Assembly (NCBI GenBank): GCA_963721805.1
Contig: CAVRJY010000005.1
Coordinates: 1-64,000 of the forward strand
Source: Nitrospirota bacterium
GTDB lineage: Bacteria > Nitrospirota > Thermodesulfovibrionia > Thermodesulfovibrionales > JdFR-86
Length of the DNA: 64,000 bases
Direction of reading: 5' to 3'
The notes under the pieces were generated by a model, which was not told the origin of the DNA, ran no database searches, and was given only the letters and a program-made list of their open reading frames with translations. Shown here piece by piece: positions 1 through 64,000 of the stretch. Position numbers and translations under genes: made by a program. Numbering within the stretch: the stretch's first letter is position 1; every line of letters begins with the position of its first letter.

Positions 1-86
1 CGCAGCAGGGTTGGATAGCGGTTTAAATACATGCCATGAACTTAAAGATTGAAAGCTGGTAAAATAAAAATGGTTAAGGGAATTCG

Positions 87-500
87 ATGAACAAACTCCA
101 TACGACACCAATAACATCCGCGAGGATGCGGGAGGTTGCCTCCTATGATACAAATATTGAGATTATCGTAAGGAAAAAACTTTTTAGCTTAGGATACCGG
201 TACAGACTTCATGACAAATCTCTTCCCTGCAAGCCTGACGTAGTTTTAAAAAAACATAAATCTGTGATTTTTATAAATGGTTGTTTTTGGCATGGTCATT
301 CAAAATGCAGTAAAGGAAAACTTAAACCGCGAACAAATGCTGCTTATTGGAAAGATAAAATTGATAGGAATATGCGGCGCGATACGAGATGTCTTTCTGA
401 ATTGAGAGATATGGGGTGGAAAGTGTTAGTGATATGGGAATGTGAAATACCTGAAACGGAACAGATATTGAAAGGTTTTTTTGCTAAAAATGATAAATAG
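87..500 (+). CDS. vsr: Very short patch repair endonuclease (Vsr)
   Basis: Vsr motifs (LPCKPDVV, IFINGCFWHGH, LVIWECE); adjacent to a C5 methyltransferase. Confidence 0.92.
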   Translation: MNKLHTTPITSARMREVASYDTNIEIIVRKKLFSLGYRYRLHDKSLPCKPDVVLKKHKSVIFINGCFWHGHSKCSKGKLKPRTNAAYWKDKIDRNMRRDTRCLSELRDMGWKVLVIWECEIPETEQILKGFFAKNDK

Positions 501-1878
501 ATATGCGATAAGCCTCTTTAGTGGCTCAGGCATTGGGGATTTAGGCTATAGAGATGCGGGGATGCGTTTTATTTCGATGTGTGAAAGCGAACATGATAGG
601 GCAGAACTATTAAGGGTCAACTATCCTGAATCTGAGGTTTATGCAGGAGATATTAACGATTATATTACGCCCATTATAGCTCAAGCGCAGGACATCATGC
701 AGAATGATAATGCCGAAATATTTTTAATATCATGTACTGCACCTTGTCAGGGCATGTCGAAAAGTGGGCAAGGCACATTATTAAGAAATATTAGGTTAGG
801 GAAACGACCAAAATTGGATCCAAGAAATCGATTGATTTTACCGGCGCTTGAAATAATCATAAAAATCAAACCATTTTTTGTAGTCTTTGAAAATGTTTGT
901 GAAATGAGAAACACAATTATTGAAGACTCAGATGGTGAATTGAGAAACATATTGGATATTATAAAAAAACGTCTTGGCAGTTCATATTATGGTCAAGCAT
1001 ATGATGTCGAATTTGCAGATTACGGCATCCCACAAAGACGGAAAAGACTAATAACCGTATTTACAAGACATGAATTAGCTATTCAACAATATACGCAAGG
1101 GCTTCCCCTAATCCCTGAGGCTACTCACTCGTTAAATGGTAAAAACGGAAAGCTTAAATGGGTTTCAGTAATGGATGCCATTAAAGACTTTCCACCCCTT
1201 GATGCGAAGAGCAAGGAAACCGCCGTGGATAATACGATTCCTTTTCATAGAGTCCCAATTCTTGATTCAAAGAAATATAATTGGATTTTAAATACGCCTC
1301 CCGCTAAGTCTGCTTTTGATAATCAATGCATAAACCCCAAGTGCAGGTCTCAATGCAATGTTACTCATGGAACAATAAAAAATATAGCGGGAATAAACCA
1401 GTCTCGAAAAGATACTCCGCTTTACTGCGAAAAATGCGGAGCACTATTACCGCGACCGTATAGTGAAAATAAAGATGGTTCCATTCGTATTATGTCAGGG
1501 TATACAAGTGCCTACAAAAGGATGGATGCAAATATGCCATGTCCTGCTATTACAAGAAATTTAAGTTTTGCTTGCTCTGACAATAAAGTCCATCCTTTTC
1601 AAAATAGAGTGTTATCTCTAGCAGAAGCGATTCGCCTGCAAACCATATCCGATTATAGATATTATTGGGGACCAATTTATAGTAAAAAAATGGACAGGAA
1701 AGAAGTTGCGCCTGATACTCTAATCCGACTCGTAATTGGTGAAAGCATACCTCCAAAGTTTACTGAGCTATTGGGAAAACACCTAATTGAAATGAGCAAA
1801 GGACAGGGGAATTATTTTAATACACACATTCAAAATAAATTGTTATTCGAATTTGAAAACACTGTTAAGTCTTGTTAG
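490..1878 (+). CDS. DNA (cytosine-5)-methyltransferase
   Basis: Motif I LFSGSG, catalytic PCQG, ENV, YGIPQRRKR, C-terminal IGESIPP; ATG at 490 preferred over TTG at 481. Confidence 0.92.
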   Translation: MINRYAISLFSGSGIGDLGYRDAGMRFISMCESEHDRAELLRVNYPESEVYAGDINDYITPIIAQAQDIMQNDNAEIFLISCTAPCQGMSKSGQGTLLRNIRLGKRPKLDPRNRLILPALEIIIKIKPFFVVFENVCEMRNTIIEDSDGELRNILDIIKKRLGSSYYGQAYDVEFADYGIPQRRKRLITVFTRHELAIQQYTQGLPLIPEATHSLNGKNGKLKWVSVMDAIKDFPPLDAKSKETAVDNTIPFHRVPILDSKKYNWILNTPPAKSAFDNQCINPKCRSQCNVTHGTIKNIAGINQSRKDTPLYCEKCGALLPRPYSENKDGSIRIMSGYTSAYKRMDANMPCPAITRNLSFACSDNKVHPFQNRVLSLAEAIRLQTISDYRYYWGPIYSKKMDRKEVAPDTLIRLVIGESIPPKFTELLGKHLIEMSKGQGNYFNTHIQNKLLFEFENTVKSC

Positions 1879-2826
1879 CATTAAATCCTCATTAGGCAGA
1901 ACTAACCATCCTTGCCCCATTTTCTTGACACCATTTTTTTTCATAATTGAAACGCTTGTCGTCCTGCCGCCACCTTTTTTGGGATGGACAATTGCGCCCC
2001 AATCAACGTTACTACGTCCTTCAGAGAAATCCAAATCATTCCTGAAAAAAACAGCAAGAACGGTAGGTAGTCTATCTACGAAATCCCAATAAATACCAAG
2101 CAATACCTCTGTCTGCTGATGGTGTGCCTTCCATTCAGCACTAACAAGTATCGGCAGCCTGGAATCACCGATAAGTGGTTTTCTAACTTTAGAAGCAGGA
2201 GGCGTATTTCCGCACGTAGCTTTAATTTCAATGCCGCCAAAAGGGTACGGACTCCAAATTGATTTATCACATTTCAATCTTCCAGTAGCATCAGTATTCG
2301 CTTCTTTGTAGTGAATGCCATTCTTGGTCATTGCGCATAGATCAGGGTATCCATCTTGATTGGGATTTACAATGAAATAATCTTTATAACATCTATAAAC
2401 TTCTCTTCCGAACACCTCGCCAACAAATGCGCTTAGATTTCGTAATCCAAGTATTTGAAAAAAATCTATCCCGTATAGGGCAGATAAGTCATGAACTAAT
2501 TCTATGGCTTTATTTGTTGACATGAGACTCTTTCTAACTAAATTTGCATCCAAACAATAACTGCAATCTTTGTCAGCAGCATAGGTTAATTCTTCTTTTT
2601 TTCGAGATGAGATTTTAAATGTCCATTGACTTCTGATGCTTCGCTGTTCTGTTACGTCTTCATTTCTTGATGCGATAATAGCTGCTTCCGAGAAGAAATT
2701 TTCAATCGGAACGTCATGTTTTTTAAGCAAAGCATCAATTTCATCAAAACTAATTGTAGCTGCGCCATGTCCACTTATTAATAGTTTTAAAGTTTTAGAG
2801 ATTACCTCTTGAATTTTGGATGACAT
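1843..2826 (-). CDS. Probable type II restriction endonuclease (PD-(D/E)xK)
   Basis: YPDL...IEIK motif; convergent with the methyltransferase; coupled to an XRE controller gene; low GC. Confidence 0.6.
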   Translation of the reverse strand: MSSKIQEVISKTLKLLISGHGAATISFDEIDALLKKHDVPIENFFSEAAIIASRNEDVTEQRSIRSQWTFKISSRKKEELTYAADKDCSYCLDANLVRKSLMSTNKAIELVHDLSALYGIDFFQILGLRNLSAFVGEVFGREVYRCYKDYFIVNPNQDGYPDLCAMTKNGIHYKEANTDATGRLKCDKSIWSPYPFGGIEIKATCGNTPPASKVRKPLIGDSRLPILVSAEWKAHHQQTEVLLGIYWDFVDRLPTVLAVFFRNDLDFSEGRSNVDWGAIVHPKKGGGRTTSVSIMKKNGVKKMGQGWLVLPNEDLMLTRLNSVFKFE

Positions 2827-3059
2827 CAGAAAATCCCTTTTAATAAATCAATAAGTTCAATTTCGAGAGCATGTGATATTTTTATCAAATTGATGAAGCT
2901 AACGTTTCTCTCTCCTCGTTCCACGTCACTAATGTACGTACGATGTAAATTAGATAGTTCTGCTAATCTTTCTTGCGAGTAGCCTTTCTTTTGGCGCACT
3001 ACACGAATAGCGTTGCCAAGATTCCTAAGACTCTCTTTTTGTTTTCCAGAAAAAGGCAT
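2826..3059 (-). CDS. XRE-family HTH regulator (R-M controller protein-like)
   Basis: SQERLAELSNLHRTYISDVERGERNVS helix-turn-helix; stop overlaps the endonuclease start. Confidence 0.85.
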   Translation of the reverse strand: MPFSGKQKESLRNLGNAIRVVRQKKGYSQERLAELSNLHRTYISDVERGERNVSFINLIKISHALEIELIDLLKGIF

Positions 3060-3081
3060 GTTTGACTTTGGCCCGGATGAA

Positions 3082-3120
3082 GCTTATAAGTCTACAGCCA
3101 ATAAGTGACTATCCTAGTCA
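3082..3120. promoter_or_regulatory. Candidate controller-protein operator (C-box-like)
   Basis: Palindrome TGACTA-TCC-TAGTCA (3106-3120) and CTTAT...ATAAG symmetry just upstream of the XRE gene. Confidence 0.4.
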
Positions 3121-3249
3121 AGACTCCCGAAACTATTTGCTTCAGAGCTTTCGGAGGCAATTCCCCAAAAGCGTGCAAAATTAGGCCGACAGGCAACGTC
3201 GTAGTGAATACTATCCCAGTAAAGTTATAATAGATTTAGTGGAGGATGC

Positions 3250-3984
3250 ATGAAAAGAAGAGGATACGATTTCGTAAGGTCAAAGAAGCTCAAGGTTGCC
3301 CGTTCCGAAGATGCGGATTTCACGGCTACTGCGCCCAAGGCCATGCCCGAGGCCCCGGCGGCCAAGAGGCCCGGCAGGGCAAGCGCTGCCGCACCCAAGG
3401 ACACGTGTGAGACACCGGTAGCCAGGAGGACGAGCAGGACAAGCTCTGCCAGGCCGGTCAGGTCCGCCAGATATGACAGCGAGCGGGGGCAGACGATCGA
3501 AAAACCCCATCTAAACATAGACATACACGGGATCGTCCCTGTCGGGCAGATGCCCAACGGCACGATAAAGGCCGCGATCAACGAGACGACGATCTATATC
3601 TCGACGACCGCGAACCCCTCAAAGGGCGGCATGGTCGCGACCTACAGGATGGCGGGCGAGTACTACGGCCTCTCGGCCGAGCAGTACGCGCGCGTCAAGG
3701 CCGACTGCCCCGCAACGAGGACGCCGACCGAGGCCGAGCTTGCGCTCAGGAAGATCAAGATCATGTTCGCCCACGCCGAGACGCTCACCTCAAACCAGGG
3801 CGAGTACTTCCGCACGGTCAAGCGCGCCGAGCAGGCCCGCGCCGACTGGGAGGCCAAGTACTCCACGGACGCGAAGAACCTCGCCGCGGCCGAGGAGGCC
3901 CGTGCGATGACGAAGAAATGGACGACGCTTAATGAGACGAAGCATAAAGAGCCCAAGAAGAAGCTCGGCAGCGCCAAGAAGTAA
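3250..3984 (+). CDS. Hypothetical protein
   Basis: GGAGG RBS before ATG; host-like codon usage; followed by a hairpin; no recognised motif. Confidence 0.55.
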   Translation: MKRRGYDFVRSKKLKVARSEDADFTATAPKAMPEAPAAKRPGRASAAAPKDTCETPVARRTSRTSSARPVRSARYDSERGQTIEKPHLNIDIHGIVPVGQMPNGTIKAAINETTIYISTTANPSKGGMVATYRMAGEYYGLSAEQYARVKADCPATRTPTEAELALRKIKIMFAHAETLTSNQGEYFRTVKRAEQARADWEAKYSTDAKNLAAAEEARAMTKKWTTLNETKHKEPKKKLGSAKK

Positions 3985-4028
3985 GGGGGCCGGTTGGCCC
4001 CCTGTCGCCCCTACCATAGCACCCACCG

Positions 4029-4100
4029 AAAGCGAGCGATTTTCAATGAAAAGGGGCCTGTCGGCCCCGCGCGTTTTTCAGGGAGGGCGCCCGTGGCGCC
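4029..4100 (+). repeat. Degenerate relative of the dispersed repeat (double-hairpin variant)
   Basis: AAAGCG start, GGGGCC..GGCCCC hairpin, T-rich/AGGGAGG linker and GGCGCC-CGT-GGCGCC hairpin match the layout of the insert in copies G, K and P. Confidence 0.35.
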
Positions 4101-4175
4101 ACCTTCACAGCATCTTCATCATCTGTCAGCATAATAAGCTCTAAGTTTCAACCAGCTCATGAGAGGAGATTTATT

Positions 4176-4823
4176 GTGAAAAAGGCATTATTGATGTTCC
4201 TCGTAGTCCTGATGCTCGGCGTCGCGGGCGGAAGCGCATCGGCCATCCTGCTGCCGCTGCCATTGCCGCCCCCGATCATCCTCCCGATCCCGCCGCCGCT
4301 GGTGGTGATACCGGGCACGTACGTCTATGCGCCGCCGGACCCCGCGCTGCTGGGGCTGTTCTTCTTCGACGGCCTGTGGTACCGGCAGTATGAGGGCAGG
4401 TGGTACCGCTCGCCGCGGTATGACGGAGGCCGCTGGAGTTACATGCGCGACCGCGACGTGCCGATGGGCATGCGCCACATCCCGCCGGACTACCACAGCC
4501 GCATCCAGGGCGGCGAGCACCTGCGCTATGACGACGTCAACCGCAACTGGCGCGGCTGGAGGAGCAGCCACAGGTGGGAGCGCGATCCAGGCTGGAGGGG
4601 CGCACCGGCTGGCGGACATGAGCACGGTGGAGCAATGCCGGCTGGCGGCCACGGGCACGGTGCTGCAATGCCGGGCGGCGGCCATGCGCATGGTGGAGCG
4701 ATGCCGGCTGGCGGTCACGACAAGGGCGGCGGCGGGCATGACAAGGGCGGCGGCGGGCATGACAAGGGCGGCGGTCATGATAAGGGCAACAAGGACAAGG
4801 AACACGGAGATAACGGCCGCTAA
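4176..4823 (+). CDS. Secreted Trp/Tyr/Arg-rich protein with Gly/His-rich repeat tail
   Basis: Signal peptide; VVIPGTYVY...LFFFDGLWYR domain; GGHxHGxAMP and GGHDKGG repeats; AGGAG RBS. Confidence 0.8.
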   Translation: MKKALLMFLVVLMLGVAGGSASAILLPLPLPPPIILPIPPPLVVIPGTYVYAPPDPALLGLFFFDGLWYRQYEGRWYRSPRYDGGRWSYMRDRDVPMGMRHIPPDYHSRIQGGEHLRYDDVNRNWRGWRSSHRWERDPGWRGAPAGGHEHGGAMPAGGHGHGAAMPGGGHAHGGAMPAGGHDKGGGGHDKGGGGHDKGGGHDKGNKDKEHGDNGR

Positions 4824-4851
4824 CTCATAACTCGCTGCGAACAGATGATCC

Positions 4852-4880
4852 ACGGGGGGCCCGCAAGGCCCCCCGTTTTT
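4852..4880 (+). terminator. Rho-independent terminator
   Basis: ACGGGGGGCC-CGCAA-GGCCCCCCGT hairpin followed by a T run. Confidence 0.75.
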
Positions 4881-4923
4881 ATGCCCCCTGTAAATAATCC
4901 CCACGCTGTGATAATGTTTAGGC

Positions 4924-6243
4924 ATGTCGCTAACAAGGGGGAATAACCGCATGCTGAAAAAAGTTCTGATACTGCTCGCCGCGCTCATGCTCGGTTCGTG
5001 CGTCGTGCCGATGGCCCCTATGGCACCGATGGAGCCGCAGGCGCCCTACGGGCTCTCTTACGCCCCGCCGCTTGCGGTCGTGCCAGGCACCTATATCTAT
5101 GCCGCGCCGGACACGCCGGGGCTGTTCTTCTATCAGGGCTACTGGTACCGCCATTACGGCGACAGGTGGTACATGGCGACGAGGTACGACTCTGACCGCT
5201 GGTCATACATGCGCGACAACGACGTGCCGCAGGGGATCTATTATCTGCCGCAAGATTACCGCAGCAGGCTCGGGGACCGCGACCGCATCAGGACCGACGA
5301 CGTGCAGCACAACTGGCGCCAGTGGGAGCAGGAGCGCAGGTGGGGCCGCGAGAAATGGTGGCGCGACCAGCGTGACATGGGTGGCGCCCCTGCGCCGGGC
5401 TACCAGCAAGAACCGCCGCAGCTGCCTCAGTTAACGATCATGTCGCCGTCGCTGGTGGTGATCCCCGGCACATACATCTATGCCGAGCCTGATATGGAAG
5501 GGCTCTTCTTCTATCAGGGCTATTGGTATCGTCAGCAGGACAACAGATGGTACAGGGCACAGAGGTATGACACGGACCGATGGTCGTATTTGCGCGACAA
5601 CGATGTGCCAGCAGAGCTGCACGGTATCCCGCATGATTACAGCAAACGCATAGAAGGCCACAAGCGTATCAGAAACGAAGACGCCATACGCAACTGGCGC
5701 CAGTGGGAGCAGGAGCGCAGGTGGGAGCGCGATCCGTCGTGGCGTGGAGAGCGGCAGGATAAGGGTGGCCAGCAGGATAAGGGCAAGCCCGCACCATACG
5801 TGAAGCCCGAGCAGCGTGAGCAGCGCAAACCCTCACCTTACGTGCAGCCTGAGCAGCGTGAGCAGGGCAAACCCTCACCTTACGTGAAGCCCGAGCAGCG
5901 TGAGCAGGGCAAACCCTCACCTTACGTGAAGCCCGAGCAGCGTGAGCAGGGCAAACCCTCACCTTACGTGAAGCCCGAGCAGCGTGAACAGCACGATCAG
6001 CATGAGACCGGCCGTCCAGTTCAGGGGACTCCGGCAATAAACGGCCAGCAGGAAAAGGGCCTCCAGAATAAAGACAAGGCAAAGGCCAAGGAAGATAAGG
6101 CCAAGGAAGATAAGGCTAAGGCTAAGGCTAAGGCCAAACAAAAGGCCAGGGAAAAGGAAAAGGCCAAGGCCCAGGAAAAGGACAAAGACAAAGAAAAGGC
6201 GCAGCCTCAGCCGGCCGCCCCGGCCGTCCAGCCCCGCCAATAA
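4924..6243 (+). CDS. Lipoprotein with two copies of the same Trp/Tyr-rich domain, paralogue of 4176..4823
   Basis: Lipobox LGSC; two VV(I)PGTYIYA..LFFYQGYWYR..RWSY domains; low-complexity tail; real start may be ATG 4951. Confidence 0.8.
   Translation: MSLTRGNNRMLKKVLILLAALMLGSCVVPMAPMAPMEPQAPYGLSYAPPLAVVPGTYIYAAPDTPGLFFYQGYWYRHYGDRWYMATRYDSDRWSYMRDNDVPQGIYYLPQDYRSRLGDRDRIRTDDVQHNWRQWEQERRWGREKWWRDQRDMGGAPAPGYQQEPPQLPQLTIMSPSLVVIPGTYIYAEPDMEGLFFYQGYWYRQQDNRWYRAQRYDTDRWSYLRDNDVPAELHGIPHDYSKRIEGHKRIRNEDAIRNWRQWEQERRWERDPSWRGERQDKGGQQDKGKPAPYVKPEQREQRKPSPYVQPEQREQGKPSPYVKPEQREQGKPSPYVKPEQREQGKPSPYVKPEQREQHDQHETGRPVQGTPAINGQQEKGLQNKDKAKAKEDKAKEDKAKAKAKAKQKAREKEKAKAQEKDKDKEKAQPQPAAPAVQPRQ
5779..5988 (+). 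repeat. Coding tandem repeat, 5 x 42 bp (QGKPSPYVKPEQRE)
   Basis: Five in-frame near-identical units read directly. Confidence 0.9.
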
Positions 6244-6264
6244 TCTGCCGGGGGGCTGGTGGCG

Positions 6265-6600
6265 CTATGCTGCCGGCCCCCCGAACTCCTTCAGCCGCTT
6301 GCGGTCCTCCCTCACCTCCGGGCAGTCGATCCGCTCAAGCACGCTCATGATCAGAAACCGCCGAAACGCGTCGCGCTCCTCGAGCCTGTAATGGCCCCAC
6401 CGGCCCTCCTTGCGGTACGCGACCAGCCCCGCGCCGCGCAGCACCCGCAGGTGAAACGAGGCCTTCGGCTGCGAGATCCCGATAGCGGCCGTGATCTGGC
6501 AGACGCACAGCTCCCCGCCCTCTAAAAGCTTGATTACCCTCAGGCGCGTATCGTCCGCCAACGCCTGAAACACCTCGCTGAGCCTCTCTTTTTTCGCCAT
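6265..6600 (-). CDS. ArsR/SmtB family transcriptional regulator
   Basis: ALADDTRLRVI, ELCVC metal motif, SQPKASFHL. Confidence 0.9.
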   Translation of the reverse strand: MAKKERLSEVFQALADDTRLRVIKLLEGGELCVCQITAAIGISQPKASFHLRVLRGAGLVAYRKEGRWGHYRLEERDAFRRFLIMSVLERIDCPEVREDRKRLKEFGGPAA

Positions 6601-6611
6601 CTTGCTCCCCT

Positions 6612-7565
6612 CTATCCGAGCACCATGTTAAACAGATATCCGACCGCGATGATCGCGACGGCCATTATCCCCGCGAATACCGCAAGCAGCTGCGGCTTCA
6701 AGACCTTCCGTAGTATAACCATCTCGGGGAAAGATATCCCGGTCACCGCCATCATGAACGCCAGGACGGTGCCCATCGCGAGCCCCTTTTCCATCAGCGC
6801 GTAGACGACCGGCACGATGCCCGCCGCGCTTGCGTATAGCGGTATGCCCATCAGCACCGCCAGCGGCACCGCGAATGGGTTGCCAGCCCCCGCGTACCGC
6901 GCGAGGAAGTCCGAGGGCGCATAGCCGTGTATGAACGCCCCGATCCCGATGGCGACGATAACGTATAACCAGACCGTGCGGATGATGTCTGCGGCCGCCC
7001 GCCTCGCGTACGCCACGCGCCCCTTAAGCGTCATCGCCCGCTCGACCGAGAGCGTGAGCCCGAGCGCGCGCCGGGGCTGCGGCTCGACCCAGCGCTCCAG
7101 GCCGAGCTTCCCTATCACGATGCCCGAGGTGATCGCGACCGCGAGGCCCGCGCCAATATAGATGGCCGCGACCTTAAGCCCGAACATCCCCAGCAGGAGC
7201 ACGACCGCGACCTCGTTGATCATCGGCGAGGCGATCAGGAACGAGAACGTCACCCCCAGCGGCACCCCGGCCTCGACGAACCCGATAAAGAGCGGCACGG
7301 CCGAGCAGGAACAAAACGGCGTGACGATGCCGAGCATGGCGGCGAGCACGTTGCCTATAAATATTTTCTTATGCGATAGCAGCCTTCTGGCCCGCTCGGG
7401 CGGAAACCAGCTCCTTATGAACGAGACCGCGAAGATCATGACCGCCAGGAGCGCGAAGATCTTTATCGTCTCGTATACAAAGAACTCGAGCGCGCCCCCG
7501 AGCCTCCCGCCCTCGGGCAGCCCGGCCAGCCCGTATGCGACCCATACCGCCAGTTCTTTCAGCAT
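6612..7565 (-). CDS. Permease (ArsP/DUF318 family)
   Basis: TPFCSCSAVP motif; multiple TM helices; next to ArsR. Confidence 0.85.
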   Translation of the reverse strand: MLKELAVWVAYGLAGLPEGGRLGGALEFFVYETIKIFALLAVMIFAVSFIRSWFPPERARRLLSHKKIFIGNVLAAMLGIVTPFCSCSAVPLFIGFVEAGVPLGVTFSFLIASPMINEVAVVLLLGMFGLKVAAIYIGAGLAVAITSGIVIGKLGLERWVEPQPRRALGLTLSVERAMTLKGRVAYARRAAADIIRTVWLYVIVAIGIGAFIHGYAPSDFLARYAGAGNPFAVPLAVLMGIPLYASAAGIVPVVYALMEKGLAMGTVLAFMMAVTGISFPEMVILRKVLKPQLLAVFAGIMAVAIIAVGYLFNMVLG

Positions 7566-7680
7566 GGTTGGAGTATATCAAAGTTTCTTTATGTATGCAA
7601 GCATGGCGCGCCAGCTCTCTCTGGCCCGGAGCCCAAGTGTTTGCCTTGAAATTTGCGTCACATATGTAGTTTAATAGCGA

Positions 7681-8844
7681 ATGAGCGCGTCGCGTCATAC
7701 ATCAGGCCGCTGCGCCTTGCGCCTCCCGGCGCTGGTCCTGCTTTTTCTCCTGACCGCGATCCCCTCCTGGGCACAGACCAGAAACGCCGCGCTCGACAGC
7801 CTCTCCAAAAACGGCGCGGCCATAGCGATCAACTCCGACTCCTCCGTGCTATTTGAGAGGAACTCATCGGCCAAGCTCCCCCCGGCCAGCACGACCAAGC
7901 TCGTCACCGCCATGGTCGCGATAGACATGCTCTCCCCGGACACGATAGTGACGGTAAGCAGGCACGCCGCGTGCACGCCCTCGGTCTCCCCTCACCTGAG
8001 GCCCGGCGAGACCTTCACGGTCGAGGACCTGCTGCACATAGCCCTGATCCGCTCGGTCAACTCCGCCGCGATAGCGCTGGCCGAGGCAGCCGCGGGCTCG
8101 GAGGACGAGTTCGCGAAGCTCATGAACGCGAAGGTCAAGAAGATCGGGGCGGTGGACACGAAGTTCGTAAACGCCTCCGGCCTCCCGGACGAGGGCATAC
8201 AGTACACGACCGTATACGACCTGACGCTGATACTCAAAGAGGCGCTCAAGTACCCGCTGATCAAGGAGATCATCGGCAAGAAGGACATGCGCGTCTACAG
8301 CCAGGAGGGCCGCGCCCTCTACGTGCAGAGCACCGACCGGATGCTCTGGGCCTCGGACAAGCTCATAGGCGGCAAGACCGGCTATACCCGCGCGGCGCGC
8401 CACTGCTTCGTCGGCGCGATAGAGACCGACGACGGCCTGCTCTATACCGCGGTGCTCGGGGCCAGGTCGCGCGGCGTGCTCTGGGCGAGCACCGGCGCGC
8501 TGATGGGTCTGAGCGGCAAGCCCCTGCCCGAGGAAGCCGGCAACGATGACCGGGCCGACGCTCCCAAGCCGGTGAAGAGGGCCGTCAGATCGCACCCGAA
8601 GGCTGCCCCGGTCAAGGCTGTATCAAGGGCCGCCGCGGGCTCGGCGAGGGCGAAGCAGTACGCCGCCGCCGCGAAGCTCCGCTCCGCAGCGGCCAGGAAA
8701 CGCTCCGAGACCGCAAGGCTTAAGGCCAGGCAGGCCGCTGCCGCCTCCAAAAAACTCAGACCCGCCCCGACCGCGGCAAAGCAGCCCGCCACATCCGCCG
8801 CCGCCGACAAGACCAAAGACACCCCCGTCGCCGCATCGGACTAG
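7681..8844 (+). CDS. D-alanyl-D-alanine carboxypeptidase (peptidase S11)
   Basis: SxxK (PASTTK), SxN (SVN), KTG motifs; Ala/Lys-rich tail. Confidence 0.9.
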   Translation: MSASRHTSGRCALRLPALVLLFLLTAIPSWAQTRNAALDSLSKNGAAIAINSDSSVLFERNSSAKLPPASTTKLVTAMVAIDMLSPDTIVTVSRHAACTPSVSPHLRPGETFTVEDLLHIALIRSVNSAAIALAEAAAGSEDEFAKLMNAKVKKIGAVDTKFVNASGLPDEGIQYTTVYDLTLILKEALKYPLIKEIIGKKDMRVYSQEGRALYVQSTDRMLWASDKLIGGKTGYTRAARHCFVGAIETDDGLLYTAVLGARSRGVLWASTGALMGLSGKPLPEEAGNDDRADAPKPVKRAVRSHPKAAPVKAVSRAAAGSARAKQYAAAAKLRSAAARKRSETARLKARQAAAASKKLRPAPTAAKQPATSAAADKTKDTPVAASD

Positions 8845-8930
8845 ATTCACGAAGATTCCAGCCCGTCGTCTTATCGCTGTCCCAAGAACCCGCGAGCGCA
8901 AGCAAGAACCAGTCGGCCCCTTTAATTAAA

Positions 8931-9099
8931 GCCGTTGACCATCGGGGCCGGGGGGCTTCGTTATTCTCTCCCCCCGAAAGCGCGCCCAAATCGTCTTCAG
9001 ACAAGGCAGGGCGAGAAGACCGCCCGATGGTGTACTGTGACGTACATAGAGGGCGAGTCTTCACAGCCCAACGCAGTATCAAGCGATTTGGAGCGCTTT
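8931..9099 (+). repeat. Dispersed structured repeat, copy A (head type I)
   Basis: GCCGTTGACC head; AAAGCGC...GCGCTTT body; GTAC-TGTGAC-GTAC apex. Confidence 0.9.
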
Positions 9100-9101
9100 G
9101 A

Positions 9102-9425
9102 TTACTCTGGGGTATCCGCCGGCGTTACGATGGCGAGGACTACCATCCGTTCGCCTAGATTCGCCCTGAACCCGTGCTGGACCATCGGGTCGCACAGTAC
9201 GCAGGTCTTCTCGTCCGCCTCTACCGTCTCGTCTCCGACGATGAACGTGCCCCGGCCCTGCACGCAGTACATCATCAGCCTCATCGGGGCCTTGTGGGGC
9301 TCCAAGGCCTGCCCGGCCTCAAGGCACATAAGCGCGATGCGCATCTCGGGCTTGTCAGAGAGCATCTCGCGCGTGATCTTGTCGTGCCTGAACGTTATCA
9401 GCTTCTTTAGGTCAATGGTATCCAT
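9102..9425 (-). CDS. Cupin domain protein
   Basis: AGQALEPHKAP...GRGTFIVG...PMVQHG cupin motifs; AAGGAGG RBS before ATG 9425. Confidence 0.85.
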   Translation of the reverse strand: MDTIDLKKLITFRHDKITREMLSDKPEMRIALMCLEAGQALEPHKAPMRLMMYCVQGRGTFIVGDETVEADEKTCVLCDPMVQHGFRANLGERMVVLAIVTPADTPE

Positions 9426-9495
9426 CTGAACGCCTCCTTTTGCATTAATCTTAGCAGGAGCCACACGGTTGCGCTATGACACAGATCAGATCAAT

Positions 9496-9668
9496 GCCGT
9501 TGACCTTGGGGGGCCCGGGGGGCGTATGTTGGAAGTGACACCCCCGAAAGCGCGAGAAATCGTGTCAGACTAGGAAGGGCGAGGAAACCGCCCGATGGTG
9601 TACTGAGATGTACATAGAGGGCGAGTTTTCGAGAACTGACGACGTATCACGCGAGTTTCCCGCGCTTT
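9496..9668 (+). repeat. Dispersed structured repeat, copy B (head type I)
   Basis: Same head, body and apex (GTAC-TGAGAT-GTAC). Confidence 0.9.
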
Positions 9669-9680
9669 GAAAAAGGCTAC

Positions 9681-10499
9681 TTACTTTTCGACCATTCCTA
9701 CTACTGTTATCCCTGCGCTTTCAGCCTCCGCGATAAACTTCTCGCGTTCTACTATGATGCTCTTCTGGGCCTCAATGCCTACCGCCGCTATCCCGGCCTC
9801 GCGCATCACGCCAAGCGTTGCAAGCCCCATCACAGGGACGTCAAACCTCATGTCCTGCTTCGGGCGGCTGACCTTCACGACCACAGCGCCCGGCCCGGCT
9901 AAAAGCCCGCCGCGCCTGATCGCCTCGTCCGTGCCTTCGATAGCCTCTACGGCGACGACCGCGCGGCCCTTCACGACTATCGTCTGTCCGATGTCGAGCC
10001 TCCCGATCTCCTTGGCCATCCTGAAGCCGTATTCGAGGTTGGCGGCCTGCGCCTTATCCGGCTTGCGATGTGTGAGCGTTCCGGCCGGCGTGAGCAGCCC
10101 GCTACAGAACTCCCTCATATCCAGAAGCGCGATGCCCTCTTTCCTGAACTCCTCGGCGAGGGCGTTGAGCATCGTGTCGTCGTTTCGGTCCTTAAGCCTC
10201 ACGAACGCGACCAGGGTGCGCATGTCGAAGTTCACGCCGCCCTTGATGAAGCTGACCTTCGGGACCTTGCCCCCGGCGACCGCCTGGTGTGCGCCGTGGC
10301 GCTTGAGGAACTTGAATATCGCCCCGAGCTTGCCGGGGCTGATCGACTCGACCGCCTCGGAGAACTCCGCGAGCTCGGGCGAGGCCTGCCCGTCGAGCGA
10401 GACGCTTACGACGCGGTAGCCGAGCCGGACCGCCTCGCGGCCCATGAGGACCGGCAGCTCGCCGAGCCCGGCCAGCAGGCCTATTACCTTATTCGTCAT
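9681..10499 (-). CDS. lpxI: UDP-2,3-diacylglucosamine pyrophosphatase LpxI
   Basis: LDIGQTIVV, AVEAIEGTD, QDMRFDVP motifs; in the lpx operon. Confidence 0.9.
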   Translation of the reverse strand: MTNKVIGLLAGLGELPVLMGREAVRLGYRVVSVSLDGQASPELAEFSEAVESISPGKLGAIFKFLKRHGAHQAVAGGKVPKVSFIKGGVNFDMRTLVAFVRLKDRNDDTMLNALAEEFRKEGIALLDMREFCSGLLTPAGTLTHRKPDKAQAANLEYGFRMAKEIGRLDIGQTIVVKGRAVVAVEAIEGTDEAIRRGGLLAGPGAVVVKVSRPKQDMRFDVPVMGLATLGVMREAGIAAVGIEAQKSIIVEREKFIAEAESAGITVVGMVEK

Positions 10500-11295
10500 C
10501 CCTTAAGTACCCCTCTCCCGAGCGATATACCCCGTGTATCCCGGCCGATTCGTAAAACTCCGAGATCTCGCGGACCTCGTCGGTGCGGGGGAGCACTTCG
10601 CCGACCATGCGCAGGGCCTCGGCCAGCGTGAAGTCCTTGCAGGCGATGATGGCGTACGCGCGTTCGATATCCAGCATCGCCTCCGGCGTGAAGCCCTTGC
10701 GTGAGAGCCCTACGCGGTTGATGCCGTAGAGCCGGGTGTCGTCCGTGCCGTGCACGATCACGAATGGGGGGACGTCCTTCTCGATGCGGCTCAGCATGCT
10801 GAGCATCGTATGGGGCCCGATGCGCAAGGACTGCTTGACGACGATCATGCCGCTCAGGAATGCGGAGTCGCCGACCGTGACGTCTTCGGCCAGCGTCACG
10901 AGGTTGGCAATGACGGCGTTGCGGCCGATCCTGCAGCCCGGGTCCACCTGCACGTATGCCATCAGCAGGCAATCGGGGCCGATCTCGGTCACGCGGCCGC
11001 CCGTTCCGGGGTGCACTGCCGCGCACTCGCGGATGACCGTGCCGGCGCCGATGCGCACTCCGGGGCTCCCGGCATCCACGCCCAGCGGTGCGGCCCCGAT
11101 GCTCGCGAAGGGGAAGATCACGCAGCCCCCGCCAACCTCTGCGTCGCGCTCGATGACCGCGTGCGGGTGGACATTTACCCCGTCTCCGAGCACTACGCCC
11201 GGCCCGATGAAGCTGTATGCGCCGACCGTGACGCCCTCGCCTATGTGCGCGCCCCGGTCAATCGTCGCAGTCGGATGCAGAGCGGTACCTCTCAG
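10489..11295 (-). CDS. LpxA-like left-handed beta-helix protein, second paralogue, catalytic histidines lost
   Basis: Homology to the upstream lpxA extends 34 codons above the called GTG (11193) to a CTG overlapping the lpxA stop; AHVAHDC has become VQVDPGC. Confidence 0.75.
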   Translation of the reverse strand: MRGTALHPTATIDRGAHIGEGVTVGAYSFIGPGVVLGDGVNVHPHAVIERDAEVGGGCVIFPFASIGAAPLGVDAGSPGVRIGAGTVIRECAAVHPGTGGRVTEIGPDCLLMAYVQVDPGCRIGRNAVIANLVTLAEDVTVGDSAFLSGMIVVKQSLRIGPHTMLSMLSRIEKDVPPFVIVHGTDDTRLYGINRVGLSRKGFTPEAMLDIERAYAIIACKDFTLAEALRMVGEVLPRTDEVREISEFYESAGIHGVYRSGEGYLRDDE

Positions 11296-12083
11296 CGGTA
11301 AGTCCCCCGCTTGCCTGAGCTCGAGAAGAACTCCACGATGGTGCGCACCTCGTCGGAATACGGCAGCTCTTCCTGCACCTGCCTGAGCGCCTCGCCAAGC
11401 AGCACGCCCTTCTTGGCGATGATGCCGTAGGCGCGCTCGATCTCCTTCATCGTCTCGGGGGAAAACCCCCGGCGTTCGAGCCCGATCTTGTTGACGCCGT
11501 AGAACTTCACCGAGTCCGCGCCCTGCACTATCGAGTAGGGCGGGCAGTCCTTGACGATGCGGCTCATCCCGCCGACCATCACCTGAGGGCCGATGCGTAT
11601 GAACTGGTGGATCACGACCAGGCCGCTTATGAAGGCGTGGTCTCCTATCGTGACGTGTCCCGCGAGCGTCGCGCCGTTGGCCATGATCACGTTATTGCCG
11701 AGCTTGCAGTCGTGGGCCACGTGGGCGTACGCCATCAGGAAGCACTCGGCCCCGAGTTCGGTCAGGCCGTCGCCGCCCAGGGAGGCGCGGTGCACGGTGG
11801 CGCACTCGTGGATGATCGAGCGGGGCCCGATGCGGACTCCGGTAATGCGCTCGGGTGTGTATTTCAGGTCCTGCGGGGCGGTCCCTATGCTCGCAAACGG
11901 GAAGACCTCGCACCCGGCGCCGAGCTCTGAGTCGCGCTCTATCACGGCGTGCGGGTGGATGCGCACGTTGTCGCCGAGCACCACGCCCGGCCCGATTATG
12001 CTGTATGGCCCGACCGTGACGCCCTCGCCCATGCGGACCGTTGGGTCGATGATCGCTGTCGGGTGGATATCGGTTGCCATCAT
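11292..12083 (-). CDS. lpxA: UDP-N-acetylglucosamine acyltransferase
   Basis: IHPTAII start, PQDLKY, LMAYAHVAHDC, LAGHV, IHQF. Confidence 0.95.
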   Translation of the reverse strand: MMATDIHPTAIIDPTVRMGEGVTVGPYSIIGPGVVLGDNVRIHPHAVIERDSELGAGCEVFPFASIGTAPQDLKYTPERITGVRIGPRSIIHECATVHRASLGGDGLTELGAECFLMAYAHVAHDCKLGNNVIMANGATLAGHVTIGDHAFISGLVVIHQFIRIGPQVMVGGMSRIVKDCPPYSIVQGADSVKFYGVNKIGLERRGFSPETMKEIERAYGIIAKKGVLLGEALRQVQEELPYSDEVRTIVEFFSSSGKRGTYR

Positions 12084-12511
12084 ACCTCCACGTCCGTGGT
12101 CATGGCCGATATCTCGGCCTCCGAGACCAGGACGCCGTCCACGCGGGCCTGGGTGGCGAACCGCCAGATCTTGCCGCGCTGCTGTATGACCTCGGCCGTG
12201 ATGCGCAGCTGGTCGCCCGGCACGACCGGCTTGCGGAACTTCGCCTTGTCGACGCCGAGCAGGTAGGTGTTCTGGTTGATCCCGCCCAGCGAGATCACCG
12301 CGAGCAGCCCGGCCGCCTGGGCCATCGTCTCGATCTGAAGCACCCCCGGCATGACCGGCATATCGGGGAAGTGGCCGGTGAAGTGCGGCTCGTTGAAGGT
12401 CACGTTCTTTATCGCCTCGATCCTCTTAAACGGCTCGGAAGAGACCACCCGGTCGATGAGCAGGAACGGGTAGCGGTGCGGAAGGTGTTTCATTATCTCT
12501 TTGCTGTCCAT
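12080..12511 (-). CDS. fabZ: 3-hydroxyacyl-ACP dehydratase
   Basis: [24 protein letters not shown]. Confidence 0.97.
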
Positions 12512-12518
12512 AATCGCC

Positions 12519-13550
12519 TCATTTCTCCTTTCGGCCGCCCACCTGGCAGACGCGCTCTAGTTCGCGCAGCCTCTGGAGCAGCTCAGGCAGACGCTCGAAG
12601 AGCGCCGCGGATTTAATCCAGTTCTTGAGCCCTATCGCGGGGCCGCCGCCGTATGTCCCCTTCTCGAGGTCGCTGCCGACCCCGGTGCGGGCCGCGAGCA
12701 TCGCGCCGGCCGCGATAGTGACGTTGTCCCTGATCGCGCACTGCCCGCCCATCAAGACGCCGTCGCCAATCCGGCAGCTGCCGCCTATCGAGGTGCCGGC
12801 CACTATCAGGCAGTCGCGGCCCATGCGCACGTTATGGCCTATCTGCACGAGGTTGTCGATCTTCGTGCCGCGCCCTATGACGGTCATGCCGGTCGTCGCG
12901 CGGTCTATCGTGGAGTTGGCGCCGACCTCGACGTCGTCGCCGAGCGTGACGCCGCCCACGTGCGGCACCTTCATATGCCCGTCCGGGCCGGAGGCGTAAC
13001 CGAAACCGTCGGAGCCGATCACCGCGCCGGGATGGATTATCACCCGGTCGCCCAGGCTCACGCCGTCGCGCACGACCGCGCCGGGCCAGAGCACGCAGTC
13101 CTCCCCTACCGACGAGCCCCTGCCGACGTATACGCCCGGATAGAGCACGCTGCGCGGCCCTATCGAGGCCCCTTCGGCAACATATGCCCCGGCCATCACG
13201 GTCACTCCGGCTGCGATGCTCGCGCTCCCCGGAACAATCGCCCCCGGGCTCACCCCGGCCGGGCCGTGGTCGGCCGGGTGCAGGGCGCCCAGCAGCAGGG
13301 CGAATGCGCGGTAAGGGTCCCTGACCTTCATCTGGGGCATCGGGAGCCCGTCATAAAACTCGCCGACCAAAACAAGAGAGGCCCCGCTTGGCAGGGCCTC
13401 CTTCAGGTGTCTTTTGTCCTTTATGAACGATGCGTCTCCGCCGCCCGCCTCGGCCAGGGCGCGGGCGCCCGTGATCTCGAGGCCCGGCTCGGCATCCTGA
13501 GGGTATACCCCGAGGGCCGAGACCAGCCCGGCCAGCTCACTGAGCCTCAT
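12519..13550 (-). CDS. lpxD: UDP-3-O-acyl-glucosamine N-acyltransferase
   Basis: [21 protein letters not shown]. Confidence 0.95.
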
Positions 13551-13553
13551 TCA

Positions 13554-14153
13554 CTACTTGCCTTTCTGATGCTTGTCCCCGGCGGCCGGCTTTCCGGCCT
13601 TGTCGCTCTGGAGCTTCTGCTTGTACGCCTCGTTAAAGAGGTTCATGATCTTGTCGGTAATGTCCAGGCCGTCCTTGGCGTAGATCACCGCATCGGAGGG
13701 GACGATCAGCGTGTAGCCCTCGCCCTTGCCGTAGTTGCCGACGATCTTGTCGATGACCTTGACGAACTCCTCTTTTTTCTGCCTGTCGAGCTTCTGCATG
13801 TACGTCTCTGCGTCCGAGACCATGTGCTTTAGTTCGGTATCGAGCGAGTCGATCTCGTCGATGCGCTTCTTGCGCTCGTCTTCGGAGAGGGCCATCCCCT
13901 GCTTCTCGAGGTCCTTGGTGAGCTTGTCCTTCTCCTGCGCCTTGCTCTCTATCAGGGCGCTTTTCTGCTTGTACGTCTCCTCGATGCTGCTCTTGGCCTG
14001 CTTGCCGAACTCAGACTCGTTGAGGATGTGCTGCAGGTTGACGACTCCGACCTTCATGGCCGCCGCCTTGGGGGCCTCCTCGGCCCTGGCCGGCGAGGCC
14101 GCGAACCCGAGCGCCGCACAGAGCGCCGCCACCATCAGTATCCTGAACTTCAT
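13554..14153 (-). CDS. skp: OmpH/Skp periplasmic chaperone
   Basis: Signal peptide, KVGVVNL, coiled coil, DITD; between bamA and lpxD. Confidence 0.9.
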   Translation of the reverse strand: MKFRILMVAALCAALGFAASPARAEEAPKAAAMKVGVVNLQHILNESEFGKQAKSSIEETYKQKSALIESKAQEKDKLTKDLEKQGMALSEDERKKRIDEIDSLDTELKHMVSDAETYMQKLDRQKKEEFVKVIDKIVGNYGKGEGYTLIVPSDAVIYAKDGLDITDKIMNLFNEAYKQKLQSDKAGKPAAGDKHQKGK

Positions 14154-14220
14154 AGCGTTTAAATCCTCCTTGGGATGGTTCTGCTGTTTTAGATAAGCCT
14201 TGTCAGGCTCCGGCGGCCGC

Positions 14221-16497
14221 CTAGAAATAAGCTCCGACCGCGAACTCCCACTCGCCCGGGGCCTCTGATCCGCGCGGCGAGAGGTTCCGGCCGTATTCGA
14301 GGCGCAGGGGGCCGATAGGCGAAAGCCAGCGCACGCCTATGCCGGCCGACTCGCGGAAGTCCGGGGTCTTGTCGTAAGCCGTCCCGATGTCCGAGAAAAC
14401 TACGCCCCTGAACTTTGCGGCCTCAGAGAGCGGGAACGTGAACTCGGTCGAGAAGATCATCTGGTTTTTGCTGCCTATGTACGTCCCCTCTGAGTCACGC
14501 GGCCCGAGGTACCTGAAACCCCTCATCGTGTAAACGCCGCCTACCTGGTAGCGCTCGGCGAGCGGCACGTCATGTCCGAACAGCCCGCTGTCGAAGCCGA
14601 GGTTGGCCGAGAGCGAGAACACGGTATTGAGCGGCAGCGGGAAGAATATCGCGGCCTGCGGCTCGATCTTCAGGAAGTAGTTGTCGCCCCCGACGCCGGC
14701 GTACGTGATGCTTAACTTCTCGCGGGTGCCGGAGTGGGGGTCGAGGTTGTTGTCCAGCGTGTTGTAGGCGACGTACGGGTTGATGCTGCTCGTGACGGAC
14801 TTGCCCTCCTGCGAGCGCAGGTACTCCGACGAGTCGTGCTTGACGTTGGTTATGTCGAGCTGCTCGATGCGGTAGCCGAGGCCGGCGCTGAAAAACTCGG
14901 TGTACTGCTTGCCCAGGCCCAGGAACAGGCCGGTGGCCTGCCTGGTATAGTTGGTGTAGTCGTAGCTCGTCCTGTAGAGCGTGTTCGTCGAGGAGATCGG
15001 CTTGTCGAAGAGCCAGGGCTCGATGAACGTCAGCTCGTACGTCGTGAGCTTCGAGCCGACCTCGGCCTTGGCCCTGACCGTCTGGCCGCGGCCGAAGAGG
15101 TTGCCCTCGGTGATGTCGACCGTGCCGACGAGCTTGTCTACCGTGCTGTAGCCCGCGCCGACGCTGAACGAGCCGGTGCTCTTTTCCTTGACGTCCACGT
15201 CGAGGTCCACGGTCTTTGTCCCGGGGTTGGGCTTGGGGTCGAACTTGACCGTCTCGAAGTAGTTGAGGTTCACCAGCCTGTCGTAGCTGCGCTTCAGGGC
15301 CGCGCCGTTGTACGTGTCGCCCTCCAGCAGCCTGATCTCGCGCCTTATGACCTTGTCTCTGGTGTTGACGTTGCCGCGTATGTCGATGCGGCCCATCGTG
15401 AAGATGTCGCTTTCGTGCACGACGAAGGCGATCGAGGCCGTGAGCTTCTCGTCGTCGGGCTTGATGTCCGGCACGACGCTCGCCATCGCGTACCCCTTGT
15501 CGGTGTAAGCGGAGGTCAGCGCGTCGAGGTCGGCGCTGAGCGTCTTGCGGCTGATGACGTCGCCGGGCTTGCTCTTGACCATAGCCTTCAGGGCTTCGGT
15601 GGTATAGATCTGGTTGCCCTCGTACGTTATGGCCGAGATCCTGTACTGCTTGCCCTCGTTGATCTTGTATACGAGGTCCACGTAGCGCTTGTCGGCCGAG
15701 TACTCTATGCGCGGGGCCGAGACGTCGGCCTTCAGGTAGCCCCTGTTGAGGTATTCGCCCCTGATGGCGTCCTCGTCGTAGTTCATCTTGGAGCGCTCGT
15801 AGCGCCCGCCGCTGAACACGTAGTTCCAGAACCACCACTCGCTGGTCTCCATCGCGCCGCGCAGCTTGCCGCTCGAGACGTGCTCGTTGCCCTCGAACCT
15901 GATGTGGCGTATCCTCACGCGGGGGCCTTCCTTGATATCGTAAAGGAGCATCACGCGGTCCGCTCCGGCCGCGCTCACGACCGGCACGACCGTGGCCAGC
16001 GGGTAGCCCTCGGTCTCGTACATGTCGCGTATCTTCGAGGCCCCGTCGGAGATCAGCACCGGGTCGGCAATGGACCCGGCATTGACGCCGAGCTTCTCCT
16101 GCAGCTTGCTGTCCTCGATGTTGTCGTTGCCCGCGAAGCCCACGGCGCGGATCGACGGCTTCTCGACCACTACGTAAATCACCTTGACGCCGCCCTCGAA
16201 GGGCTCGATATCGACCTTGACGTCCTTGAAATACCCGGTGTCGAAGAGCGCCTTGATGTCCGACGAGACGCTCTCGGTCGAAAGCGGGACCCCCACGCCC
16301 TGGCTCAGGCGCGGCCGTATCGAGGCCTCGTCAATGCGGTTTAAGCCCTTGATCTCGACGCCGCGCACCGGCGGCTGCGACGTGGGCTGCTCGTCGCCAG
16401 CGGCATATGAGTTTCCAGCCGCGCAGACGGCCGCCATGATAAGGCCCAAAAGCATCAATATTATGAAACGCCGGAAATCGACTGGTCTGGTTCTCAT
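14221..16497 (-). CDS. bamA: Outer membrane protein assembly factor BamA
   Basis: POTRA domains, TRDKVIRRE, MRGF, SPIGPLRLEYG, terminal Phe; start trimmed to ATG 16497 because the longer ORF runs into repeat C. Confidence 0.95.
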   Translation of the reverse strand: MRTRPVDFRRFIILMLLGLIMAAVCAAGNSYAAGDEQPTSQPPVRGVEIKGLNRIDEASIRPRLSQGVGVPLSTESVSSDIKALFDTGYFKDVKVDIEPFEGGVKVIYVVVEKPSIRAVGFAGNDNIEDSKLQEKLGVNAGSIADPVLISDGASKIRDMYETEGYPLATVVPVVSAAGADRVMLLYDIKEGPRVRIRHIRFEGNEHVSSGKLRGAMETSEWWFWNYVFSGGRYERSKMNYDEDAIRGEYLNRGYLKADVSAPRIEYSADKRYVDLVYKINEGKQYRISAITYEGNQIYTTEALKAMVKSKPGDVISRKTLSADLDALTSAYTDKGYAMASVVPDIKPDDEKLTASIAFVVHESDIFTMGRIDIRGNVNTRDKVIRREIRLLEGDTYNGAALKRSYDRLVNLNYFETVKFDPKPNPGTKTVDLDVDVKEKSTGSFSVGAGYSTVDKLVGTVDITEGNLFGRGQTVRAKAEVGSKLTTYELTFIEPWLFDKPISSTNTLYRTSYDYTNYTRQATGLFLGLGKQYTEFFSAGLGYRIEQLDITNVKHDSSEYLRSQEGKSVTSSINPYVAYNTLDNNLDPHSGTREKLSITYAGVGGDNYFLKIEPQAAIFFPLPLNTVFSLSANLGFDSGLFGHDVPLAERYQVGGVYTMRGFRYLGPRDSEGTYIGSKNQMIFSTEFTFPLSEAAKFRGVVFSDIGTAYDKTPDFRESAGIGVRWLSPIGPLRLEYGRNLSPRGSEAPGEWEFAVGAYF

Positions 16498-16542
16498 GGG
16501 TAGATAGTATATATCTAGGCCCCAATATAAGTAAATACGGCG

Positions 16543-16667
16543 AAAGCGCGCGAGAATTCCGGGATACTGCGTCACCAGGCAAAAAACGATCCTCGACGTA
16601 TGTCCATACGTACATAGAGGGCGAGTCTTTGAAGCCCAACGCAGTATCAAGCGATTTGGGGCGCTTT
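16543..16667. repeat. Dispersed repeat, copy C: tail-to-tail chimera of two 3' halves
   Basis: Left part is the reverse complement of a 3' arm, right part is a forward 3' arm; joined at the apex around 16597-16613. Confidence 0.8.
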
Positions 16668-16731
16668 CAAACTTCGTTAGCGCGCTGCCCCCAACTTTAC
16701 GCTCGGGGCGGTATTCTGATACTATCTACCT

Positions 16732-18108
16732 ATGACAAGATCAAGAGCCCTGACCACCGCGATTCTCCTGGCCTCACTGGCCCTTTTTTCCGTGCCCCAG
16801 TCCGTCTCCGCCGCCCCGGTAACCGAGCGCGTCTTGCAAAACGGCCTCAAGGTGATCGTCGACGAGGACCACAAGGTCCCGCTCGCGGTCTTCGAGATAT
16901 GCTACCGCGTGGGCTCGATGGACGACCCCTCCGGCCGTACGGGCTTGAGCCACATGCTCGAGCACATGATGTTCAAGGGCACGCCCAAGTATGGGTCCAA
17001 GGTCTTCTCGAAGCTCGTCATGAAATACGGCGGGACGGACAACGCCTTCACCTCGGAGAACATGACCTGCTACCACCAGGAACTCCCCTCCGACCGCATC
17101 CAGCTCTCGGTGGACCTCGAGAGCGACCGCATGCACAACCTCCTGCTGGACGAAAAGGAGTTCCAGTCCGAGCGCGACGTCGTGGCCGAGGAGCGCAGGA
17201 TGCGCGTCGACGACAACCCGGAGGCCTCGCTCGACGAGGAGGTCGACGCCATATCGTTCCTCGTGCACCCTTACCACCACCCGGTCATAGGCTGGATGTC
17301 CGAGATCAAGGCGTACACCCGCGCGGACCTCGTGGCCTACTACAGGAAATACTACTCCCCCGAGGACGCGCTCATAATAGTGGAAGGCGACGTCGACCCC
17401 GTAAAGCTGATGGACGAGATCGGCGCGACCTTCGGCAGGCTCGGCAACCCCGAGGGCCCGGTCGTGCGTGACCGGATCGAGGAGCCCGAGCAGCACGGCG
17501 AGCGCCGCGCGGTGCTCAGGCGCGCGGCCGAGCTGCCGTCGGTCATCGAGGCATGGCACGCCCCCGTGCTGCCTGACCCCGACGCATACGCCCTGGACGT
17601 GCTGGCGGAGGTGCTCGGCGGGGGCAAGTCAAGCCGGCTGTACCATTCCCTCGTATACGAAAAGAAGCTCGCCCTGGGCGTATCGGCCGACTACCAGGAC
17701 CTCTCTCGCGACCCCTACCTGTTTGAGATATCGGCCACGGCCGCCTCGGGCGTCGACCCGGCCGAGCTCGAGCGCCAGATATACGCGGAGGTCGACCGGC
17801 TCAAGGCCGGGCCCCCGACGGATTTCGAGCTGCAGAAGGCCGAAAACTCGATAGAGGCCTCGTTCGTAAAGCAGCAGGACTCGATCTACGCAAAGACGCA
17901 GGTGCTCGCCCAGTTCGAGCTCATGGGAGGCGGCTGGCGCGAGCGCGACGCCTATACCTCGCACATCCGCGCCGTGACCGCCGCCGACGTGCAGCGCGTG
18001 GCCAACAAATACCTGACCGGGGACAACAGGACGGCCGGGATGCTGGTCCCGACCGGCGAGGCCCCGGAGGCCCCGTCGAGGCCGTCAACCGGAGGGCCGA
18101 TCAGATGA
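16732..18108 (+). CDS. M16 family zinc peptidase
   Basis: HxxEH (HMLEH) motif, NAFT, signal peptide. Confidence 0.92.
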   Translation: MTRSRALTTAILLASLALFSVPQSVSAAPVTERVLQNGLKVIVDEDHKVPLAVFEICYRVGSMDDPSGRTGLSHMLEHMMFKGTPKYGSKVFSKLVMKYGGTDNAFTSENMTCYHQELPSDRIQLSVDLESDRMHNLLLDEKEFQSERDVVAEERRMRVDDNPEASLDEEVDAISFLVHPYHHPVIGWMSEIKAYTRADLVAYYRKYYSPEDALIIVEGDVDPVKLMDEIGATFGRLGNPEGPVVRDRIEEPEQHGERRAVLRRAAELPSVIEAWHAPVLPDPDAYALDVLAEVLGGGKSSRLYHSLVYEKKLALGVSADYQDLSRDPYLFEISATAASGVDPAELERQIYAEVDRLKAGPPTDFELQKAENSIEASFVKQQDSIYAKTQVLAQFELMGGGWRERDAYTSHIRAVTAADVQRVANKYLTGDNRTAGMLVPTGEAPEAPSRPSTGGPIR

Positions 18109-19427
18109 AACGCTCAATAAGCCTGCTCGCATTGATAATAACGCTCATCGCGGCTCAGACGGCGTTTGCCATAGACGCCACGCGCACCGTGCTGCCAAAC
18201 GGCCTGACCGTGCTTCAGATGGAGCGCGGCGGGCTGCCGCTCGTGGTCGTCTCGATCCTGGTGCGCGCCGGATCGCTCGAGGAGGCGAAGCCCGGGGTCG
18301 CGAACCTGACCGCCCGCCTCATGACCGAGGGCACCTCGCACCGGAGCTCCGAGCAGATAAGCTCCGAGGCCGAGTTCATAGGGGCCGGCCTGGGCGTCGG
18401 GGCATCGCGCGATTTCGCCTCGGTCAGCCTCACGGTGCTTAAAAAAGACCTCGATAAGGGGTTCGAGCTCCTCTCTGACGTGCTCTTAAACCCGAAGTTC
18501 GCGGACGAGGAGATAGCGCGCCAGAAGGCGCTGCTGAAAAACTCGCTGAAGGCCGCCGAGGACGACCCGAATTTCCTTGCCTACCGCGCTTACGAGCGCG
18601 AGGTGTACGGCCCCGACAGCCCCTACGGAAGGCTCGTACAGGGCACGCCTGAGTCCATCGACGCGATCACGCGCGAGGACCTCGTCGCGTTTCATAACGC
18701 GAGATACGCCCCCAACGACTCTATCATGTCCGTGGCCGGCGACATCACGCCGGCCGAGCTCAACGCCCTGATAGCCAAGTACCTGGGCGGATGGGCCTCG
18801 CGCCCGGTCACGGAGGCCGAGCCCCCGGCCCCGCCCGTCCAGAGCCGCCACGTCGTGCTGATCGACAAGCCCGACCTCACGCAGGCGACGATAAACATCG
18901 GGCAGACCTGCGTGCGGCGCGACGACCCGGACTACTACGCCCTTACGGTGATGAACTACGTCCTGGGCGGCGGAGGGTTCTCCTCGCGGCTGATGCAGCA
19001 CGTCCGCGACGAGCTCGGCCTCGCTTACGGCATACGGAGCTCGGTCGACGCCGAGTGGAAGGGCGGGGATTTCCAGATAGACGCCCAGACCAAAAACCGC
19101 ACCGCCTCGCAGGTGATAGACGAATCCTTCGCCGCGATGCGCCGCATCCGCGATGAGGGCATCACCGACAAGGAGCTGGCCGACGCGAAGTCCTTCATGA
19201 TCGGGAGCTTCCCGCGGAGGTTCGAGACCCTGAGCGGCATAGCCGGGTTCCTCGGCGGCGTCGAGTTTTACGGCCTCGGAATGGACTACGATGTGCAATA
19301 CAAGAGGATCATCTCCGCGATCACCGCGGCGGACGTAAAGCGCGTGGCCGAGAAGTACCTCGACCCGGATAAGTGCACGGTCGTAGTCGTCGCGCGGCAG
19401 TCTGAGGCCGGGATCAAGACGAAGTAG
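18105..19427 (+). CDS. M16 family peptidase, non-catalytic-type subunit
   Basis: M16 fold motifs (LGGGGFSSRL, RDELGLAY) without HxxEH; ATGA overlap with the previous gene. Confidence 0.88.
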   Translation: MKRSISLLALIITLIAAQTAFAIDATRTVLPNGLTVLQMERGGLPLVVVSILVRAGSLEEAKPGVANLTARLMTEGTSHRSSEQISSEAEFIGAGLGVGASRDFASVSLTVLKKDLDKGFELLSDVLLNPKFADEEIARQKALLKNSLKAAEDDPNFLAYRAYEREVYGPDSPYGRLVQGTPESIDAITREDLVAFHNARYAPNDSIMSVAGDITPAELNALIAKYLGGWASRPVTEAEPPAPPVQSRHVVLIDKPDLTQATINIGQTCVRRDDPDYYALTVMNYVLGGGGFSSRLMQHVRDELGLAYGIRSSVDAEWKGGDFQIDAQTKNRTASQVIDESFAAMRRIRDEGITDKELADAKSFMIGSFPRRFETLSGIAGFLGGVEFYGLGMDYDVQYKRIISAITAADVKRVAEKYLDPDKCTVVVVARQSEAGIKTK

Positions 19428-19441
19428 GGGGAGAGGGATTA

Positions 19442-19513
<72 letters not shown>

Positions 19514-19565
19514 GCCTTGCCCTCGATAAGACAGGAAAATATTATATCACAGCGGCGGCCAGCCG

Positions 19566-21737
19566 CTACTTTATCCTGAGACCGGCCCTGACTTCGGCAA
19601 GCGTGGTGAGCACGACCGGCTTTCCGTCCTCGTCCGTAGCGGCAAGCACCATCCCATTAGACTCGTTGCCCATCAGCTTCACGGGCTTGAGGTTCGCGAC
19701 TATTATTACGGTCTTGCCTACAAGGTCCTCGGGCGCGTATGAGCCGCCTATGCCGGCCACTATCTGGCGCTGGTCCCCGCAGTCGACCTGAAGCCGTAAT
19801 AGCTTCTTCGACTTCTCTACGCGCTCGGCTTGGAGTATCTTCGCGGTGCGCAGCTCGACCTTCGCGAACTCGTCAATACCTATTAATTCCGATGCGACAG
19901 GTGTTGCTGCCGCATCGGACACAAGCGCGGCTGCAGGTGCTATTGCAGCAGTCTCTGGTGTTTTTTCCGGTTCTGTCACTTTCTTCTCCTTATTATTTTG
20001 CTCATTGAGTCGCTTATGCACATCTGATAAATTGTAGACAATTTCTAGGTTAACTTTTATGTTGTCTACCTTTGTAAATTGAAGATGTGTTGAATCCTTC
20101 GCCTTAACAAGAATATCTGTATTTTCATGATAATTTATATTTTGACACTTAGCTAATACCACATTAGCCGGTGCGGCTTCCTTAGGCTTCCCTATGCGCG
20201 GGAACAACTGCTCAAGCGGGCTGAGTTCCGTGCCAGGCTTGAGAGCTCCCCATACAAAGTCCTTATCAGGGAATATGTTATCCCACTGTCCAAATGCTGA
20301 TCGGAGCTTTCTCATCGTTGTAGGCATAAAAGGAATAAGATATAAACTAACTAATCTCAATGCTTCTGCAGAGTGATATAGCACAGTGCCAAGGCGACCA
20401 TTCTGTGCCGGATCTTTAGCGAGTTGCCAGGGTGCGTTCATATCAATATATCTATTCGTATATGTAACAAGCTTCCATATCTCTTCGAGTGCCCTATGAA
20501 ACTGCACCGCCTCAATTTGTGCAGCAACTTTAATGGGGAGTTCTAAATTAGTTTTTTCAGCAAATTCTCCTTCTTCACAACTTATATATTTTTCCAAATC
20601 ATTGTGATAAGTTCCCACTTCAGGCGCTGGCACCTTGCCCTCGCAGTAGTTCATGATAAGTTTATGCACGCGGCTCGCGAGGTTCCCGAGGTCGTTAGCC
20701 AGATCCACATTGATGCGCTTTATCAGCGCGTCCTCTGAGTAATCCCCGTCGAGCCCGAACGGCACCTCGCGCATCAGGAAGTACCTGAAGGCGTCCGCGC
20801 CATACTTCTCGGCCACGTCGCCGGGGCTCACGACGTTGCCCAGGCTCTTGGACATCTTGCGGCCATTGATAGTCCACCAGCCATGCGCGAAGATGTTCTC
20901 GGGCAGCTCCTCGCCCATCGCCAGTAGCATCGTGGCCCAATAGACGCTGTGCGTCGTGAGGATGTCCTTGCCAATGAGCTGGTGCGTCGCTGGCCATATA
21001 TTTTTGCCCGCCAGGTATTGGGGCGCTGAATAGTAATTAAGGAGCGCGTCGAACCAGACGTAGGTGACGAACTCGGGGTCGAACGGGAGCGGGATGCCCC
21101 ACGACATGCGCTTGACCGGCCTCGATATGCAGAGGTCCCCAAGAGGCTGGGAGCGCAGGAACCCGAGCACCTCATTGCGGCGGCTCTCTGGGAGGATGAA
21201 CCGGGGGTGCTCCTCGATATGCCGCGCGAGCCTCTCGGCGTACCGCGACATCAGGAAGAAGTAGTTCTCCTCCTCGATGCGCTCGACCTTGCGGCCGCAG
21301 TCCGGGCAGTTGCCGTCGATTAAATCCTTCTCGGTCCAGAACCGTTCGTCAGGGGTGCAGTACCATCCCGAGTATGAGCGCTTCTCGATCTCGCCGCGCT
21401 TCCAGAGGTCCGCGAGCACGTCCTGTACGATCTTGATATGCCCGCTATCCGTCGTGCGCATGAAGGCGTCGGGCGATACGTTTAGCTTACCCCAGAGCTC
21501 CCTGAAGTTTTGGGACATCTGATCGGCGAGTTCCTTGGGAGAGATATTGCGCTTCGCCGCGGCCTCGGCGATCTTCTGGCCGTGCTCGTCCGTGCCTGTG
21601 AGGAAGAACACGTCGCGGCCCCGCAGGCGGTTGTGCCTTGCGAGGACGTCGGCCGCGACCGTGGTATAGGCATGCCCTATATGGGGCTGGTCGTTGACGT
21701 AATATATCGGCGTCGTGACGTAGAAAGCCTTGGCCAC
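19566..21737 (-). CDS. metG: Methionine--tRNA ligase with C-terminal tRNA-binding domain
   Basis: HIGH, KMSKS, zinc knuckle, C-terminal OB domain (QIVAGI, ANLKP). Confidence 0.97.
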   Translation of the reverse strand: MAKAFYVTTPIYYVNDQPHIGHAYTTVAADVLARHNRLRGRDVFFLTGTDEHGQKIAEAAAKRNISPKELADQMSQNFRELWGKLNVSPDAFMRTTDSGHIKIVQDVLADLWKRGEIEKRSYSGWYCTPDERFWTEKDLIDGNCPDCGRKVERIEEENYFFLMSRYAERLARHIEEHPRFILPESRRNEVLGFLRSQPLGDLCISRPVKRMSWGIPLPFDPEFVTYVWFDALLNYYSAPQYLAGKNIWPATHQLIGKDILTTHSVYWATMLLAMGEELPENIFAHGWWTINGRKMSKSLGNVVSPGDVAEKYGADAFRYFLMREVPFGLDGDYSEDALIKRINVDLANDLGNLASRVHKLIMNYCEGKVPAPEVGTYHNDLEKYISCEEGEFAEKTNLELPIKVAAQIEAVQFHRALEEIWKLVTYTNRYIDMNAPWQLAKDPAQNGRLGTVLYHSAEALRLVSLYLIPFMPTTMRKLRSAFGQWDNIFPDKDFVWGALKPGTELSPLEQLFPRIGKPKEAAPANVVLAKCQNINYHENTDILVKAKDSTHLQFTKVDNIKVNLEIVYNLSDVHKRLNEQNNKEKKVTEPEKTPETAAIAPAAALVSDAAATPVASELIGIDEFAKVELRTAKILQAERVEKSKKLLRLQVDCGDQRQIVAGIGGSYAPEDLVGKTVIIVANLKPVKLMGNESNGMVLAATDEDGKPVVLTTLAEVRAGLRIK

Positions 21738-21740
21738 TGC

Positions 21741-23261
21741 CTAACCCTGCGCCGGTGGAGCGCCTGTGCCGCCTCCGGGGCCCTTTGGAGGCTTGTTGCG
21801 CCTGCGGCGCGGCCGGCGGGGCCTGCCTGCCGCCTCCGGGGCCGGGGCCGTCTGGCCCTCTCCTGAAGACCGCGTGGCCGTCTCGGGTGCAGAAGCCTGC
21901 CCTGCCTCGGCATGCCGCCAAGGCGACGGGGCGGACTGGCCCTCTCTTTGGGGCGACTGCCCCTCTCTTTGAATCGGCTGGGCCTCGGGCTGACCGGCTC
22001 CTGCCTCGGCATGCCGCCAAGGGGACGGGGCCGACTGGCCCCCTCTTTCAGGTCTGGGCGGCCGCTGGACCTCTCTTGCAGGCCTCGGCGGGGCCGACTG
22101 GGCCTCTCTTGCAGGCCTTGGCGGGGCCGACTGGCCCTCGGGTCTGGTAGCGCCCTCGGCGCCGGGCTTCCTGCGGCCGCGCCTTCTCTTGCGGCGCTTC
22201 TCGCCGGTCTCGCCCTCCGCAGCTGCGGGCTGGGCCTGAGGTGCAGTGAACTCCGGCTCGTACTCGAAGTCAGCGTGGTATGTAAGCGTCGGCTCTCCGG
22301 CCTCTATCGGCGGCGGAGGGGGCCTGTGCGTCGCGCGCGACGGCCTCTTTGCGGGTGCGGTGACGGCGTCCACCGCTGCCTCCAGCGCCTCGGGCGACGG
22401 CTGCTGGGCTGCCGCTGACTTCGGCCGCCTCTTGGCGCGCGCGGCGTCCTCGTCGTATTCGTAGTTCAGGCAGCAGAGCAGCCGTCCGCAGCCGCCCGAG
22501 AGCTTGGCCGTATTCAGGACGAGGTCCTGCTGCTTGGCCATCTTTATCGATATCGGCGCGAACGAGCGCAGGAACGTACGGCAGCAGTACTCTATGCCGC
22601 AGATGCCGATCCCGCCTGCCATCTTCGCGGCGTCCCGGACGCCTATCTGCCTAAGCTCGATGCGCGTGCGGAACTTCGATGCGAGGTCTTTTACGAGCTC
22701 GCGGAAGTCGATCCTCGTCTCGGAGATGAAGTAAAAAAGCAGCCTCTTTCTATCGAGCGTGACCTCGGCCAGAAGTAGCTTCATCGGCAGGCCGCGCGCG
22801 GCTATGCGTTCGTTGCAGTATGCGCGGGCCTCGAGGCAGAACGCCTTGTTCTCCTCGTCCTGCCTGATGTCCTCGGCCGTCGCGCGCCTGAGCACGTTTT
22901 TGACGCCGCGCTCGTGCAGGTCCGGCTCGAACTGGACCTTGGCCACCGAGCCTATCGAGATGCCGAGCTCGTTTTCGACGACGACCTGCTCGCCGATCTT
23001 GAGGCCCATGCCGCCATCGCGGTAAGCGAAGGCCTTGTTCGAGCTTGGAAAGCGCACGCCGACCATCGGCTCGGGCAGGGGGGGCAGCTCGCGCACCTCC
23101 ACGGCCTCAGCAGCGGGTGTCTCTATTGGCGCGGCCTCAGGCTCTGAAGCGGCCGCGGGTGTCTCTATGGGCGCGGCCTCAGGCTCGGCAGCGGCAGCGG
23201 GGCCATTAGCCTCGGGCGATTCCGCAGGCTCTATGTTAGGGTCCACGGGATTATTCTCCAT
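21741..23261 (-). CDS. PSP1-domain protein (RicT/YaaT family) with low-complexity termini
   Basis: RIDFRELVKDLA, GGIGICG..CC, SGGCGRLLCCL; conserved holB-PSP1-metG order. Confidence 0.9.
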   Translation of the reverse strand: MENNPVDPNIEPAESPEANGPAAAAEPEAAPIETPAAASEPEAAPIETPAAEAVEVRELPPLPEPMVGVRFPSSNKAFAYRDGGMGLKIGEQVVVENELGISIGSVAKVQFEPDLHERGVKNVLRRATAEDIRQDEENKAFCLEARAYCNERIAARGLPMKLLLAEVTLDRKRLLFYFISETRIDFRELVKDLASKFRTRIELRQIGVRDAAKMAGGIGICGIEYCCRTFLRSFAPISIKMAKQQDLVLNTAKLSGGCGRLLCCLNYEYDEDAARAKRRPKSAAAQQPSPEALEAAVDAVTAPAKRPSRATHRPPPPPIEAGEPTLTYHADFEYEPEFTAPQAQPAAAEGETGEKRRKRRRGRRKPGAEGATRPEGQSAPPRPAREAQSAPPRPAREVQRPPRPERGGQSAPSPWRHAEAGAGQPEAQPIQREGQSPQREGQSAPSPWRHAEAGQASAPETATRSSGEGQTAPAPEAAGRPRRPRRRRNKPPKGPGGGTGAPPAQG

Positions 23262-24243
23262 GGCCGATGATTCCGAGTGTTCCGATGACGGTTCCAGCAT
23301 AGTTCCAGACGATACTCCTGTTCAGATTGTAGACCAGGTCGCGGCGCAACTGCCGCAAGGTCTCGTAAACTCGTATTATACCTTTTACGCCGGCCTCAGG
23401 TCTGCCTGCCATCCTGTGCATGGCCTCCGGGATGTCCCGGTTGACCAGCAGGCCGCCATCCCCGGTGGCCCTCATCACCGCGAGGTCCCGAAGCAATACC
23501 GAGAGCTCGTCGATCCATTCCCCGGCCTCCGCGGTCGAGGCCCACGAGGGCTTCCCGCCCGCGGCGCGCATCGCCGAGAGCGAGTCCATGAGGCTATCGC
23601 GCCGCGCGATCAAGTCCTCGCGCACCCCGAGCCCCGGCCTGCCCATCGCAAGCGGTACGGCCTCGTCCCCGCCCATCACGGCCGCGGAGTCCGCGTCCGA
23701 AAGCGGGCGGAAGTTCAGGCGCAGGCAGCGCGAGCGTATCGTCGAGGGCAGAACGTCCGGCCTGGCCGATACGAGTATGATCGTCGTGTCCTCAGGCGGC
23801 TCTTCCAGCGTCTTTAAAAACGCGTTGGCCGCGTTTTGGTTCATAGTGTCCGCGTCGTCGATGATCACGACGCGGGTGCGGGCCTCGAGCGCCCGGAACT
23901 GTAGGACTTCCTCGACCGAGCGGTAGGGCTCGCCGGCCTCGTTCTTGGCGGAGTCGTCGCGCCTGATCTGGGCTATCCTTATTTCGCCCCTATCGGGCTC
24001 GACTGTCATGAAGTCCGGGTGAGTCCCGGCCTTGATCATGCGGCAGCTGTCGCACCGGCCGCAGGCGTCGCCGTCTACCGGCTCGTTGCAGTTAAGCGCC
24101 ATCGCAAACGCGGTCGCGGTGAGCCGCTTGCCGATGCCCTCCTCGCCCGCGAAGAGATAGGCCGAGGCCACGCGGCCTCGCCGCATCGCGCCACGGAGTA
24201 TCCTCAAAGCCCGGTCCTGCCCTATTATATCGCTAAGCGCCAT
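23251..24243 (-). CDS. holB: DNA polymerase III subunit delta'
   Basis: DIIGQ, GEEGIGK, CGRCDSC zinc site, NAFLKTLEEP, TIRSRC; start trimmed to ATG 24243. Confidence 0.93.
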   Translation of the reverse strand: MALSDIIGQDRALRILRGAMRRGRVASAYLFAGEEGIGKRLTATAFAMALNCNEPVDGDACGRCDSCRMIKAGTHPDFMTVEPDRGEIRIAQIRRDDSAKNEAGEPYRSVEEVLQFRALEARTRVVIIDDADTMNQNAANAFLKTLEEPPEDTTIILVSARPDVLPSTIRSRCLRLNFRPLSDADSAAVMGGDEAVPLAMGRPGLGVREDLIARRDSLMDSLSAMRAAGGKPSWASTAEAGEWIDELSVLLRDLAVMRATGDGGLLVNRDIPEAMHRMAGRPEAGVKGIIRVYETLRQLRRDLVYNLNRSIVWNYAGTVIGTLGIIGHGE

Positions 24244-24314
24244 AAGCTGTAAGTATACCCTATTGGGGCTATGAGGAGTGGTTGGAGCGTCTTGAAAGCG
24301 CTCGAAGCGTCTTG

Positions 24315-24485
24315 AAAGCGCTCCGAATCGCTTGATGCTGCGTTGGACTTCAAAAACTCGCCCTCTATGTACATCCAAGTACACCATCGGGCGGTTTTCT
24401 TGTCCTGCCTTGCCTGAAGACGATTTAGGCGCGCTTTCGGGGGGAGAGAATAACGGAGCCCCCCGCGCCCCACGAGGTCAACGGC
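24315..24485 (-). repeat. Dispersed structured repeat, copy D (head type I)
   Basis: Reverse-strand full copy. Confidence 0.9.
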
Positions 24486-24519
24486 ATTGATTGGATGGAA
24501 AAGTGGTATTATTCCTGAA

Positions 24520-25023
24520 ATGGACCTGCTTGAGGGAATATACACGCGCCGGAGCGTGAGGAAGTTCACGGCAGAGGACGTCTCGAAAGAGGCGGTCTCG
24601 GAGGTCGTCCGCGCCGGTACGTGGGCGCCGTCGGGCATGAACAACCAGCCCTGGCGGTTCGTCATAGTCCGCACGCCGGAGATGAGGCGCACACTTGCGG
24701 GATACACGAAATACGGCATGGTCATCGAAGGCGCGCCGGTCGCCATAGCGGTATTCATCGAGACCAGCGAGATGTACAACGCGACCAAGGACCATCAGGC
24801 CATCGGCGCGTGCCTTCAAAACATGCTGCTCGCCGCGCATGCGCAGGGCCTCGGCGCGGTATGGCTGGGCGAGATACTAAACCGCGCGGCCGAGGTAAGA
24901 GTGGCGCTCGGAGTTGGAGAATCTCTGGAACTCATGGCGGTGCTCGCGATAGGCCATCCCGAAGCAGGAAAGCATCACTCTAAACGCAGGCCGGTAGAAG
25001 AAGTACTGCTCAAAGAAATCTAG
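24520..25023 (+). CDS. Nitroreductase family protein
   Basis: RRSVRKF, APSGMNNQPWRF, AHAQGLGAVW. Confidence 0.92.
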   Translation: MDLLEGIYTRRSVRKFTAEDVSKEAVSEVVRAGTWAPSGMNNQPWRFVIVRTPEMRRTLAGYTKYGMVIEGAPVAIAVFIETSEMYNATKDHQAIGACLQNMLLAAHAQGLGAVWLGEILNRAAEVRVALGVGESLELMAVLAIGHPEAGKHHSKRRPVEEVLLKEI

Positions 25024-25038
25024 CCTGCCTTCCTTGCC

Positions 25039-25199
25039 AAAGTCGCGCTAAATACGCGTGATACGTTGTCACGGCTCGGAAATCCGTCCTCCAGAGTACA
25101 TCTCAGTACACTTGCGGACGTTTTCCTCGCCGTTCCTAGTCTGACGCGATTTATCGCGCTTTAAGTATCCGCTGCATAATCGTGCGAGCGGTCAACGGC
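25039..25199 (-). repeat. Dispersed structured repeat, copy E (head type II)
   Basis: GCCGTTGACCGCTCGCACGATTATGC head on the minus strand. Confidence 0.9.
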
Positions 25200-25211
25200 A
25201 TATCTAATTAA

Positions 25212-25389
25212 GCAGTTGACCTTGGGGGTGCGGGGGTCCAGCGGCTGGGCCGCGTATAACCCCCGAAAGCGCAGCCAAATCGTCTTCAGACTAGGCAGCG
25301 GCGAGAAGATCGCCCGATGGTGTACTTGGACGTACATAGAGGGCGAGTCTTTGAAGCCCAACGACGTATCAAGCGATTTGGGGCGCTTT
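25212..25389 (+). repeat. Dispersed structured repeat, copy F (head type I)
   Basis: GCAGTTGACC head; 12 bp from the head of copy E. Confidence 0.9.
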
Positions 25390-25399
25390 CCCTTCCCGC

Positions 25400-26309
25400 T
25401 TAGAGCTCTTCGAAGTGACTAAGCGCCTTAAACCCTCTATAGCGGTTCTCTATCTCGCGATAGTCGAGAGAGCGGAGCCTATCCAGGCTAAACGCCTCGA
25501 CATTAAACGAGGCCATGACAGAGCCCATCACTACCGCGCGCCGCATCGCGGCCTCGCCGAAGTCCATCGAGTTCGCGAGGTATCCGATGAACCCGCCCGC
25601 GAAGGTGTCGCCCGCGCCGGTCGGGTCGTAGACGTCCTCGAGCGGGTATGCCGGGGCCGCGAAGACCCCGTTGGCCGAGAACATCAGCACGCCGTACTCG
25701 CCGCGCTTTATCACGACCGTCTGTGGCCCGAGCGTCATGATCACACGCGCGGCCTTCACGAGGTTGCGTCTCGCCGGTGAGCTGCCGGGCCTCGGCGTCG
25801 TTGATCAGCAGTATGTTGACGAGCTTGAGTGTCTTAAGCAGCGAGTCGCGCTGGCCCGAGATCCAGAAGTTCATCGTATCCATGGCGATGACCTTGGGGG
25901 CCTTGACCTGCCCCACGACCTCGCGCTGGAGGTCGGGGTGTATATTGGCGAGGAAGACGACCTCGGCCTCGCGGTGCGCGGCGCTCAGTATGGGCTTGAA
26001 GGTCTCAAAGACGTTAAGCTGCGTATCGTGCGTGCGTGCCTCGTTTAGCTCGTATGTGTATGAGCCCTTCCAGCGGAAGGTCTTCCCGGCGACGCGTTCT
26101 AATCCCGAGAGGTCGACCCCGCGCGATTTGAGGAACTTGACGTGCTTGTCCGGGAAGTCCTCGCCGACTACGGCGACGAGGCTTACGTCCGTGAAGTAGC
26201 TGGCCGAGGTCGAAAAGTACGTGGCAGAGCCCCCGAGCGCGTCTTCGACCTCGCCAAAGGGCGTCTTTACGGAATCCAGCGCCATCGAGCCCACCACCAG
26301 TAGTCCCAT
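25400..26309 (-). pseudogene. PfkB family carbohydrate/nucleoside kinase with one frameshift (possibly an assembly error)
   Basis: LGGSATY N-terminal half and DPTGAGDTF C-terminal half in different frames; extra base near 25766. Confidence 0.8.
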
Positions 26310-26445
26310 CCTCACAGCCTCCCGCAAGCGTAATTTCTCGGCGTATTATACACGAGATGGAATCGGGGGAGGCAATTTTGGTGTTGACACACGCGCTGTT
26401 TGGCATTAATATCTGTGCATCCATCAACACACGGAGGAACCGATA

Positions 26446-27178
26446 TTGAAAAGGGCATTCATTACGGCCGCGCTAGCTGGGCATCCTGGCGTTCTCGGCA
26501 GTCGCGGCCTCGGCCGAGGGGCCGCTCAAGGACGACAAGGCCAAGGAAAGCTACACCATAGGCTACCAGTTCGGGACGAGCATTAAAGAGCAGAAGATGG
26601 ATATCGACCTCGACATTATGATCTCGGCGATCAAGGACGGCCTCAAAGGTACAAAGGCCCCGCTCACGGCCGAGGAGATGGGCGACGTGATCGAAAAGCT
26701 CAGGGCCAGGATGACCGCCAACGCCGCACAGCGCCAGAAGGAACTCGACGAGGCGAACCTCGCCGAGGGCAAGGCGTTTTTGGCCGCGAACGCCAAGAAA
26801 GAGGGCGTAAAGACCCTCCCCAGCGGGCTTCAGTACAGGGTGATCAAGGAGGGCGAAGGCCCCAAGCCGACCGCGACGGACTTGGTCACGGTCAATTACG
26901 CCGGCTCGTTCATCAACGGCACGGAGTTTGACAGCACGTACAAGCGCAACAAGCCGGCCACGGTGAAGCTCGGCAGCATCATCCCCGGCTGGCGCGAGGC
27001 GCTCCCGATGATGAAGACAGGCTCGGAGTGGGAGGTCTTCATGCCCGCGGACCTCGCCTACGGCAACAGGCAGGCCGGGCCGATCCCGCCGGGCAGCACG
27101 CTCGTATTCAAGATCGAACTGCTGTCGATAGGGATCGAGAACGCGCCCTCGAAAGAGGTCCCGCCGCCGGCCGAGTAA
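26446..27178 (+). pseudogene. FKBP-type peptidyl-prolyl isomerase (FkpA/Mip-like), frameshift in the signal peptide (possibly an assembly error)
   Basis: SYTIG, LPSGLQY, EFDS, IPGWREAL, IPPGSTLVF; GGAGG RBS and TTG at 26446 are one base out of frame near 26476. Confidence 0.8.
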
Positions 27179-27200
27179 TGCCATAAATCAAGCGCGGCCT

Positions 27201-27545
27201 CTAGTTGTAGTCGTGCGTGCCGAGGACGACCCTGATCCCGGTCTTCTCGGCGATGAGTTTCGCCAAGTCCTCGGGGCTCGTATAGGGGCAGCCGGGTTTG
27301 GACTTCGCGAGGCAGGTGCTGAGGTGTATCACGTCGGGCTTGATCTGCGCGAGCTTCATCGACATGCCGAGGTTCGGGATCACGGTCCGTCCGGGGCACT
27401 CGCAGGTGAAGAAGCCTACTACGGTGTAAGGCTCCTCGTAGCTCCCATCGCCGAGCGCCGCCGCCTTCAGGCACCTCCACTCGCCGGGGCAGCCGTATCC
27501 ACTGTCCATGTATGCTCCGCAGCCGATTACAACGACGTTCTTCAT
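27201..27545 (-). CDS. CGGC-domain-like cysteine-rich protein
   Basis: IGC..CPGEWRC..TCECPG..IHLSTC..CP..VLGTH pattern; GGAGG RBS. Confidence 0.8.
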   Translation of the reverse strand: MKNVVVIGCGAYMDSGYGCPGEWRCLKAAALGDGSYEEPYTVVGFFTCECPGRTVIPNLGMSMKLAQIKPDVIHLSTCLAKSKPGCPYTSPEDLAKLIAEKTGIRVVLGTHDYN

Positions 27546-27762
27546 CTCGATTCAAACCTCCTTATATGTATGTCCCCGAAAGCCGGGTTGCACGAATGCG
27601 ATATTTTATATGATCGGAGCGGGAGAGTCCAGGGCAAGCGGGATGGAATCAAGGAGGGGGCAAGGCACGCACTATCTCGGCATTCGTTTGCTTAAGACAA
27701 AGTTGAAAAGGAGGGGCGGGGCATCAAGGCCGACATGCGGCTGATGCCCCACACCGAGTGAA

Positions 27763-27957
27763 CTATTGCTTTCCTATACGGATCTTTGAAAGGTCGCCTA
27801 TGAGACCGAAGACGCTCAAGAGCCAGATGATAACCGCGATGACCACTACCGCATTCAATATGCTCTTGATGGTAGACTGCATCGGTATAAAGCGGTTAAC
27901 CATCCATAAAACAACTCCAACGACTGCCAAGACTACAACTACCTGGACCAATGGCAT
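27763..27957 (-). CDS. Small membrane protein (two TM helices)
   Basis: AAGGAG RBS; hydrophobic, IPM..IKSILNAVV pattern. Confidence 0.75.
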   Translation of the reverse strand: MPLVQVVVVLAVVGVVLWMVNRFIPMQSTIKSILNAVVVIAVIIWLLSVFGLIGDLSKIRIGKQ

Positions 27958-28121
27958 AGCTCTTCTCCTTTCTGATTACTGCATGCTGTCCAAAAAGTAT
28001 CACAAGATGTCCGGCTGCACAAGACGTCCCCGGCCCTGCATTGGAACTTCTTTGACTTACGACGGCGGACGGCATAAGATTAGGATAATGTTATGGCGGA
28101 CCCTTTTGCCGGGAGGCACAT

Positions 28122-29513
28122 ATGAGATACATTAGGCGATTGTTGATGATTGTTTTATCGCTTGCGCTGTTTGTGGGCTGCGGGCTTGGGCAGATAAAAC
28201 CGCCCGAGGCCCGTGTCACGCCCGCGCAGGAGCCTCCGGCCGCGGACTCCTATCTCTTGATGCCAGTAACCGTCTCGCTCGACAAGGTCGTCGCGGAGCT
28301 CGACGGCGCGATCCCCCAAAGCGATGACCGTGACCGCGGGAACAAGGACTGGAAGGTAATCGGCCGCGTGGGCGGGGAGATCGGACTGCGCTATTACTGG
28401 GAGCGGGGCCCCGTCTCGCTGAGCGTGAGCGGGCGGCGCTTGAGGGCCGAGACCGCGCTCAGATACCGCGCAAGGGTCGGGCTGCGTGCGGGCAAGGGCT
28501 GGAAGGAGACGTTTTGCTGCGGCTGCGGCGACCTGAGCACCGCGCGGATAGGGCTTTCGACCCCAATTTCCATAAACCCTGACTGGAGCATCCACACTAA
28601 GATCGCGGCCACGCTTGGTGACACGGGACACCGCTGCAAGGTGAAGGTGCTTAATTTCGACGCGACTGAACTCGTGACCTCCAAGCTCCAAGACCTGATG
28701 AACTCCAAGGCCTCTGTGGTGGATCGGCTCATACGGGAAAAGGTGGACATCAAGCCCAAGGTGCAGGAGGCATGGCGGATACTGCAGCAGCCGATCCCGG
28801 CCGGCGATAACGCAAACCTGCTCATAAATCCCACGGGCCTGATGGTCTCGCCGTTAAGCGGGGACGGGAATTCCGTGAGCTTCTCGGTTGGAGTGGTGGC
28901 GCAGCCAAGGCTGGTCGCCGGGGTGCTGCCACCCGTGAGCTCAATCCCTCTGCCGAACCCTGAACCCAACGGCTCCCGGCAACGAGTTTCATGTCGCGCT
29001 CGAGGGGGAGGTGACATATGATTATGCCACCCAAAAGCTCGCGGACGCGGTCGTCGGGCATGAGTTCCCGATAGGGGACAAAAAGATCACGATAGCGGGC
29101 GCGAGGGTGTACGGCTCGGGGCAGTCCGTGGTGGTCGAGGCCGCGATCAAGGGCTCGTACGAGGGCACGGTCTACCTGTATGGAAGGCCCGCTTACGACG
29201 CCGCCAGCGCGCACCGTCTATATTCAGGACCTCGACTATACGATAGAGACAGACGAGCTTCCTCGGGAGGGTCGCGGACTGGCTCAGGCACTCGACCCTC
29301 CGGCAGGACATCGCGGCAAAGGCCAGGTGGTACGTCGGCGACAAGCTCGACGATGCCGATGCAAAGATAAACCGCGCCATCAATCGCGAGATCAGCCCCG
29401 GCGTATCCTTAAGCGGCAGCGTCGAGTTGCAGCCCGACCGGGTGATCCTGACCGAGACATCCATTAAGGCCATCGTCGTCGCGAGCGGGACGGTGGCGCT
29501 TAGCGTAAGGTAG
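28122..29513 (+). pseudogene. DUF4403-like lipoprotein broken by three frameshifts
   Basis: Lipobox FVGC; continuous reading restored by removing single bases near 28960, 29207 and 29255; ends at TAG 29513. Confidence 0.6.
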
Positions 29514-29545
29514 GCAGAAGCGAAAATCATGTTTTGTTATAATAG

Positions 29546-29722
29546 ATGATGAACGAGATAATCTTCGTAGTCGAGCCGGACTTGGAAGGCGGGTATAACG
29601 CCCATGCGCTGGGGCACAGCATACACACGCATGCCGATGACATGGACGGCCTCAAGCAAAACATCCGAGACGCCATCACCTGCCACTTCGAGGACACGAG
29701 TTGGAATCCGGTGCTACGATAG
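29546..29722 (+). CDS. HicB-like antitoxin (58 aa, missing from the ORF track)
   Basis: MMNEIIFVVEPDLEGGYNAHALGHSIHTHADDMDGLKQNIRDAITCHF; TATAAT just upstream. Confidence 0.7.
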   Translation: MMNEIIFVVEPDLEGGYNAHALGHSIHTHADDMDGLKQNIRDAITCHFEDTSWNPVLR

Positions 29723-29896
29723 CGCTCTACCTCCGCATGCGTGGCATAGAGGCAAGAGACCACATCGACCCGCTAGGTTGTATTGCCATATAAAGATATT
29801 GACTATTAATAGCTATCAGCCTAATATAATGTCAAAGCAAGTCCTTTGGACTTCAACAGCATTCTTGATTTCTTACAACAAAGGGGCAAATATAAA

Positions 29897-30445
29897 ATGT
29901 CAACATCACGACGGAGTGTAGAAAAACATTTTTTAGAAGCTCCAAAGGAGATTCAAGGCTGCTTTGAACATTTGCCTAAACTGCTAAAAGAGTTCCCCTT
30001 AGATGTGAGCCTCGGGTATTTATTTTCTAGAGTTGAGTACATTCATAATATGGCACTATATTGCGGAGCTACAAAATTGCGCAGGACAGACTCGGAGCTT
30101 ACATGGAAAGCTATTGAATCGCATCAATTAACACGCGATGGGTTTCGTGAGTTTTTTACAAATATTTACGAAAATAGCATTCCTGACAATATCATACAGA
30201 AGATCAAACTAGCGGAAAAAGTCCGCGATAAAGCCTTGCATGGCAAGACACCGCCAGACAAAGATATTAGACCGGCACTTGTTGCGATAATTGACTATGC
30301 TAATTCTTTTAATGATTTTGTATATGGCATTGCTGGGCTCAGGCCTTTTACGAATAACCTTACTGGCTATAAAGGTCGCGGGGAGTCCTTAGACAAGCGC
30401 ACAACGCGGTTGATGTTGCAAGGATTAGGTTTTAAACTTTCATAA
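29897..30445 (+). CDS. Hypothetical protein, possible HEPN domain
   Basis: Low GC, predicted helical, RxxxxH motif (RDKALH). Confidence 0.6.
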   Translation: MSTSRRSVEKHFLEAPKEIQGCFEHLPKLLKEFPLDVSLGYLFSRVEYIHNMALYCGATKLRRTDSELTWKAIESHQLTRDGFREFFTNIYENSIPDNIIQKIKLAEKVRDKALHGKTPPDKDIRPALVAIIDYANSFNDFVYGIAGLRPFTNNLTGYKGRGESLDKRTTRLMLQGLGFKLS

Positions 30446-30451
30446 TTCCCT

Positions 30452-30694
30452 TTAGGCTGCTACGAGTTCTTCGTTTTGGATGGTAACCTTCGGATTAGGG
30501 TTTGACGGAGGCACGGGAAGCCCCTGTTCGTGGAGTAGGCTAACATGTTCGGCCATGCCCCATTTGGCCTTATAAAGGCAGTCCTCGACGGAATGCCCTA
30601 TGCCGCTGAACCCTTCGAGGTCAGGCGAGTAGAAACCGAAATAATCGGGCTCCTTTGTGGCTTCGATAATCAACGAATACGGTATATCAATCAT
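30452..30694 (-). CDS. hicB: HicB family antitoxin
   Basis: YSPDLEGFSGIGHSVEDC...LPVP; AGGAGG RBS; downstream of hicA. Confidence 0.85.
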   Translation of the reverse strand: MIDIPYSLIIEATKEPDYFGFYSPDLEGFSGIGHSVEDCLYKAKWGMAEHVSLLHEQGLPVPPSNPNPKVTIQNEELVAA

Positions 30695-30703
30695 GGCGTC
30701 CTC

Positions 30704-30892
30704 CTATTTCCTCAACCCTGCGGCCTTGAGGATCGCGTTGCATGTCCCGGTGGGGATTTCCTTCGAGCCATGGAAATCGACTCTGATGAGCTTGTCCCAG
30801 CCCGGTCGGCTATAGTATCGAATCGAGCCCTTTTCCTTTATCTGCCTGAATCCGGCTTCTTAAAGCATGCGGATCAGCTCGGAAAATTTCAT
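30704..30892 (-). pseudogene. hicA: HicA toxin with an in-frame TAA at codon 11
   Basis: MKFSELIRML*EAGFRQIKEKGSIRYY...HGSKEIPTGTCNAILKAAGL. Confidence 0.8.
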
Positions 30893-30950
30893 GCCTTATT
30901 ATAGCACTCCCGGCTTCAAGTAAATCCCGGACGCACTATCTCTAATAAAA

Positions 30951-31152
30951 GCCGTTGACCACGGGGGTGCGGGGGGCGTCCGTTATCCTCTCCCCCCGAA
31001 AGCGCGCCCAAATCGGCTTCAGACAAGGGGACCGGTTGGCCCCTTTTCTTTAGGAAGAGGGGTCCGTGACCTCCGCCCGATGGTGTACTGTGACGTACTT
31101 AGAGGGCGAGTCTTTGAAGACCAACGACGTATCAAGCGATTTGGAGCGCTTT
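30951..31152 (+). repeat. Dispersed structured repeat, copy G (head type I, double-hairpin insert)
   Basis: Full copy with an insert at about 31027-31074. Confidence 0.9.
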
Positions 31153-31191
31153 CACTTCCGCATTGACTCCCCCCCGACATAACCGATAAAA

Positions 31192-34100
31192 TTGATGATG
31201 CAACACTCCGATTTCGTTCCTCTGCATGTCCATACCGAGTATAGCCTCCTAGACGGGGCCATAAAGCTCTCCGAGCTCGTCAAGACCGCATCGGAGTACC
31301 GGATGCCGGCGGTCGCGATGACAGACCACGGCAACATCTTCGGCGCCGTAGAGTTCTATAAATCCGCGACCAAGGCCGGGGTCAACCCGATCATCGGCTG
31401 CGAGGTATACGTCACGCCCGGCAGCCGCCACGACCGCGGCGCGCAAGAGGGCTCGGCCCGCCACCACCTCGTCCTGCTCGCGCGCGACAATGTCGGCTAT
31501 TCCAACCTCGTAAAGCTCGTATCGAAGGCCCACATAGAGGGCTTCTACCACAAGCCGAGAGTCGACCACGAGCTGCTGGAGCTGCACCACGAGGGGCTGA
31601 TCGCGCTCTCGGCGTGCCTCAAGGGCGAGGTCCCCTCTGCGTTCATGCACGGAGACGACGCGAAGGCCCGCACGCTCGCGAAGTGGTATCTGGATTTGTT
31701 CGGCAAGGACAACTACTGGATAGAGCTTCAGGACAACGGCTTGAAGGAGCAAAACGAGGTCAACCCCAAGCTCGTGGCGCTCGCGAAGTCGCTGGGGATC
31801 GGGCTGGTCGCGACGAACGACAGCCACTACATGAAGCGCGAGGACGCGCGCGCGCACGAGATACTGCTGTGCATCCAGACCGGCAAGACCATGGGCGACC
31901 CGACCCACATGCGGTTCGGCACGGACCAGGTATATTTCAAGTCCCCCGACGAGATGCACGCGGCGTACCACCACCTGCCCGAGGCCGTGACCAACACGCG
32001 CGCGATAGCGGAGCGCTGCCATGTCGAGTTCGAACTCGGCGTGCCGCGCCTGCCGAAGTTCGCGCCCCCGGAGCCGTACAGCCCGTCTGAGTACCTTGAG
32101 AAGATCGCGCGCGAGGGGCTCTCGAATATGTTCGCCCCGGCCGAGCCGCCCGCGAATTATATAGAACGCCTCGACTACGAGCTTGCGATGTTTAAAAAGA
32201 TGAAGTTCGCCTCGTACTTCCTCATCGTCTGGGACTTCATCCGCCACGCGAGGGAGGAGGGCATCCCCGTCGGGCCGGGGCGAGGCTCCGCGGCCGGAAG
32301 CCTGGTAGCGAACTCCATCGGGATCACGGACATCGACCCGCTAAAGTACGGCCTGCTGTTTGAGAGGTTCCTGAACCCCGACCGCATAAGCATGCCGGAC
32401 ATAGACGTCGACTTCTGCAAGGACCGCCGGGGCGAGGTCATCAAGTACGTCGGCGAGAAATACGGGCAGGACCACGTCTGCCAGATCATCACGTTCGGGA
32501 CGATGGCCGCGCGCGCCGCGATACGCGACGTGGCGCGGGCGATGGACTTCCCTTATGCCGACGCCGACCGCATAGCGAAGCTCATCCCCGAAGAGCTCAA
32601 GATGACCATCGAGAAGGCCATCGGGGCCGAGCCCCAGCTCCGCAAGGAATACGAGGGCAACGACGCGGTGCGCGACCTCATTGACGTGGCAAAACGGCTT
32701 GAGGGCCTCTCGCGCCATGCCTCCACCCACGCGGCCGGGGTAGTGATCTCGCGAGAGCCCCTGATGGACATCGCCCCGCTGTACGTCAACCAGTCGGACA
32801 AGAGCATCGTCACGCAGTTTGACATGAAATCGGTCGAGGCGATGGGGCTCATCAAGTTCGACTTCCTCGGCCTGAAGACCCTGACGATCATCGACAACAC
32901 GCTTAAGCTCCTTCATACCGACGGGATCGAGTTAGACATGAAAAAGATCCCGCTGGACGACAAGAAGACCTACGACATGCTGAGCGCGGGCCACTCGACC
33001 GGCGTGTTTCAGCTTGAATCAAGCGGGATGAAGGACATACTTTTGAAGATGGCCCCGGACCGCTTCGAGGACCTCATAGCGATAAACGCGCTCTACCGCC
33101 CAGGGCCTATAGGCAGCGGGATGGTCGACGACTTCATAAAGCGCAAAAAGGGCCTCACGGCGGTGCGCTACGACGTGCCGCAGACCAGGGAGGTCCTGGA
33201 CGAGACGTACGGCATCATCCTCTATCAGGAGCAGGTCATGCAGATCGCCAACAGGATCGGCGACTTCACGATGGGACAGGCCGACGAGCTTAGAAAGGCG
33301 ATGGGCAAGAAGCTCGCGGACAAGATCGAGGAGAAGCGCGCTACGTTCGTAGAGGCCGCTGTCGGCCACGGGGTCAAGGAGGCCAAGGCAGTAAAACTCT
33401 ATGGCCTGATGGCGAAATTCGCGGAGTATGGCTTCAACAAGTCGCACGCGGCCGCGTACGCGCTCGTGATCTACCAGACCGCGTACCTCAAGGCCAACTA
33501 CCCCGTGCACTTCATGGCCGCCTCGCTCTCGGCGGATTTGGACAACACGGAGAAGCTCGTAAAGTCGATAAAGGAATGCCGCAAGATGGGCATCAGCATC
33601 CTGCCGCCGGACATCAACCTCTGCGGCGCGGAGTTCCGCGTGAGCGGGCAGAGCATCCGCTTCGGCCTGGGCGCGGTCAAAGGCGTCGGGGTCGCCGCGC
33701 TGGAGTCCATCATCGAGACCCGGCGCGGAAGCGGGCATTTCAAGTCCACGGAGGACTTCCTCAGGCGCATAGATTCGCGCCGCGTGAACAAGAAGGTCAT
33801 CGAGGCCCTGATAAAGGCCGGCGCGATGGATGGCTTCTGCGAAGCCGCGGCTGGCACGCTCGGCGTGGCCGCGTGCAGGCACAAGGCCTTAAAGACCGCG
33901 GCCGAGGCCGGTGGCGGCGCGATACCCTCGATGGACCTCTTCGGCGGAACCCCTGAGGAGCAGGCAGCCGAGGACACGTGGGACGAGGCCGAACTGCTCA
34001 GAAACGAGAAGGAGGCGCTGGGATTCTATATAACCGGCAGCCCGCTCGATAAGTACAGAAAAGTCCTGACCGCGATGGGCATACCGGACATCACGGAGCT

Positions 34101-34611
34101 CGAAGAGAGCGCCGACCGCTCTACGGTCGAGACCGCGGGGATCGTGACCGCGATCCGCCGCCTGCGCACTAAGAAGGACAAGGAGCGCATCATGGCCGCC
34201 CTCACGCTCGACGACGGCGAGGGCAGCATCGAGGTGATGGTGTGGCCGGACCTCTACGACGCCCAGCACGGCGGGATCAAGAAGGACGCGGCGTACCTCG
34301 TCAAGGGGACGTTCGAAAAGAGCGACCGGGGCTCGAAGATACTGGCCGATTCTTTGCGCGAGCTTGAAGGGATACTGCACAGCAAGGGCAACGGCCGCAA
34401 AGTGATCGTGAATGTCCAGAGCGGCAGCGCGGACATGCGCGCCCTGCGCGAGCTGCTGCCTTCGGCGCAAAACGGGATGCCTCTTTATATACGGGTGCGC
34501 ATGGCCGACGCGGAGGTCTTGATACAGACCAGCCTTGAGGTCATGCCGGATGAGCCGCTGATCGCGCGCGTCGAGACCGCGCTGGGGGCCGGGGCGCTGG
34601 AGATTTTGTAA
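31192..34611 (+). CDS. dnaE: DNA polymerase III alpha subunit
   Basis: PHP domain (LHVHTEYSLLDG), GRGSAAGS, SMPDIDVDF, YGFNKSH; true start probably ATG 31195 or 31198. Confidence 0.98.
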   Translation: MMMQHSDFVPLHVHTEYSLLDGAIKLSELVKTASEYRMPAVAMTDHGNIFGAVEFYKSATKAGVNPIIGCEVYVTPGSRHDRGAQEGSARHHLVLLARDNVGYSNLVKLVSKAHIEGFYHKPRVDHELLELHHEGLIALSACLKGEVPSAFMHGDDAKARTLAKWYLDLFGKDNYWIELQDNGLKEQNEVNPKLVALAKSLGIGLVATNDSHYMKREDARAHEILLCIQTGKTMGDPTHMRFGTDQVYFKSPDEMHAAYHHLPEAVTNTRAIAERCHVEFELGVPRLPKFAPPEPYSPSEYLEKIAREGLSNMFAPAEPPANYIERLDYELAMFKKMKFASYFLIVWDFIRHAREEGIPVGPGRGSAAGSLVANSIGITDIDPLKYGLLFERFLNPDRISMPDIDVDFCKDRRGEVIKYVGEKYGQDHVCQIITFGTMAARAAIRDVARAMDFPYADADRIAKLIPEELKMTIEKAIGAEPQLRKEYEGNDAVRDLIDVAKRLEGLSRHASTHAAGVVISREPLMDIAPLYVNQSDKSIVTQFDMKSVEAMGLIKFDFLGLKTLTIIDNTLKLLHTDGIELDMKKIPLDDKKTYDMLSAGHSTGVFQLESSGMKDILLKMAPDRFEDLIAINALYRPGPIGSGMVDDFIKRKKGLTAVRYDVPQTREVLDETYGIILYQEQVMQIANRIGDFTMGQADELRKAMGKKLADKIEEKRATFVEAAVGHGVKEAKAVKLYGLMAKFAEYGFNKSHAAAYALVIYQTAYLKANYPVHFMAASLSADLDNTEKLVKSIKECRKMGISILPPDINLCGAEFRVSGQSIRFGLGAVKGVGVAALESIIETRRGSGHFKSTEDFLRRIDSRRVNKKVIEALIKAGAMDGFCEAAAGTLGVAACRHKALKTAAEAGGGAIPSMDLFGGTPEEQAAEDTWDEAELLRNEKEALGFYITGSPLDKYRKVLTAMGIPDITELEESADRSTVETAGIVTAIRRLRTKKDKERIMAALTLDDGEGSIEVMVWPDLYDAQHGGIKKDAAYLVKGTFEKSDRGSKILADSLRELEGILHSKGNGRKVIVNVQSGSADMRALRELLPSAQNGMPLYIRVRMADAEVLIQTSLEVMPDEPLIARVETALGAGALEIL

Positions 34612-34671
34612 GCTCGGTGAAAACGCGCTTTCCAAGATGGGCGAAAGCCGCTGGCCGCTGCCGCGGTCCGA

Positions 34672-34700
34672 TTGACAGTTGAAGCATTAGGGCCTAAGCT
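34672..34700 (+). promoter_or_regulatory. Sigma70-type promoter
   Basis: TTGACA-17 bp-TAAGCT. Confidence 0.6.
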
Positions 34701-34709
34701 TATGGTGTC

Positions 34710-34856
34710 ATGGACAACGAAAATAACGAGCCCGCCCAGGTCATCTGCGGCAACTGCCTTGAGGAGGTCCCGCATGAGCTTTTCTGTGAAAACTGCGGGG
34801 TTATACTGAAGCCTTACAGCAAACAATCATCTTCAAATCCCAGGGTATCTAGCTGA
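34710..34856 (+). CDS. Small zinc-ribbon protein (48 aa, missing from the ORF track)
   Basis: MDNENNEPAQVICGNCLEEVPHELFCENCGVILKPY; two CxxC; promoter upstream and terminator downstream. Confidence 0.65.
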   Translation: MDNENNEPAQVICGNCLEEVPHELFCENCGVILKPYSKQSSSNPRVSS

Positions 34857-34881
34857 CCCGTTAACCGCGATTGGAACCTAC

Positions 34882-34911
34882 AGGGGGACCCTCAGGCCCC
34901 CCTTCCTTTTT
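34882..34911 (+). terminator. Rho-independent terminator
   Basis: AGGGGG..CCCCCT hairpin followed by TCCTTTTT. Confidence 0.55.
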
Positions 34912-34943
34912 AGGAATCTTACACCGCTCCCGCTACCTTCTTG

Positions 34944-35118
34944 AAAGCGATCCAAAGTTCCGGGATACTGCGTCACGTCTCGGAAATCCGTCCTCGATGT
35001 ACGTCTCAGTACACCGTCGGACGTTTTCCTCGCCGTTTCCTTGTCTGCCGAAATTTGGCCCGCTTTATGGGGTTAAACGCGGCCCAGCCGCTGGACCCCA
35101 TACCCCGTGGTCAACGGC
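34944..35118 (-). repeat. Dispersed structured repeat, copy H (head type I)
   Basis: Reverse-strand full copy. Confidence 0.9.
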
Positions 35119-35300
35119 GTTAAATTAGGGACACCCATACTGCTACCGGCTACTTTGACATAGTATGTCTCAGTGTGATAAATAATAAGTGGAGGTGCAG
35201 ATATGACATAGGATAAAATGGCTATATTTTTTGAAATGGTTTCACCAAGTATAAGACGCCCTTTGGGCCGAAAATGATTGCGTTGTAAAAGGAAAAGAAA

Positions 35301-35483
35301 ATGGAAATTCAGCCGTCAAAGAAGAGCCAAGCGCTCCCACGTTGTCAGACCAAGATAAGCGGGTCAGGGTATAACTGCACTACCAATGATCCTGGGGTTC
35401 AGCAATACATAGGCAAGGGCATCTTAATTCTATTGATCTGTGTTGGAGTTGCCGTTATATTAAAGGCGATGCCCCGCAACTGA
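35301..35483 (+). CDS. Small hypothetical membrane protein
   Basis: AAGGA RBS, one C-terminal TM helix, lower GC; between repeats H and I. Confidence 0.45.
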   Translation: MEIQPSKKSQALPRCQTKISGSGYNCTTNDPGVQQYIGKGILILLICVGVAVILKAMPRN

Positions 35484-35510
35484 TCGTTCTGTGCATAAGT
35501 AAATAGAGGC

Positions 35511-35554
35511 TATAGACACCACGGCCCCTCGTTCGAGGGGCCGTGGTGTCTATA
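35511..35554. repeat. Perfect 21-bp-arm inverted repeat
   Basis: TATAGACACCACGGCCCCTCG-TT-CGAGGGGCCGTGGTGTCTATA. Confidence 0.9.
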
Positions 35555-35661
35555 TGTTTAACATGGGATCGATGATCTTGCAATCGTGAATAAAATTAAT
35601 CGCTAATCAAGAACCTTCATTGGCGCGGGGGCAGCGGGAGCAAACCAGCCACTATTATAAT

Positions 35662-35822
35662 GCCGTTGACCGCTCGCACGATTATGCAGGGGAAGGTTAA
35701 AGTGCGAGAAATCGTGTCAGACAAGGAACGGCGAGGAAAACCGTCCGCAGTCGTACTGGGATGTACTTCGAGGACGGATTTCCGAAGCCGTGACGACGTA
35801 TCACGCGCATTTCGCGCGCTTT
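35662..35822 (+). repeat. Dispersed structured repeat, copy I (head type II)
   Basis: Full copy. Confidence 0.9.
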
Positions 35823-35828
35823 GAGAAC

Positions 35829-36242
35829 CTAGACTATCAGCCGCAGCTTTTTTATCTCTTGAAGCAATAAACCCTTGTCTATGGGCTTGACTATGTAGGA
35901 GAGCGCCTCACCTTTATAGAACGCGACCGATACGTTCTTCGGGTCGTCGAGCGACGTGATCATGATGACCTTCATCGCCTCGTGCGCCCCGATGCCGCGC
36001 TCGCGCTCCATCGCGCGGACGTGTTCGAGGGCCTCCTGCCCGCTGAGGTGCGGCATGATGATGTCCATCAGTATCAGGTCGTAGGGCGCGCCCTCGTCAA
36101 GCGCGATGCGGCAGGCCTGCACCGCCTCCAGCCCGTTTACGGCGACCTCGATGCTGCCGTACTCGCTCAGGATCGAGGTCAGGATCTGCCTGTTGACGAA
36201 GTCGTCCTCAGCGATCAGTATCTTCATCGCGGTATCTTTCAC
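35829..36242 (-). CDS. Single-domain response regulator (CheY-like)
   Basis: ILIAEDD, DLILMDIIMP, YIVKP. Confidence 0.9.
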   Translation of the reverse strand: MKDTAMKILIAEDDFVNRQILTSILSEYGSIEVAVNGLEAVQACRIALDEGAPYDLILMDIIMPHLSGQEALEHVRAMERERGIGAHEAMKVIMITSLDDPKNVSVAFYKGEALSYIVKPIDKGLLLQEIKKLRLIV

Positions 36243-36357
36243 GTTGATATTTTACAATATTTCTGGCTATTGCGCTTGATATTTCTGGTAATATATAGCA
36301 ATAAGGGCTCGGAGCGGCATTTGTTATCAGGGCCGGGCGCGGAGGGGACAAGGACTC

Positions 36358-37185
36358 ATGGCCGAGGCCAGGGAAGTCAGCGAGTACATCAGGGGCATCA
36401 GGGAGGGCTCGACCCTCCCGGAGATGCTCGGCAAGATCATCGCGCTCGTGCAGGACGAGAACTCCTCGAGCGCGGACCTGTGCCGCCTGATCTCGTTCGA
36501 CCAGGGCCTGGCCGAGAGCATCCTGCGCGTCGCCAACTCCTCGATGTTCGGCCACTCGGGCCGTATACGCGACATAGACCAGGCCGTGATGTTCCTGGGC
36601 TACCGCCAGATAAAGGCCATCGCGCTTGGGATGAGCGTGATGAAGGTCTTCCCGCCCGGCGGCTCGTTCAGCCTGCGGGCGCTCTGGGCGCACGGCTACG
36701 AGGTGGCGTGCATCGCAAACGCGCTGGCCGAGGCCGTGCCTTCGGCCACTGCGAGGGAGTGTTTTCTGGCCGGGCTGCTGCACGACATAGGCCGCGTGAT
36801 ATTCTGCCGCCTGGACGCGGAGCGGTTCCTGAAGATCGGCACCGGCGACGACATGCTGCAGCGCGAGCGCGAGCTCTACGGCTGCACGCACGAGGACGCC
36901 GGGCGGTGGTTTTTGGAGGACACGAAGCTCCCCGATGACATCATCATGCCGGTGGCCTTCCACCACCAGCCGGACAAGGCCACGTCGTACGCCGACTCTG
37001 TCGCGATAGTGTCGTTCGCCGAGGCGCTCTCGCGCGTGCTCAACCCCGAGCGGGAGAACGACGGCATATGGCTTGCGGCCCATGACGAGATCAACCGTAG
37101 ATTCGCGCTCTCTCAGGACCAGATCATGCAGATCGGCACGAGGCTTGCGCTGATGAAACGGGATATAGGAGTGTTTTTCAGATAA
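36358..37185 (+). CDS. HDOD domain protein
   Basis: LRVANS, AGLLHDIG, FHH. Confidence 0.9.
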   Translation: MAEAREVSEYIRGIREGSTLPEMLGKIIALVQDENSSSADLCRLISFDQGLAESILRVANSSMFGHSGRIRDIDQAVMFLGYRQIKAIALGMSVMKVFPPGGSFSLRALWAHGYEVACIANALAEAVPSATARECFLAGLLHDIGRVIFCRLDAERFLKIGTGDDMLQRERELYGCTHEDAGRWFLEDTKLPDDIIMPVAFHHQPDKATSYADSVAIVSFAEALSRVLNPERENDGIWLAAHDEINRRFALSQDQIMQIGTRLALMKRDIGVFFR

Positions 37186-37206
37186 CGGCGTCAATTTGGG
37201 AGGTGG

Positions 37207-38064
37207 ATGTTGTCCGATAACAGGGAGAAGATTTTAAAGACGCTGGACTTGCCGTCGGTGCCGATGGTCGCGCTAAAGATACTCCGGCTGATGGACAACC
37301 CCAACGCCGGGGTCGATGACCTTCAAAACGCGATCATGGCCGACCAGGGCCTGGCGGCGCGCGTCATCCGCATGGCGAACTCGTCGTTCTACTCGATGAG
37401 CCGCGAGATCGACACAGTGAGCTCGGCGATCTTCGTGATGGGCTTCGGGACGATCAAGAACCTCGCGCTTGCGGTCGCGACGCGCGACATCTACAAGAAG
37501 TTCGGCCTGCTGGAGCAGAAGCTCTGGGAGCACAGCATCGGGGTCTCGGTCGCGGCGGGCATCATTGCGCGGCAGGTGAAGTTCTTCAAGCCCGAGGAGG
37601 CGGTCATGGCCGGGCTCCTGCACGACATCGGCAAGGTCGTCCTGAACAACAACCTCCCGGAGCAGTTTCTGGTGCTCACGCAGCGCGTGTACGAGGAAAA
37701 CGTCATGTACTCGGAGATCGAAAACGACATATTCGGGTTCGGCCACGCCGAGGTCGGCGGCCTCTTCGCCGAGAAGTGGAGGTTCCCCGAGGCGCTCGTG
37801 AGCGTCATCCAGCACCACCACGACTGCGAGCAGTTCGCCTCGACGCTCCCGGCCGACGCCTCGGAGGCCAAGCTCTGCCGCATCATCGCGCTGGCGGACG
37901 CCATCTGCCTCCGCCTCGGCATAGGCTACAGCGGCCCGATGACCGACCTCAAGATCGACGAGGACGCGATGCTCGCGAAGCTCGACATACCCAAGGCGAA
38001 GTACCCGGAGCTGAAGGAAGACATAAAGCAGCAGTACATGAAGGAGAAGCTCTCGTTCCACTGA
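37207..38064 (+). CDS. HDOD domain protein
   Basis: LPSVP, IRMANS, AGLLHDIGK, HAEVG, HHH. Confidence 0.92.
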   Translation: MLSDNREKILKTLDLPSVPMVALKILRLMDNPNAGVDDLQNAIMADQGLAARVIRMANSSFYSMSREIDTVSSAIFVMGFGTIKNLALAVATRDIYKKFGLLEQKLWEHSIGVSVAAGIIARQVKFFKPEEAVMAGLLHDIGKVVLNNNLPEQFLVLTQRVYEENVMYSEIENDIFGFGHAEVGGLFAEKWRFPEALVSVIQHHHDCEQFASTLPADASEAKLCRIIALADAICLRLGIGYSGPMTDLKIDEDAMLAKLDIPKAKYPELKEDIKQQYMKEKLSFH

Positions 38065-38082
38065 GAAAGAGCTGAGGGGGCC

Positions 38083-38328
38083 GTGGAGATACCCGAGATA
38101 AAAGGCGCGTTAGAGGGCGCACCCTACGCCAGGCCAAAGGTGCGCAAGCCGGGCGAAAAGGACGTCGAGCCCACCGAGCGCATCGCGTTTACCGAGATAA
38201 TCTCCGAAGACCAGCGCGAGGGGCACCACCCGCCCACCGAGGACCTCCATCCCGAGGCGAGGGGCGGCCACAAGAAAGAGGAGAAGGCCCCGCCGCCTCC
38301 GCCGGGCCACGTGGACATAAAAGTTTAG
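38083..38328 (+). CDS. Hypothetical protein
   Basis: GAGGGG RBS, host codon usage, C-terminal GHVDIKV. Confidence 0.6.
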   Translation: MEIPEIKGALEGAPYARPKVRKPGEKDVEPTERIAFTEIISEDQREGHHPPTEDLHPEARGGHKKEEKAPPPPPGHVDIKV

Positions 38329-38361
38329 GGCCTGTCTCCAGCAGGCCCTGGGGGGGACGAG

Positions 38362-39204
38362 ATGAAAACAGCCGTTGTCCTGGCCGCCTCGATCTTCGCA
38401 TTCGTCCTGGCCGCGGCCCTGCCGGCATTCGCCACCTGCACGCCGGGCACGGACTGGACCGTCTCCTGGACCGACCAGTATGGCGAGACGACTTATACAC
38501 TCACCGCGCCGTGCAAGGTCTACATCGGCGTCCCGTTTAATATCAACGCTACGGCCTCAGACAGCTACTATCCAAACAGTTCGGTCGCGTACCCGTGGGC
38601 GATCTACGACGCGTACGACCCGGGCACCGGGCTGGTCAACGATACCGTCGCGGGCGGCTCGTGGCTTACTCTCTCTGGCGGACACTGGCAGACGGTCGTC
38701 TCGCGCACATACAGCGGCACGCCATACGACCATACGATCGGTTTTTACGCCAACGACCTCGGCCACGGCACCGGGGCCCATAACTTCTCGCAGCAGATTG
38801 TCGGCAACGTGACCGTGGACCCGTTTCTGGTCGATGCGGGGCCGGACCTCGTCATAACCGCCAGCCAGCAGGGATCGACCGTGATCCACGGCACTACGGC
38901 GGGGACCGGGCTGAGCTACCGCTGGCTGGAGGGGGCCACGGTTTTGCAGGGCTACCTGCCGGTGGACGGCTCGGGAGGCGCCCCGCTGGACCTCTCGACG
39001 CTCTCGCCGCTCTCCGATGGCGCACACACACTCACGCTTCAGATCACCGACGGCAACGCCACGAACGCCGACGCCATGGTGCTCACGATAGGCGCCCCCG
39101 CGGCCGCATACGTGGGCTATGACCCCAAGTGGTTCGGCATAACCTTCCTTATACTTATGGCCGCCGGAGCGTATCTCTTGCGCGGGCGGACCGCGAGGAG
39201 TTAA
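38362..39204 (+). CDS. Secreted surface protein with C-terminal sorting signal (probable exosortase substrate)
   Basis: Signal peptide, Thr/Gly/Ser-rich beta domains, VDAGPD PKD-like motif, tail VGYDPKWFG + TM helix + RGRTAR. Confidence 0.8.
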   Translation: MKTAVVLAASIFAFVLAAALPAFATCTPGTDWTVSWTDQYGETTYTLTAPCKVYIGVPFNINATASDSYYPNSSVAYPWAIYDAYDPGTGLVNDTVAGGSWLTLSGGHWQTVVSRTYSGTPYDHTIGFYANDLGHGTGAHNFSQQIVGNVTVDPFLVDAGPDLVITASQQGSTVIHGTTAGTGLSYRWLEGATVLQGYLPVDGSGGAPLDLSTLSPLSDGAHTLTLQITDGNATNADAMVLTIGAPAAAYVGYDPKWFGITFLILMAAGAYLLRGRTARS

Positions 39205-39227
39205 GCCCTCTGGTGAACAGTTACACA

Positions 39228-39761
39228 ATGAGGGAAGGGGGCAGTCGCCCCCCATTCGGCCGCCCCCTGTGGCCCCTTGGCCTTGTTTTCGGCCTGACCG
39301 CGATAATCCTCAACGTGCTCGTGGCATACCTGATGGGCAACGGACATCTCGCATTCATACCCGACCTCACCGCTCGCGCGATAACCGCGCTGGTGCAGGC
39401 CTCGGGGCTGCACGCGGTGAGGGAGGGGCTCGTCATACACCTGACGAACAGCACCTGGGAGGTCGCGATCGAGTGCACCGCGGTCTTCATCATGCTCATA
39501 TACGCCTCGTTCGTGCTCGTCTATCCGGCCTCCGTGAGGGCCAAGCTGGCCGCGCTGTTGGCCGGGATACCGTTTATCTTCTGCGCCAACATCCTGAGGC
39601 TGTACGCCATGGCCTGGATCGATTACCTGATGCCCGGCTACAGCGCGGCCTTCCACAGCTACGTCTGGCAGGTGGCGTTCATACTTATGGTGGTCATGAT
39701 GTGGCTTGGCTGGATCGCGCACCTCGGGGACGATGAGAGCAAGGCTCCTCTTTCTCGCTAA
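39228..39761 (+). CDS. Exosortase/archaeosortase family protein (XrtH-like)
   Basis: Cys-Arg-His triad: IECTA, NILRL, FHSYVWQ; multiple TM helices. Confidence 0.85.
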   Translation: MREGGSRPPFGRPLWPLGLVFGLTAIILNVLVAYLMGNGHLAFIPDLTARAITALVQASGLHAVREGLVIHLTNSTWEVAIECTAVFIMLIYASFVLVYPASVRAKLAALLAGIPFIFCANILRLYAMAWIDYLMPGYSAAFHSYVWQVAFILMVVMMWLGWIAHLGDDESKAPLSR

Positions 39762-40215
39762 GTTTCTGGGCTGCTCGCTGCTGCTTGACGCGGCCTGGCC
39801 TGCGGTGTCCTCGGCTTATGTCGCCGCGCTCGGCGGCGCGCTCGATTGGCTGACCGGCGTGCCGGGCTTCTTCTCGCCCGGAGATGCCCCCGGCATAGCC
39901 GAGCTCAGCAGGCTCCTGATCCCCCTGTTTTCGCTCGTGCTCGTGACGCCCGGCGTGCGGCCCGCCAGGAGGGCGGCCCTGCTCGCGGCCGGGGCGGTCG
40001 CCTTCGGGGCCGACGACCTCGCGGGCTACTGGTCGTTTGCGCAGCTCGTGCGCACGCACAGGCTGGCTCTGGGCAGCCCGCTGTTTCTCGCGGCCTCCGC
40101 CGTGCCGCTCACCGTAAAGTGGCTGCTGCCCTTCCTGCTGGGCGCGCTGCCGAATTACGCCCGCCTGAAGGCCGTATTCGCTCCGCCCCCGGCCCCCGCA
40201 ACAGTCCCGGAATAG
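39733..40215 (+). CDS. Exosortase-associated membrane protein
   Basis: Hydrophobic, PLFSLVLVTP motif, overlaps the exosortase gene. Confidence 0.6.
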   Translation: MRARLLFLAKFLGCSLLLDAAWPAVSSAYVAALGGALDWLTGVPGFFSPGDAPGIAELSRLLIPLFSLVLVTPGVRPARRAALLAAGAVAFGADDLAGYWSFAQLVRTHRLALGSPLFLAASAVPLTVKWLLPFLLGALPNYARLKAVFAPPPAPATVPE

Positions 40216-40312
40216 GCCCGCCTGTGGGGCCTTGATCTGGCCCGCTGTGCGGGTTGTTGCGTCCCGCCGCATTGTGCCGTATAATCGAATTTAGATATAT
40301 GTATCGGGCCGC

Positions 40313-40341
40313 TTGACTAATTGTTTAGAAGTTTCTAAACT
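40313..40341 (+). promoter_or_regulatory. Sigma70 promoter with overlapping palindromic operator
   Basis: TTGACT-17 bp-TAAACT; GTTTAGAA-GT-TTCTAAAC palindrome at 40323-40340. Confidence 0.6.
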
Positions 40342-40402
40342 ATAGATAAGGTCGCGCGCCTCTGCGTGCGACACCAAAGACCCAAGGAGGATAGAGAAAG
40401 CG

Positions 40403-40624
40403 ATGTCAACCGAACTGAATTTCAAGGGCATGGCCTGCCCGATGCCGATCATGAAGACCGCGATAGCGTTCAAGAAGGCCGCCTCTGGCGACGAGTTCAA
40501 GATCGTATGCGACGACCCCGGGTTCGAGCCTGACATCAAGGCGTGGGCCTCAGAGACCGGCAACCCCCTGGTGGGCATCGAGAAGTCCGGCAAGGACACC
40601 ATCGCCACCATCAAGAAGAAATAA
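40403..40624 (+). CDS. tusA: TusA family sulfurtransferase
   Basis: GMACPMP, DDPGFEPDI. Confidence 0.9.
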   Translation: MSTELNFKGMACPMPIMKTAIAFKKAASGDEFKIVCDDPGFEPDIKAWASETGNPLVGIEKSGKDTIATIKKK

Positions 40625-40637
40625 GGAGGCTGGCGAA

Positions 40638-41168
40638 ATGTCGGTCGAAGAGAAGGTAAAAGAGCTGGAGGCCCGGCTCGAGAAGCTCGAGGCCAAGGGC
40701 GAGAACCTCACGATGGTCCTGATGAGCGGGGACTTCGACAAGGTGATGGGCGCGTTCATCATCGCAAACGGCGCGCTCGCGATGGGCAAGAACGTGACCG
40801 TGTTCGCGACCTTCTGGGGCCTCGACGCGATCAAGAAAAGCTCGTTTGACACCTCCGGCCGCGGGTTCCTGGAGCGTATGGTCCTGATGATGCGCCCCAA
40901 GGGGCCGATGAAGCTCCCGACCTCGAAGATGAACTTCGCTGGCATCGGGCCGATGCTTTTCAGGTACATGATGGGCAAGAAGAACGTCGAGGGCCTGGAT
41001 TCCCTGATCTCTATGTCCGTGGAGTTCGGGATAAAGATCATCGCCTGCCAGATGTCGATGGACGTCATGGGCATAAAGAAGTCGGATCTTCTGGACAGCG
41101 TGGAGGTGGGCGGCGTGGCCGCGTTCCTCCAAAGCTCGTATCAATCCAACACCACACTGTTTATATAA
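40638..41168 (+). CDS. DsrE2-like sulfur relay protein
   Basis: FATFWGL, IACQMSMDVMG, GGVAAFL. Confidence 0.88.
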   Translation: MSVEEKVKELEARLEKLEAKGENLTMVLMSGDFDKVMGAFIIANGALAMGKNVTVFATFWGLDAIKKSSFDTSGRGFLERMVLMMRPKGPMKLPTSKMNFAGIGPMLFRYMMGKKNVEGLDSLISMSVEFGIKIIACQMSMDVMGIKKSDLLDSVEVGGVAAFLQSSYQSNTTLFI

Positions 41169-41183
41169 GGAGCATTAAAACGC

Positions 41184-41552
41184 ATGGCAGAGAAGAAAGT
41201 CGTATACGTTGTCTCTAACGACCCGTACTCAAACACCGAGAACGTCTCGGCCGTCTTCGCCCAGGCCCTCACCGCGGTGAGCTTCGGCCACGAGTGCAGC
41301 ATCTACCTGATGGACGAGGCCGTTAACATCGCTAGGAAGGGCGGCATCAAGGACGTGAAGTTCCCGCAGTTCGAGCCCCTTGCCATGATGGTCGAGAACT
41401 TCATGGACATGGAGGGCAAGATCTTCGTCTGCCACCCCTCGAGCGACGCCAGGGGCATACACGAGGCCGACTGCCTCGAGGGCGTGAAGTTCGTAAACGC
41501 CTCGGCGCTCGTCGCGGCCGGGATAGAGTCCGACGCGCTCTTCACGTTTTAA
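41184..41552 (+). CDS. DsrE family protein
   Basis: YLMDEAV, IFVC..S.DARG. Confidence 0.8.
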   Translation: MAEKKVVYVVSNDPYSNTENVSAVFAQALTAVSFGHECSIYLMDEAVNIARKGGIKDVKFPQFEPLAMMVENFMDMEGKIFVCHPSSDARGIHEADCLEGVKFVNASALVAAGIESDALFTF

Positions 41553-41677
41553 ATAACGCTTTTTCCCCTCGGGCCGGGCCTCCACTCCCCCCTAAGAGCG
41601 AGGCCCGGCCTTTTTCATTGAACCCTCATGGGTTCCCCGGATGCATAACGGGCCGCGTTCCTGATAAGCTAAATATA

Positions 41678-42481
41678 ATGGGTATCGCATCCAAAATCGA
41701 CTCGCTCGCGTCCGCTGTGGCGGGGCTGCCAAGCGCGGTCATCGCGTTTTCGGGTGGCGCTGACAGCTCGCTCGTGCTTAAGGCCGCCTCGATGGCCGGG
41801 ATGCGCCTGCTCGCGGTCACCGGCCGGAGCGAGACCACGCCGGTCTCTGACATCGAGAGCGCGATCAGGACCGCCCGCGCCCTGGGCGCGCCCCACCGCA
41901 TTATCGAGACCTCCGAGCTCGGGATCGAGGAGTTCGCCTCCAACCCCGTAGACCGCTGCTACCACTGCAAGCGCCACCTGTTTGGCCTGCTGAGCACGCT
42001 GGCGCATGACGAGGGCTACGCATGCGTGCTGGAGGGCTCAAACGCGGACGACGCAGGAGACCACCGCCCCGGCATGAGGGCCGCGCGCGAGCTCGGCGTC
42101 AGAAGCCCGCTGCTCGCGGCCGGGCTCACGAAGGCGGACGTCCGCGAGATCTCGCGCTCGCTCGGCCTCGATTCCTGGGACCGCCCGTCCTCGCCCTGCC
42201 TCTCCTCCCGCATCCCCTATGGCATGCGGATAACCCCCGAGGCGCTCGGGATGATAGCTCGCGCCGAGGACGCGCTCCATGCCCTCGGCATTCGGGAGCT
42301 AAGGGTGCGCCACCACGGCGATAGCGCGCGCATCGAGGTCAGGCCCGAGGACATGGCGGCCGTCATAGAGCGGAGCGCTCAGATAACTTCGGAGCTGCGG
42401 ACTATTGGATACCGCTACGTCAGCCTCGACATCGAGGGCCTCCGAAGCGGTAGCCTCAATCCCCGCAGGGGGCTGGCATGA
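41678..42481 (+). CDS. larE: LarE-family ATP-dependent sacrificial sulfur transferase
   Basis: AFSGGADS PP-loop, RCYHCK, DHRPG, PSSPCLSSRIPYG, SGSLN. Confidence 0.9.
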   Translation: MGIASKIDSLASAVAGLPSAVIAFSGGADSSLVLKAASMAGMRLLAVTGRSETTPVSDIESAIRTARALGAPHRIIETSELGIEEFASNPVDRCYHCKRHLFGLLSTLAHDEGYACVLEGSNADDAGDHRPGMRAARELGVRSPLLAAGLTKADVREISRSLGLDSWDRPSSPCLSSRIPYGMRITPEALGMIARAEDALHALGIRELRVRHHGDSARIEVRPEDMAAVIERSAQITSELRTIGYRYVSLDIEGLRSGSLNPRRGLA

Positions 42482-43629
42482 TCGAGCCGCTGCTGCAGGA
42501 CGTCGAGAAGTGCGTCAAGTGCGGGGGCTGCAAGGCGATCTGTCCGACCTTTGAAAGCGGGCTGAGCGAGGCGCTCTCGGCGCGCGGCCGGATGATGATT
42601 CTCAGAGACCTTTACAAGGGCAACCTCAAGCCGGACCCCGCCTTGCGCGACCGCATCTGGAGCTGCCTGCTGTGCGGGCTTTGCGAGTCGGCATGCCCGG
42701 CCGGGGTTCAGGTGACCTCGGCGATCTACCGCGGCCGCAAGCGCATGGTCGGCCGCGACTTCAAGCGCCTGCCCCAGAGGCTGATCGCCCGCCACGTACT
42801 GAACTCGCACGCGAGGATGGGCATGGCGCTGGGCGCGATGCGCCACCTCATGCCTTACCTCAGGCGCAAGGGGATCATCCCGTTTGACCTCGAGGTCGCG
42901 GACGCCCCGCTTCGAAGCGGGCCGCAGGTGATCAAGCCCAAAAAGAAAAAAGGCCGCGTCGCGATATTCACCGGCTGCGCGACTAACTTTCTGATGCCGC
43001 ACCTCGGCGACTCCCTGATCCGCATACTGTATGGTTTGGGCTACGAGGTCGTGCTCCCGGCCGGGGAGGTCTGCTGCGGCGCGCCGCACCGCTCGCTCGG
43101 GATGGAGCGCTCGTTCCAGAAGCTCGCCAAGCGCAACGTCGCGGTCTTCTCTCGGCTGAAGGCCGACGCGGTCGTGAGCCTCTGCCCGACCTGCACGCTC
43201 ATGATAAAAAAGCACTACTCCGAGGCGTTCGAGCAGGGCATCCCAAACGCGATGGACGCGCTTGCCTTCCTCTCGGACAAGATCAAGCTCCCGGACGAGA
43301 CGCCGGAGGGCGGCTCGGTGATGTACCATCCGCCGTGCCACCTCGCATACGGCCTCGGCGTCAAGCGCGAGCCCGTAAATCTCCTGACCTCGCTTAACTA
43401 TACCGTGGCTGAGCCCTCGGAGCCCGGCTGCTGCGGGTTCGGGCTGAGCATGACGCACGCGAAGCTCTCGGAGGGCATCCTCAACATGCGCGAGGAGCAG
43501 TACCGGAAGGCGGATACCCTAGTCACGGCATGCCCCGGATGCATGCTGCAACTCGAACGCATACGCGGCAATGTACGCCACGTGATCGAGCTGATCGATG
43601 AATCGTTAGGCGGGGCGAGGCTCTTTTAG
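42478..43629 (+). CDS. Fe-S oxidoreductase (GlcF-like, CCG domains)
   Basis: Two CxxCxxCxxxCP motifs and two CCG domains. Confidence 0.88.
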   Translation: MIEPLLQDVEKCVKCGGCKAICPTFESGLSEALSARGRMMILRDLYKGNLKPDPALRDRIWSCLLCGLCESACPAGVQVTSAIYRGRKRMVGRDFKRLPQRLIARHVLNSHARMGMALGAMRHLMPYLRRKGIIPFDLEVADAPLRSGPQVIKPKKKKGRVAIFTGCATNFLMPHLGDSLIRILYGLGYEVVLPAGEVCCGAPHRSLGMERSFQKLAKRNVAVFSRLKADAVVSLCPTCTLMIKKHYSEAFEQGIPNAMDALAFLSDKIKLPDETPEGGSVMYHPPCHLAYGLGVKREPVNLLTSLNYTVAEPSEPGCCGFGLSMTHAKLSEGILNMREEQYRKADTLVTACPGCMLQLERIRGNVRHVIELIDESLGGARLF

Positions 43630-43650
43630 GCTGCTATTCTCACCTTCTTC

Positions 43651-43772
43651 AAAGCGCTCCAAATCGCGTGATACGTCGTCAGTTCTCGAAAACTCGCCCT
43701 CGGAGTACATCACAGTACACCTCCGGGCGGTCTTCTTGCCCTGCCTTGTCTGAAGACGATTTGGCGCGCTTT
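43651..43772 (-). repeat. Dispersed structured repeat, copy J (headless body)
   Basis: Complete hairpin body without the GCCGTTGACC head. Confidence 0.88.
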
Positions 43773-43806
43773 CCTAAGAGTACCGGCTGGCTGTATAATA
43801 ATCTCC

Positions 43807-46800
43807 ATGGGTATGCTGCATTTGTATAGGACACCTGCGCTCACTCAGGGCCAGGCTGCGTCACTCATCGAGTCTCTCGCCAATGCGGGCCACGAGGTCA
43901 GCGCCATAACCGCCGAATACTGCTTCAATTGCTGGTGCACCGGCACCCTGGATGCCGCCGAGCAGGAGCGGCTTACATGGCTGCTGAGCGAGACCTTCGA
44001 GCCGGAGAATTTCTCGGCCAACTCGTTCCTCTCGGGCGATGTTATCGAGGTAGGCCCGAGGCTGAATTTCCAGACCACGTGGAGCGCCAATGCGGTCTCG
44101 ATCGCCCGCGCGACCGGGGTCACGCATGTCACGCGCATCGAGCGCTCGCGGAGGTATCTGCTCGAGGGCGCGGATGCGGCAGGCCGCGCCGCGTTTACCG
44201 CGATGGTGCACGACCGCATGACCGAGACCCCGTATCCCGCCCCGCTTCAGAGCTTCGAAAGCGGGATCGTGCCGGAGCCGGTCACGGTAGTGCCGGTGAT
44301 CGAGCAGGGCCCGGAGGCGCTTCGCGAACTCAACCGCCGGATGGGCCTCGGGCTCGATGACTGGGACATAGAGTATTACCACAACCTCTTCGTGAACGTG
44401 ATGAAGCGCAACCCGACCACGGTCGAGTGCTTCGACCTGGGGCAGTCCAACAGCGAGCACTCTAGGCACTGGTTCTTCAAGGGCGATCTCGTTATAGATG
44501 GCGAGCGGATGCCGGAAAACCTGATGCAGATAGTCGGCGGCCCGATCCGCACGCAGGGAACTACGAACAGCGTGATCGCGTTTAGCGACAACTCAAGCGC
44601 GATACGCGGGTTTAAGATAAACACCCTCCTGCCCGAAACTCCGGGTACGCCCGGCGCGATGGTCGAGGCTCAGAGGGAGTACCACCCCACGTTCACGGCC
44701 GAGACGCACAACTTCCCGACCGGGGTCGCGCCGTTTCCGGGCGCGGAGACCGGCACGGGGGGCCGCATCCGCGACGTACAGGCGGTCGGGCGCGGCGGGC
44801 TCGTCGTGGCGGGCACGGCCGGGTATTGCGTCGGCAACCTCCACCTGCCCGGATACGTGCAGCCCTGGGAGGACGCGACATTTTCATATCCGGGCAACCT
44901 CGCAAGCCCGCTTAAGATCGAGATCTCGGCCTCTAACGGGGCTTCGGACTACGGCAACAAGTTCGGCGAGCCGCTGATACAGGGCTTTACCCGCGCGTTC
45001 GGCATGCGCCTTCCCAATGGCGAGCGCCGCGAGTGGATCAAGCCGATCATGTTCACCGGCGGAGTCGGACAGATGGACTCGGCCCACGTCGCGAAGGGCC
45101 AGCCGGAGCGGGGGATGCTCGTAGTCAAGGTCGGAGGCCCGGCGTTTCGGATCGGGATGGGCGGCGGCGCGGCATCGAGCATGCTCCAGGGCGAGAACTT
45201 AGAGGAACTAGACTTCAATGCGGTGCAGCGCGGCGACGCCGAGATGGAGCAGAAGCTCAACCGCGCGATACGCGCGTGCATAGAGCTTGGCGATAAAAAC
45301 CCGATAGTCAGCATCCACGATCAGGGCGCGGGCGGCAACTGTAACGTGCTGAAGGAACTCGTCGCCCCGGCCGGAGGGCGGATAGACATACGCAAGATCG
45401 AACTCGGGGACGCAACGCTCTCGGTGCTGGAGATATGGGGCGCGGAGTATCAGGAGCAGGACGCGCTGCTGCTGCGGCCCCAGGACGGCCCGCTGTTTGA
45501 GGCGATATGCCGGCGCGAGAAGGTCCCGGTCGCGTTCGTGGGCGAGATCACCGGAGACGGCCGCGTCGTCGTCTGGGACAGCAAGGATAACTCTACTCCG
45601 GTGAGCCTCGATCTCAGGCACGTGCTTGCGGAGATGCCGTCGAAGACATTTACGATAACGAGGCAGAAGCCGTTATTGAAAGCCCCGGAGCTTCCGGCCT
45701 CGCTCACTCTAAAGGACGCGCTCGGCCGCGTGCTCAGGCTCGTAAGCGTCGGCTCTAAGCGGTTCCTCACGAACAAGGTGGACCGAAGCGTAACTGGATT
45801 AATAGCCCGGCAGCAGTGCGCCGGGCCTCTGGGGCTCACGGTCGCGGACGTGGCGGTCATTGCCCAGAGCCATTTCGGCACCACCGGGGCCGCGATCTCG
45901 ATAGGCGAGCAGCCGATTAAAGGCCTAATCAATCCCTCAGCCATGGCCCGCATGAGCGTGGCCGAAGCGCTGACGAATATCGTTTGGGCTCCGATTACCA
46001 GGATCGAGGATATAAAGGCCTCGGGCAACTGGATGTGGGCCGCGAAGCTACCCGGCGAGGGCGCGCTGATATACGACGCGGCGGTCGCGCTCAGAGACGT
46101 GATGATCGAGTTGGGCATCGCGATAGACGGCGGCAAAGACAGTTTATCCATGGCCGCGCGCGATAACGCGACCGGCGAGATGGTCAAGTCGCCCGGAACT
46201 CTCGTCATTTCGGCATACGCCCCCGCGACCGACATCACGAAGGTTGTGACGCCGGACATAAAACATCCGGGCGGAAGCGTGCTGCTGCATGTCGATCTGG
46301 CAAAGGGCCAACGCCGCATCGGCGGCTCGGCGCTCCTGCAGTGCTTTAACCAGTTTGGCGATGAAAGCCCTGACATAGAAGATGCTGGCATCCTCCGCCG
46401 CGCGTTCGGGGCAGTGCAGGCGATGATTAAAGAAGGCGTCGTGCTCGCGGGCCACGACATCAGCGACGGCGGGCTGATAGTGGCCGCGCTGGAGATGGCG
46501 TTTTCAGGAAACTGCGGGCTTGCGCTTAATATGGCCCTCATGGACGACGATCCCATACAGGCGCTGTTCAGCGAGGAGGCCGGGCTGCTGATCGAGGCCG
46601 ATGCGCAGGACGCCGAGCAGATTATCAACGCGCTCGGAGACGAGGGCGTTCAGTGCAACCTCATAGGCCGCACCGTGGCCGACGACAACGTGACGGTCAT
46701 AGTGGAAGGCCGCACGCTTTTGTGCGAGCCGATGACCGCCCTGCGCGCGGACTGGGAGGAGACGGGCTACCGCTTAGAGCGGCTCCAGTGCGACCCCTCA

Positions 46801-47694
46801 TGCGCTGACGAGGAATCGCGCAACATAATGCAGAGGCAGGGCCCGCGGTTCTCGGTGGGCTTCAAGCCCGCATTGACCGAGCCTCCGGCAGTGCGGCCCA
46901 AGGTCGCGATCATCCGCGAGGAGGGCAGCAACTCCGACCGCGAGATGTCATCGGCGTTCTACATGGCCGGGTTCGAGCCCTGGGACATCACGATCACGGA
47001 CCTGATGGACGGGCGCGCCACGCTCGACGCCATGCGCGGGGTCGCGTTCGTAGGCGGCTTCAGCTACGCCGACGTGCTCGACTCGGCGAAGGGCTGGGCC
47101 GGGACTATACGTTTTAACGCGCGCACGCGTGAGGAGTTCGACCGCTTCTACGCGAGGCCGGACACCTTCAGCCTCGGCGTCTGCAACGGCTGCCAGCTTA
47201 TGGCGCTGCTTGGGTGGGTTCCATGGCGCGGGATAGCGGACGCGGCTCAGCCCCGGTTTATTCACAACCGCTCGGGCCGGTTCGAGAGCCGCTTCAGCAC
47301 GGTAAAGATATTTAACAGCCCCGCGATGATGCTTCGGGGGATGGAGGGCTCGGTGCTCGGCATATGGGTCGCGCACGGCGAGGGGATGCTGCATTTTCCG
47401 GACCGCGAGATATACAATAAAGCTATGGCTATGGACCTTGCGCCGGTGCGGTTCGTGGACGACGCAGGGGAGCCGACCGAGGCGTATCCCTTCAACCCTA
47501 ACGGCTCGCCGCTTGGGATCACCGCACTGTGCTCCCCGGACGGCCGGCACCTCGCTCTGATGCCGCATCCGGAGAGATCGTTCCTCGCGTGGCAGTGGGC
47601 CTGGATGCCGGAGCAATGGAGGCGAGAGATGAAGGTATCGCCGTGGCTGAAGTTATTCCAGAATGCGAGGCAGTGGTGCTTGAGCCAATCATGA
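43807..47694 (+). CDS. purL: Phosphoribosylformylglycinamidine synthase (large type)
   Basis: NSEHSRHWFF, AETHNFPT, GGKDSLSM, glutaminase LGVCNGCQL, MPHPER. Confidence 0.97.
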   Translation: MGMLHLYRTPALTQGQAASLIESLANAGHEVSAITAEYCFNCWCTGTLDAAEQERLTWLLSETFEPENFSANSFLSGDVIEVGPRLNFQTTWSANAVSIARATGVTHVTRIERSRRYLLEGADAAGRAAFTAMVHDRMTETPYPAPLQSFESGIVPEPVTVVPVIEQGPEALRELNRRMGLGLDDWDIEYYHNLFVNVMKRNPTTVECFDLGQSNSEHSRHWFFKGDLVIDGERMPENLMQIVGGPIRTQGTTNSVIAFSDNSSAIRGFKINTLLPETPGTPGAMVEAQREYHPTFTAETHNFPTGVAPFPGAETGTGGRIRDVQAVGRGGLVVAGTAGYCVGNLHLPGYVQPWEDATFSYPGNLASPLKIEISASNGASDYGNKFGEPLIQGFTRAFGMRLPNGERREWIKPIMFTGGVGQMDSAHVAKGQPERGMLVVKVGGPAFRIGMGGGAASSMLQGENLEELDFNAVQRGDAEMEQKLNRAIRACIELGDKNPIVSIHDQGAGGNCNVLKELVAPAGGRIDIRKIELGDATLSVLEIWGAEYQEQDALLLRPQDGPLFEAICRREKVPVAFVGEITGDGRVVVWDSKDNSTPVSLDLRHVLAEMPSKTFTITRQKPLLKAPELPASLTLKDALGRVLRLVSVGSKRFLTNKVDRSVTGLIARQQCAGPLGLTVADVAVIAQSHFGTTGAAISIGEQPIKGLINPSAMARMSVAEALTNIVWAPITRIEDIKASGNWMWAAKLPGEGALIYDAAVALRDVMIELGIAIDGGKDSLSMAARDNATGEMVKSPGTLVISAYAPATDITKVVTPDIKHPGGSVLLHVDLAKGQRRIGGSALLQCFNQFGDESPDIEDAGILRRAFGAVQAMIKEGVVLAGHDISDGGLIVAALEMAFSGNCGLALNMALMDDDPIQALFSEEAGLLIEADAQDAEQIINALGDEGVQCNLIGRTVADDNVTVIVEGRTLLCEPMTALRADWEETGYRLERLQCDPSCADEESRNIMQRQGPRFSVGFKPALTEPPAVRPKVAIIREEGSNSDREMSSAFYMAGFEPWDITITDLMDGRATLDAMRGVAFVGGFSYADVLDSAKGWAGTIRFNARTREEFDRFYARPDTFSLGVCNGCQLMALLGWVPWRGIADAAQPRFIHNRSGRFESRFSTVKIFNSPAMMLRGMEGSVLGIWVAHGEGMLHFPDREIYNKAMAMDLAPVRFVDDAGEPTEAYPFNPNGSPLGITALCSPDGRHLALMPHPERSFLAWQWAWMPEQWRREMKVSPWLKLFQNARQWCLSQS

Positions 47695-48017
47695 GATCGC
47701 TTCTGGCATTCATACTCTTGCTCATCCTACTGACTGCCGGTACCGCGCTTGCGGTGGCGCCCGAGAAGTCGGTCGACTACGACGGCGGGATTCTCGGGAT
47801 GGTCACGTTTTCGGGCAGGACGCACGCGGATGCGGGCCTTAGGTGCGACGACTGCCACACGCGCATATTCCCGAGGCTCAGCGGGGCCGGACATATGACC
47901 AGCCGCGACCATATCAAGGAACTGCTCTGCGGAGTCTGCCACAACGGCAAGAGGGCGTTTAGCGTTAATGAAGAGTCGGCCTGCGACAAGTGCCATCAGC
48001 GCAATCCGGGGCCGTAA
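47691..48017 (+). CDS. Triheme c-type cytochrome (c7-like)
   Basis: Signal peptide; CDDCH, CGVCH, CDKCH. Confidence 0.85.
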   Translation: MRSLLAFILLLILLTAGTALAVAPEKSVDYDGGILGMVTFSGRTHADAGLRCDDCHTRIFPRLSGAGHMTSRDHIKELLCGVCHNGKRAFSVNEESACDKCHQRNPGP

Positions 48018-48050
48018 TTCACCACATCATTCCTGTCCGATAGATCTTCT

Positions 48051-48238
48051 AAAGTCGCGCTAAATACGCGTGATACGTCGTCACCGTTCGAAAAACGATC
48101 CTCGAAGTATGTCCATATACGACTGCGGGGGTCACAGACCCCTCCTGTAAAGAAAAAGGTGCCCATGGCACCCCTAGTCTGACGCGATTTATCGCGCTTT
48201 AAAGTGGTCATTGCATAATCGTGCGAGCGGTCAACGGC
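48051..48238 (-). repeat. Dispersed structured repeat, copy K (head type II, double-hairpin insert)
   Basis: Reverse copy; apex GTAT-ATGGAC-ATAC; insert at about 48127-48174. Confidence 0.88.
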
Positions 48239-48281
48239 ATTGATTAGAGCATTTCGATTGCTGATTTGATATAATCGGGAT

Positions 48282-48509
48282 ATGAGGAAGATCAAGATAA
48301 CCGCCGAGCTGTTGCCTGCCGAGGAAGGCGGCTTCGTGGTGTATTGCCCCGAACTCGACATAACCACCGAGGGCGAGACCGCCGAGGAGGCAATCGCGAT
48401 GCTCAAGGATGCCGCGCTTGGGTATGTCGAGGTCACGGGCATCGAGAACATCCCCCATTTTTCCGCTAATACCGTCCGGGAAGAGCTTGAACTCGTGGTG
48501 AATGGCTAA
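48282..48509 (+). CDS. hicB: HicB family antitoxin
   Basis: EEGGFVVYCPELDITTEGETAEEA. Confidence 0.88.
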   Translation: MRKIKITAELLPAEEGGFVVYCPELDITTEGETAEEAIAMLKDAALGYVEVTGIENIPHFSANTVREELELVVNG

Positions 48510-48750
48510 AGCGCCTTCCGTCAGCGGCAAGGAGCTGTCCGCTGTGCTTGAGAGGGAGGGCTTCAAGCTCGTAAGGCAGACCGGAAGCCACAGGATATAT
48601 CAGAAGCAGACCGAAGAAGGCACAATTACAATCCCCGTCCCGGTGCATTCGAACAAGCCGCTTAAGAAAGGCACCCTCCACGCGATCATCAAGAAAGCCG
48701 GAATCACGATGGAGAGACTTTCGTTCCTGCTCGCGATCCTGTTCGGCTAG
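48502..48750 (+). CDS. hicA: HicA family toxin
   Basis: GFKLVRQTGSH, VPVH..LKKGTLHAI. Confidence 0.9.
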   Translation: MAKAPSVSGKELSAVLEREGFKLVRQTGSHRIYQKQTEEGTITIPVPVHSNKPLKKGTLHAIIKKAGITMERLSFLLAILFG

Positions 48751-48827
48751 GGGGCAGCGCCCCTTGGCTGCCGAAATTTATCGCGCTTTGATGTAGCTTA
48801 TGCCTAACCGTGCGAGCGGTCAACGGC
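48751..48827 (-). repeat. Dispersed repeat, copy L (5' half only, head type II)
   Basis: Head plus left arm, ending at a GGGGC-GCT-GCCCC hairpin after CAAG. Confidence 0.8.
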
Positions 48828-48841
48828 ATGTTGAGGCTACC

Positions 48842-49666
48842 TCATTCAGCGGTTGACCAAGCAGCGTAATACGTGTCGTTCAAGTAATTTGCAAGCTTGT
48901 TGGTCCCATCAACAAACTGCTTCCATACCTGTCGAGTTTCAACAAGCAGAAAATCCAACTCAAAATCAGGAGGTTGTTGTCCAGGGATTGCCAATAATTT
49001 GCCTTTTTCTTGCTGTATTGGTGCTATCTGAGTCTCCTTAGGCCAATCCACATATGGTGTCTCATTGTGGACAAATTCATGTCGATATGTTTTCATCAGC
49101 TTTCTTGTTTCTTCTGAATCGAAACATTCATAAAGCAGACTGCACAATTCAGGGTTCTTCTTATTGGCTTTCTTGCAATATATTGAGAAAGACATTTTCT
49201 GTTTATTTGTTTCTGTATTGATAAAACATAATTTAGCATGCGAGTTCAGTAACCATGCGAGCTTTTCACGATAAGAATGTAGCCTGAATATCGCATTATC
49301 CAAGTAATATTTCGAATAAAACCAAGCTTCGCCACAGAACGATTTCGAATCCACAAAATCAAGGAATTCAGCACACTGACTTTTTGTCTTTTGCTCATTA
49401 AGGTATCTTGACCAAGCTAAGGCCCAACTGAGACTAACAGCTATAGAGCTTCCACAGTTGTAGACTTGTCTCCACCATTTTGGAATATTATTTACATCAC
49501 AGTAAAACTCAATAGAATCGAGAGCGGGACGCTTCAGAATATTACCTAGAGAAATCCTGCCTTTTGGCAGTGGCAAACTGTCCCAGTCAGTATTTTCAAT
49601 TTTTAAGGATGTTGCGTATTCGGCAACTATACGGAGTCTATCAAGGTAGGCTTCTTTTTCATCCAT
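48842..49666 (-). CDS. Probable HEPN-domain protein (Cthe_2314-like)
   Basis: Low GC; DNAIFRLHSYREKLAWLLN and RHEFVH (RxxxxH). Confidence 0.65.
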   Translation of the reverse strand: MDEKEAYLDRLRIVAEYATSLKIENTDWDSLPLPKGRISLGNILKRPALDSIEFYCDVNNIPKWWRQVYNCGSSIAVSLSWALAWSRYLNEQKTKSQCAEFLDFVDSKSFCGEAWFYSKYYLDNAIFRLHSYREKLAWLLNSHAKLCFINTETNKQKMSFSIYCKKANKKNPELCSLLYECFDSEETRKLMKTYRHEFVHNETPYVDWPKETQIAPIQQEKGKLLAIPGQQPPDFELDFLLVETRQVWKQFVDGTNKLANYLNDTYYAAWSTAE

Positions 49667-49696
49667 CTTTCTTCCCTCTCGGCCACCAGCAAAACC

Positions 49697-49918
49697 TTAC
49701 GTCAGCAGGCTCGCCACAGAGATGTCCTCGTCGATCTCTTCCCAGTGTATGCCGATTCCCCGGCCTATGAGGCGCCATCCGGCGCGCTGGGCCTCGGACG
49801 CGTCACGGAGCCTAGGGAACCACTCGAACGGGACACTTATCTGCCGGCCGTCTAGGAGGCGCACATGCAACATATCGTTATCGAACCATACGGCGTTTGC
49901 TATATGAGCAGTAGACAT
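49697..49918 (-). CDS. DUF2442 domain protein
   Basis: LLDGRQISVPFEWFPRL, GIHWEEIDEDIS. Confidence 0.88.
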   Translation of the reverse strand: MSTAHIANAVWFDNDMLHVRLLDGRQISVPFEWFPRLRDASEAQRAGWRLIGRGIGIHWEEIDEDISVASLLT

Positions 49919-50160
49919 GAGTTGATTATACCACTTCGATTATTGCCGGCCGATTGTCCCCACTCACCGCTGAGCTGTGCCCCCTTCATTAACAATAGTT
50001 AATCGAAAGTTAATAGAAAACGCACAGGGCTCAATTTTTCCTATAACCTTCTGTTTATATATAAACCAAAGTTTGGCATTCTTTAGTGTATAGTGGTGAC
50101 ATGAGCATGATAGAATCATATTTGATGGGCTGGACAGGCGAGGATGCAGGGTTCCGCACT

Positions 50161-50344
50161 TGTTCGGATAAATCGCTAAATACCGCTCTTTTTATCCGAA
50201 CATCCGAACAAGACGGACTCAGTGAAGCTATATATTCCGCAGGGTTAGCCTCGTTTTTGTCTCCAACATCCGAACAAAAAAGGCAAAAACGCGCGCGCAC
50301 GCGCGCGGAATGCGTAACTATACCTAAGCGCGAACGTCCGAACA
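50161..50344. repeat. Cluster of five TCCGAACA octamers
   Basis: One inverted copy (50161) and four direct copies (50195, 50203, 50269, 50337). Confidence 0.7.
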
Positions 50345-50345
50345 C

Positions 50346-50517
50346 GCCTTTGACCTCGTGGGGCGCGGGGGGCCTCCGTAATGTTCTCCCCCCGAAAGCG
50401 CGCCCAAATCGGCTTCAGACAAGGCAGGGCGAGAAGACCGCCCGATGGTGTACTGTGACGTACATAGAGGGCGAGTCCTCGCAGCCCAACGCAGTATCAA
50501 GCGATTTGGCGCGCTTT
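50346..50517 (+). repeat. Dispersed structured repeat, copy M (head type I)
   Basis: GCCTTTGACC head; body nearly identical to copy A. Confidence 0.9.
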
Positions 50518-50559
50518 GCACCTATTGCCAATAACGATTATTTTGAGTACCATATACCC

Positions 50560-51654
50560 ATGGTAATCGGCGTGCCGAAAGAGATCAAGCCCCAGGAGCA
50601 CAGAGTGGCCCTCACGCCCGAGGGCGCGCGCGAACTGGTGCGCGAGGGCCACACAGTGCTGTGCGAGGCCTCGCTCGGCGAGGGCAGCGGATTTCGGGAC
50701 ATGGACTATATCGCGGCGGGCGCGTCGATCGTGCCCAAGGAGGCGGTGTTCGCGGACGCCGCGCTCGTCATCAAGGTCAAGGAGCCGATACCCGAGGAGT
50801 TCCCGTTCCTGCGGCCCGGGCTTGCGCTCTTCACCTTCCTGCACCTCGCGGCCAACACCGCTCTGACGGACACGCTGATGCGGGGCCGCATCACAGCCCT
50901 TGCGTACGAGACGCTCACGCGCGGCGGCCGTTTCCCGCTCCTGATGCCGATGAGCGAGATAGCCGGGCGGATGGCCCCGATCATGGGGGCGCACTACATC
51001 CAGCGCACCTATGGCGGAAGCGGCCTGCTGCCCTCTGGAGTGCCGGGCGTGGCCCCGGCGGGCATGCTCGTATTGGGCTCGGGCGTCGTAGGCTCAAACG
51101 CCGCGCGCGTCGCGGTTGGCCTCGGCATGGACGTGACCGTGCTCGGGCAGGACATCGCCCAGCTTCGCGAGATAGACCGCGAGCACTGTTTCAGGGTCAA
51201 GACGCGCGTGTTCTCGGACGAGGCGCTGGAGGAATGCCTCGCGCTGGCGGACGTCGTGGTAGGCGCGGTGCTCGTAAACGGGGAGCGCGCCCCGGTGCTC
51301 GTACGGCGCTCGATGCTCACTCTCATGAGGCGCGGCGCGGTCGTCGTGGACGTCTCGATAGACCAGGGCGGCTGCTTCGAGTCCTCGCACCCGACCACTC
51401 ACGCCGACCCCGTGTTCGTGGACTCGGGCGTGGTGCACTACTGTGTGGCGAACATGCCGGGCGCGTATCCTCACACCTCGACGCTCGCTCTGACGCATGC
51501 AACGCTGCCGTACATCAGGGCGCTCGCTTCAAAGGGCATAGAGGTCGCGATGAAGAAGGACGCGGAGCTCAGAAGCGCGCTTAACGCCTATGACGGGATG
51601 ATTGCCCACAGGGGGCTTGCGGAGTCGACCGGGCTGCCGTTTACGGAGTTTTAG
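50560..51654 (+). CDS. ald: Alanine dehydrogenase
   Basis: IGVPKEIK, KVKEP, PMSEIAGR, DQGGCFE, VANMPGA; start trimmed to ATG 50560. Confidence 0.95.
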   Translation: MVIGVPKEIKPQEHRVALTPEGARELVREGHTVLCEASLGEGSGFRDMDYIAAGASIVPKEAVFADAALVIKVKEPIPEEFPFLRPGLALFTFLHLAANTALTDTLMRGRITALAYETLTRGGRFPLLMPMSEIAGRMAPIMGAHYIQRTYGGSGLLPSGVPGVAPAGMLVLGSGVVGSNAARVAVGLGMDVTVLGQDIAQLREIDREHCFRVKTRVFSDEALEECLALADVVVGAVLVNGERAPVLVRRSMLTLMRRGAVVVDVSIDQGGCFESSHPTTHADPVFVDSGVVHYCVANMPGAYPHTSTLALTHATLPYIRALASKGIEVAMKKDAELRSALNAYDGMIAHRGLAESTGLPFTEF

Positions 51655-52027
51655 CCGGGTGCTTGCGCTGTAGTTCGGCCAGGGCCTGCAGCCTGCGCAC
51701 ATGCGGGTTTACGGCCAGCACCAGGAGGTTCAGCCCGGAGGATAGCGCGAAGAACAGGCCGGTCAGAAAGAGAGCGAGAGCGGAGCCTGCCATCACCGCG
51801 AAGACGATCCACTTCGAGGCCCATACGAGCGCCCCGCCCTGGATCTTGAACTTGTAGAGGTAGTAGAGGTCGGGCTTGCCTGTCCACAGCACGTAGGCGA
51901 GCGAGGTCGAGAGTATCGCCGAGACGAGCATCGCCGCGGCGTCGCGGGCGAATATCCATACGTAGATCCCGCCGAGGCTGTGCCCGGCGGCCGCCTGCTT
52001 GAGCCTGCGCTTTATGCGGTCTTTCAT
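51641..52027 (-). CDS. Hypothetical membrane protein
   Basis: Two hydrophobic segments; follows nadE. Confidence 0.55.
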   Translation of the reverse strand: MKDRIKRRLKQAAAGHSLGGIYVWIFARDAAAMLVSAILSTSLAYVLWTGKPDLYYLYKFKIQGGALVWASKWIVFAVMAGSALALFLTGLFFALSSGLNLLVLAVNPHVRRLQALAELQRKHPAKTP

Positions 52028-52031
52028 CTGG

Positions 52032-53762
52032 TTACGAGCCCTCTCCCCGGTATCCGTTCGTGATCGGCATGCGCCGGTCTTTGCCGAACGCGCGCTGCGT
52101 GATCTTGATCCCCGGCGGCGACTGCCTTCGCTTGTACTCCGAGCGGTCGACCATCCGCACCACGCGCCTTATTATATCCTGAGGCGCGCCGGTCTGGCCA
52201 GCTATCTCGTCCATGCCGCGCTCCTGCTCGACGTAGGCGCGCAGGATCGGGTCCAGCACGTCATAGGGCGGGAGGCTGTCGGTGTCGAGCTGGCCGGGGC
52301 GGAGCTCCGCGGTCGGCTCGCGCGTGAGGACGCGCTGGGGTATCACGTCCGACTGGGCGTTGCGCCAGCGCGCGAGGCGGTATACCATCGTCTTGGGGAC
52401 GTCCTTGATCACCGCGAACCCGCCTGCCATGTCGCCGTAGAGCGTGGCGTACCCCACGCTCATCTCGGATTTGTTGCCGGTCGTGAGCACGAGCGAGCCG
52501 GTCTTGTTCGAGACGGCCATCAGGAGGTTGCCCCTGATGCGGGCTTGGAGGTTCTCCTCGGCCGTGTCGGGCTTCATGCCCCTGAAGGCGTCCGCGAGCG
52601 CCGCGTCGTATGAGCGGAAGACCGGGTCTATCGGGATCGTCAGGAGTTTAAGCTTGAGCGACCGGCAGAGCGCGACGCTGTCGTCGCGGCTCATCTTCGA
52701 GGTATAGCGCGAGGGCATGAAGATGCATGTGATGTTCTCCGGCCCGAGCGCGTCGGCGGCTATCGCAGCGACGAGGGCGGAGTCCACCCCGCCGCTTAAC
52801 CCTATGAGCGCGCCCTTGAAGCGGTTTTTGCGGACGTAGTCGCGCAGCCCGAGCACGAGCGCGGCATAGACCTCCTCGTCGTCCGGCATCGGCTCCGGCA
52901 TAGGCGCGGGCTTTGAGGCGGGCTTGCGCTTTCTGGGCTTGAAGTCTACGTCCACGGGCTCAGCGCTCGGGGCGGCCTCGGCCTGCTTGCGGCGGCGGGG
53001 GTCCATGAGGCGGCGCATGAAGACTCCGTCGAGATCGAGGTCAGCGACGAGCAGGCCTTCCCTGAACTGTGGCCCGCGGCTGATGACCTCGCCCTGCTCG
53101 TTTAAGATCATGCTCGCGCCGTCGAAGACGAGCTCGTCCTGGCCGCCAACCATGTTTAGGTATGCGACCACGACCGAGCTGTCGGTCGCGCGCGTGCGGA
53201 GCATCGCCTCGCGCTCGGCAAGCTTGCCGATTGAGTACGGCGATGCGTTTATGTTGATGATGAGCTCCGCGCCCGCGACGGCCTGCATGCGGTGCGGCCC
53301 CTCGGGATACCAGATGTCCTCGCAGATCGTTATGCCGACCAGGACCTCGCCGATGCGGAAGACCGTCGGCGCGCATCCGGGCTTGAAGTACCTGAACTCG
53401 TCGAAGACCCCGTAGTTGGGCAGGTGGGCCTTGCGGTATGTGCCGGCTAGGTGGCCGCCCGTGAGCACAGCGGCCGAGTTATAGATGTCCACGTCGCGCT
53501 CGACGAACCCGACGACCGTGACGATCCCCTTGGGCACGGCCTTGCGCACCGCATCGAGCGCGAGGAGGTTGTCCTCGATGAAGCCCTGCTTCAGGAGCAG
53601 GTCCTCGGGCGGATAGCCGGTAATCGCGAGTTCGGGGAACGCGACCACGTCCGCGCCGAGGCCATGGGCCTCCTTTATCAAGGCAACTATCTGCCGAGCA
53701 TTCCCCGCGAGGTCGCCTACCGTGGGGTTCGTCTGCGCGAGCGCGAGCCTTAGCGTCTTCAT
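52032..53762 (-). CDS. nadE: Glutamine-dependent NAD+ synthetase
   Basis: Nitrilase domain (FPEL, ICEDIW), LSGGVDS, ENLQARIRG, TGNKSE, EYKRRQ; start trimmed to ATG 53762. Confidence 0.96.
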   Translation of the reverse strand: MKTLRLALAQTNPTVGDLAGNARQIVALIKEAHGLGADVVAFPELAITGYPPEDLLLKQGFIEDNLLALDAVRKAVPKGIVTVVGFVERDVDIYNSAAVLTGGHLAGTYRKAHLPNYGVFDEFRYFKPGCAPTVFRIGEVLVGITICEDIWYPEGPHRMQAVAGAELIININASPYSIGKLAEREAMLRTRATDSSVVVAYLNMVGGQDELVFDGASMILNEQGEVISRGPQFREGLLVADLDLDGVFMRRLMDPRRRKQAEAAPSAEPVDVDFKPRKRKPASKPAPMPEPMPDDEEVYAALVLGLRDYVRKNRFKGALIGLSGGVDSALVAAIAADALGPENITCIFMPSRYTSKMSRDDSVALCRSLKLKLLTIPIDPVFRSYDAALADAFRGMKPDTAEENLQARIRGNLLMAVSNKTGSLVLTTGNKSEMSVGYATLYGDMAGGFAVIKDVPKTMVYRLARWRNAQSDVIPQRVLTREPTAELRPGQLDTDSLPPYDVLDPILRAYVEQERGMDEIAGQTGAPQDIIRRVVRMVDRSEYKRRQSPPGIKITQRAFGKDRRMPITNGYRGEGS

Positions 53763-53823
53763 TGGGTTATAATATCCGACGCCCGGCGCTTTGTAAAGCC
53801 GCAGGCGGCAAGGAGGGCGCGGC

Positions 53824-54708
53824 GTGGAGCTGCTCGACGTGGTGTTTTCGGTCTCGGGCGTCAAGACCAACATACTCCTGCCGCCGCTGGTCGCGATGGC
53901 GATATCGTTTTTCACCTCGATGGGCGGCGTGTCGGGCGCGTTTCTGCTCCTGCCGTTTCAGATGAGCGTGCTTGGGTACACGAGCCCCTCGGTGAGTTCC
54001 ACTAACTTCGTCTATAACATCGTCGCGATCCCAAGCGGGGTCTACCGTTTTATACGCGAGGGCAGGATGTTCTGGCCGCTTACGATGGTGATAATCCTCG
54101 GCACCCTGCCCGGCGTATTCATCGGATATTACGTCCGCGTGCTGTGGCTCCCGGACCCCAGGCGGTTCATGGCGTTCGCGGGCTGGGTGCTCTTATACAT
54201 CGGCGGCAGGCTCGCATACGGCCTTATCAGGGAGCGCGCGACTATGCCTGTCGCGATACCGCCCAGGGGCTCGGTCGTTACCCCGGTCTCGGTAAGGCTG
54301 CGGCGCGTGGAGTTCGATTTCCTCGGGGAGCGCCACGGCTTCAGCACGATAGGGATGTTCATGCTCGCGCTGGTGGTCGGAGTGATCGGCGGGACGTACG
54401 GCATCGGCGGGGGCGCGATCATCGCGCCGTTTTGCGTCGCGATATTCGGGCTCCCGGTATACGCGGTGGCAGGGGCGGCGCTCATGGGCACGCTTATCAC
54501 CTCGGTCGCGGGGGTCGCATTCTATAGCATCATACCCTCGGCCCAGAACACCCAGCCTGACTGGGCATTAGGCGCTTTATTCGGCGCGGGCGGGTTCGTG
54601 GGGGTATATCTCGGCGCAAGATGCCAGAGGTTTGTGCCCCAGCGCTACATCAAGATCATGCTCACCCTTGTCCTCCTCGGTCTCGCGGCGAAGTATTTGC
54701 TAAGGTAG
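53824..54708 (+). CDS. TauE/SafE family sulfite exporter
   Basis: GGVSGAFLLLP and YGIGGGAIIAP repeats; many TM helices. Confidence 0.88.
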   Translation: MELLDVVFSVSGVKTNILLPPLVAMAISFFTSMGGVSGAFLLLPFQMSVLGYTSPSVSSTNFVYNIVAIPSGVYRFIREGRMFWPLTMVIILGTLPGVFIGYYVRVLWLPDPRRFMAFAGWVLLYIGGRLAYGLIRERATMPVAIPPRGSVVTPVSVRLRRVEFDFLGERHGFSTIGMFMLALVVGVIGGTYGIGGGAIIAPFCVAIFGLPVYAVAGAALMGTLITSVAGVAFYSIIPSAQNTQPDWALGALFGAGGFVGVYLGARCQRFVPQRYIKIMLTLVLLGLAAKYLLR

Positions 54709-54726
54709 GGTACTGACGCTTTTTGG

Positions 54727-54884
54727 AAAGTCGCACTAAATCGCGTGATACTGCGTCGCGAGTCAAAAATCGCCCTCGGAGTACATCCCAGTACACCATC
54801 GGGCGGTCTTCTCGCCGCTCCTAGTCTGACGCGATTTATCGCGCTTTGGTGTAGCCTCGCATAATCGCGCGAGCGGTCAACGGC
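54727..54884 (-). repeat. Dispersed structured repeat, copy N (head type II)
   Basis: Reverse full copy. Confidence 0.9.
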
Positions 54885-55027
54885 ATTTATTAGAGCATCC
54901 CAGCCGCTGCCCCTCGGACTGGCGATGAAATATTTCATGAGATAAAATCCGCTCGCGATGTTTTGAAAAATATTGTATTATTCATCATCCTTGCGAGTTG
55001 AGCAAATTTTGTATCTAAAGGGGTTTA

Positions 55028-55627
55028 TTGGAGGTTAATCCGATGGAACTAAAATTAAAAGATATGTATAGCTATCTGCTCTCACATACTTTCCCGGGGT
55101 TATTTTTTGGGATAGAGATAATGTTTATATTCAAATGGTTTATGAACGTCGATTTGATATCACCAATCATTATTGAATTTACAAAGCCTGACAATGCAGG
55201 CATCGTCATTGCAGTGGTTGTTCTCTCATATGCTTTTTCCACACTATTGGGTTTCGTACTCGACGGTATCCATCATTTTGTATATGAAGATTTCATGCGA
55301 AAATTCGATGGATATAAAGATGACGATATTTTTGCTGCTATAAATACAATTGAGCGGATGCAAATATACCAACATTTCGTTGAAGATGATTACTGGTACC
55401 CCTATGAAGCATATGCAAATATTAGCATTGCAATGTTGCCTGGCCTTTTTTTATTGACATACAAGCTAATTAATTTAGGGATTACGTGGTGGATCATCTG
55501 CTTATTTACTATCGTATATATTTTAATCCTCTATATTATGTTTTATGAAGCAAAATGCACATATGAATGCTGCTGCGATAGAGAAGAACAAATAATTAAA
55601 AATTTTAGCAATGATAAGAAAGAATAA
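55028..55627 (+). CDS. Hypothetical membrane protein (low GC)
   Basis: About four TM segments; GGAGG RBS favours ATG 55043. Confidence 0.7.
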   Translation: MEVNPMELKLKDMYSYLLSHTFPGLFFGIEIMFIFKWFMNVDLISPIIIEFTKPDNAGIVIAVVVLSYAFSTLLGFVLDGIHHFVYEDFMRKFDGYKDDDIFAAINTIERMQIYQHFVEDDYWYPYEAYANISIAMLPGLFLLTYKLINLGITWWIICLFTIVYILILYIMFYEAKCTYECCCDREEQIIKNFSNDKKE

Positions 55628-55651
55628 TGGCATTTTTACAGAGAACGATGA

Positions 55652-56167
55652 ATGGTTAAAATAGAAGTGGTCAAACAATTTGATGAGCAAACATTGAAAG
55701 ATATCTTATTTATCCTAAGAGATTCTTTCCCATTACAATGGCGGTATGATGATGATTATACCTATTACAAATCAATGTTAAACAATAAAATGAACATACA
55801 TCTTTTTCTAATAGTTGATGGTAGGAGAGTTGGTTATTTACATGCAATCCCTCATGTTGATGCGGCAGATGAATTGAAAGAAGATGATCCAGAAATGCGA
55901 CCCGACTCTTCAATGTATTATATTGAAGTCGTAGGAATACGTTCCGAATACCGAGGCAGAAAAGGTTTTACGCTCATGCTTGAAGCATTAAAGCATGAAT
56001 GCAGATTAAGAGGCATAAGCAAAATATCGTTGCATGCAAGGGTTCACACTAATTTTAGCGAGATTATTCAACATAAACTAAATGTCGATACTATAAGAAG
56101 GGTTGAGAAATGGAAACATTACAATTTTGAAGAACCTACTGATTATATTGAGGCATCTTTCTATTAA
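55652..56167 (+). CDS. GNAT family N-acetyltransferase (low GC)
   Basis: YYIEVVGIRSEYRGRKG acetyl-CoA motif, ISLHA. Confidence 0.75.
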   Translation: MVKIEVVKQFDEQTLKDILFILRDSFPLQWRYDDDYTYYKSMLNNKMNIHLFLIVDGRRVGYLHAIPHVDAADELKEDDPEMRPDSSMYYIEVVGIRSEYRGRKGFTLMLEALKHECRLRGISKISLHARVHTNFSEIIQHKLNVDTIRRVEKWKHYNFEEPTDYIEASFY

Positions 56168-56232
56168 TTACACCAACCGATGAGTTCTTCGACACTTGAG
56201 TCCACCGGCACCCATGATAATCTCTAATTAAT

Positions 56233-56405
56233 GCCGTTGACCTTGGGGTGCGGGGTCCAGCGGCTGGATCGCATAACCCCGAAAGCGCGCCCAAATCGTC
56301 TTCAGACAAGGAAACGGCGAGGAAAACGTCCGATGGTGTACTGAGACGTACATCGAGGACGGATTTCCGAGACGTGACGCAGTATCAAGCGATTTGGAGC
56401 GCTTT
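56233..56405 (+). repeat. Dispersed structured repeat, copy O (head type I)
   Basis: Full copy. Confidence 0.9.
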
Positions 56406-56420
56406 GAAGAAGGCACCAGA

Positions 56421-56708
56421 CTAGTTGAACTGCACTCCCACGCGGTAGAGGTTGGAGGTTAGGCGCGAGGTCCACATCACCTGCGCCGTACACGGACAGT
56501 GCATGATCTCGGCGCTCGTGATCTCGATCTCGGTGCCCGCCTGCAGCGGGACGGAAGTGAACAGGCCCGCGCCGTTACGGCTCAGGTTGGTCGTAACGGC
56601 CGAGCAGGTGTCATACTCCGTGCGGCCGTAAACGCTCTTAAGGTAAGCGTAGTCGATCGTAACGCTGTAGAAATCGCGCCTGTCAGTCCTCTTGTCAGAT
56701 GCCGCCAT
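56421..56708 (-). CDS. PilZ domain protein
   Basis: RxxxR (RTDRR) and NLSxxG, GVQF. Confidence 0.85.
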   Translation of the reverse strand: MAASDKRTDRRDFYSVTIDYAYLKSVYGRTEYDTCSAVTTNLSRNGAGLFTSVPLQAGTEIEITSAEIMHCPCTAQVMWTSRLTSNLYRVGVQFN

Positions 56709-56851
56709 GCATCTCTCCCTCGCGCCTGCCCGTGAAACCCCCTAGGCCAGGCACCATTAAAATACACCTTTCATGCCGTATAGGCAAATTAAATATATTT
56801 ATGAGAGCGATCCGCCGCGCCTATGGGCCGGGTGGCTTATAATAATGAACG

Positions 56852-58054
56852 ATGTTGGATGCCTTGAAGCTCATGGCCGTATTCGCGGCGGTGGTCGCGC
56901 TGCTGCGCTACAAGGTCCCCGTAGGGCTCTCGATGCTCGGCGGCGCGCTCCTGATGGCGCTGCTCTACGCGATGCCGCCGGGCGCGATCATGGACGCAGC
57001 GCGGGTCGCATTCATAGGCAGGACGACGTTTGAGTTCCTGGGGGCGCTGATGCTGATCCGCGTGCTGGAGCAGGTGATGAGGGAGCGCGAGCTGCTGGCG
57101 CGGATGATGTCGGCCTCGCGCGCGTATCTCATAAGCCGGAGGGCCGGGATCGTCGCGATGCCCATCCTGATCGGGCTTCTGCCCTCTGTAGGCGGGGCGT
57201 ATTTCTCGGCCCCGATGGTCGAGGAGTCGACGGCCGGCACGGGGATGACGGCCGAGGAGAAGGGGTTTATCAACTTCTGGTTCCGCCACATATGGGAGCC
57301 GACGCTGCCGCTCTATCCGGGCCTGCTGCTCGCGACCGCGGTCTCGGGGCTGCCGCTGCGCACGCTCGTCGCGGCCAACACCGGCGTGACCCTCGTGATC
57401 CTCATAACCGGCTTCGTCTTCAGCATGCGCGACCTGCGGGGGCTCCGCGCCGAGGCCGCAACGCGCAACCCGCGCGAGCTCTGGAGCTTCCTGCCCCTGG
57501 TCGCGATACTCGTTATGGTGATGGCGTTTAACGTGACGCTCTATATCGCGATGGCCGTGGCCATAGCGGGGCTTTACGCCGTATGCCGCATGAGCTGGCG
57601 CGAGATAGGCCGCTCGCTGCGCGCCGGGCTGTCGTGGGAGCTGGTGGCGCTGATCTGGGGCGTGATGTTCTTTAAGGCCGTGATGGAGGGCTCCGGGGCG
57701 GTGGGGGGCATGAGCGCGTCGTTCGCGGGGGCCGGGATACCGCTATGGGCCGCGCTCGCGGTGCTGCCGTTTCTGACAGGGCTGTTGACCGGCTTCACCA
57801 TCGGATTCGTCGGCGCGACCTTCCCGCTCCTGCTGAGCCTGCCCGGCGGGGGCTCGGTTGCGGCCGTGAGCTTCGCCTTCGCGTGCGGGTACATAGGGGT
57901 GCTGCTCTCGCCCGTGCATATATGCTTCGTGCTCACGCGCGACTATTTCAAGGCGGACCTCGGCGGCAGCTACAGGATGATGCTCCTGCCTCTGGTGCTC
58001 GTCGCGGCATACTCAGCCGCGCAGTACGCGGCGCTCTCGCTCTGGATGCGATAG
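56852..58054 (+). CDS. DUF401 family membrane protein
   Basis: GLLPSVGGAYFSAP, NFWFRHIWE, LSPVHIC. Confidence 0.85.
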   Translation: MLDALKLMAVFAAVVALLRYKVPVGLSMLGGALLMALLYAMPPGAIMDAARVAFIGRTTFEFLGALMLIRVLEQVMRERELLARMMSASRAYLISRRAGIVAMPILIGLLPSVGGAYFSAPMVEESTAGTGMTAEEKGFINFWFRHIWEPTLPLYPGLLLATAVSGLPLRTLVAANTGVTLVILITGFVFSMRDLRGLRAEAATRNPRELWSFLPLVAILVMVMAFNVTLYIAMAVAIAGLYAVCRMSWREIGRSLRAGLSWELVALIWGVMFFKAVMEGSGAVGGMSASFAGAGIPLWAALAVLPFLTGLLTGFTIGFVGATFPLLLSLPGGGSVAAVSFAFACGYIGVLLSPVHICFVLTRDYFKADLGGSYRMMLLPLVLVAAYSAAQYAALSLWMR

Positions 58055-58132
58055 CGCACGCATCTTGACACATCGACTGCGGTTACTATACTTTAGAAGT
58101 TTGGGGGAGAATGATTACGGAGGATTGCACTG

Positions 58133-59761
58133 ATGTTTATTAAGCTCAATATAGGCCAGAGGCTCGGGGCCGGCTTCACGCTGCTGGTCGCGCTGATGGT
58201 CCTGCTCGTGATAATAGGCCTGGTCGGGATGAAGAAGATCCGCACCGAACTCGACATCGTCGTCGGCGAGAACAACGTAAGGGCGGTCACGGCCAACGAG
58301 ATGGTCGAGCAGGTCCGAAACGTCGCGATCACTATCCGCAACATCCTGCTGACCACGGACCAGGCATTCGTCGGGGCCGAGGTCGATAGCGTCAAGGAGC
58401 GCCGCGCGATCTACAACAAGGACTTCGAGAAGCTCGTGCTCATGATCCCGAAGGAAGACTCCCAGGCATGGGCCCTGATACAGAAGGTCAAGGAGGCGCA
58501 GGCCATTGCCGGCCCGCTGACCAACAAGGTAATAGACCTCGGGCTCGACGGCAGGGACAAAGAGGCCGCCGAGATCATGATCAAGGAGACCGGCCCGGCG
58601 GTCGGCGACCTCATCGACGCGCTCCAGACGCTGGCCGACTTCCAGCAGTACGAGACCGAACTCGCGTACCAGTCCGCGCAGGTCACGTACAAGAAGGCCC
58701 AGATCATACTGCTTGCCATCGCGGCCGTCGCGATACTGATCGCGATCATCGCGGCTACGGTGCTCCGGCGCGGGATCATAAGACCCCTCAACGCGGGCGT
58801 CGACGCCGCGGGCATGATAGCGCGCGGGGACCTCACCCTGAAGATCGACGGCGGCGGCACCGACGAGATCGGCCTCCTGATGCGCTCGATGAAGGACATG
58901 GCCGACAAGCTCCGCGGGATCATCGGCCAGATCAAGGCCGTGTCGGTCTCGCTCAACGACGCCAGCACGCACCTGAGCGGGAAGTCCGAGCAGATATCCG
59001 AGACGACCTCCAGCCAGTCCTCGCGCTCCACGCAGATAGCGACCTCGGCCGAGGAGCTCACCCAGACCGTCATAGACGTCGCCAGAAACGCTTCCAGCAT
59101 CGCCGACAGCGCCAAGAGCACGGTAGAGAAGGCCCAGGAGGGCGACCGCATCGTCGAGGCCTCGGTCAAGGAGATCCGCGAGATCGCGACCGCCGTAAGC
59201 GGCACCTCGAAGGTGCTGGAGTCCCTGCACGAGCGCTCGAAGCAGATCGGCGAGATCGTCAAGGTCATCAACGACATCGCGGACCAGACGAACCTGCTGG
59301 CCTTAAACGCGGCCATCGAGGCAGCGCGCGCGGGGGAGCAGGGCCGCGGCTTCGCGGTCGTCGCGGACGAGGTAAGGAAGCTCGCCGAGCGCACCGCGCG
59401 CGCGACCTCGGAGATCGGCGGGATGATAACCTCGATCCAGCGCGAGGTCGACGAGTCGGTCGGCTCGATGAAGGGCGCTATCACGAAGGTCGACACCGGC
59501 GTGCAGCTCTCGACCCGCGCCGGACAGCAGCTCAAGGAGATAGTCTCCAGCATCAGCGACCTGCAGGGCCTCGTCCAGCAGATAGCGTCTGCCACCGAGG
59601 AGATGTCCGCCGTGGCCGAGGGCATAGGCTCGGACATATCGAGCATCGCTGAGTCGTCAAACGACCTGTCCTCGGGCACGATAGAGATCGCGCGCTCATC
59701 GTCCGAACTGGCGCAGATAGCTTCGACGCTCAAGCACACGATGGACGGGTTTAAGATCTAG
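58133..59761 (+). CDS. Methyl-accepting chemotaxis protein
   Basis: Four-helix sensor, HAMP, IADQTNLLALNAAIEAARAGEQGRGFAVVADEVRKLA. Confidence 0.97.
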   Translation: MFIKLNIGQRLGAGFTLLVALMVLLVIIGLVGMKKIRTELDIVVGENNVRAVTANEMVEQVRNVAITIRNILLTTDQAFVGAEVDSVKERRAIYNKDFEKLVLMIPKEDSQAWALIQKVKEAQAIAGPLTNKVIDLGLDGRDKEAAEIMIKETGPAVGDLIDALQTLADFQQYETELAYQSAQVTYKKAQIILLAIAAVAILIAIIAATVLRRGIIRPLNAGVDAAGMIARGDLTLKIDGGGTDEIGLLMRSMKDMADKLRGIIGQIKAVSVSLNDASTHLSGKSEQISETTSSQSSRSTQIATSAEELTQTVIDVARNASSIADSAKSTVEKAQEGDRIVEASVKEIREIATAVSGTSKVLESLHERSKQIGEIVKVINDIADQTNLLALNAAIEAARAGEQGRGFAVVADEVRKLAERTARATSEIGGMITSIQREVDESVGSMKGAITKVDTGVQLSTRAGQQLKEIVSSISDLQGLVQQIASATEEMSAVAEGIGSDISSIAESSNDLSSGTIEIARSSSELAQIASTLKHTMDGFKI

Positions 59762-59815
59762 GGGGCGACTGCCCCCTCTTCCTGTTCGAGCCGCCAGAGG
59801 CGACTCTCACTAATA

Positions 59816-59836
59816 AGGGGCCTGCCGGCCCCTTTT
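59816..59836 (+). terminator. Rho-independent terminator
   Basis: AGGGGCC-TGCC-GGCCCCT followed by a T run. Confidence 0.6.
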
Positions 59837-59955
59837 CGCTTTCTAACCCGATATATTCGAAATTCATTGATTCTTCACACGCCAGCGTTAAACTATAAAG
59901 TTAGAAACATCCTCTGCCCGCGCGGAGGGGAAAATCCATTAGGGAGGCGTATCGA

Positions 59956-60189
59956 ATGAGAAAAGTACTGTTAGTCTTGATGGGAGCCGTATTTGCCTTG
60001 AGCCTCATGACTTCCGCGTATGCCATGACAAACTCCGCAACCGCCGGCAAAGGCGCTGGCACCGCGATTGCCGGGACTCAGACCGGGACGCATGCCGGCA
60101 AGACCGGAACTCACAGGCATGCCGGCTACAAGGGCTCGCATAAGCATGCGGCCAACAAGACCGGCGTGGCAAACACGACAGCCAAGTAA
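59956..60189 (+). CDS. Small secreted low-complexity protein
   Basis: GGAGG RBS, signal peptide, Thr/Gly/His/Lys-rich. Confidence 0.75.
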   Translation: MRKVLLVLMGAVFALSLMTSAYAMTNSATAGKGAGTAIAGTQTGTHAGKTGTHRHAGYKGSHKHAANKTGVANTTAK

Positions 60190-60220
60190 TAACTCTGAAT
60201 ATTACGAGCGAAGAGGGAAA

Positions 60221-60343
60221 GGGGGCCGGATGGCCCCTTCTCTTTTATGGGAGGGGTCCGTGACCCCCGCAGGTGTACTGGGATGTACTCCGAGGGAGCG
60301 GCTGCGAGCCGTGACGACGTATCACGCGATTTCGGCTCGCTTT
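60221..60343 (+). repeat. Dispersed repeat, copy P (3' half starting at the double-hairpin module)
   Basis: GGGGCC-GGAT-GGCCCC and GGGGTC-CGT-GACCCC hairpins, then the apex and right arm. Confidence 0.8.
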
Positions 60344-61081
60344 CTAGAAGGAGTGTGAGCTTTTCATTAATAGGCTAACTCCGAGGTAGGTGAATAGTAC
60401 AACCCCGAATCCCGCTGTGCCGACGATCGAAACCTTCCGCCCCTGCCAGCCGCGTACGAGCCGCGCGTGCAGGTAGAAGCCGTAGTAAATCCAGAGCACC
60501 GTGGTCCAGACCTCCTTCGGGGTCCATAGCCAGTACGTCCCCCACGCGAAATACGCCCATATCCCCCCGGCGATCATCGAGAGGCTGAACAGCCCGTAGC
60601 CTGTAAATATAGTGCGGTACTGCATCCGCTCTATCGCATCGTCGCGCTCGATCAGGTATATCGCACCGAGCACCGTGGCCACGGCGAAGACCGCGTATGA
60701 GAAGAACGAGAGCGCCACGTGGAGCTCGAACCAGTAGGTGCGCAGAATCGGGGGGAGGAACCCGGCATGAGGGGGCGTGGCGAGGGCGACCGCGGTGCAC
60801 AGCGCGCAGATGAGCGCGAGCACTCGGAAGTAGGCCGGGCGCTGCGGGCCTGAGTGGTGCACCGCGAGGCCGAAGGCCGCGACCGAGGCCGCGAGGAAAT
60901 TAAGCGTATCGTGAACGCCGATCAGGGGCAGGCGGCCCATCACGAGCCCGCGCGAGGCGATATAGGCAGCCTGCGCGATGAGCCCGGCATACAGCAGCGG
61001 CCTCCAGGCCAGCGCGCCTATGTATAGACCGAGGGCGATAGCTGGCAGCGCGGCCAGGGAGAGGCCCTGTGGGTCGTTCAA
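60344..61081 (-). CDS. ccsA: Cytochrome c biogenesis protein CcsA/ResC
   Basis: WWD domain GGIWAYFAWGTYWLWTPKEVW; conserved His residues. Confidence 0.9.
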   Translation of the reverse strand: MNDPQGLSLAALPAIALGLYIGALAWRPLLYAGLIAQAAYIASRGLVMGRLPLIGVHDTLNFLAASVAAFGLAVHHSGPQRPAYFRVLALICALCTAVALATPPHAGFLPPILRTYWFELHVALSFFSYAVFAVATVLGAIYLIERDDAIERMQYRTIFTGYGLFSLSMIAGGIWAYFAWGTYWLWTPKEVWTTVLWIYYGFYLHARLVRGWQGRKVSIVGTAGFGVVLFTYLGVSLLMKSSHSF

Positions 61082-62436
61082 CCGAAGATCTTTCCGGGGT
61101 TGAGGATGCCCTGCGGGTCGAAGACCGCCTTTATCCCACGCATCAGCGAAAGCTCGCGGGCCTTGATCTCCATGCCGATATAAGGGGCCTTCGTGAGCCC
61201 GACGCCGTGCTCGCCCGAGATCGTGCCTCCAAGTTCGATCACCTTCAGGAATATTTCGCGCACGAGGCCCTCGGCCCGGTGGCGCTCGTCCGGGTCGTCG
61301 CGCTCAAACAGGATATTGACGTGGATGTTGCCGTCCCCGGCATGGCCGAAGTTTACGATCTTTATCTTGCTGCGCTCGCTGAGACCGCGCATGTGCCCGA
61401 GCATCTCGGCCATGCGGCTGCGGGGCACTACGATGTCCTCGCTGATCTTCGCGAGACCTAAATTAAACAGTGCGGGCGAGACCGAGCGGCGGCACTCCCA
61501 GAGCCGCTCGCGCGCCGTGGCGTCCGGGGCGACCTCGGCCTCCCCGCCCAGGCGGCGGACCTCGGCCACGACTCGCGCCGCCTCCTGCTCTATGGCGCGC
61601 GGGTGGCCGTCAAGCTCGATCAGCAGCAGGGCCTCGACGTCCTTCGGCAGGCCGGTCGGCTTGAAGGCCTCTACGGCGCGTATCGCCTCGCGGTCCATGA
61701 ATTCGAGCGTGCGCGGGATTATGCGCGCCGCGGTGATAGCGGCCACGGCCTCCCCGGCCGCCTCGATGTCCGCGAAGTACGCAAGCAGCGTCGTGATCTC
61801 GAGCGGCTCGGGCAGCACGCGCAGCCGGATCTTCGAGAGCACCACGAGCGTGCCCTCCGATCCGGTGATCAGGCGCGTGAGGTCGTAGCCGACCACACCT
61901 TTGTGCGTGCGCACGCCGGTGTTTATTACCTCGCCGGAGGGCAGCACGCATTCGAGGCCCATCACGTAGTCGCGCGTGACGCCGTATTTTAGCGCCCTCG
62001 GGCCGCCCGCGTTTTCGGCCACGTTGCCGCCCAAGGTGCAGAAGTTCATGCTCGCGGGGTCGGGGGGATAGAACAGCCCGACTCCGGAGAGCGCGCGCTG
62101 GAGCCGCCCGTTTATCACTCCCGGCTCGACCACGCAGGTGAGGTTCTGCTCGTCGACGTCGAGGATGTGGTTCATGCGCTCGGTGCTCAGCACTATCGCG
62201 CCGGTGGAGGGCACCGAGCCCGCGGTCATCCCGGAGCCCGCGCCGCGCGGCACTATCGGGAGGTTACGCTCAGAGGCGTACCGCACCATCGCCGAGATGT
62301 CCTCGGTGCTGCGGGGCCATGCGACCATCGCGGGCTTCCCCTCGAGGCCGGAGGCGTCGAAGCCGTAGCATACCAGGTCTTCAGGGGAGGTCGAGACCGG
62401 CATGTCCGGGAGATTCGTAAACCCCGTCTTAGACAT
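61078..62436 (-). CDS. FAD-linked oxidase (GlcD/D-lactate dehydrogenase family)
   Basis: PRGAGSG, YPPDPAS, HAGDGNIH, SGEHGVG, DPQGILNPGK. Confidence 0.92.
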   Translation of the reverse strand: MSKTGFTNLPDMPVSTSPEDLVCYGFDASGLEGKPAMVAWPRSTEDISAMVRYASERNLPIVPRGAGSGMTAGSVPSTGAIVLSTERMNHILDVDEQNLTCVVEPGVINGRLQRALSGVGLFYPPDPASMNFCTLGGNVAENAGGPRALKYGVTRDYVMGLECVLPSGEVINTGVRTHKGVVGYDLTRLITGSEGTLVVLSKIRLRVLPEPLEITTLLAYFADIEAAGEAVAAITAARIIPRTLEFMDREAIRAVEAFKPTGLPKDVEALLLIELDGHPRAIEQEAARVVAEVRRLGGEAEVAPDATARERLWECRRSVSPALFNLGLAKISEDIVVPRSRMAEMLGHMRGLSERSKIKIVNFGHAGDGNIHVNILFERDDPDERHRAEGLVREIFLKVIELGGTISGEHGVGLTKAPYIGMEIKARELSLMRGIKAVFDPQGILNPGKIFG

Positions 62437-62440
62437 AGCG

Positions 62441-63313
62441 TTATGCCCTCGCTTTCGTTATCTTGCAGCCCTCGCTTGTTAATTTGCAGCATGCACACCT
62501 TGCGGCCGAGCACTCGCCGGAGATCCCCATGTGGCAGAGCGCAAAGTCATATTTTAACGGATCGGCGGGGTCGAGCGCGCGAAGAGAGGCCGTGATCTCA
62601 AGCGCGGTCTTCCAATCATTAGAGGCGCGCGACGTAAGAGACAGGCACCGCCCTATGCGGCCGATGTGCGTATCGAGCGGGATGACGAGCTTCGACGGGC
62701 TCACGGAGCGCCATAGCCCCATGTCTATGTCCGCGCGCCTGACCATCCACCTGAGATACAGGCACATGCGCTTCGAGGCCCCGCCCGTGGCCGGGGACGG
62801 CAGCATCTGCCTGAGACCGGGTGGCAGGCCCAAGGGCCTTCCCTTACCGCCATAGACCGCTGAGGTATCTACGCCCAGTGCCTCGTCGACGAACCCGGCG
62901 ATCATAGCGCCGGTGTCCTCGTCATCAGGGCGCATGTGGCGCGTGAACGCGGCTTCTAGCGTGCCGCGGCGGCGGAGCATCTCGCCGGTGATGTATATGA
63001 GCGCGGCGATATCATCGGCGCTCTGGAAGCGGTACTTCGCGCCGCCGAGTTTCTTCGCGTCGCGCCGGGGGTTGAATGAGGCGATGAACTCGTGCGGGTG
63101 CTCTCCCATAGCTCTGAAGAGTCTTTCGAGCACCGCGCTAAATAGCGCGACGCGTCCGTATGCGAGGCAGGCCGAGATGAACCCGACCGCCTCGCGGTCC
63201 GGGGCGGCCTTATAGCTTAAGGGGAAGCGGATCGGGTCGTGCTTCACGCGCTCGGCGAAGGGATAGCTTATATAGAGCCGCTCTAGCATGGCCTTGAGGC
63301 TGGCGCGGTTCAT
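62441..63313 (-). CDS. TIGR02757/DUF2400 family protein
   Basis: DPIRFP, LAYGRV, YLRWMVR, IPLDTH, DPLKYDFAL. Confidence 0.88.
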   Translation of the reverse strand: MNRASLKAMLERLYISYPFAERVKHDPIRFPLSYKAAPDREAVGFISACLAYGRVALFSAVLERLFRAMGEHPHEFIASFNPRRDAKKLGGAKYRFQSADDIAALIYITGEMLRRRGTLEAAFTRHMRPDDEDTGAMIAGFVDEALGVDTSAVYGGKGRPLGLPPGLRQMLPSPATGGASKRMCLYLRWMVRRADIDMGLWRSVSPSKLVIPLDTHIGRIGRCLSLTSRASNDWKTALEITASLRALDPADPLKYDFALCHMGISGECSAARCACCKLTSEGCKITKARA

Positions 63314-63498
63314 CGCGCTTTCTCCGGTTTGGGCTTGAACCCGAAGCAGCCCTCGGCCCCGTAGCACCCCGCGCGCCTGAGCTTGCAGGTGACGTTGACG
63401 CAGATCGTCCGCTCGGCGGCCGACTCGGCGGCCTTCCGGTGCGTGGTGACATACGGGTCTATCGGTGCGGGGCTTGAGTACCTGTCTTTCTTCTTCAT
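63310..63498 (-). CDS. Small cysteine-containing hypothetical protein
   Basis: ATGA overlaps at both ends; C..C..C..C pattern. Confidence 0.6.
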   Translation of the reverse strand: MKKKDRYSSPAPIDPYVTTHRKAAESAAERTICVNVTCKLRRAGCYGAEGCFGFKPKPEKAR

Positions 63499-64000
63499 CT
63501 CGGCACCTTTATTATATGCCTCACCGCGCCGCCTGAGTGCGGGAGTTCGACGTCTATGACCTCGCACTCGACCCCGGCGATCTCCTCTTCGTAACGCGGC
63601 CCTTTATTCAGCACGAAAGCGCCGCCGGGGGCGACTATGTCCCCTGCCCCTTCAATAAATTCCCTCACACTAAATAGCGCGCGCGTCACCGCGATGTCCG
63701 CGCTGATGCCCGAGGCCTCCGAGACCTTGGCGTTGATAACCGTGATGCCCGTAAGATTGAGCCGCCGGATGATATGCCGAAGGAACGCGCACTTCTTCTT
63801 CGCGGGCTCGATCAGGTATACCGTGATATCCGGGCGCATTATCTTGATAGGCACGCCCGGAAACCCCGCGCCGGTGCCGATGTCCGCGAGGCTGTGCACC
63901 TCCGGGCCGATAGCGCGCAGGTATAGGCAGCTGTCCAGCATGTGCTTTACAGCGATCTCATTGGCGTCGCGCAGCGCGGTGAGGTTGTGCGTGCGGCCCC
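63495..64000 (-). CDS. rsmG: 16S rRNA m7G527 methyltransferase (5'-truncated by the window edge)
   Basis: HNLTAL..KHMLDS, DIGTGAGFPG, VTRA, KG. Confidence 0.92.
   Translation of the reverse strand, partial: GRTHNLTALRDANEIAVKHMLDSCLYLRAIGPEVHSLADIGTGAGFPGVPIKIMRPDITVYLIEPAKKKCAFLRHIIRRLNLTGITVINAKVSEASGISADIAVTRALFSVREFIEGAGDIVAPGGAFVLNKGPRYEEEIAGVECEVIDVELPHSGGAVRHIIKVPR

Follow-up and report, generated by a model that had tools for sequence, protein, structure and literature searches.

Several families of small dispersed repeats with hairpin-forming ability have been described in bacteria. In the Bacillus cereus group, bcr1 is presented as a dispersed, non-coding and transcribed repeat of ~155 bp, in which compensatory changes keep a long double-stranded fold and which is flanked by 5-bp direct repeats (PMC3184786). 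The same source describes Correia/CREE and ERIC-type MITEs as hairpin-forming intergenic repeats of 100-200 bp present in hundreds of copies, and an integron mobilisation unit in which two small hairpin-forming repeats bracket unrelated cargo, with a 5-bp duplication and a matching insertion sequence (PMC3184786). REP/REPIN-RAYT systems are likewise reported as abundant extragenic palindromes, often arranged in inverted doublets and located at gene ends (PMC3116915, PMC2817692).

The Nitrospirota repeat analysed here resembles each of these systems in part. Like bcr1, it is dispersed and non-coding and its fold is kept by compensatory changes; unlike bcr1, it lacks flanking direct repeats, occurs across a whole phylum and shows polarity towards gene boundaries and islets. 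With the Correia/CREE and ERIC-type MITEs it shares size, copy number and, in the version found in relatives, outer inverted repeats with TA at both ends, whereas the source-genome copies have neither outer inverted repeat nor duplication and the core occurs on differing outer modules. Compared with REP/REPIN-RAYT, the unit is also abundant, palindromic and frequently doubled at gene ends, but it is much larger, and the Y1 genes of the genome are part of a 602-bp IS200-like element, whose end hairpin does not resemble the repeat. Finally, inverted copies bracket unrelated cargo as in the integron mobilisation unit, yet here 51 different cargoes are found, the heads always point inward and no duplication is seen in the source genome.

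The window, i.e. the whole stretch of DNA that was analysed, comprises 64,000 nt of a Nitrospirota bacterium (GCA_963721805.1 CAVRJY010000005.1:1-64000). An nhmmer profile seeded from copies A and B detected 15 copies in it, matching 15 of the 16 starts named in the initial annotation; the sixteenth (48751) is a short fragment missed by nhmmer and by the covariance models. As had been claimed, the copies are intergenic and on both strands, since 15/15 lie between gene calls (positions from a home-made ORF caller, with exact stops and inexact starts). The recurring head motif was also recovered: GCCGTTGACC, with at most one mismatch, occurs 22 times versus 5.0 expected, a count reached by 0/100 shuffles. 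The features of the window are as follows.

8916..9105, plus strand: copy A, full, with head, G-run hairpin and core; its tail and the stop of a minus-strand cupin gene overlap
9481..9674, plus strand: copy B, full; tail 7 nt from the minus-strand lpxI stop, head 17 nt from the cupin gene start
16543..16669, plus strand: copy C, core without head; 63 nt upstream of a same-strand M16 peptidase gene
24310..24497, minus strand: copy D, full; tail towards the start of a holB-like gene
25038..25163, minus strand: copy E, core with type-2 head (to ~25199); tail 15 nt from a nitroreductase stop
25198..25389, plus strand: copy F, full, head-to-head with E (35-nt gap); tail 11 nt from the stop of a minus-strand pfkB-like ORF
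30939..31154, plus strand: copy G, full, its left arm carrying an insert that resembles a terminator; dnaE follows 38 nt downstream
34939..35127, minus strand: copy H, full; forms the left side of the head-to-head pair H/I
35128..35658, no strand: islet H-I, 531 nt, GC 0.446
35659..35827, plus strand: copy I, type-2 head; tail 2 nt from a response-regulator stop
43645..43778, minus strand: copy J, core only; tail 16 nt from the stop of a CCG/4Fe-4S gene, 5' side 29 nt from the purL start
48050..48250, minus strand: copy K, type-2 head; its left arm carries an insert that resembles a terminator, and the copy forms the left side of the pair K/M
48251..50343, no strand: islet K-M, 2093 nt, GC 0.473, with a HicA toxin domain gene, an adjoining small ORF, a HEPN protein, fragment L and module X
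48768..48828, minus strand: fragment L, the copy initially annotated at 48751; type-2 head and first ~22 nt of core, read by eye; no nhmmer or covariance-model match
49984..50343, plus strand: module X, joined to the head of M; AT-rich, with ATCCGAACA repeats and, read on the minus strand, a T-run behind a CG palindrome
50344..50518, plus strand: copy M, full
54728..54896, minus strand: copy N, type-2 head; forms the left side of the pair N/O
54897..56220, no strand: islet N-O, 1324 nt, GC 0.347, with a 199-aa ORF without assigned function and a GNAT acetyltransferase
56221..56411, plus strand: copy O, full; tail 10 nt from a PilZ gene stop
60215..60347, plus strand: copy P, partial (nhmmer match 60265-60344), with a terminator-like insert; tail touches the stop of a cytochrome c assembly gene

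Across the 2.78-Mb source genome, this ~190-base non-coding repeat gives 230 nhmmer matches, 161 of them full length, scattered over six of the nine contigs. The unit is composed of the core, a one-sided head and a G-run hairpin, with inverted arms internal to the hairpin only. Median nearest-neighbour identity between copies is 0.897 and no pair in the source genome is at least 98% identical; the copies are old by these identities. The repeat now seems quiescent. Head types, grouped by eye, combine in pairs as 20 mixed, 19 type 1/type 1 and 3 type 2/type 2, a near-random distribution that led us to reject specific left-arm and right-arm types. The core matches no Rfam family: at gathering score, tRNA and tmRNA alone were matched in the window and in 40 loci of relatives, and no match was obtained near the core at E up to 10 or, in a further search, at E up to 1. 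Our literature search found no paper tying Nitrospirae to MITEs and no printed description of the repeat.

The core is a 130-nt rod-like hairpin. The compensatory changes pointed out by the initial annotation are confirmed in the pair tables of the inner stem (CG 58 vs UA 12), the apex (CG 67 vs UA 6) and the middle stem (GC 61, CG 8, AU 4). Within the source genome, 41 disjoint nearest-neighbour pairs of cores contain 50 pair-keeping double changes, against a mean of 7.2 and a maximum of 14 when partners are permuted (200 permutations). In 27 copies from many families, 37 of the 43 pairs co-vary and 89.9% of cells are paired, versus 34-46% with slid partners; 31/43 pairs co-vary in 43 further copies from other genomes, and 21/43 are changed on both sides in another set of copies from other genomes. 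Over three non-source copy sets, 81-92% of cells are paired versus 31-53% with slid partners, and the observed values were reached by 0/500 shuffles. Among only five copies, each preceding tmRNA in one of five genomes, 17/43 pairs co-vary; the flanks upstream of these copies are alignable in part. Covariation, which the initial annotation had proposed to test, thus exceeds the permutation and shuffle controls within the source genome and across the phylum, which upholds the earlier view that selection acts on a folded single strand. The accompanying statement that unpaired motifs are the most conserved stands for CAAGG, GAGG and ACGC.G, which are near-invariant, but not for unpaired columns overall, which show 0.186 differences per site versus 0.099 for paired ones; paired sites change at half the unpaired rate. 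Decaying duplications or chance similarity without structural constraint would agree with the age of the copies and their median identity, but covariation above every control and the slower change of paired sites contradict this explanation, to which we assign next to no credence. A non-coding RNA or a non-autonomous mobile family fits better, as initially suggested, and the two options can still be held together, namely a dispersed non-autonomous repeat (the 230 matches) whose core behaves like a conserved RNA structure.

The balance of G:U against A:C variants, also proposed as a test, favours the head-to-tail strand in source-genome copies (175 vs 36) as well as in copies of other families (64 vs 27 and 125 vs 20). 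Among variants present in at least four copies, G:U accounts for 11 columns and A:C for none; among singletons, the figures are 11 vs 16. Besides, the forward strand folds with a better energy than the reverse in 7/8 tested copies. Speaking against this strand, a C.A mismatch of the inner stem, which would be G.U on the opposite strand, is conserved in 41/41 copies of relatives. Overall, both the wobble-pair bias and the folding energies indicate that it is the head-to-tail strand that folds. The simplest candidate for the folded molecule would be RNA, a reading drawn from wobble-pair bias and position; G:T pairs are tolerated in single-stranded DNA too.

Copies were found in 19 of 151 genomes of the phylum, including 10/11 of one family, with a patchy presence among relatives (6/41). 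The core is associated with differing outer modules in different genomes; in relatives, an additional 27-bp outer inverted repeat, ending in TA on either side, encloses the core and is also seen around other inserts of 105-320 bp. Among the matches listed, 43 of 76 pattern loci pass the covariance model and come from seven Nitrospirae/Nitrospirota or unnamed MAGs; copies in other phyla were rejected, as 31 non-Nitrospirota loci, together with 2 Nitrospirae loci, failed the model among the matches listed. A search for close relatives allowing an empty-site comparison found the genome-specific apex pattern nowhere in metagenome contigs; NadE-based loci reached at most 62% identity, with no copy in 873 kb, and in family relatives DnaE is only 40-49% identical. 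Contigs from a further sequencing run were short, belonged to the same organism and showed joints caused by repeats.

RNase P removes the 5' leaders of pre-tRNA and pre-tmRNA, which are ordinarily short and show no conservation. Of 58 copies in another Nitrospirota family, 19 have their core end −3 to +10 nt ahead of the mature 5' end of a tRNA (14) or a tmRNA (5), in every case on the strand of that gene, a placement comparable to that of a leader. A further seven of the 58 have, at +10 to +30, a start codon with a ribosome-binding site. Promoter-like sites (at least 9 of 12) lie upstream of 10/58 copies versus 2/58 control regions, one of them being TTGACA-17-TATGAT at 15 nt before the core. 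Unlike ordinary leaders, a conserved 130-nt fold is here reused before many genes, and the position is not seen in the source genome, where 0/49 tRNA/tmRNA genes have a tail-adjacent copy. By eye, no promoter with proper spacing is evident in the source-genome head, and a sigma-70 promoter was rejected there (TTGACC present, no −10 hexamer at 16-18 nt).

A purely selfish MITE or foldback DNA, whose hairpin would serve transposition only (as an ssDNA intermediate or as matched inverted ends) and whose positions would be harmless sites left by selection, agrees with the high copy number, the patchy distribution and the TA-ended outer repeat of relatives with its various inserts. G:U variants found only in lineages that multiplied fit selection at the copying step, and several insertion sequences lie in or near copies. 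Against this view, the longest shared flank words of 220 copies, as well as the outer flanks of 53 head-to-head pairs, do not differ from shuffled controls, revealing no target-site duplication in the source genome. Two exceptional flank duplications were noted, at C5 73518 (16 nt) and C1 655569 (11 nt). A parent element with the same outer-repeat ends is not seen in five genomes (fragmented assemblies), where end pairs are 105-320 bp apart only and never 1-2 kb. The source genome (94% complete) has no DDE_3 gene and no RVT_1 (reverse transcriptase) match; its six Y1 transposase genes reside in identical 602-bp IS200-like units, and none is linked to the repeat. Y1 occurs in 14/19 repeat-bearing genomes versus 105/151 overall (cross-tabulated by hand), and the relatives G003 and G047 are copy-rich and 99% complete without a Y1 gene. 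The copy-linked transposase, RAYT or reverse transcriptase that the initial annotation had suggested looking for was therefore not found with Y1_Tnp, DDE_3 and RVT_1. Replication-strand bias is absent as well, plus and minus copies being about equal in every 150-kb bin of three contigs. Moreover, fold and loop motifs are kept across families with differing outer modules and at the same tmRNA position, and the distance to tRNA 5' ends is held much more narrowly than mere harmlessness would call for. We consider a purely selfish origin rather unlikely.

Other candidates were set aside. An Ssn-type nuclease was rejected, as the sole GIY-YIG match of the source genome lies in a 654-aa frame, presumably UvrC, and not in a small nuclease. 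An intrinsic terminator does not fit a core followed by only three T, terminator-like hairpins being found only as inserts in G, K and P and in module X. An integron attC array would be tandem in the same orientation, whereas the copies are dispersed and form inverted pairs. For the loops and the head, a K-turn, a CsrA site and an IHF site were also considered, and dropped as ill-fitting or beyond test.

Beyond the claims of the initial annotation, the copies are polar: tails at gene boundaries, heads towards accessory DNA, head-to-head pairs around islets, besides the copies in front of tRNA/tmRNA. In the source genome, the tail is −10 to +20 nt from the stop of an opposite-strand (convergent) gene in 83/108 copies; the majority lie at gene 3' ends, and 54/156 are between convergent genes. 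Median GC is 0.498 on the head side versus 0.614 on the tail side, the head side being lower in 145/161 copies. Of the adjacent head-to-head pairs, 51/70 are within 3 kb of each other, versus 6/68 of the tail-to-tail pairs. Because heads face low-GC acquired DNA, inverted pairs bracket accessory islets, 51 in number, carrying restriction/defence and toxin-antitoxin genes. Of 457 low-GC windows, 211 are no more than 2.5 kb away from a head, a zone covering 15% of the genome.

A location at gene 3' ends and a palindromic sequence would also suit a REP/BIME-like element acting at the DNA level, e.g. a gyrase or nucleoid protein binding site or a cruciform. REPs measure 20-40 nt, well below the 130-nt core, no RAYT is linked, and neither a duplex nor a cruciform site would be expected to show such a difference between strands in G:U versus A:C variants and folding energy. 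We find this explanation very improbable. The islets themselves might suggest a landing pad or border for foreign DNA, at which a recombinase would recognise the head or the head-to-head palindrome, and islets would integrate or exchange between inverted copies. The 51 bracketed islets, their defence and toxin-antitoxin cargo and the concentration of low-GC windows near heads are in line with it, as are seven head-to-head pairs with a gap below 300 nt that have the appearance of empty sites and the minimal pair E/F, in which a 12-nt AT-rich spacer separates the two heads as halves of an inverted repeat. Conversely, no recombinase is tied to the copies, no repeats were found at the inner islet borders, and partner arms are no more alike than random copies (0.714 vs 0.711), which also rejects concerted evolution of pair partners. 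Such a pad also leaves the conserved hairpin, the strand bias and the tRNA/tmRNA leader position in relatives unexplained. We regard it as improbable.

The explanation that we prefer, with a probability of about one half, is a modular non-coding element with a phylum-shared, RNA-like hairpin core of 130 nt, spread as a non-autonomous repeat and polar between gene boundaries and islets. Selection keeps the head-to-tail strand foldable, most simply as RNA. In the other Nitrospirota family, the core appears to lie between a promoter and the mature 5' end of a tRNA, tmRNA or ORF, where it would be transcribed as a 5' leader and cut off tRNA and tmRNA by RNase P. In the source genome, the core is joined to the one-sided head and G-run hairpin; it probably multiplied to ~230 copies and is now quiescent-looking. 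Its surviving copies are polar, with the tail at a gene boundary, usually a convergent gene stop, and the head towards low-GC acquired DNA. RNA coming from the head or islet side may then fold into the hairpin and be processed or stopped there, and the core gene next to it may in this way be protected from transcription that runs out of the islet. A stronger version remains tentative and, in our view, on the unlikely side: the core would be a new functional class of structured RNA of Nitrospirota, highly made as a tRNA/tmRNA precursor leader and released by RNase P, and recruited ~230 times in the source genome as a transcript-stopping or processing border element protecting core genes.

To conclude, dispersed hairpin repeats are common, but a fold kept by covariation across a phylum is rare among them, and so is a defined folded strand or an exact placement ahead of tRNA/tmRNA genes. 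In the source genome, nearly half of the low-GC DNA is marked by the repeat. Should it be no more than selfish DNA, it offers a well-resolved case of a repeat travelling on different carriers. If it is a working RNA, it would represent an uncatalogued RNA class and a handle on how a genome fences off acquired genes.

The repeat best fits a structured-RNA module that has spread as a non-autonomous repeat. The genome under study has 2.78 Mb, 60% GC and 9 contigs; its part in the window is core chromosomal DNA carrying dnaE, purL, bamA, lpxI, nadE and a holB-like gene. The initial annotation had counted 16 copies in the window; a profile seeded from two copies recovered 15 of them, whereas the 16th was detected by no model. 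The fragment at 48751 (minus strand) was read by eye as a head followed by about 22 nt of core. Genome-wide, the profile gave 230 matches at E up to 1e-3, 161 of them full length, and the consensus unit of about 190 nt is built of three parts. An Rfam search returned no family matching the repeat.

Parts of the consensus unit
Part 1: head, CTCTAAT.AATGCCGTTGACC
Part 2: G-run/C-run hairpin with a variable loop, with a second head type in its place in about one-quarter of copies
Part 3: 130-nt core, one long interrupted hairpin when folded

The core fold is under selection. The compensatory changes first claimed from the window copies are borne out in the genome's own cores, since 41 disjoint nearest-neighbour pairs hold 50 double changes that keep pairing, against a mean of 7.2 and a maximum of 14 with permuted partners (200 permutations). 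Differences per site between nearest-neighbour cores are 0.099 at paired and 0.186 at unpaired positions. In three sets of copies from other genomes, 21/43, 37/43 and 31/43 pairs have changed on both sides; paired cells amount to 81–92% versus 31–53% with slid partners, and none of 500 shuffles reached the observed values. Because the foreign copies were aligned by fitting to R2, our model of the core fold, their alignments lean to its structure; the controls with slid partners and the test on independent pairs limit this bias.

The forward strand is probably the one that folds. The proposed comparison of G:U with A:C pairs, run on the genome's copies, gave 175 versus 36, and copies of other families gave 64 versus 27 and 125 versus 20. 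Singleton variants are balanced (11 G:U, 16 A:C), while variants present in at least four copies are G:U in 11 columns and A:C in none. The apical stem retains a G.U at its base in 39/41, 27/27 and 40/43 foreign copies, and forward-strand folding beats the reverse by 7–19 kcal/mol in seven of eight tested copies, copy A being a tie. Counter to this reading, an inner-stem C.A mismatch is kept in all 41 copies of relatives (41/41).

The core is present in 6/41 near relatives and in 19/151 genomes sampled across the phylum, namely 10/11 in the Nitrospirota family f22 and the rest scattered over six other families. When 185,579 species genomes were scanned for the pattern, the matches listed held 76 loci, of which 43 passed the model, all in seven Nitrospirae/Nitrospirota or unlabelled metagenome-assembled genomes (MAGs); the 31 loci of other phyla among the matches listed all failed it. 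Some relatives have the core nested in an additional 27-bp inverted repeat with TA ends, and this repeat carries other inserts too. This outer repeat differs in one MAG and f22 copies have none, so the core travels with different carriers.

Outside the genome under study, part of the copies occupy a leader position. Among 58 copies from other families (51 from f22), 19 end between -3 and +10 nt before a tRNA gene (14; Pro, Asp, Thr, Leu, Ser, Gln, Glu, Met) or a tmRNA gene (5 genomes; two tmRNAs called by Rfam and missed by ARAGORN), always on the same strand. Seven others are followed by a ribosome-binding site and start codon, 13 have an antisense stop codon in front of them at 0 to +41 nt, and 19 are unclassified. 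Promoter-like sites stand just upstream of 10/58 copies versus 2/58 controls. In the five tmRNA-leader copies, 17/43 pairs co-vary and the upstream flanks are partly alignable, which hints that these copies are constrained in place; replacement by other copies would be the alternative. In the genome under study, no tRNA or tmRNA gene has a copy in leader position. Some f22 loci (L225, L238, L245) hold two tandem cores before one tRNA gene; the element also lies between two tRNA genes (L238, L274) or 19 nt after a tRNA-SeC gene (L234). In the f22 type-A copies (L254–L257, L259, L273) the core is immediately preceded by a conserved module of 30 nt, CTAATACAAACGCATTAACTAAAGTGACATC; this module resembles the studied genome's head at about 10/19 positions by eye and holds a -10-like TAAAGT 6 nt before the core.

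Further modules and inserts are attached to copies in the genome under study (G000; C1, C4 and C5 are contigs). Extensions of the module X type reach 350–375 nt upstream of the head in about 19–30 copies, and a second upstream module, about 50–100 nt long and containing recurrent CTATTCGCG words, stands before about 27 heads. The left arm of copies G, K and P contains an insert in which a terminator-like hairpin and its T-run are followed by GGAGGGG and GTG, which resemble a ribosome-binding site and a start codon.

Modules and inserts attached to copies
Window 49984–50343: module X, AT-rich, ATCCGAACA repeats, 18-nt CG palindrome then T-run on the minus strand
G000 C4 195558, C1 339198, C1 52786: examples of the second upstream module
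Window 30996–31156 (G), 48048–48205 (K), 60215–60347 (P): copies with the terminator-like insert

In this genome the copies are polar. With gene positions from a home-made ORF caller (2493 genes called), the tail-side gene is on the opposite strand in 108/156 full copies, and in 83 of these 108 the tail lies at -10 to +20 nt from its stop codon; in the window, 8/15 copies have a tail-to-stop distance within 16 nt. The remaining 48 copies point their tail toward a same-strand gene start, mostly 20–100 nt off. Median GC over 500 nt is 0.498 on the head side versus 0.614 on the tail side, and is lower on the head side in 145/161 copies. The zone reaching 2.5 kb from the heads covers 15% of the genome and takes in 211 of its 457 low-GC windows. 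With tails at gene stops and heads toward low-GC DNA, close head-to-head pairs therefore prevail: adjacent pairs less than 3 kb apart number 51/70 for head-to-head versus 6/68 for tail-to-tail. The 51 segments enclosed head-to-head (gaps 300–4000 nt) have a GC of 0.34–0.63, most far under the genome mean. A Pfam scan of 44 ORFs from 19 such islets left many without a match; matches include an MmeI-type enzyme, a methylase with Mrr domain, MazE, Gp49 with an HTH partner, DUF4160/DUF2442, HNH, ankyrin repeats and insertion sequences. Islet cargo in the window also comprises a HicA domain gene, a HEPN protein, a GNAT acetyltransferase and a nitroreductase. In 36 copies of other Nitrospirae MAGs (L042–L116) the GC polarity is weaker and in the same direction (5' 0.504 versus 3' 0.540; lower at the 5' side in 25/36). 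At window 25400–26327 (minus strand), a 119-aa ORF adjoining copy F aligns with the PfkB profile solely at the profile's C-terminal part (positions 215–289 of 302) and is overlapped by a longer ORF in another frame; a pfkB-like gene may have been frameshifted or broken here.

A serious rival to the structured-RNA module is a purely selfish foldback element. Flank duplications of solo copies and pairs do not exceed those of shuffled controls in length, with two clear exceptions bearing a long duplication, and none were found at inner islet borders. The copies are old (median nearest-neighbour identity 0.897, no pair reaching 98%), head-to-head partners resemble each other no more than random copies do, and no replication-strand bias was seen. 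As for candidate enzymes, DDE_3, RVT_1 and small GIY-YIG genes are all missing from the genome. Six IS200-like units of 602 bp, 99.5–100% identical, each encode a 144-aa Y1 transposase and all lie in low-GC islets, less than 1 kb from a head of the repeat; the same 20-nt hairpin at both of their ends is unrelated to the repeat. Y1 genes occur in 105/151 genomes of the phylum and, by hand cross-tabulation, in 14/19 repeat-carrying genomes, and are absent from two copy-rich, 99%-complete ones. Separately, an insertion sequence of ~1.06 kb with a 326-aa transposase, which by eye we take to be IS30-like, sits at the same left-arm point in three copies, with identical 1063-nt gaps.

Transposase-encoding elements near or within copies
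G000 C1:42301–42660, 366622–366981, 1252034–1252393, 1452182–1452541: Y1/IS200-like units
G000 C4:138543–138902, 146508–146867: Y1/IS200-like units
L014:7256–8350 (G000 C1 ~387.2–388.4 kb), C1 ~649.3–650.4 kb, C1 ~759.6–760.7 kb: transposon-split copies

The closest described relatives, as far as the accessible text of the sources describes them, include bcr1, Correia/ERIC-type MITEs and MITE-flanked cargo units (PMC3184786), and likewise REPINs (PMC3116915, PMC2817692). Of the defining features of MITEs and REP/RAYT systems, regular target-site duplications and a linked Y1 (RAYT) transposase were not found for the repeat, and we call it a distinct variant of the same general kind as bcr1, MITEs and REPINs. 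In the genome under study, the structured-RNA module would have come to separate core genes from acquired DNA as a polar border, where the border copies may insulate or process transcripts.

Follow-up and report, generated by a model that had tools for sequence, protein, structure and literature searches.

Two right arms of a dispersed hairpin repeat are joined tip to tip between bamA and two M16 peptidase genes of a Nitrospirota bacterium

The 234-nt gap between bamA and a pair of M16-family peptidase genes in the genome of a Nitrospirota bacterium contains a 127-nt block (16542-16668) that belongs to the dispersed repeat family of the window (the whole stretch of 64,000 nt analyzed here) and that consists of two right arms of the repeat in opposite orientations, fused at their hairpin tips. 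We infer that the block is a remnant of two copies of the repeat that lay head to head and whose tip loops were joined by a single illegitimate deletion, an origin to which we give a probability of roughly 0.55. The block is unique in the genome, and the hairpin tip at which its arms meet is a recurrent boundary in other incomplete copies of the same family. The features of the locus are as follows.

14221-16497, minus strand: bamA, encoding five POTRA repeats and an Omp85 barrel (Pfam PF07244, 2e-68; PF01103, 3e-56)
16499-16510, minus strand, just before the bamA ATG, and 16719-16730, plus strand, just before the M16 ATG: 12-nt word ATACTATCTACC
16506-16535, minus strand: promoter-like site of bamA (TTTACT, 18 nt, TATACT) from a consensus scan, followed after 8 nt by the ATG at 16497 and 7 nt away from the repeat
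16540-16607, minus strand: minor-subfamily right arm (GTAT..ATAC tip, CCCGGAA outer stem) that includes the 6-nt loop, outer end toward bamA, from the right-arm profile
16542-16549: outer terminus GAAAGCGC, inverted partner of GCGCTTTC at 16661-16668, read directly and paired in the predicted fold
16596-16611: tip junction, a perfect mini-palindrome (ACGTAT-GTCC-ATACGT), read directly
16608-16668, plus strand: right arm, main subfamily, outer end toward the M16 gene, from the right-arm profile
16696-16723, plus strand: promoter-like site of the first M16 gene (TTTACG, 16 nt, GATACT), read by eye and not in the consensus-scan list
16732-18108 and 18105-19427, plus strand: two M16-family peptidase genes (16732-19427 together), each with Pfam PF00675 and PF05193

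Results

The block consists of two right arms of different subfamilies

From 161 full copies of the repeat we made one profile per arm, the right-arm profile with the loop included, and ran both over 16480-16740. The right-arm profile matched on the plus strand (16608-16673, 67.6 bits, E 1e-22) and on the minus strand (16605-16540, 30.9 bits, E 3e-11), with E-values that exclude a right/right architecture by chance. The left-arm profile gave no match in this interval with filters off and E up to 10, and the head is absent from the block, since a whole-element profile covers only positions 52-187 (minus strand) and 127-190 (plus strand) of 200. The arm and whole-element profiles thus bear out the earlier note on this DNA, which had described two right arms with neither a left arm nor a head. 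A covariance model of the whole core scores the block at 46.2 bits on the plus strand and 21.6 bits on the minus strand, unlike normal copies, which score 135-146 bits (23 copies of this genome scored). The predicted fold of the block has an energy of -49.5 kcal/mol over 127 nt (z of -4.5 against shuffles), or -0.39 kcal/mol per nt, compared with a median of -57 kcal/mol and a 5-95% range of -0.50 to -0.37 kcal/mol per nt for 140 normal cores. The block is therefore predicted to retain a long hairpin of about 125 nt with an energy within the range of normal cores.

The plus-strand arm is close to the consensus of the family, with 97-98% identity to many copies and an exact 52-nt word in common with another copy. 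Its bases 16609-16667 match 25331-25389 at 57 of 59 positions, and the sole difference is the two adjacent bases of a GCAG/GACG variant, just as had been claimed. The best match elsewhere for the minus-strand arm is 83.6% identical over 73 nt (C1:655854-655926); its GTAT..ATAC tip type occurs in 13 copies in the genome, this arm included, and its CCCGGAA outer stem is the type of the copy at 34941-35067. The two arms are identical to one another at 42 of 67 positions (63%) and belong to different subfamilies. This degree of divergence excludes a fold-back copy of a single arm, and fold-back or quasi-palindrome correction of one copy was rejected as an origin on the same grounds.

The arms are joined via their tip-proximal (5') ends, and their outer ends face the flanking genes. 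The junction spells GTAT-GTCCATAC-GTAC, with a spacing of 8 nt (GTAT-GTCCAT-AC-GTAC): the loop of the minus-strand copy is intact (16602-16607), that of the plus-strand copy is reduced to AC (16608-16609), and the homology of each arm to other copies begins at the junction bases, inside the loops of both hairpins. Judged against the nearest copies, the joint has at most 1 nt of microhomology and no signature of GTAC-to-GTAC slippage, and exact words across it (16586-16608) recur in the genome up to 23 nt and no longer. The proposal that the junction sits at the hairpin apex holds in that both breaks fall within tip loops, but the GTAC-N6-GTAC sequence proposed for it is not what is found. The description of the block as two fused right arms is right, with the correction to "tail-to-tail" that the arms meet by their tip ends and face outward.

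A promoter-like match (TTGAAA, 16 nt, GATACT) lies at 16670-16643 on the minus strand, where the right arm is read backwards, and points inward through the tip; its bases are conserved in the repeat family.

The repeat family is abundant, uncatalogued and structurally conserved

With a family profile built from 14 window copies we found 239 matches in the genome (2.78 Mb in 9 contigs; the assembly is 94% complete), 177 of them near full length and 62 partial. A normal copy of about 190 nt comprises a head, a left arm, a tip (GTAC, 6 nt, GTAC) and a right arm with a terminal GCGCTTT, the head being made up of an AT-rich stretch, GCCGTTGACC, and then a variable G-run/C-run hairpin or other short segment. 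The core from GAAAGCGC to GCGCTTTC forms one long predicted hairpin, and compensatory changes on both sides keep the pairing at 8 of 29 predicted pairs among 11 window copies. In a covariance scan in which at most 23 candidates were scored per genome, the family was present in 22 of 151 genomes of the order. Rfam holds no family that matches at gathering threshold in the window, or at E up to 5 over three copies, and a literature check that was not exhaustive found no such repeat described for Nitrospir*. The right-arm ends show no bias toward either end of genes, facing 90 gene stops and 84 gene starts (177 full copies, with crude ORF calls).

The family has also been host to other elements. 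An IS30-family insertion sequence of 1.1 kb is present in four identical copies (C1:387161-388446, C1:649215-650503, C1:759531-760815 and C2:396976-398254), all at the same position of the left arm, after CAGACAAGGCAGG, and therefore targets the repeat. A second small element, which replaces the middle of the left arm, consists of a GGGGCC..GGCCCC hairpin, a T-rich stretch and then GGTGCCCGTGGCACC or GGGGTCCGTGACCCC (window 30999-31155, 48049-48200 and 60182-60354; C1:25442, C4:119896, C4:349109 and C5:87728). At C1:456388-456673 a partial head runs straight into a tandem array of three right arms, and one and the same spacer of about 25 nt follows every arm. Elsewhere in the window, positions 1-3000 have a G+C content of about 0.38, compared with about 0.60 for the genome, and may be foreign DNA, and 5770-6033 holds about six tandem copies of a 42-nt unit within an open reading frame.

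Inverted neighbors always have their right arms outward

A genome-wide census with the arm profiles returned 230 right-arm and 200 left-arm matches, and 190 of the right arms have a left arm directly upstream. Exactly one locus among the 230 right-arm matches has two right arms tip to tip, namely the block between bamA and M16; there is no left/left tip-to-tip junction among the 200 left-arm matches in the assembly, which contains no second tip fusion either. Among five repeat-bearing relatives a loose pattern for right/right fusions gave 7 matches, 0 of them with a significant right-arm match, and among metagenome contigs a search for main-subfamily right/right fusions gave 2 pattern matches, both of them unrelated palindromes. 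The reciprocal left/left chimera and the further apex fusions that had been anticipated were accordingly found in neither the assembly, the five relatives nor the metagenome scan.

Repeat matches within 400 nt of each other form 14 tandem pairs, 8 head-to-head pairs (the block included) and 0 tail-to-tail pairs, so that inverted neighbors always have their right arms outward, as in the block. The genome thus holds the arrangement expected of a precursor, in seven intact head-to-head pairs:

C1:25442
C1:34163
C1:655567
C2:113018
C4:339616
C5:25032 (in the window)
C6:7052

At least five of the seven combine different subfamilies, and those at C1:655567, C2:113018 and C6:7052 combine a main-subfamily copy with a minor-subfamily copy. 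The closest relative of the minus-strand arm of the block is the minor copy of one such pair (C1:655567-655922). Divergent gene starts flank three of the seven, as they do the block, with the right-arm end 49-147 nt from the ORF (crude ORF calls). In the pair at C1:25442/25571 one copy is already down to a right arm, a tip and about 10 nt of left arm.

The hairpin tip is a recurrent, one-sided break point

Forty right-arm matches have no recognized left arm. Two of these are the arms of the block, and 13 others keep the usual loop of the TGNGAC kind while unrelated sequence, in ten junction types, replaces the first GTAC and the left arm. Eight retain the first GTAC and the end of a left arm that is interrupted by another small insert, seven belong to a divergent subfamily whose left arm is missed by the profile, eight are deeper truncations or weak matches, and two are right arms of copies that host a nested insertion. 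In that insertion a headless copy sits precisely within another copy's tip (C1:1546415-1546724 and C4:138124-138430, which are copies of one composite), and its two hosts provide the only left arms that end at the tip. Across the ten junction types the solo right arms begin no more than about 3 nt from the 5' edge of the loop, and the boundary cannot be placed more finely given that loop sequence varies. Taken together, these findings indicate a recurrent, one-sided break point where the first GTAC meets the loop. The minus-strand arm of the block ends exactly at this boundary; the plus-strand arm retains two loop bases.

Although the apex had been proposed as a break point, and the 13 solo arms and the nested copy agree with this, the GTAC motif is not a conserved site. 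Among 14 copies from 14 related genomes the tip stem contains GTAC or GCAC in 3, and in the other 11 it is a different, covarying stem (e.g. GCGCAG..CTGCG and GCGTAG..CTACG), which argues that the break point is structural and not a sequence-specific site. GTAC occurs 5989 times in the genome against 6142 expected (0.975), with 375 of the sites inside repeat matches; because it is not under-represented, restriction at GTAC was rejected. A sequence-specific recombination site of the form GTAC-N6-GTAC is not supported either: the core is not conserved, and neither left/left products nor further tip fusions were found in the genome, the five relatives or the metagenome scan.

Candidate enzymes and parent elements

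As candidate enzymes we searched for Y1 transposase, TnpB, Ku and SbcD. The genome has Y1 (HUH) transposase genes at six PF01797 matches only, all in identical IS200-type copies of about 600 bp that encode the Y1 transposase alone (C1:42301, 366622, 1252034 and 1452182; C4:138543 and 146508). Every insertion of these elements directly follows TAAC; their end hairpin is CCCCGTGGCTTGCCACGGGG, and two of them lie beside repeat copies. Mobilization of the repeat by the IS200 TnpA was rejected because the end hairpins of the IS200-type copies are unrelated to the repeat. TnpB was not found in the 94%-complete assembly, and the idea that the repeat is a relic of a TnpB guide RNA was set aside with it. 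SbcD, a hairpin nuclease, and Ku are the textbook enzymes for cleavage of hairpin tips and for end joining; in the same assembly Ku (PF02735) gave no match, nor did SbcD (TIGR00619), which was detected in 13 of 14 control genomes. The assembly in which neither protein was detected contains more than 200 long hairpin repeats and several long quasi-palindromes.

The block resembles a miniature inverted-repeat element (MITE) in having terminal inverted repeats (GAAAGCGC at 16542-16549 and GCGCTTTC at 16661-16668). There is no direct repeat flanking 16542 and 16668 that could represent a target-site duplication, and we found no insertion sequence whose ends would make it a candidate parent; neither the IS30-type nor the IS200-type elements resemble the repeat at their ends.

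The block lies between two conserved promoter-like sites

The block ends 45 nt from the bamA ATG and 64 nt from the M16 ATG, and lies upstream of both promoter-like sites, probably without a function of its own. Between the M16 site and the ATG at 16732 there are 8 nt, and the site is 28 nt away from the repeat. A TTTAC...TATACT layout is also found upstream of bamA in relatives, and TTTAC followed after 16-17 nt by a GATAAT-type box is found upstream of M16 in five genomes (G001, G003, G005, G008 and G010), where the box lies 6-13 nt before the start codon, at 8 nt in G003 and G005. For both genes studied here, 8 nt with no Shine-Dalgarno-like stretch lie between the -10-like hexamer and the ATG, a layout that suggests, from the sequence, that the bamA and M16 mRNAs may be leaderless or near-leaderless; the same 8-nt spacing from -10 box to ATG is seen at some orthologues and at many other genes adjoining repeat copies.

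The two flanks of the block are also alike. The 12-nt word ATACTATCTACC reaches from the -10-like box almost to the ATG in both bamA and M16, in inverted orientation, and these are its only 2 occurrences on both strands of the 2.78 Mb, compared with about 0.1 expected. When aligned, the flanks are identical at 18 of 20 positions, a score reached by 0 of 2000 shuffles. Orthologous flank sites in relatives are less alike, and thus the extra likeness is lineage-specific; it extends the symmetry of the locus past the repeat. That the two promoters are inverted duplicates of each other was rejected because each gene has the same layout in relatives; the shared layout does not account for the 12-nt word.

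In relatives from other genera, whose M16 proteins share about 50% amino-acid identity with those here, bamA and M16 are neighbors at 0 of 12 M16 loci and 0 of 7 bamA loci, and their adjacency in this genome is therefore derived. In five genomes (G002, G005, G006, G008 and G010), out of the eight of the same family whose M16 locus was compared, the M16 pair instead diverges from a pilB-pilT-pilC operon; here, the orthologous operon, which encodes PilB-, PilT- and PilC-type proteins, lies on another contig (C4:85838-93061). No repeat copy lies upstream of the pilB operon in this genome, the nearest match being at C4:94203, and none lies in the M16 intergenic region at the 12 relatives' loci; G002 has one repeat copy 7.6 kb from bamA. 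A BamA query of the genome contigs returned only four distant matches (23-33% identity), and of the metagenome contigs 64 pattern matches, 0 of them relatives. There is no step in GC skew at 16.6 kb. Because the promoter layouts are shared with orthologues, DNA new to the junction extends no further than about 16536-16695, and the remnant makes up most of this interval. The suggestion that the locus is a rearrangement breakpoint therefore stands to the extent that the adjacency is derived, but the change in gene order cannot be tied to the repeat: the relatives are distant, and a search for the reciprocal product found none.

Discussion

The simplest account of the block is a deletion between two hairpin tips. 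Two copies would have lain head to head, either adjacent or flanking a segment since lost, with their right arms outward to bamA and M16. One illegitimate joining, whose end points both fell where the tip loops of the two hairpins are single-stranded, would then have removed both left arms, both heads and everything between, leaving right arm fused to right arm. The breaks may have occurred at the tips of extruded hairpins or cruciforms and been followed by end joining, or the replication machinery may have switched template between the tips. Such a deletion predicts the outward arms, the mixed subfamilies and the missing reciprocal, as a left/left product is not expected if the excised middle was lost, and the placement of both end points in 6-nt loops of elements of about 190 nt is not random. 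In support of this reading we count the seven intact head-to-head pairs with their mixed subfamilies, the presence of the minus arm's relative in such a pair, and the retention by the minus arm of its whole loop, as in the 13 other solo right-arm matches. Neither a precursor allele nor a close relative of the locus was found, so the parent copies are hypothetical. Counting against the deletion are the near absence of microhomology and of a slippage signature, with which no repair route is indicated, the fact that neither textbook enzyme for tip cleavage and end joining is evident, and the excess of the 13 solo right arms over tip-ending left arms, an imbalance that a symmetric model of breakage at the center does not predict. 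Because the plus arm is near-consensus and the minus arm is at most 84% identical to its best match, the halves of the block may differ in age.

The earlier note had favored strand exchange at the tips between two copies in antiparallel alignment, and was correct that ordinary homologous recombination between in-register copies would not yield a right/right product. An exchange between distant copies, producing an inversion or translocation that joined bamA to M16 and left a reciprocal left/left junction elsewhere, would fit the derived adjacency of the two genes, the separation of M16 from the pilB-pilT-pilC operon with which it is divergent in most of the same-family genomes, and the restriction of non-ancestral DNA to an interval of which 127 nt are the remnant. 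We nevertheless regard it as unlikely, and it is not needed, given that a single deletion in a head-to-head pair gives the same product: none of the 200 left-arm matches forms a left/left junction, no repeat copy lies upstream of pilB here or in the M16 intergenic region of the relatives, and in genomes of other genera synteny is expected to break at many intergenic sites regardless of the repeat. Alternatively, two solo right-arm modules may have been juxtaposed by separate events, for example by placement of a tip-truncated arm against an exposed tip. The 13 other solo right arms that start at the loop, the tandem right-arm array on C1, the tip that accepted a nested copy at least once, and the unequal similarity of the arms to the family (84% and 98%) are all compatible with this; however, the inter-arm gap is 2 nt, exactly tip to tip, there is no other inverted pair of solos in the genome, and with about 20 solos in 2.8 Mb we roughly estimate the chance of an untargeted coincidence at below 1e-3, so that we consider separate events quite unlikely.

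That the fusion is a by-product of two cuts by a structure-specific enzyme, which nicks the 5' edge of the loop and mobilizes or rearranges the right arm, is in our judgment a rather improbable explanation of the block. It would account for the narrow placement of the boundary in the ten junction types and for the strong excess of solo right arms over tip-ending left arms, and it accords with the maintenance of the fold by compensatory changes, but no candidate enzyme was found (the Y1 genes belong to IS200-type elements with unrelated end hairpins, and TnpB was not detected), conservation of the tip sequence does not extend across the order, and the variable loop allows the boundary to be placed only to about 3 nt. 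Least credible is an artefact of assembly that joined two loci inside a repeat. A short-word assembler could have mis-threaded the exact 52-nt word in the plus arm, which would affect only the link from that arm to M16, and contig C5 does end inside a repeat copy, with the nested copy on C1 only about 440 bases from a contig end. The junction itself lies in unique sequence, and as words crossing it recur only up to 23 nt, repeat collapse cannot have created it; nor can a fold-back read, because the arms are different sequences.

A deletion between two tips has counterparts in known systems. At the human PATRRs of t(11;22) and t(17;22), breaks at palindrome centers join the arms of two different palindromes, and deletions in E. 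coli with one end near the center of such palindromes have been documented (PMC1851657). The likeness lies in the joining, at their centers (tips), of two different hairpin palindromes that are fragile via cruciform or hairpin extrusion; as described there, PATRRs are AT-rich palindromes of 190-600 bp that undergo reciprocal translocation with eukaryotic repair (PMC1851657). The block, by contrast, is a GC-rich bacterial hairpin of 125 nt, probably the product of a local deletion, with no reciprocal and with neither SbcD nor Ku detected. Loss of inverted repeats in E. coli by slipped misalignment has been described together with the instability of AAV ITRs (PMC11754738), and palindrome-stimulated deletion in E. 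coli, a group that takes in rearrangements of interrupted palindromes (PMC3315005), likewise removes the inner part of a long inverted repeat (PMC11754738), a head-to-head pair of the present repeat being such a quasi-palindrome. Those deletions are described as usually occurring between short direct repeats and as partly SbcCD-dependent (PMC11754738), whereas the inferred microhomology here is at most 1 nt and SbcD was not found.

REP/BIME sequences and REPINs resemble the family: they are extragenic, abundant and hairpin-forming, and are found singly, as inverted doublets that form a hairpin, and in tandem arrays. A REP is described as a palindrome of 20-40 nt and a REPIN as two like REPs (PMC3116915). 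The arms of the block differ in being about 60 nt long, in not being palindromic themselves and in belonging to different subfamilies at 63% identity, and they are thus not an inverted doublet of like units. No RAYT-like single-copy gene flanked by repeats was found in the 94%-complete assembly. BOX, Correia/NEMIS and ERIC elements are likewise intergenic, measure 100-200 nt, have terminal inverted repeats and shuffle their modules. The block has no sequence or Rfam relation to them, no target duplication and no matching parent insertion sequence that we could find.

Our findings suggest that breaks at the tips can reduce two paired hairpin repeats to a remnant of two arms, an instability of palindromes that is already known elsewhere. 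At this locus the remnant marks the only non-ancestral DNA between the two conserved promoters of essential envelope genes. Taken alone, the block is a one-off scar, and its value lies in the wider pattern of tip breakage within the family: nearly every copy without a left half starts at the same few loop bases, which makes the tip a fragile or processed point. A speculative extension of this pattern, to which we attach low odds, is that the 5' edge of the loop is the cut site of a structure-specific enzyme and that the right arm with its loop is a unit that is excised and re-joined. If so, one reaction would have left its footprints in the nested copy, in the ten solo-arm types and in the right/right fusion, and cutting at the tip would provide a first handle on how this repeat family moves.

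Follow-up and report, generated by a model that had tools for sequence, protein, structure and literature searches.

Inverted pairs of a hairpin-forming repeat around short, low-GC accessory DNA in a Nitrospirota genome

Small defence and toxin-antitoxin (TA) islets are usually described in hotspots between core genes, with borders that bear no visible signature. Integron cassettes are small, AT-rich and often orphan, with TA and acetyltransferase genes, each beside an imperfect palindromic repeat of 60–140 nt, and MICs are non-autonomous elements with inverted repeats that enclose passenger genes, without a transposase. Cargo-carrying MITE derivatives such as TIMEs are presented in excerpts from PMC4133298 as likewise non-autonomous, with inverted repeats around passenger genes and lacking a transposase. 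REPINs, in passages from PMC3337134 and PMC3116915, are old, vertically kept, hairpin-forming extragenic repeats of which the replicating unit is an inverted doublet. In the part of PMC3898611 that deals with neisserial dRS3/RS arrays, Correia and minimal mobile elements, abundant modular intergenic repeats flank variable genes, with one repeat type being a prophage integration target, the arrays, as proposed there, promoting recombination with incoming DNA, and cassettes located between conserved genes being exchanged via homologous recombination. The dif modules of Acinetobacter plasmids, as excerpts from PMC13141974 and PMC10132070 have it, are short, often of TA type and bounded by two pdif (XerC/XerD) sites in opposite orientation; ORF-less modules occur, and IS elements target the sites.

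Here we describe a repeat, R, that forms inverted pairs around accessory DNA, an arrangement that suggests a so far undescribed way to hold or exchange accessory genes. Within a single genome of 2.8 Mb, some 45 to 60 islets are bordered by one structured element in a shared orientation and by a second, polar module, and these borders give a handle at the DNA level on islet placement, separation from core genes and perhaps exchange.

Repeat R and its pairs in the window

The stretch analysed (the window) comprises 64,000 nt of contig CAVRJY010000005.1 of assembly GCA_963721805.1, from a Nitrospirota bacterium (JdFR-86) with a genome of 2.78 Mb. R is a ~190-base, hairpin-forming repeat for which nhmmer returns 239 non-overlapping matches in this genome, 180 of them with the head GCCGTTGACC. 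At up to one mismatch, GCCGTTGACC occurs 22 times in the window against 5.03 expected, a number reached in 0 of 100 shuffles, and the type-II motif, at up to two mismatches, 5 times against 0.11 expected. The head is a near-invariant 12-nt motif within an otherwise diverged repeat: each position of its TTGACC is conserved in 177–180 of the 180 heads, whereas R cores average 75% identity and the outer (tail) end is far less conserved than the inner head. R runs 10 nt past the head into the AT-rich side, which the initial annotation had overlooked. The copies in the window and the features between them are as follows.

25022–25207, minus strand: R copy E, type-II head at 25190–25199 (nhmmer model 8–202)
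25200–25211, no strand: E/F spacer, 12 bp, AT-only, ATATCTAATTAA, the 'empty' pair
25201–25392, plus strand: R copy F, type-Ib head at 25212–25221 with one mismatch
29789–30950, no strand: one-sided islet before the head of G, low-GC run of 1150 nt with two ORFs
30939–31155, plus strand: R copy G, type-Ia head at 30951, extra hairpin module inside the core, tail towards dnaE
34926–35130, minus strand: R copy H, type-Ib head at 35109–35118, tail towards the dnaE end
35119–35661, no strand: H/I cargo, 543 bp, GC 0.44, with a 60-aa ORF (35301–35483), then a perfect 21-nt palindrome (35511–35554)
35651–35839, plus strand: R copy I, type-II head at 35662–35671, tail overlapping the end of a minus-strand response-regulator gene
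48045–48250, minus strand: complete type-II R copy to the left of L, carrying a terminator-like hairpin as an insert, tail just past a cytochrome c7 gene
48282–48750, plus strand: hicB-like ORF and hicA toxin gene (HicA_toxin, E 6.6e-20), between two co-oriented R copies
48761–48830, minus strand: R copy L, truncated to head (48827), type-II module and core start (nhmmer model 13–93)
48842–49918, minus strand: L/M cargo genes for a HEPN (Cthe_2314-like) protein and a DUF2442 protein
49975–50345, plus strand: module X, ~370 nt, AT-rich, conserved, non-coding
50344–50537, plus strand: R copy M, type-Ia head at 50346–50355, GCCTTTGACC
54710–54896, minus strand: R copy N, type-II head at 54875–54884, tail overlapping the end of a TauE-family gene
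54885–56232, plus strand: N/O cargo, 1348 bp, GC 0.34, with a 199-aa ORF lacking a family match and a GNAT acetyltransferase gene (55652–56167)
56220–56425, plus strand: R copy O, type-Ib head at 56233–56242, tail adjoining the stop of a minus-strand PilZ gene

As can be seen, there are four inverted pairs with heads inward, at the positions and with the enclosed lengths (12, 543, 1518 and 1348 bp) given in the initial annotation. The L/M pair (48827, minus strand, and 50346, plus strand) encloses the 1518 bp at GC 0.44, and the cargo is indeed AT-richer than the flanking core DNA, with GC 0.34–0.44 in the three filled pairs against 0.60–0.69 near the four pairs. The names assigned to the cargo were confirmed for HEPN (Cthe_2314-like), DUF2442, GNAT and the perfect 21-nt palindrome; the supposed 'membrane protein' at 55028–55627 has no Pfam match. 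Before the head of G lie 1150 nt of low-GC DNA, and no partner copy is present, as had been noted, but the label 'TA/HEPN' for this islet is unsupported, both ORFs being without Pfam and PADLOC match. The E/F pair reads as two inverted arms of 10–12 nt around an AT-rich centre. The tail of E lies ~15 nt past the stop of a nitroreductase gene (24487–25023), and that of F adjoins the stop of a split pfkB-family gene. The complete R copy at 48045–48250, separated from L by hicB/hicA, had been overlooked.

In the window all four pairs combine one type-I with one type-II head, for which the chance is 0.034, and the initial annotation had taken this to be a rule. Across the genome, the 45 pairs divide into 22 I/II, 17 I/I and 6 II/II, mixed pairs thus occurring as chance would have it (expected fraction 0.43, binomial p 0.45). 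There is a weaker polarity of the pairs, set by module X, which contains ATCCGAACA repeats, an AT palindrome and a poly-A plus alternating-CG hairpin (a minus-strand terminator). X abuts 50 heads in the genome and lies on one side only in 26 of the 27 pairs that bear it, with a type-I head on the X side in 20 of 26 and a type-II head opposite in 15 of 26 (Fisher p 0.023). This bias suggests that heads travel with the cassette, and a passive landing pad would accommodate it less well than unit mobility or a site-specific system.

Heads, pairs and low-GC DNA across the genome

Around the 180 heads, GC is 0.506 in the head-side flanks and 0.595 in the tail-side flanks (Wilcoxon p 7e-25), with GC below 0.5 in 50% of head-side flanks, 1.7% of tail-side flanks and 7.5% of genome windows. 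The AT-rich DNA that the initial annotation had noticed at the heads is thus a genome-wide feature. Only head-bearing copies show the link: GC at the headless cores of this genome is 0.567 in the 5' flank and 0.575 in the 3' flank, and no GC bias was found in the flanks of headless family members in the related genomes G002 and G003. Moreover, the GC signal is carried by the pair rather than by the single head, low-GC DNA (<0.5) lying before 76% of the 90 paired heads and 24% of the 90 unpaired ones; 22 unpaired heads face at least 300 nt of low-GC DNA with no R match at its far end. Head-to-head neighbours lie less than 4 kb apart in 60 of 72 cases (median gap 1587), compared to 13 of 70 for tail-to-tail neighbours (median 8928; Mann-Whitney p 1.5e-14), and the DNA enclosed has GC below 0.50 in 34 of the 45 pairs under 4 kb. 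Altogether, ~45 to 60 inverted pairs enclose small foreign-looking stretches. Most inverted pairs are 0.5–4 kb apart; pairs with little or nothing inside exist as well, in the form of seven inverted neighbours with a gap below 120 nt and arms of 130–190 nt each. Among these seven doublets, the E/F heads almost touch, one more has 68 bp between heads, four have a partner lacking the head motif and one is a core fragment only.

Genome-wide, the cargo comprises toxin-antitoxin, restriction, Abi-like and orphan genes as well as IS elements. A comparison of 43 islets at the DNA level shows nothing in common between them but module X and IS copies, cargo otherwise being unique to each. At least 4 R copies are interrupted by an IS30-like element at a single fixed site, an IS481-like element is located in the iterons of a long X variant, and two IS200 copies occupy corresponding positions next to one and the same AT palindrome, in what we read as module X. 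R and X, then, attract mobile DNA. The IS200 copies share a fully identical 601-bp block and the IS481-like copies a near-identical one of 1202 bp.

In G002 and G003 only a symmetric, headless, MITE-like form of the repeat is present, its outer inverted arms measuring 25 nt. For NadE, the best relative from metagenomes has 62% identity, PurL is ~66–70% identical to that of family members, and the gene after the L/M islet has only weak matches in family members (33–38% identity, with internal stops, on contigs other than that of purL).

Origin and function of the paired arrangement

We favor, at a probability of roughly 0.4, a landing-pad reading, in which foreign DNA settles at R doublets that are old, foldback-like and placed at gene ends. 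R would descend from an older, symmetric MITE-like repeat, likewise hairpin-forming, as an asymmetric derivative specific to this lineage, and the ~45 to 60 inverted pairs would be fixed sockets, with tails tight on core genes and near-invariant heads turned inward, each holding a short, low-GC, unique accessory cassette. The unit would be the pair, that is, a foldback-like doublet where foreign DNA and insertion sequences may enter and be exchanged, after which the hairpins and terminator-like modules of R may shield the neighboring core genes. R would have come first and the cargo later, an order suggested solely by sequence divergence and GC. Entry may proceed by break repair or recombination at the palindromic center of the doublet or, alternatively, by homologous exchange through the R arms following DNA uptake, and neither route would call for a dedicated enzyme. 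Against it stand the 22 unpaired heads before low-GC DNA that lacks an R match at its far end and, should doublets be the ground state, the rarity of empty ones, E/F being alone in having heads that almost touch. The landing-pad reading gives no account of the very tight spacing between tail and stop codon (median 3 nt from the end of the alignment in 87 copies, by crude ORF calling).

Unit transposition, in which R-cargo-R is a non-autonomous foldback or MIC-like transposon with R as long terminal inverted repeats, a transposase encoded elsewhere that acts in trans and E/F as cargo-less derivative, we consider unlikely. The geometry is transposon-like, with inverted repeats around short unique cargo, the head-type bias relative to X would provide left and right ends, and the symmetric relatives in G002 and G003 resemble classical MITEs. 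Nearest-neighbor identity, however, has a median of 0.90 and reaches 0.97 or more in 2 of 160 copies, and thus R copies are old and none is recent, compared to IS copies that are identical. Cargo is never duplicated between islets, and no target duplication was found at cargo junctions; for 159 single copies the longest word common to both flanks is as in shuffled partners (three outliers at 10 nt or more), and by eye, unscored, no direct repeats were seen outside the tails of those pairs, out of 39, with both tail ends located. The outer tail, moreover, is less conserved than the inner head, and two partner arms resemble each other only as much as random arms do (0.754 vs 0.750, p 0.54). No RAYT, TnpB or IS110 gene was found. 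A whole-genome search with PF01797 gave six matches, all to one identical 601-bp IS200-like element that has its own hairpin ends and is inserted at unrelated AT-rich sites. A single-copy RAYT flanked by R, as in a REPIN/RAYT system, is not among these six matches.

We regard as doubtful a chromosome-wide cassette system, a counterpart of dif modules and integrons built on a domesticated MITE, in which the 12-nt motif would be the recombination site and, jointly with polar X, would let a putative host enzyme capture, invert and exchange defence/TA cassettes at ~60 sockets. A dedicated site-specific cassette system in the sense of the initial annotation, with the head as candidate site of some recombinase and two kinds of ends, as in dif modules and integron cassettes, appears to us rather improbable. 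The near-invariance of the head inside a diverged repeat, the inverted arms around the AT-rich center of E/F, the bias of head types relative to X and three heads that are tandemly duplicated at 11-nt spacing are all in its favor, and the dif modules described in an excerpt from PMC13141974 likewise have opposite-orientation sites, TA genes and one ORF-less module. Simple integration of a circle, on the other hand, yields direct rather than inverted flanking sites; a second inverted, head-like arm occurs in the cargo at only 4 of 180 heads, two of these being E and F; head types overall pair at random (22 of 45 mixed); 76% of unpaired heads face ordinary DNA; and the motif is scarce outside R, ~125 of its 142 exact copies in the genome being R heads (a control pattern has 13). 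No recombinase gene was found beside R; the genome has seven tyrosine-recombinase matches and one resolvase match. Of the repeat-guided capture first proposed, the genome-wide link between heads and low-GC accessory DNA thus survives, while the heterotypic rule does not; entry of DNA at the TAAT junction finds no backing in target duplications at cargo junctions or in the 4 of 180 heads with an inverted arm.

Selection only, whereby R spread as MITEs and was retained, suitably oriented, where its hairpins and terminators protect core genes against transcription or silencing that comes from foreign AT-rich DNA, is in our judgment very unlikely. It would accommodate the tails that hug core gene ends at a median of 3 nt, the terminator-like hairpins present in module X and in modules inserted in R, and the persistence of pairing in the stems of an old repeat, with compensatory double changes at 4 of 17 predicted pairs. 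It offers no reason for the inner head being the most conserved part, nor for the confinement of a 370-nt X to exactly one side, as in 26 of 27 pairs, and requires many independent insertions at exact core/islet junctions by a family without recent movement. That R sits at gene ends, tail to gene, so that intergenic DNA falls on the head side and the islet link is incidental, is scarcely tenable: tails abut genes of either direction (87 at 3' ends, 82 at 5' ends) and E/F lies between two convergent genes, but against it, low-GC flanks occur at 50% of all heads and at 76% of those in pairs, compared to 7.5% of genome windows, tails hardly ever adjoin low-GC genes (1.7–2%), and headless copies, here and in the relatives, are unbiased.

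Should the borders be acted on by an enzyme or by a structure-directed process, they would represent a new gene-capture route and possibly a tool for targeted insertion; if not, R would still be a clear example of domestication, with a repeat family serving as a boundary to foreign DNA.

Comparison with known systems

R pairs are like MICs in that inverted repeats enclose passenger genes (60 of 72 head-to-head pairs under 4 kb). MICs and TIMEs have short terminal repeats that match a known transposon family, and target duplications, whereas for R neither a duplication nor a cognate transposase was found. With integrons R shares the flavor of the cargo, but integron cassettes are co-oriented in one array by intI and attI, whereas R forms inverted pairs scattered over 6 contigs, and unlike in attC there is no pairing between the conserved head and the palindrome's far end. 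Module A here resembles REP/BIME in being a mosaic of small GC hairpins and linkers; REP units, unlike R, are far shorter and dependent on a single-copy RAYT, and REPINs are not known to carry cargo. The head of R does not appear, by eye, to resemble the dif consensus. The neisserial dRS3 is a 20-bp repeat found in arrays, and the part of PMC3898611 devoted to these repeats describes no rule by which each islet is bracketed by an inverted pair whose inner end is conserved. Finally, dif modules have 28-bp Xer sites, reside on small plasmids and share sites between consecutive modules, whereas R borders consist of a structured repeat of 190 nt whose inner motif spans 12 nt, no enzyme is implicated and the sockets are scattered over the chromosome; what R has in common with dif modules is that its heads are inverted around each islet.

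The repeat R and its pairs in the window

The hairpin-forming repeat R measures ~190-200 nt when the window copies are aligned at the head, and comprises, in order, an AT-rich 10-mer, the GCCGTTGACC head, a variable module (the type-II motif or one of three G/C-rich hairpin forms, Ia, Ib and Ic) and a 135-nt imperfect palindrome with a GCGCTTT end. Conservation stops ~10 nt beyond the head and ~7 nt beyond the tail, the outer end beside the core genes. Each position of TTGACC is retained in 177-180 of 180 heads, and the conserved end of R is the inner end. Within the window the head 10-mer has 22 matches at up to one mismatch versus 5.03 expected, a count reached by none of 100 shuffles, and the type-II motif has 5 versus 0.11 expected. 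The core folds equally on both strands (z -4.35 each), with double compensatory changes in 4 of 17 predicted pairs among 12 window copies. Tandem duplication of the head (head, ~11 nt, head) is seen at three places in this genome, G000 (C4:310828-310858, C1:655740-655761 and C1:387150-387180), one of them a truncated type-II head followed by a complete type-I head. At gathering score Rfam matched nothing but a single tRNA, and with the cut-off relaxed to E 1 it still gave zero matches for window 24250-25450 and for three MAG loci. A sigma-70 promoter was rejected as the function of the head, since in the copies as read TTGACC stands without a -10 partner at usable spacing; a consensus promoter scan of window 47900-50700 placed no promoter at any head. 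Rejected too was a DNA-uptake signal: GCCGTTGACC is not dispersed, ~125 of its 142 exact copies being R heads. The first five letters of the head 10-mer are those of the neisserial uptake sequence (PMC3898611).

As described in the initial annotation, four inverted pairs of R copies (E/F, H/I, L/M and N/O) have their heads inward, enclosing 12, 543, 1518 and 1348 bp respectively. The enclosed cargo is indeed richer in AT than the core, with GC contents of 0.08, 0.44, 0.44 and 0.34 versus 0.60-0.69 in neighbouring core DNA, and each pair joins one type-I to one type-II head. Of the names given to the cargo, HEPN_Cthe2314, DUF2442, GNAT and a perfect 21-nt palindrome stood, while the ORFs beside the single copy G found no Pfam or PADLOC match; nor did the 199-aa ORF preceding GNAT in the N/O cargo. 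Copy L is truncated, and a complete copy lies to its left:

48045-48250: complete type-II R copy, left of L, with hicB/hicA between the two

Several further observations were made in the window. Beside copy F, on the minus strand, a pfkB-family kinase gene (25400-26327) is broken into two ORFs that overlap (25503-26327 and 25400-25759), probably by a frameshift or as a pseudogene. Low-GC stretches (GC 0.37-0.44) without a border repeat occupy positions 1-3340 and 19851-20747, the latter adjoining a tRNA-Gly gene (19442-19513). Positions 4299-6033 hold several tandem and dispersed direct-repeat families, with periods of 33 nt, 42 nt and about 380-770 nt, within apparent coding regions of GC 0.60-0.68.

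Low-GC DNA at paired heads across the genome

Searched with a profile made from ten of the window's copies, the 2.78 Mb genome gave 240 matches, 239 without overlaps; the whole analysis concerns this one genome. The head part of the model is spanned by 189 matches, and the head could be located in 180 (124 type I, 56 type II; heads and their neighbouring modules were typed by simple patterns). The expected low-GC enrichment at head flanks holds genome-wide, with a mean GC of 0.506 in the 300 nt beyond the head versus 0.595 beyond the tail (Wilcoxon p 7e-25). GC below 0.5 is found in half of all head flanks, compared with 1.7% for tail flanks and 7.5% for 300-nt windows over the whole genome. 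Head-to-head neighbours lie within 4 kb of each other in 60 of 72 cases (median gap 1587 nt) and tail-to-tail neighbours in 13 of 70 (median gap 8928 nt; Mann-Whitney p 1.5e-14), so that the chromosome is divided into long tail-bounded core segments and short head-bounded ones. Among 45 head-bearing pairs closer than 4 kb, 34 enclose DNA of GC below 0.50 and 44 DNA below the genome mean. Paired heads face DNA below 0.5 GC in 76% of 90 cases and unpaired heads in 24% of 90; thus it is the pair that accompanies foreign DNA and carries the low-GC signal. Twenty-eight unpaired heads face at least 300 nt of low-GC DNA; the opposite end of that stretch carries a partial or headless copy in 6 cases and no copy in 22, as at G. 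The association of R with islets is not exclusive: of the 1-2 kb segments with low GC, 13 are bordered by heads on both sides and 14 on one side, 4 have a repeat nearby and 15 lack one, as do the large islands on contig C2.

The rule that pairs are heterotypic did not survive extension to the genome, where the 45 pairs comprise 22 I/II, 17 I/I and 6 II/II. Overall type frequencies predict a mixed share of 0.43 (binomial p 0.45), and four mixed pairs out of four have a probability of 0.034; in the window the rule holds by chance. A weaker polarity does exist, and is seen relative to X, a conserved AT-rich non-coding module of ~370 nt that abuts 50 heads in one fixed orientation. X contains ATCCGAACA repeats, an AT palindrome and, as its third element, a poly-A run with an alternating CG hairpin after it; this third element reads as a putative intrinsic terminator on the opposite strand. 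It is one-sided in 26 of 27 X-bearing pairs; in 20 of these 26 the X side has a type-I head, and in 15 the opposite head is type II (Fisher p 0.023). A hidden gene in X was rejected, as similar ORFs have in common only what is translated from X itself and match no family. The second neighbour of heads, arrays of small GC hairpins with a 13-nt linker, abuts 27 heads and is never low in GC. Each array combines two to four distinct small G/C hairpins through the conserved linker (e.g., G000:C1:383094 and C4:195572), and the same hairpins are also inserted within R itself, giving a BIME-like mosaic grammar.

Cargo was surveyed as 111 ORFs of at least 60 aa from 43 islets, of which 39 have Pfam matches (cut-off E 1e-4); many of the matchless ORFs may not be genes. 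Among the matches, toxin-antitoxin parts are represented by HepT and its nucleotidyltransferase, ParE together with Phd, Gp49-like with HTH, and MazE, and restriction and abortive infection by an MmeI-type restriction enzyme, a methylase-Mrr nuclease fusion and Abi_C; a KAP NTPase, a Ser/Thr kinase, ankyrin repeats and transposases were matched as well. PADLOC models matched 15 of 79 scanned islet proteins, and the islets of the window contributed none of the 15. DNA similarity between islets is limited to X and insertion-sequence copies, with no cargo common to islets. With respect to heads, cargo genes have no strong preference of direction (107 towards, 73 away), on a crude longest-ORF calling that affects these orientations and the distances from R to genes.

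In relatives the picture is different. Among 31 genomes, with no second member of the genus, BLAST with one R copy found it only in the genome it came from, and a covariance model of the core matched 4 of 11 family genomes, namely G000 and, as headless forms, three of the ten others (G002, 17 matches; G003, 24; G006, 4). In G002 and G003 the element lacks the head and forms a symmetric palindrome whose outer inverted arms measure ~25 nt, and the symmetric form is present in G000 too, in few copies. On the corresponding side no low-GC bias is seen in G002 (0.651 vs 0.615, n 13) or G003 (0.555 vs 0.568, n 18), and headless cores in G000 have flanks of GC 0.567 (5') and 0.575 (3'). The absence of head and bias in relatives marks the head, the variable module and the islet link as a derived feature of this lineage. 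Family genomes are too distant for an informative synteny comparison, and 80 metagenome loci fetched with NadE (873,473 bases) contained no match to R. A related hairpin core also occurs in ~20 copies in a 5.5 Mb Syntrophorhabdaceae MAG of another lineage (L001-L011; also G031), where it lies 40-70 nt upstream of start codons, without GC bias and in a context unlike that in G000.

Footprints, age and insertion sequences

At single R copies no target duplication is apparent, the flanks of 159 sharing no longer words than shuffled partners save for three outliers, one of which is a 16-nt duplication where mrdA and rodA overlap. In pairs, the 12-nt stretches that adjoin the two heads within the cargo are not direct repeats (3.21 of 12 identical versus 3.29 for shuffled partners), and none were seen by eye outside the tails of the pairs inspected. 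Only 4 of 180 heads, two of them E and F, have a head-like motif in inverted orientation in the first 60 nt of the cargo. Partner arms resemble each other no more than random arms do (0.754 vs 0.750, p 0.54). Nearest-neighbour identity of R has a median of 0.90 and reaches 0.97 in 2 of 160 copies; the R copies are old. The insertion sequences are young and choose R and X. An IS30-like element of ~1085 bp (326-aa ORF) is an insertion sequence targeting R, which it splits at an identical site, the small core hairpin, in at least four copies:

G000:C1:387255-388338: IS30-like element in R
C1:649324-650408: IS30-like element in R
C1:759636-760721: IS30-like element in R
C2:397059-398144: IS30-like element in R

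A 1202-bp block is nearly identical in ten IS481-like copies, which have an rve domain and 6-7-bp duplications (e.g., C1:963225-964259 and C1:669775-670809) and are all inserted in the GGAAC..GTTCC palindromic iterons of a longer X variant next to heads. Six IS200-like copies share an identical 601-bp block (e.g., C4:138498-138929 and C4:146463-146894); two lie at matching positions beside the same AT palindrome, which we read as belonging to X. Five of the six are in or beside repeat-bounded islets. Neither IS200- nor IS481-like elements were retained as drivers of the islets, having their own ends and being lodgers in them. No RAYT, TnpB or IS110-type genes were found in the genome, and none of its seven tyrosine-recombinase matches and one resolvase match was seen beside R, as far as inspected. 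A public read run contains 0.13 of the sampled words, and its 200-290-nt contigs are exact matches to the window and its cargo; three joints in these contigs all lie within repeats, in a run too shallow to show rearrangements.

Interpretation and known systems

We favor, at a probability of roughly 0.4, a reading in which old, foldback-like R doublets at gene ends would act as landing pads for foreign DNA, with the adjoining core genes putatively insulated by the hairpins of R and by terminator-like modules. We prefer it because the inner end is conserved, the pair tracks foreign DNA, R is old, islet content is unique and insertion sequences are still invading it. The skew of head types with respect to X speaks for heads that move together with cassettes, which lends weight to two alternatives. 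Transposition of whole units in trans is one of them; it is unlikely, and the lack of any recent R copy and of duplicated cargo weighs against it. A dedicated site-specific system like that of dif modules gains from the same bias and is, in our estimate, decidedly improbable. Selective retention of R as insulators we consider very unlikely, and geometry or chance hardly credible.

A limited keyword search of the literature found no published account of R, or of genome-wide inverted structured repeats around islets, which is weak evidence that R and the islet rule are absent from print. Neisserial dRS3/NIME arrays with minimal mobile elements (PMC3898611), REPINs with RAYTs and cargo-carrying MITE derivatives (PMC4133298) come close, though their defining features are not matched. 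Among the closest systems to the R islets, again without a match in defining features, are the dif modules, which have boundary sites in opposite orientation, toxin-antitoxin cargo and modules without a reading frame (PMC13141974), and whose bounding sites are likewise targeted by IS elements (PMC13141974; PMC10132070).
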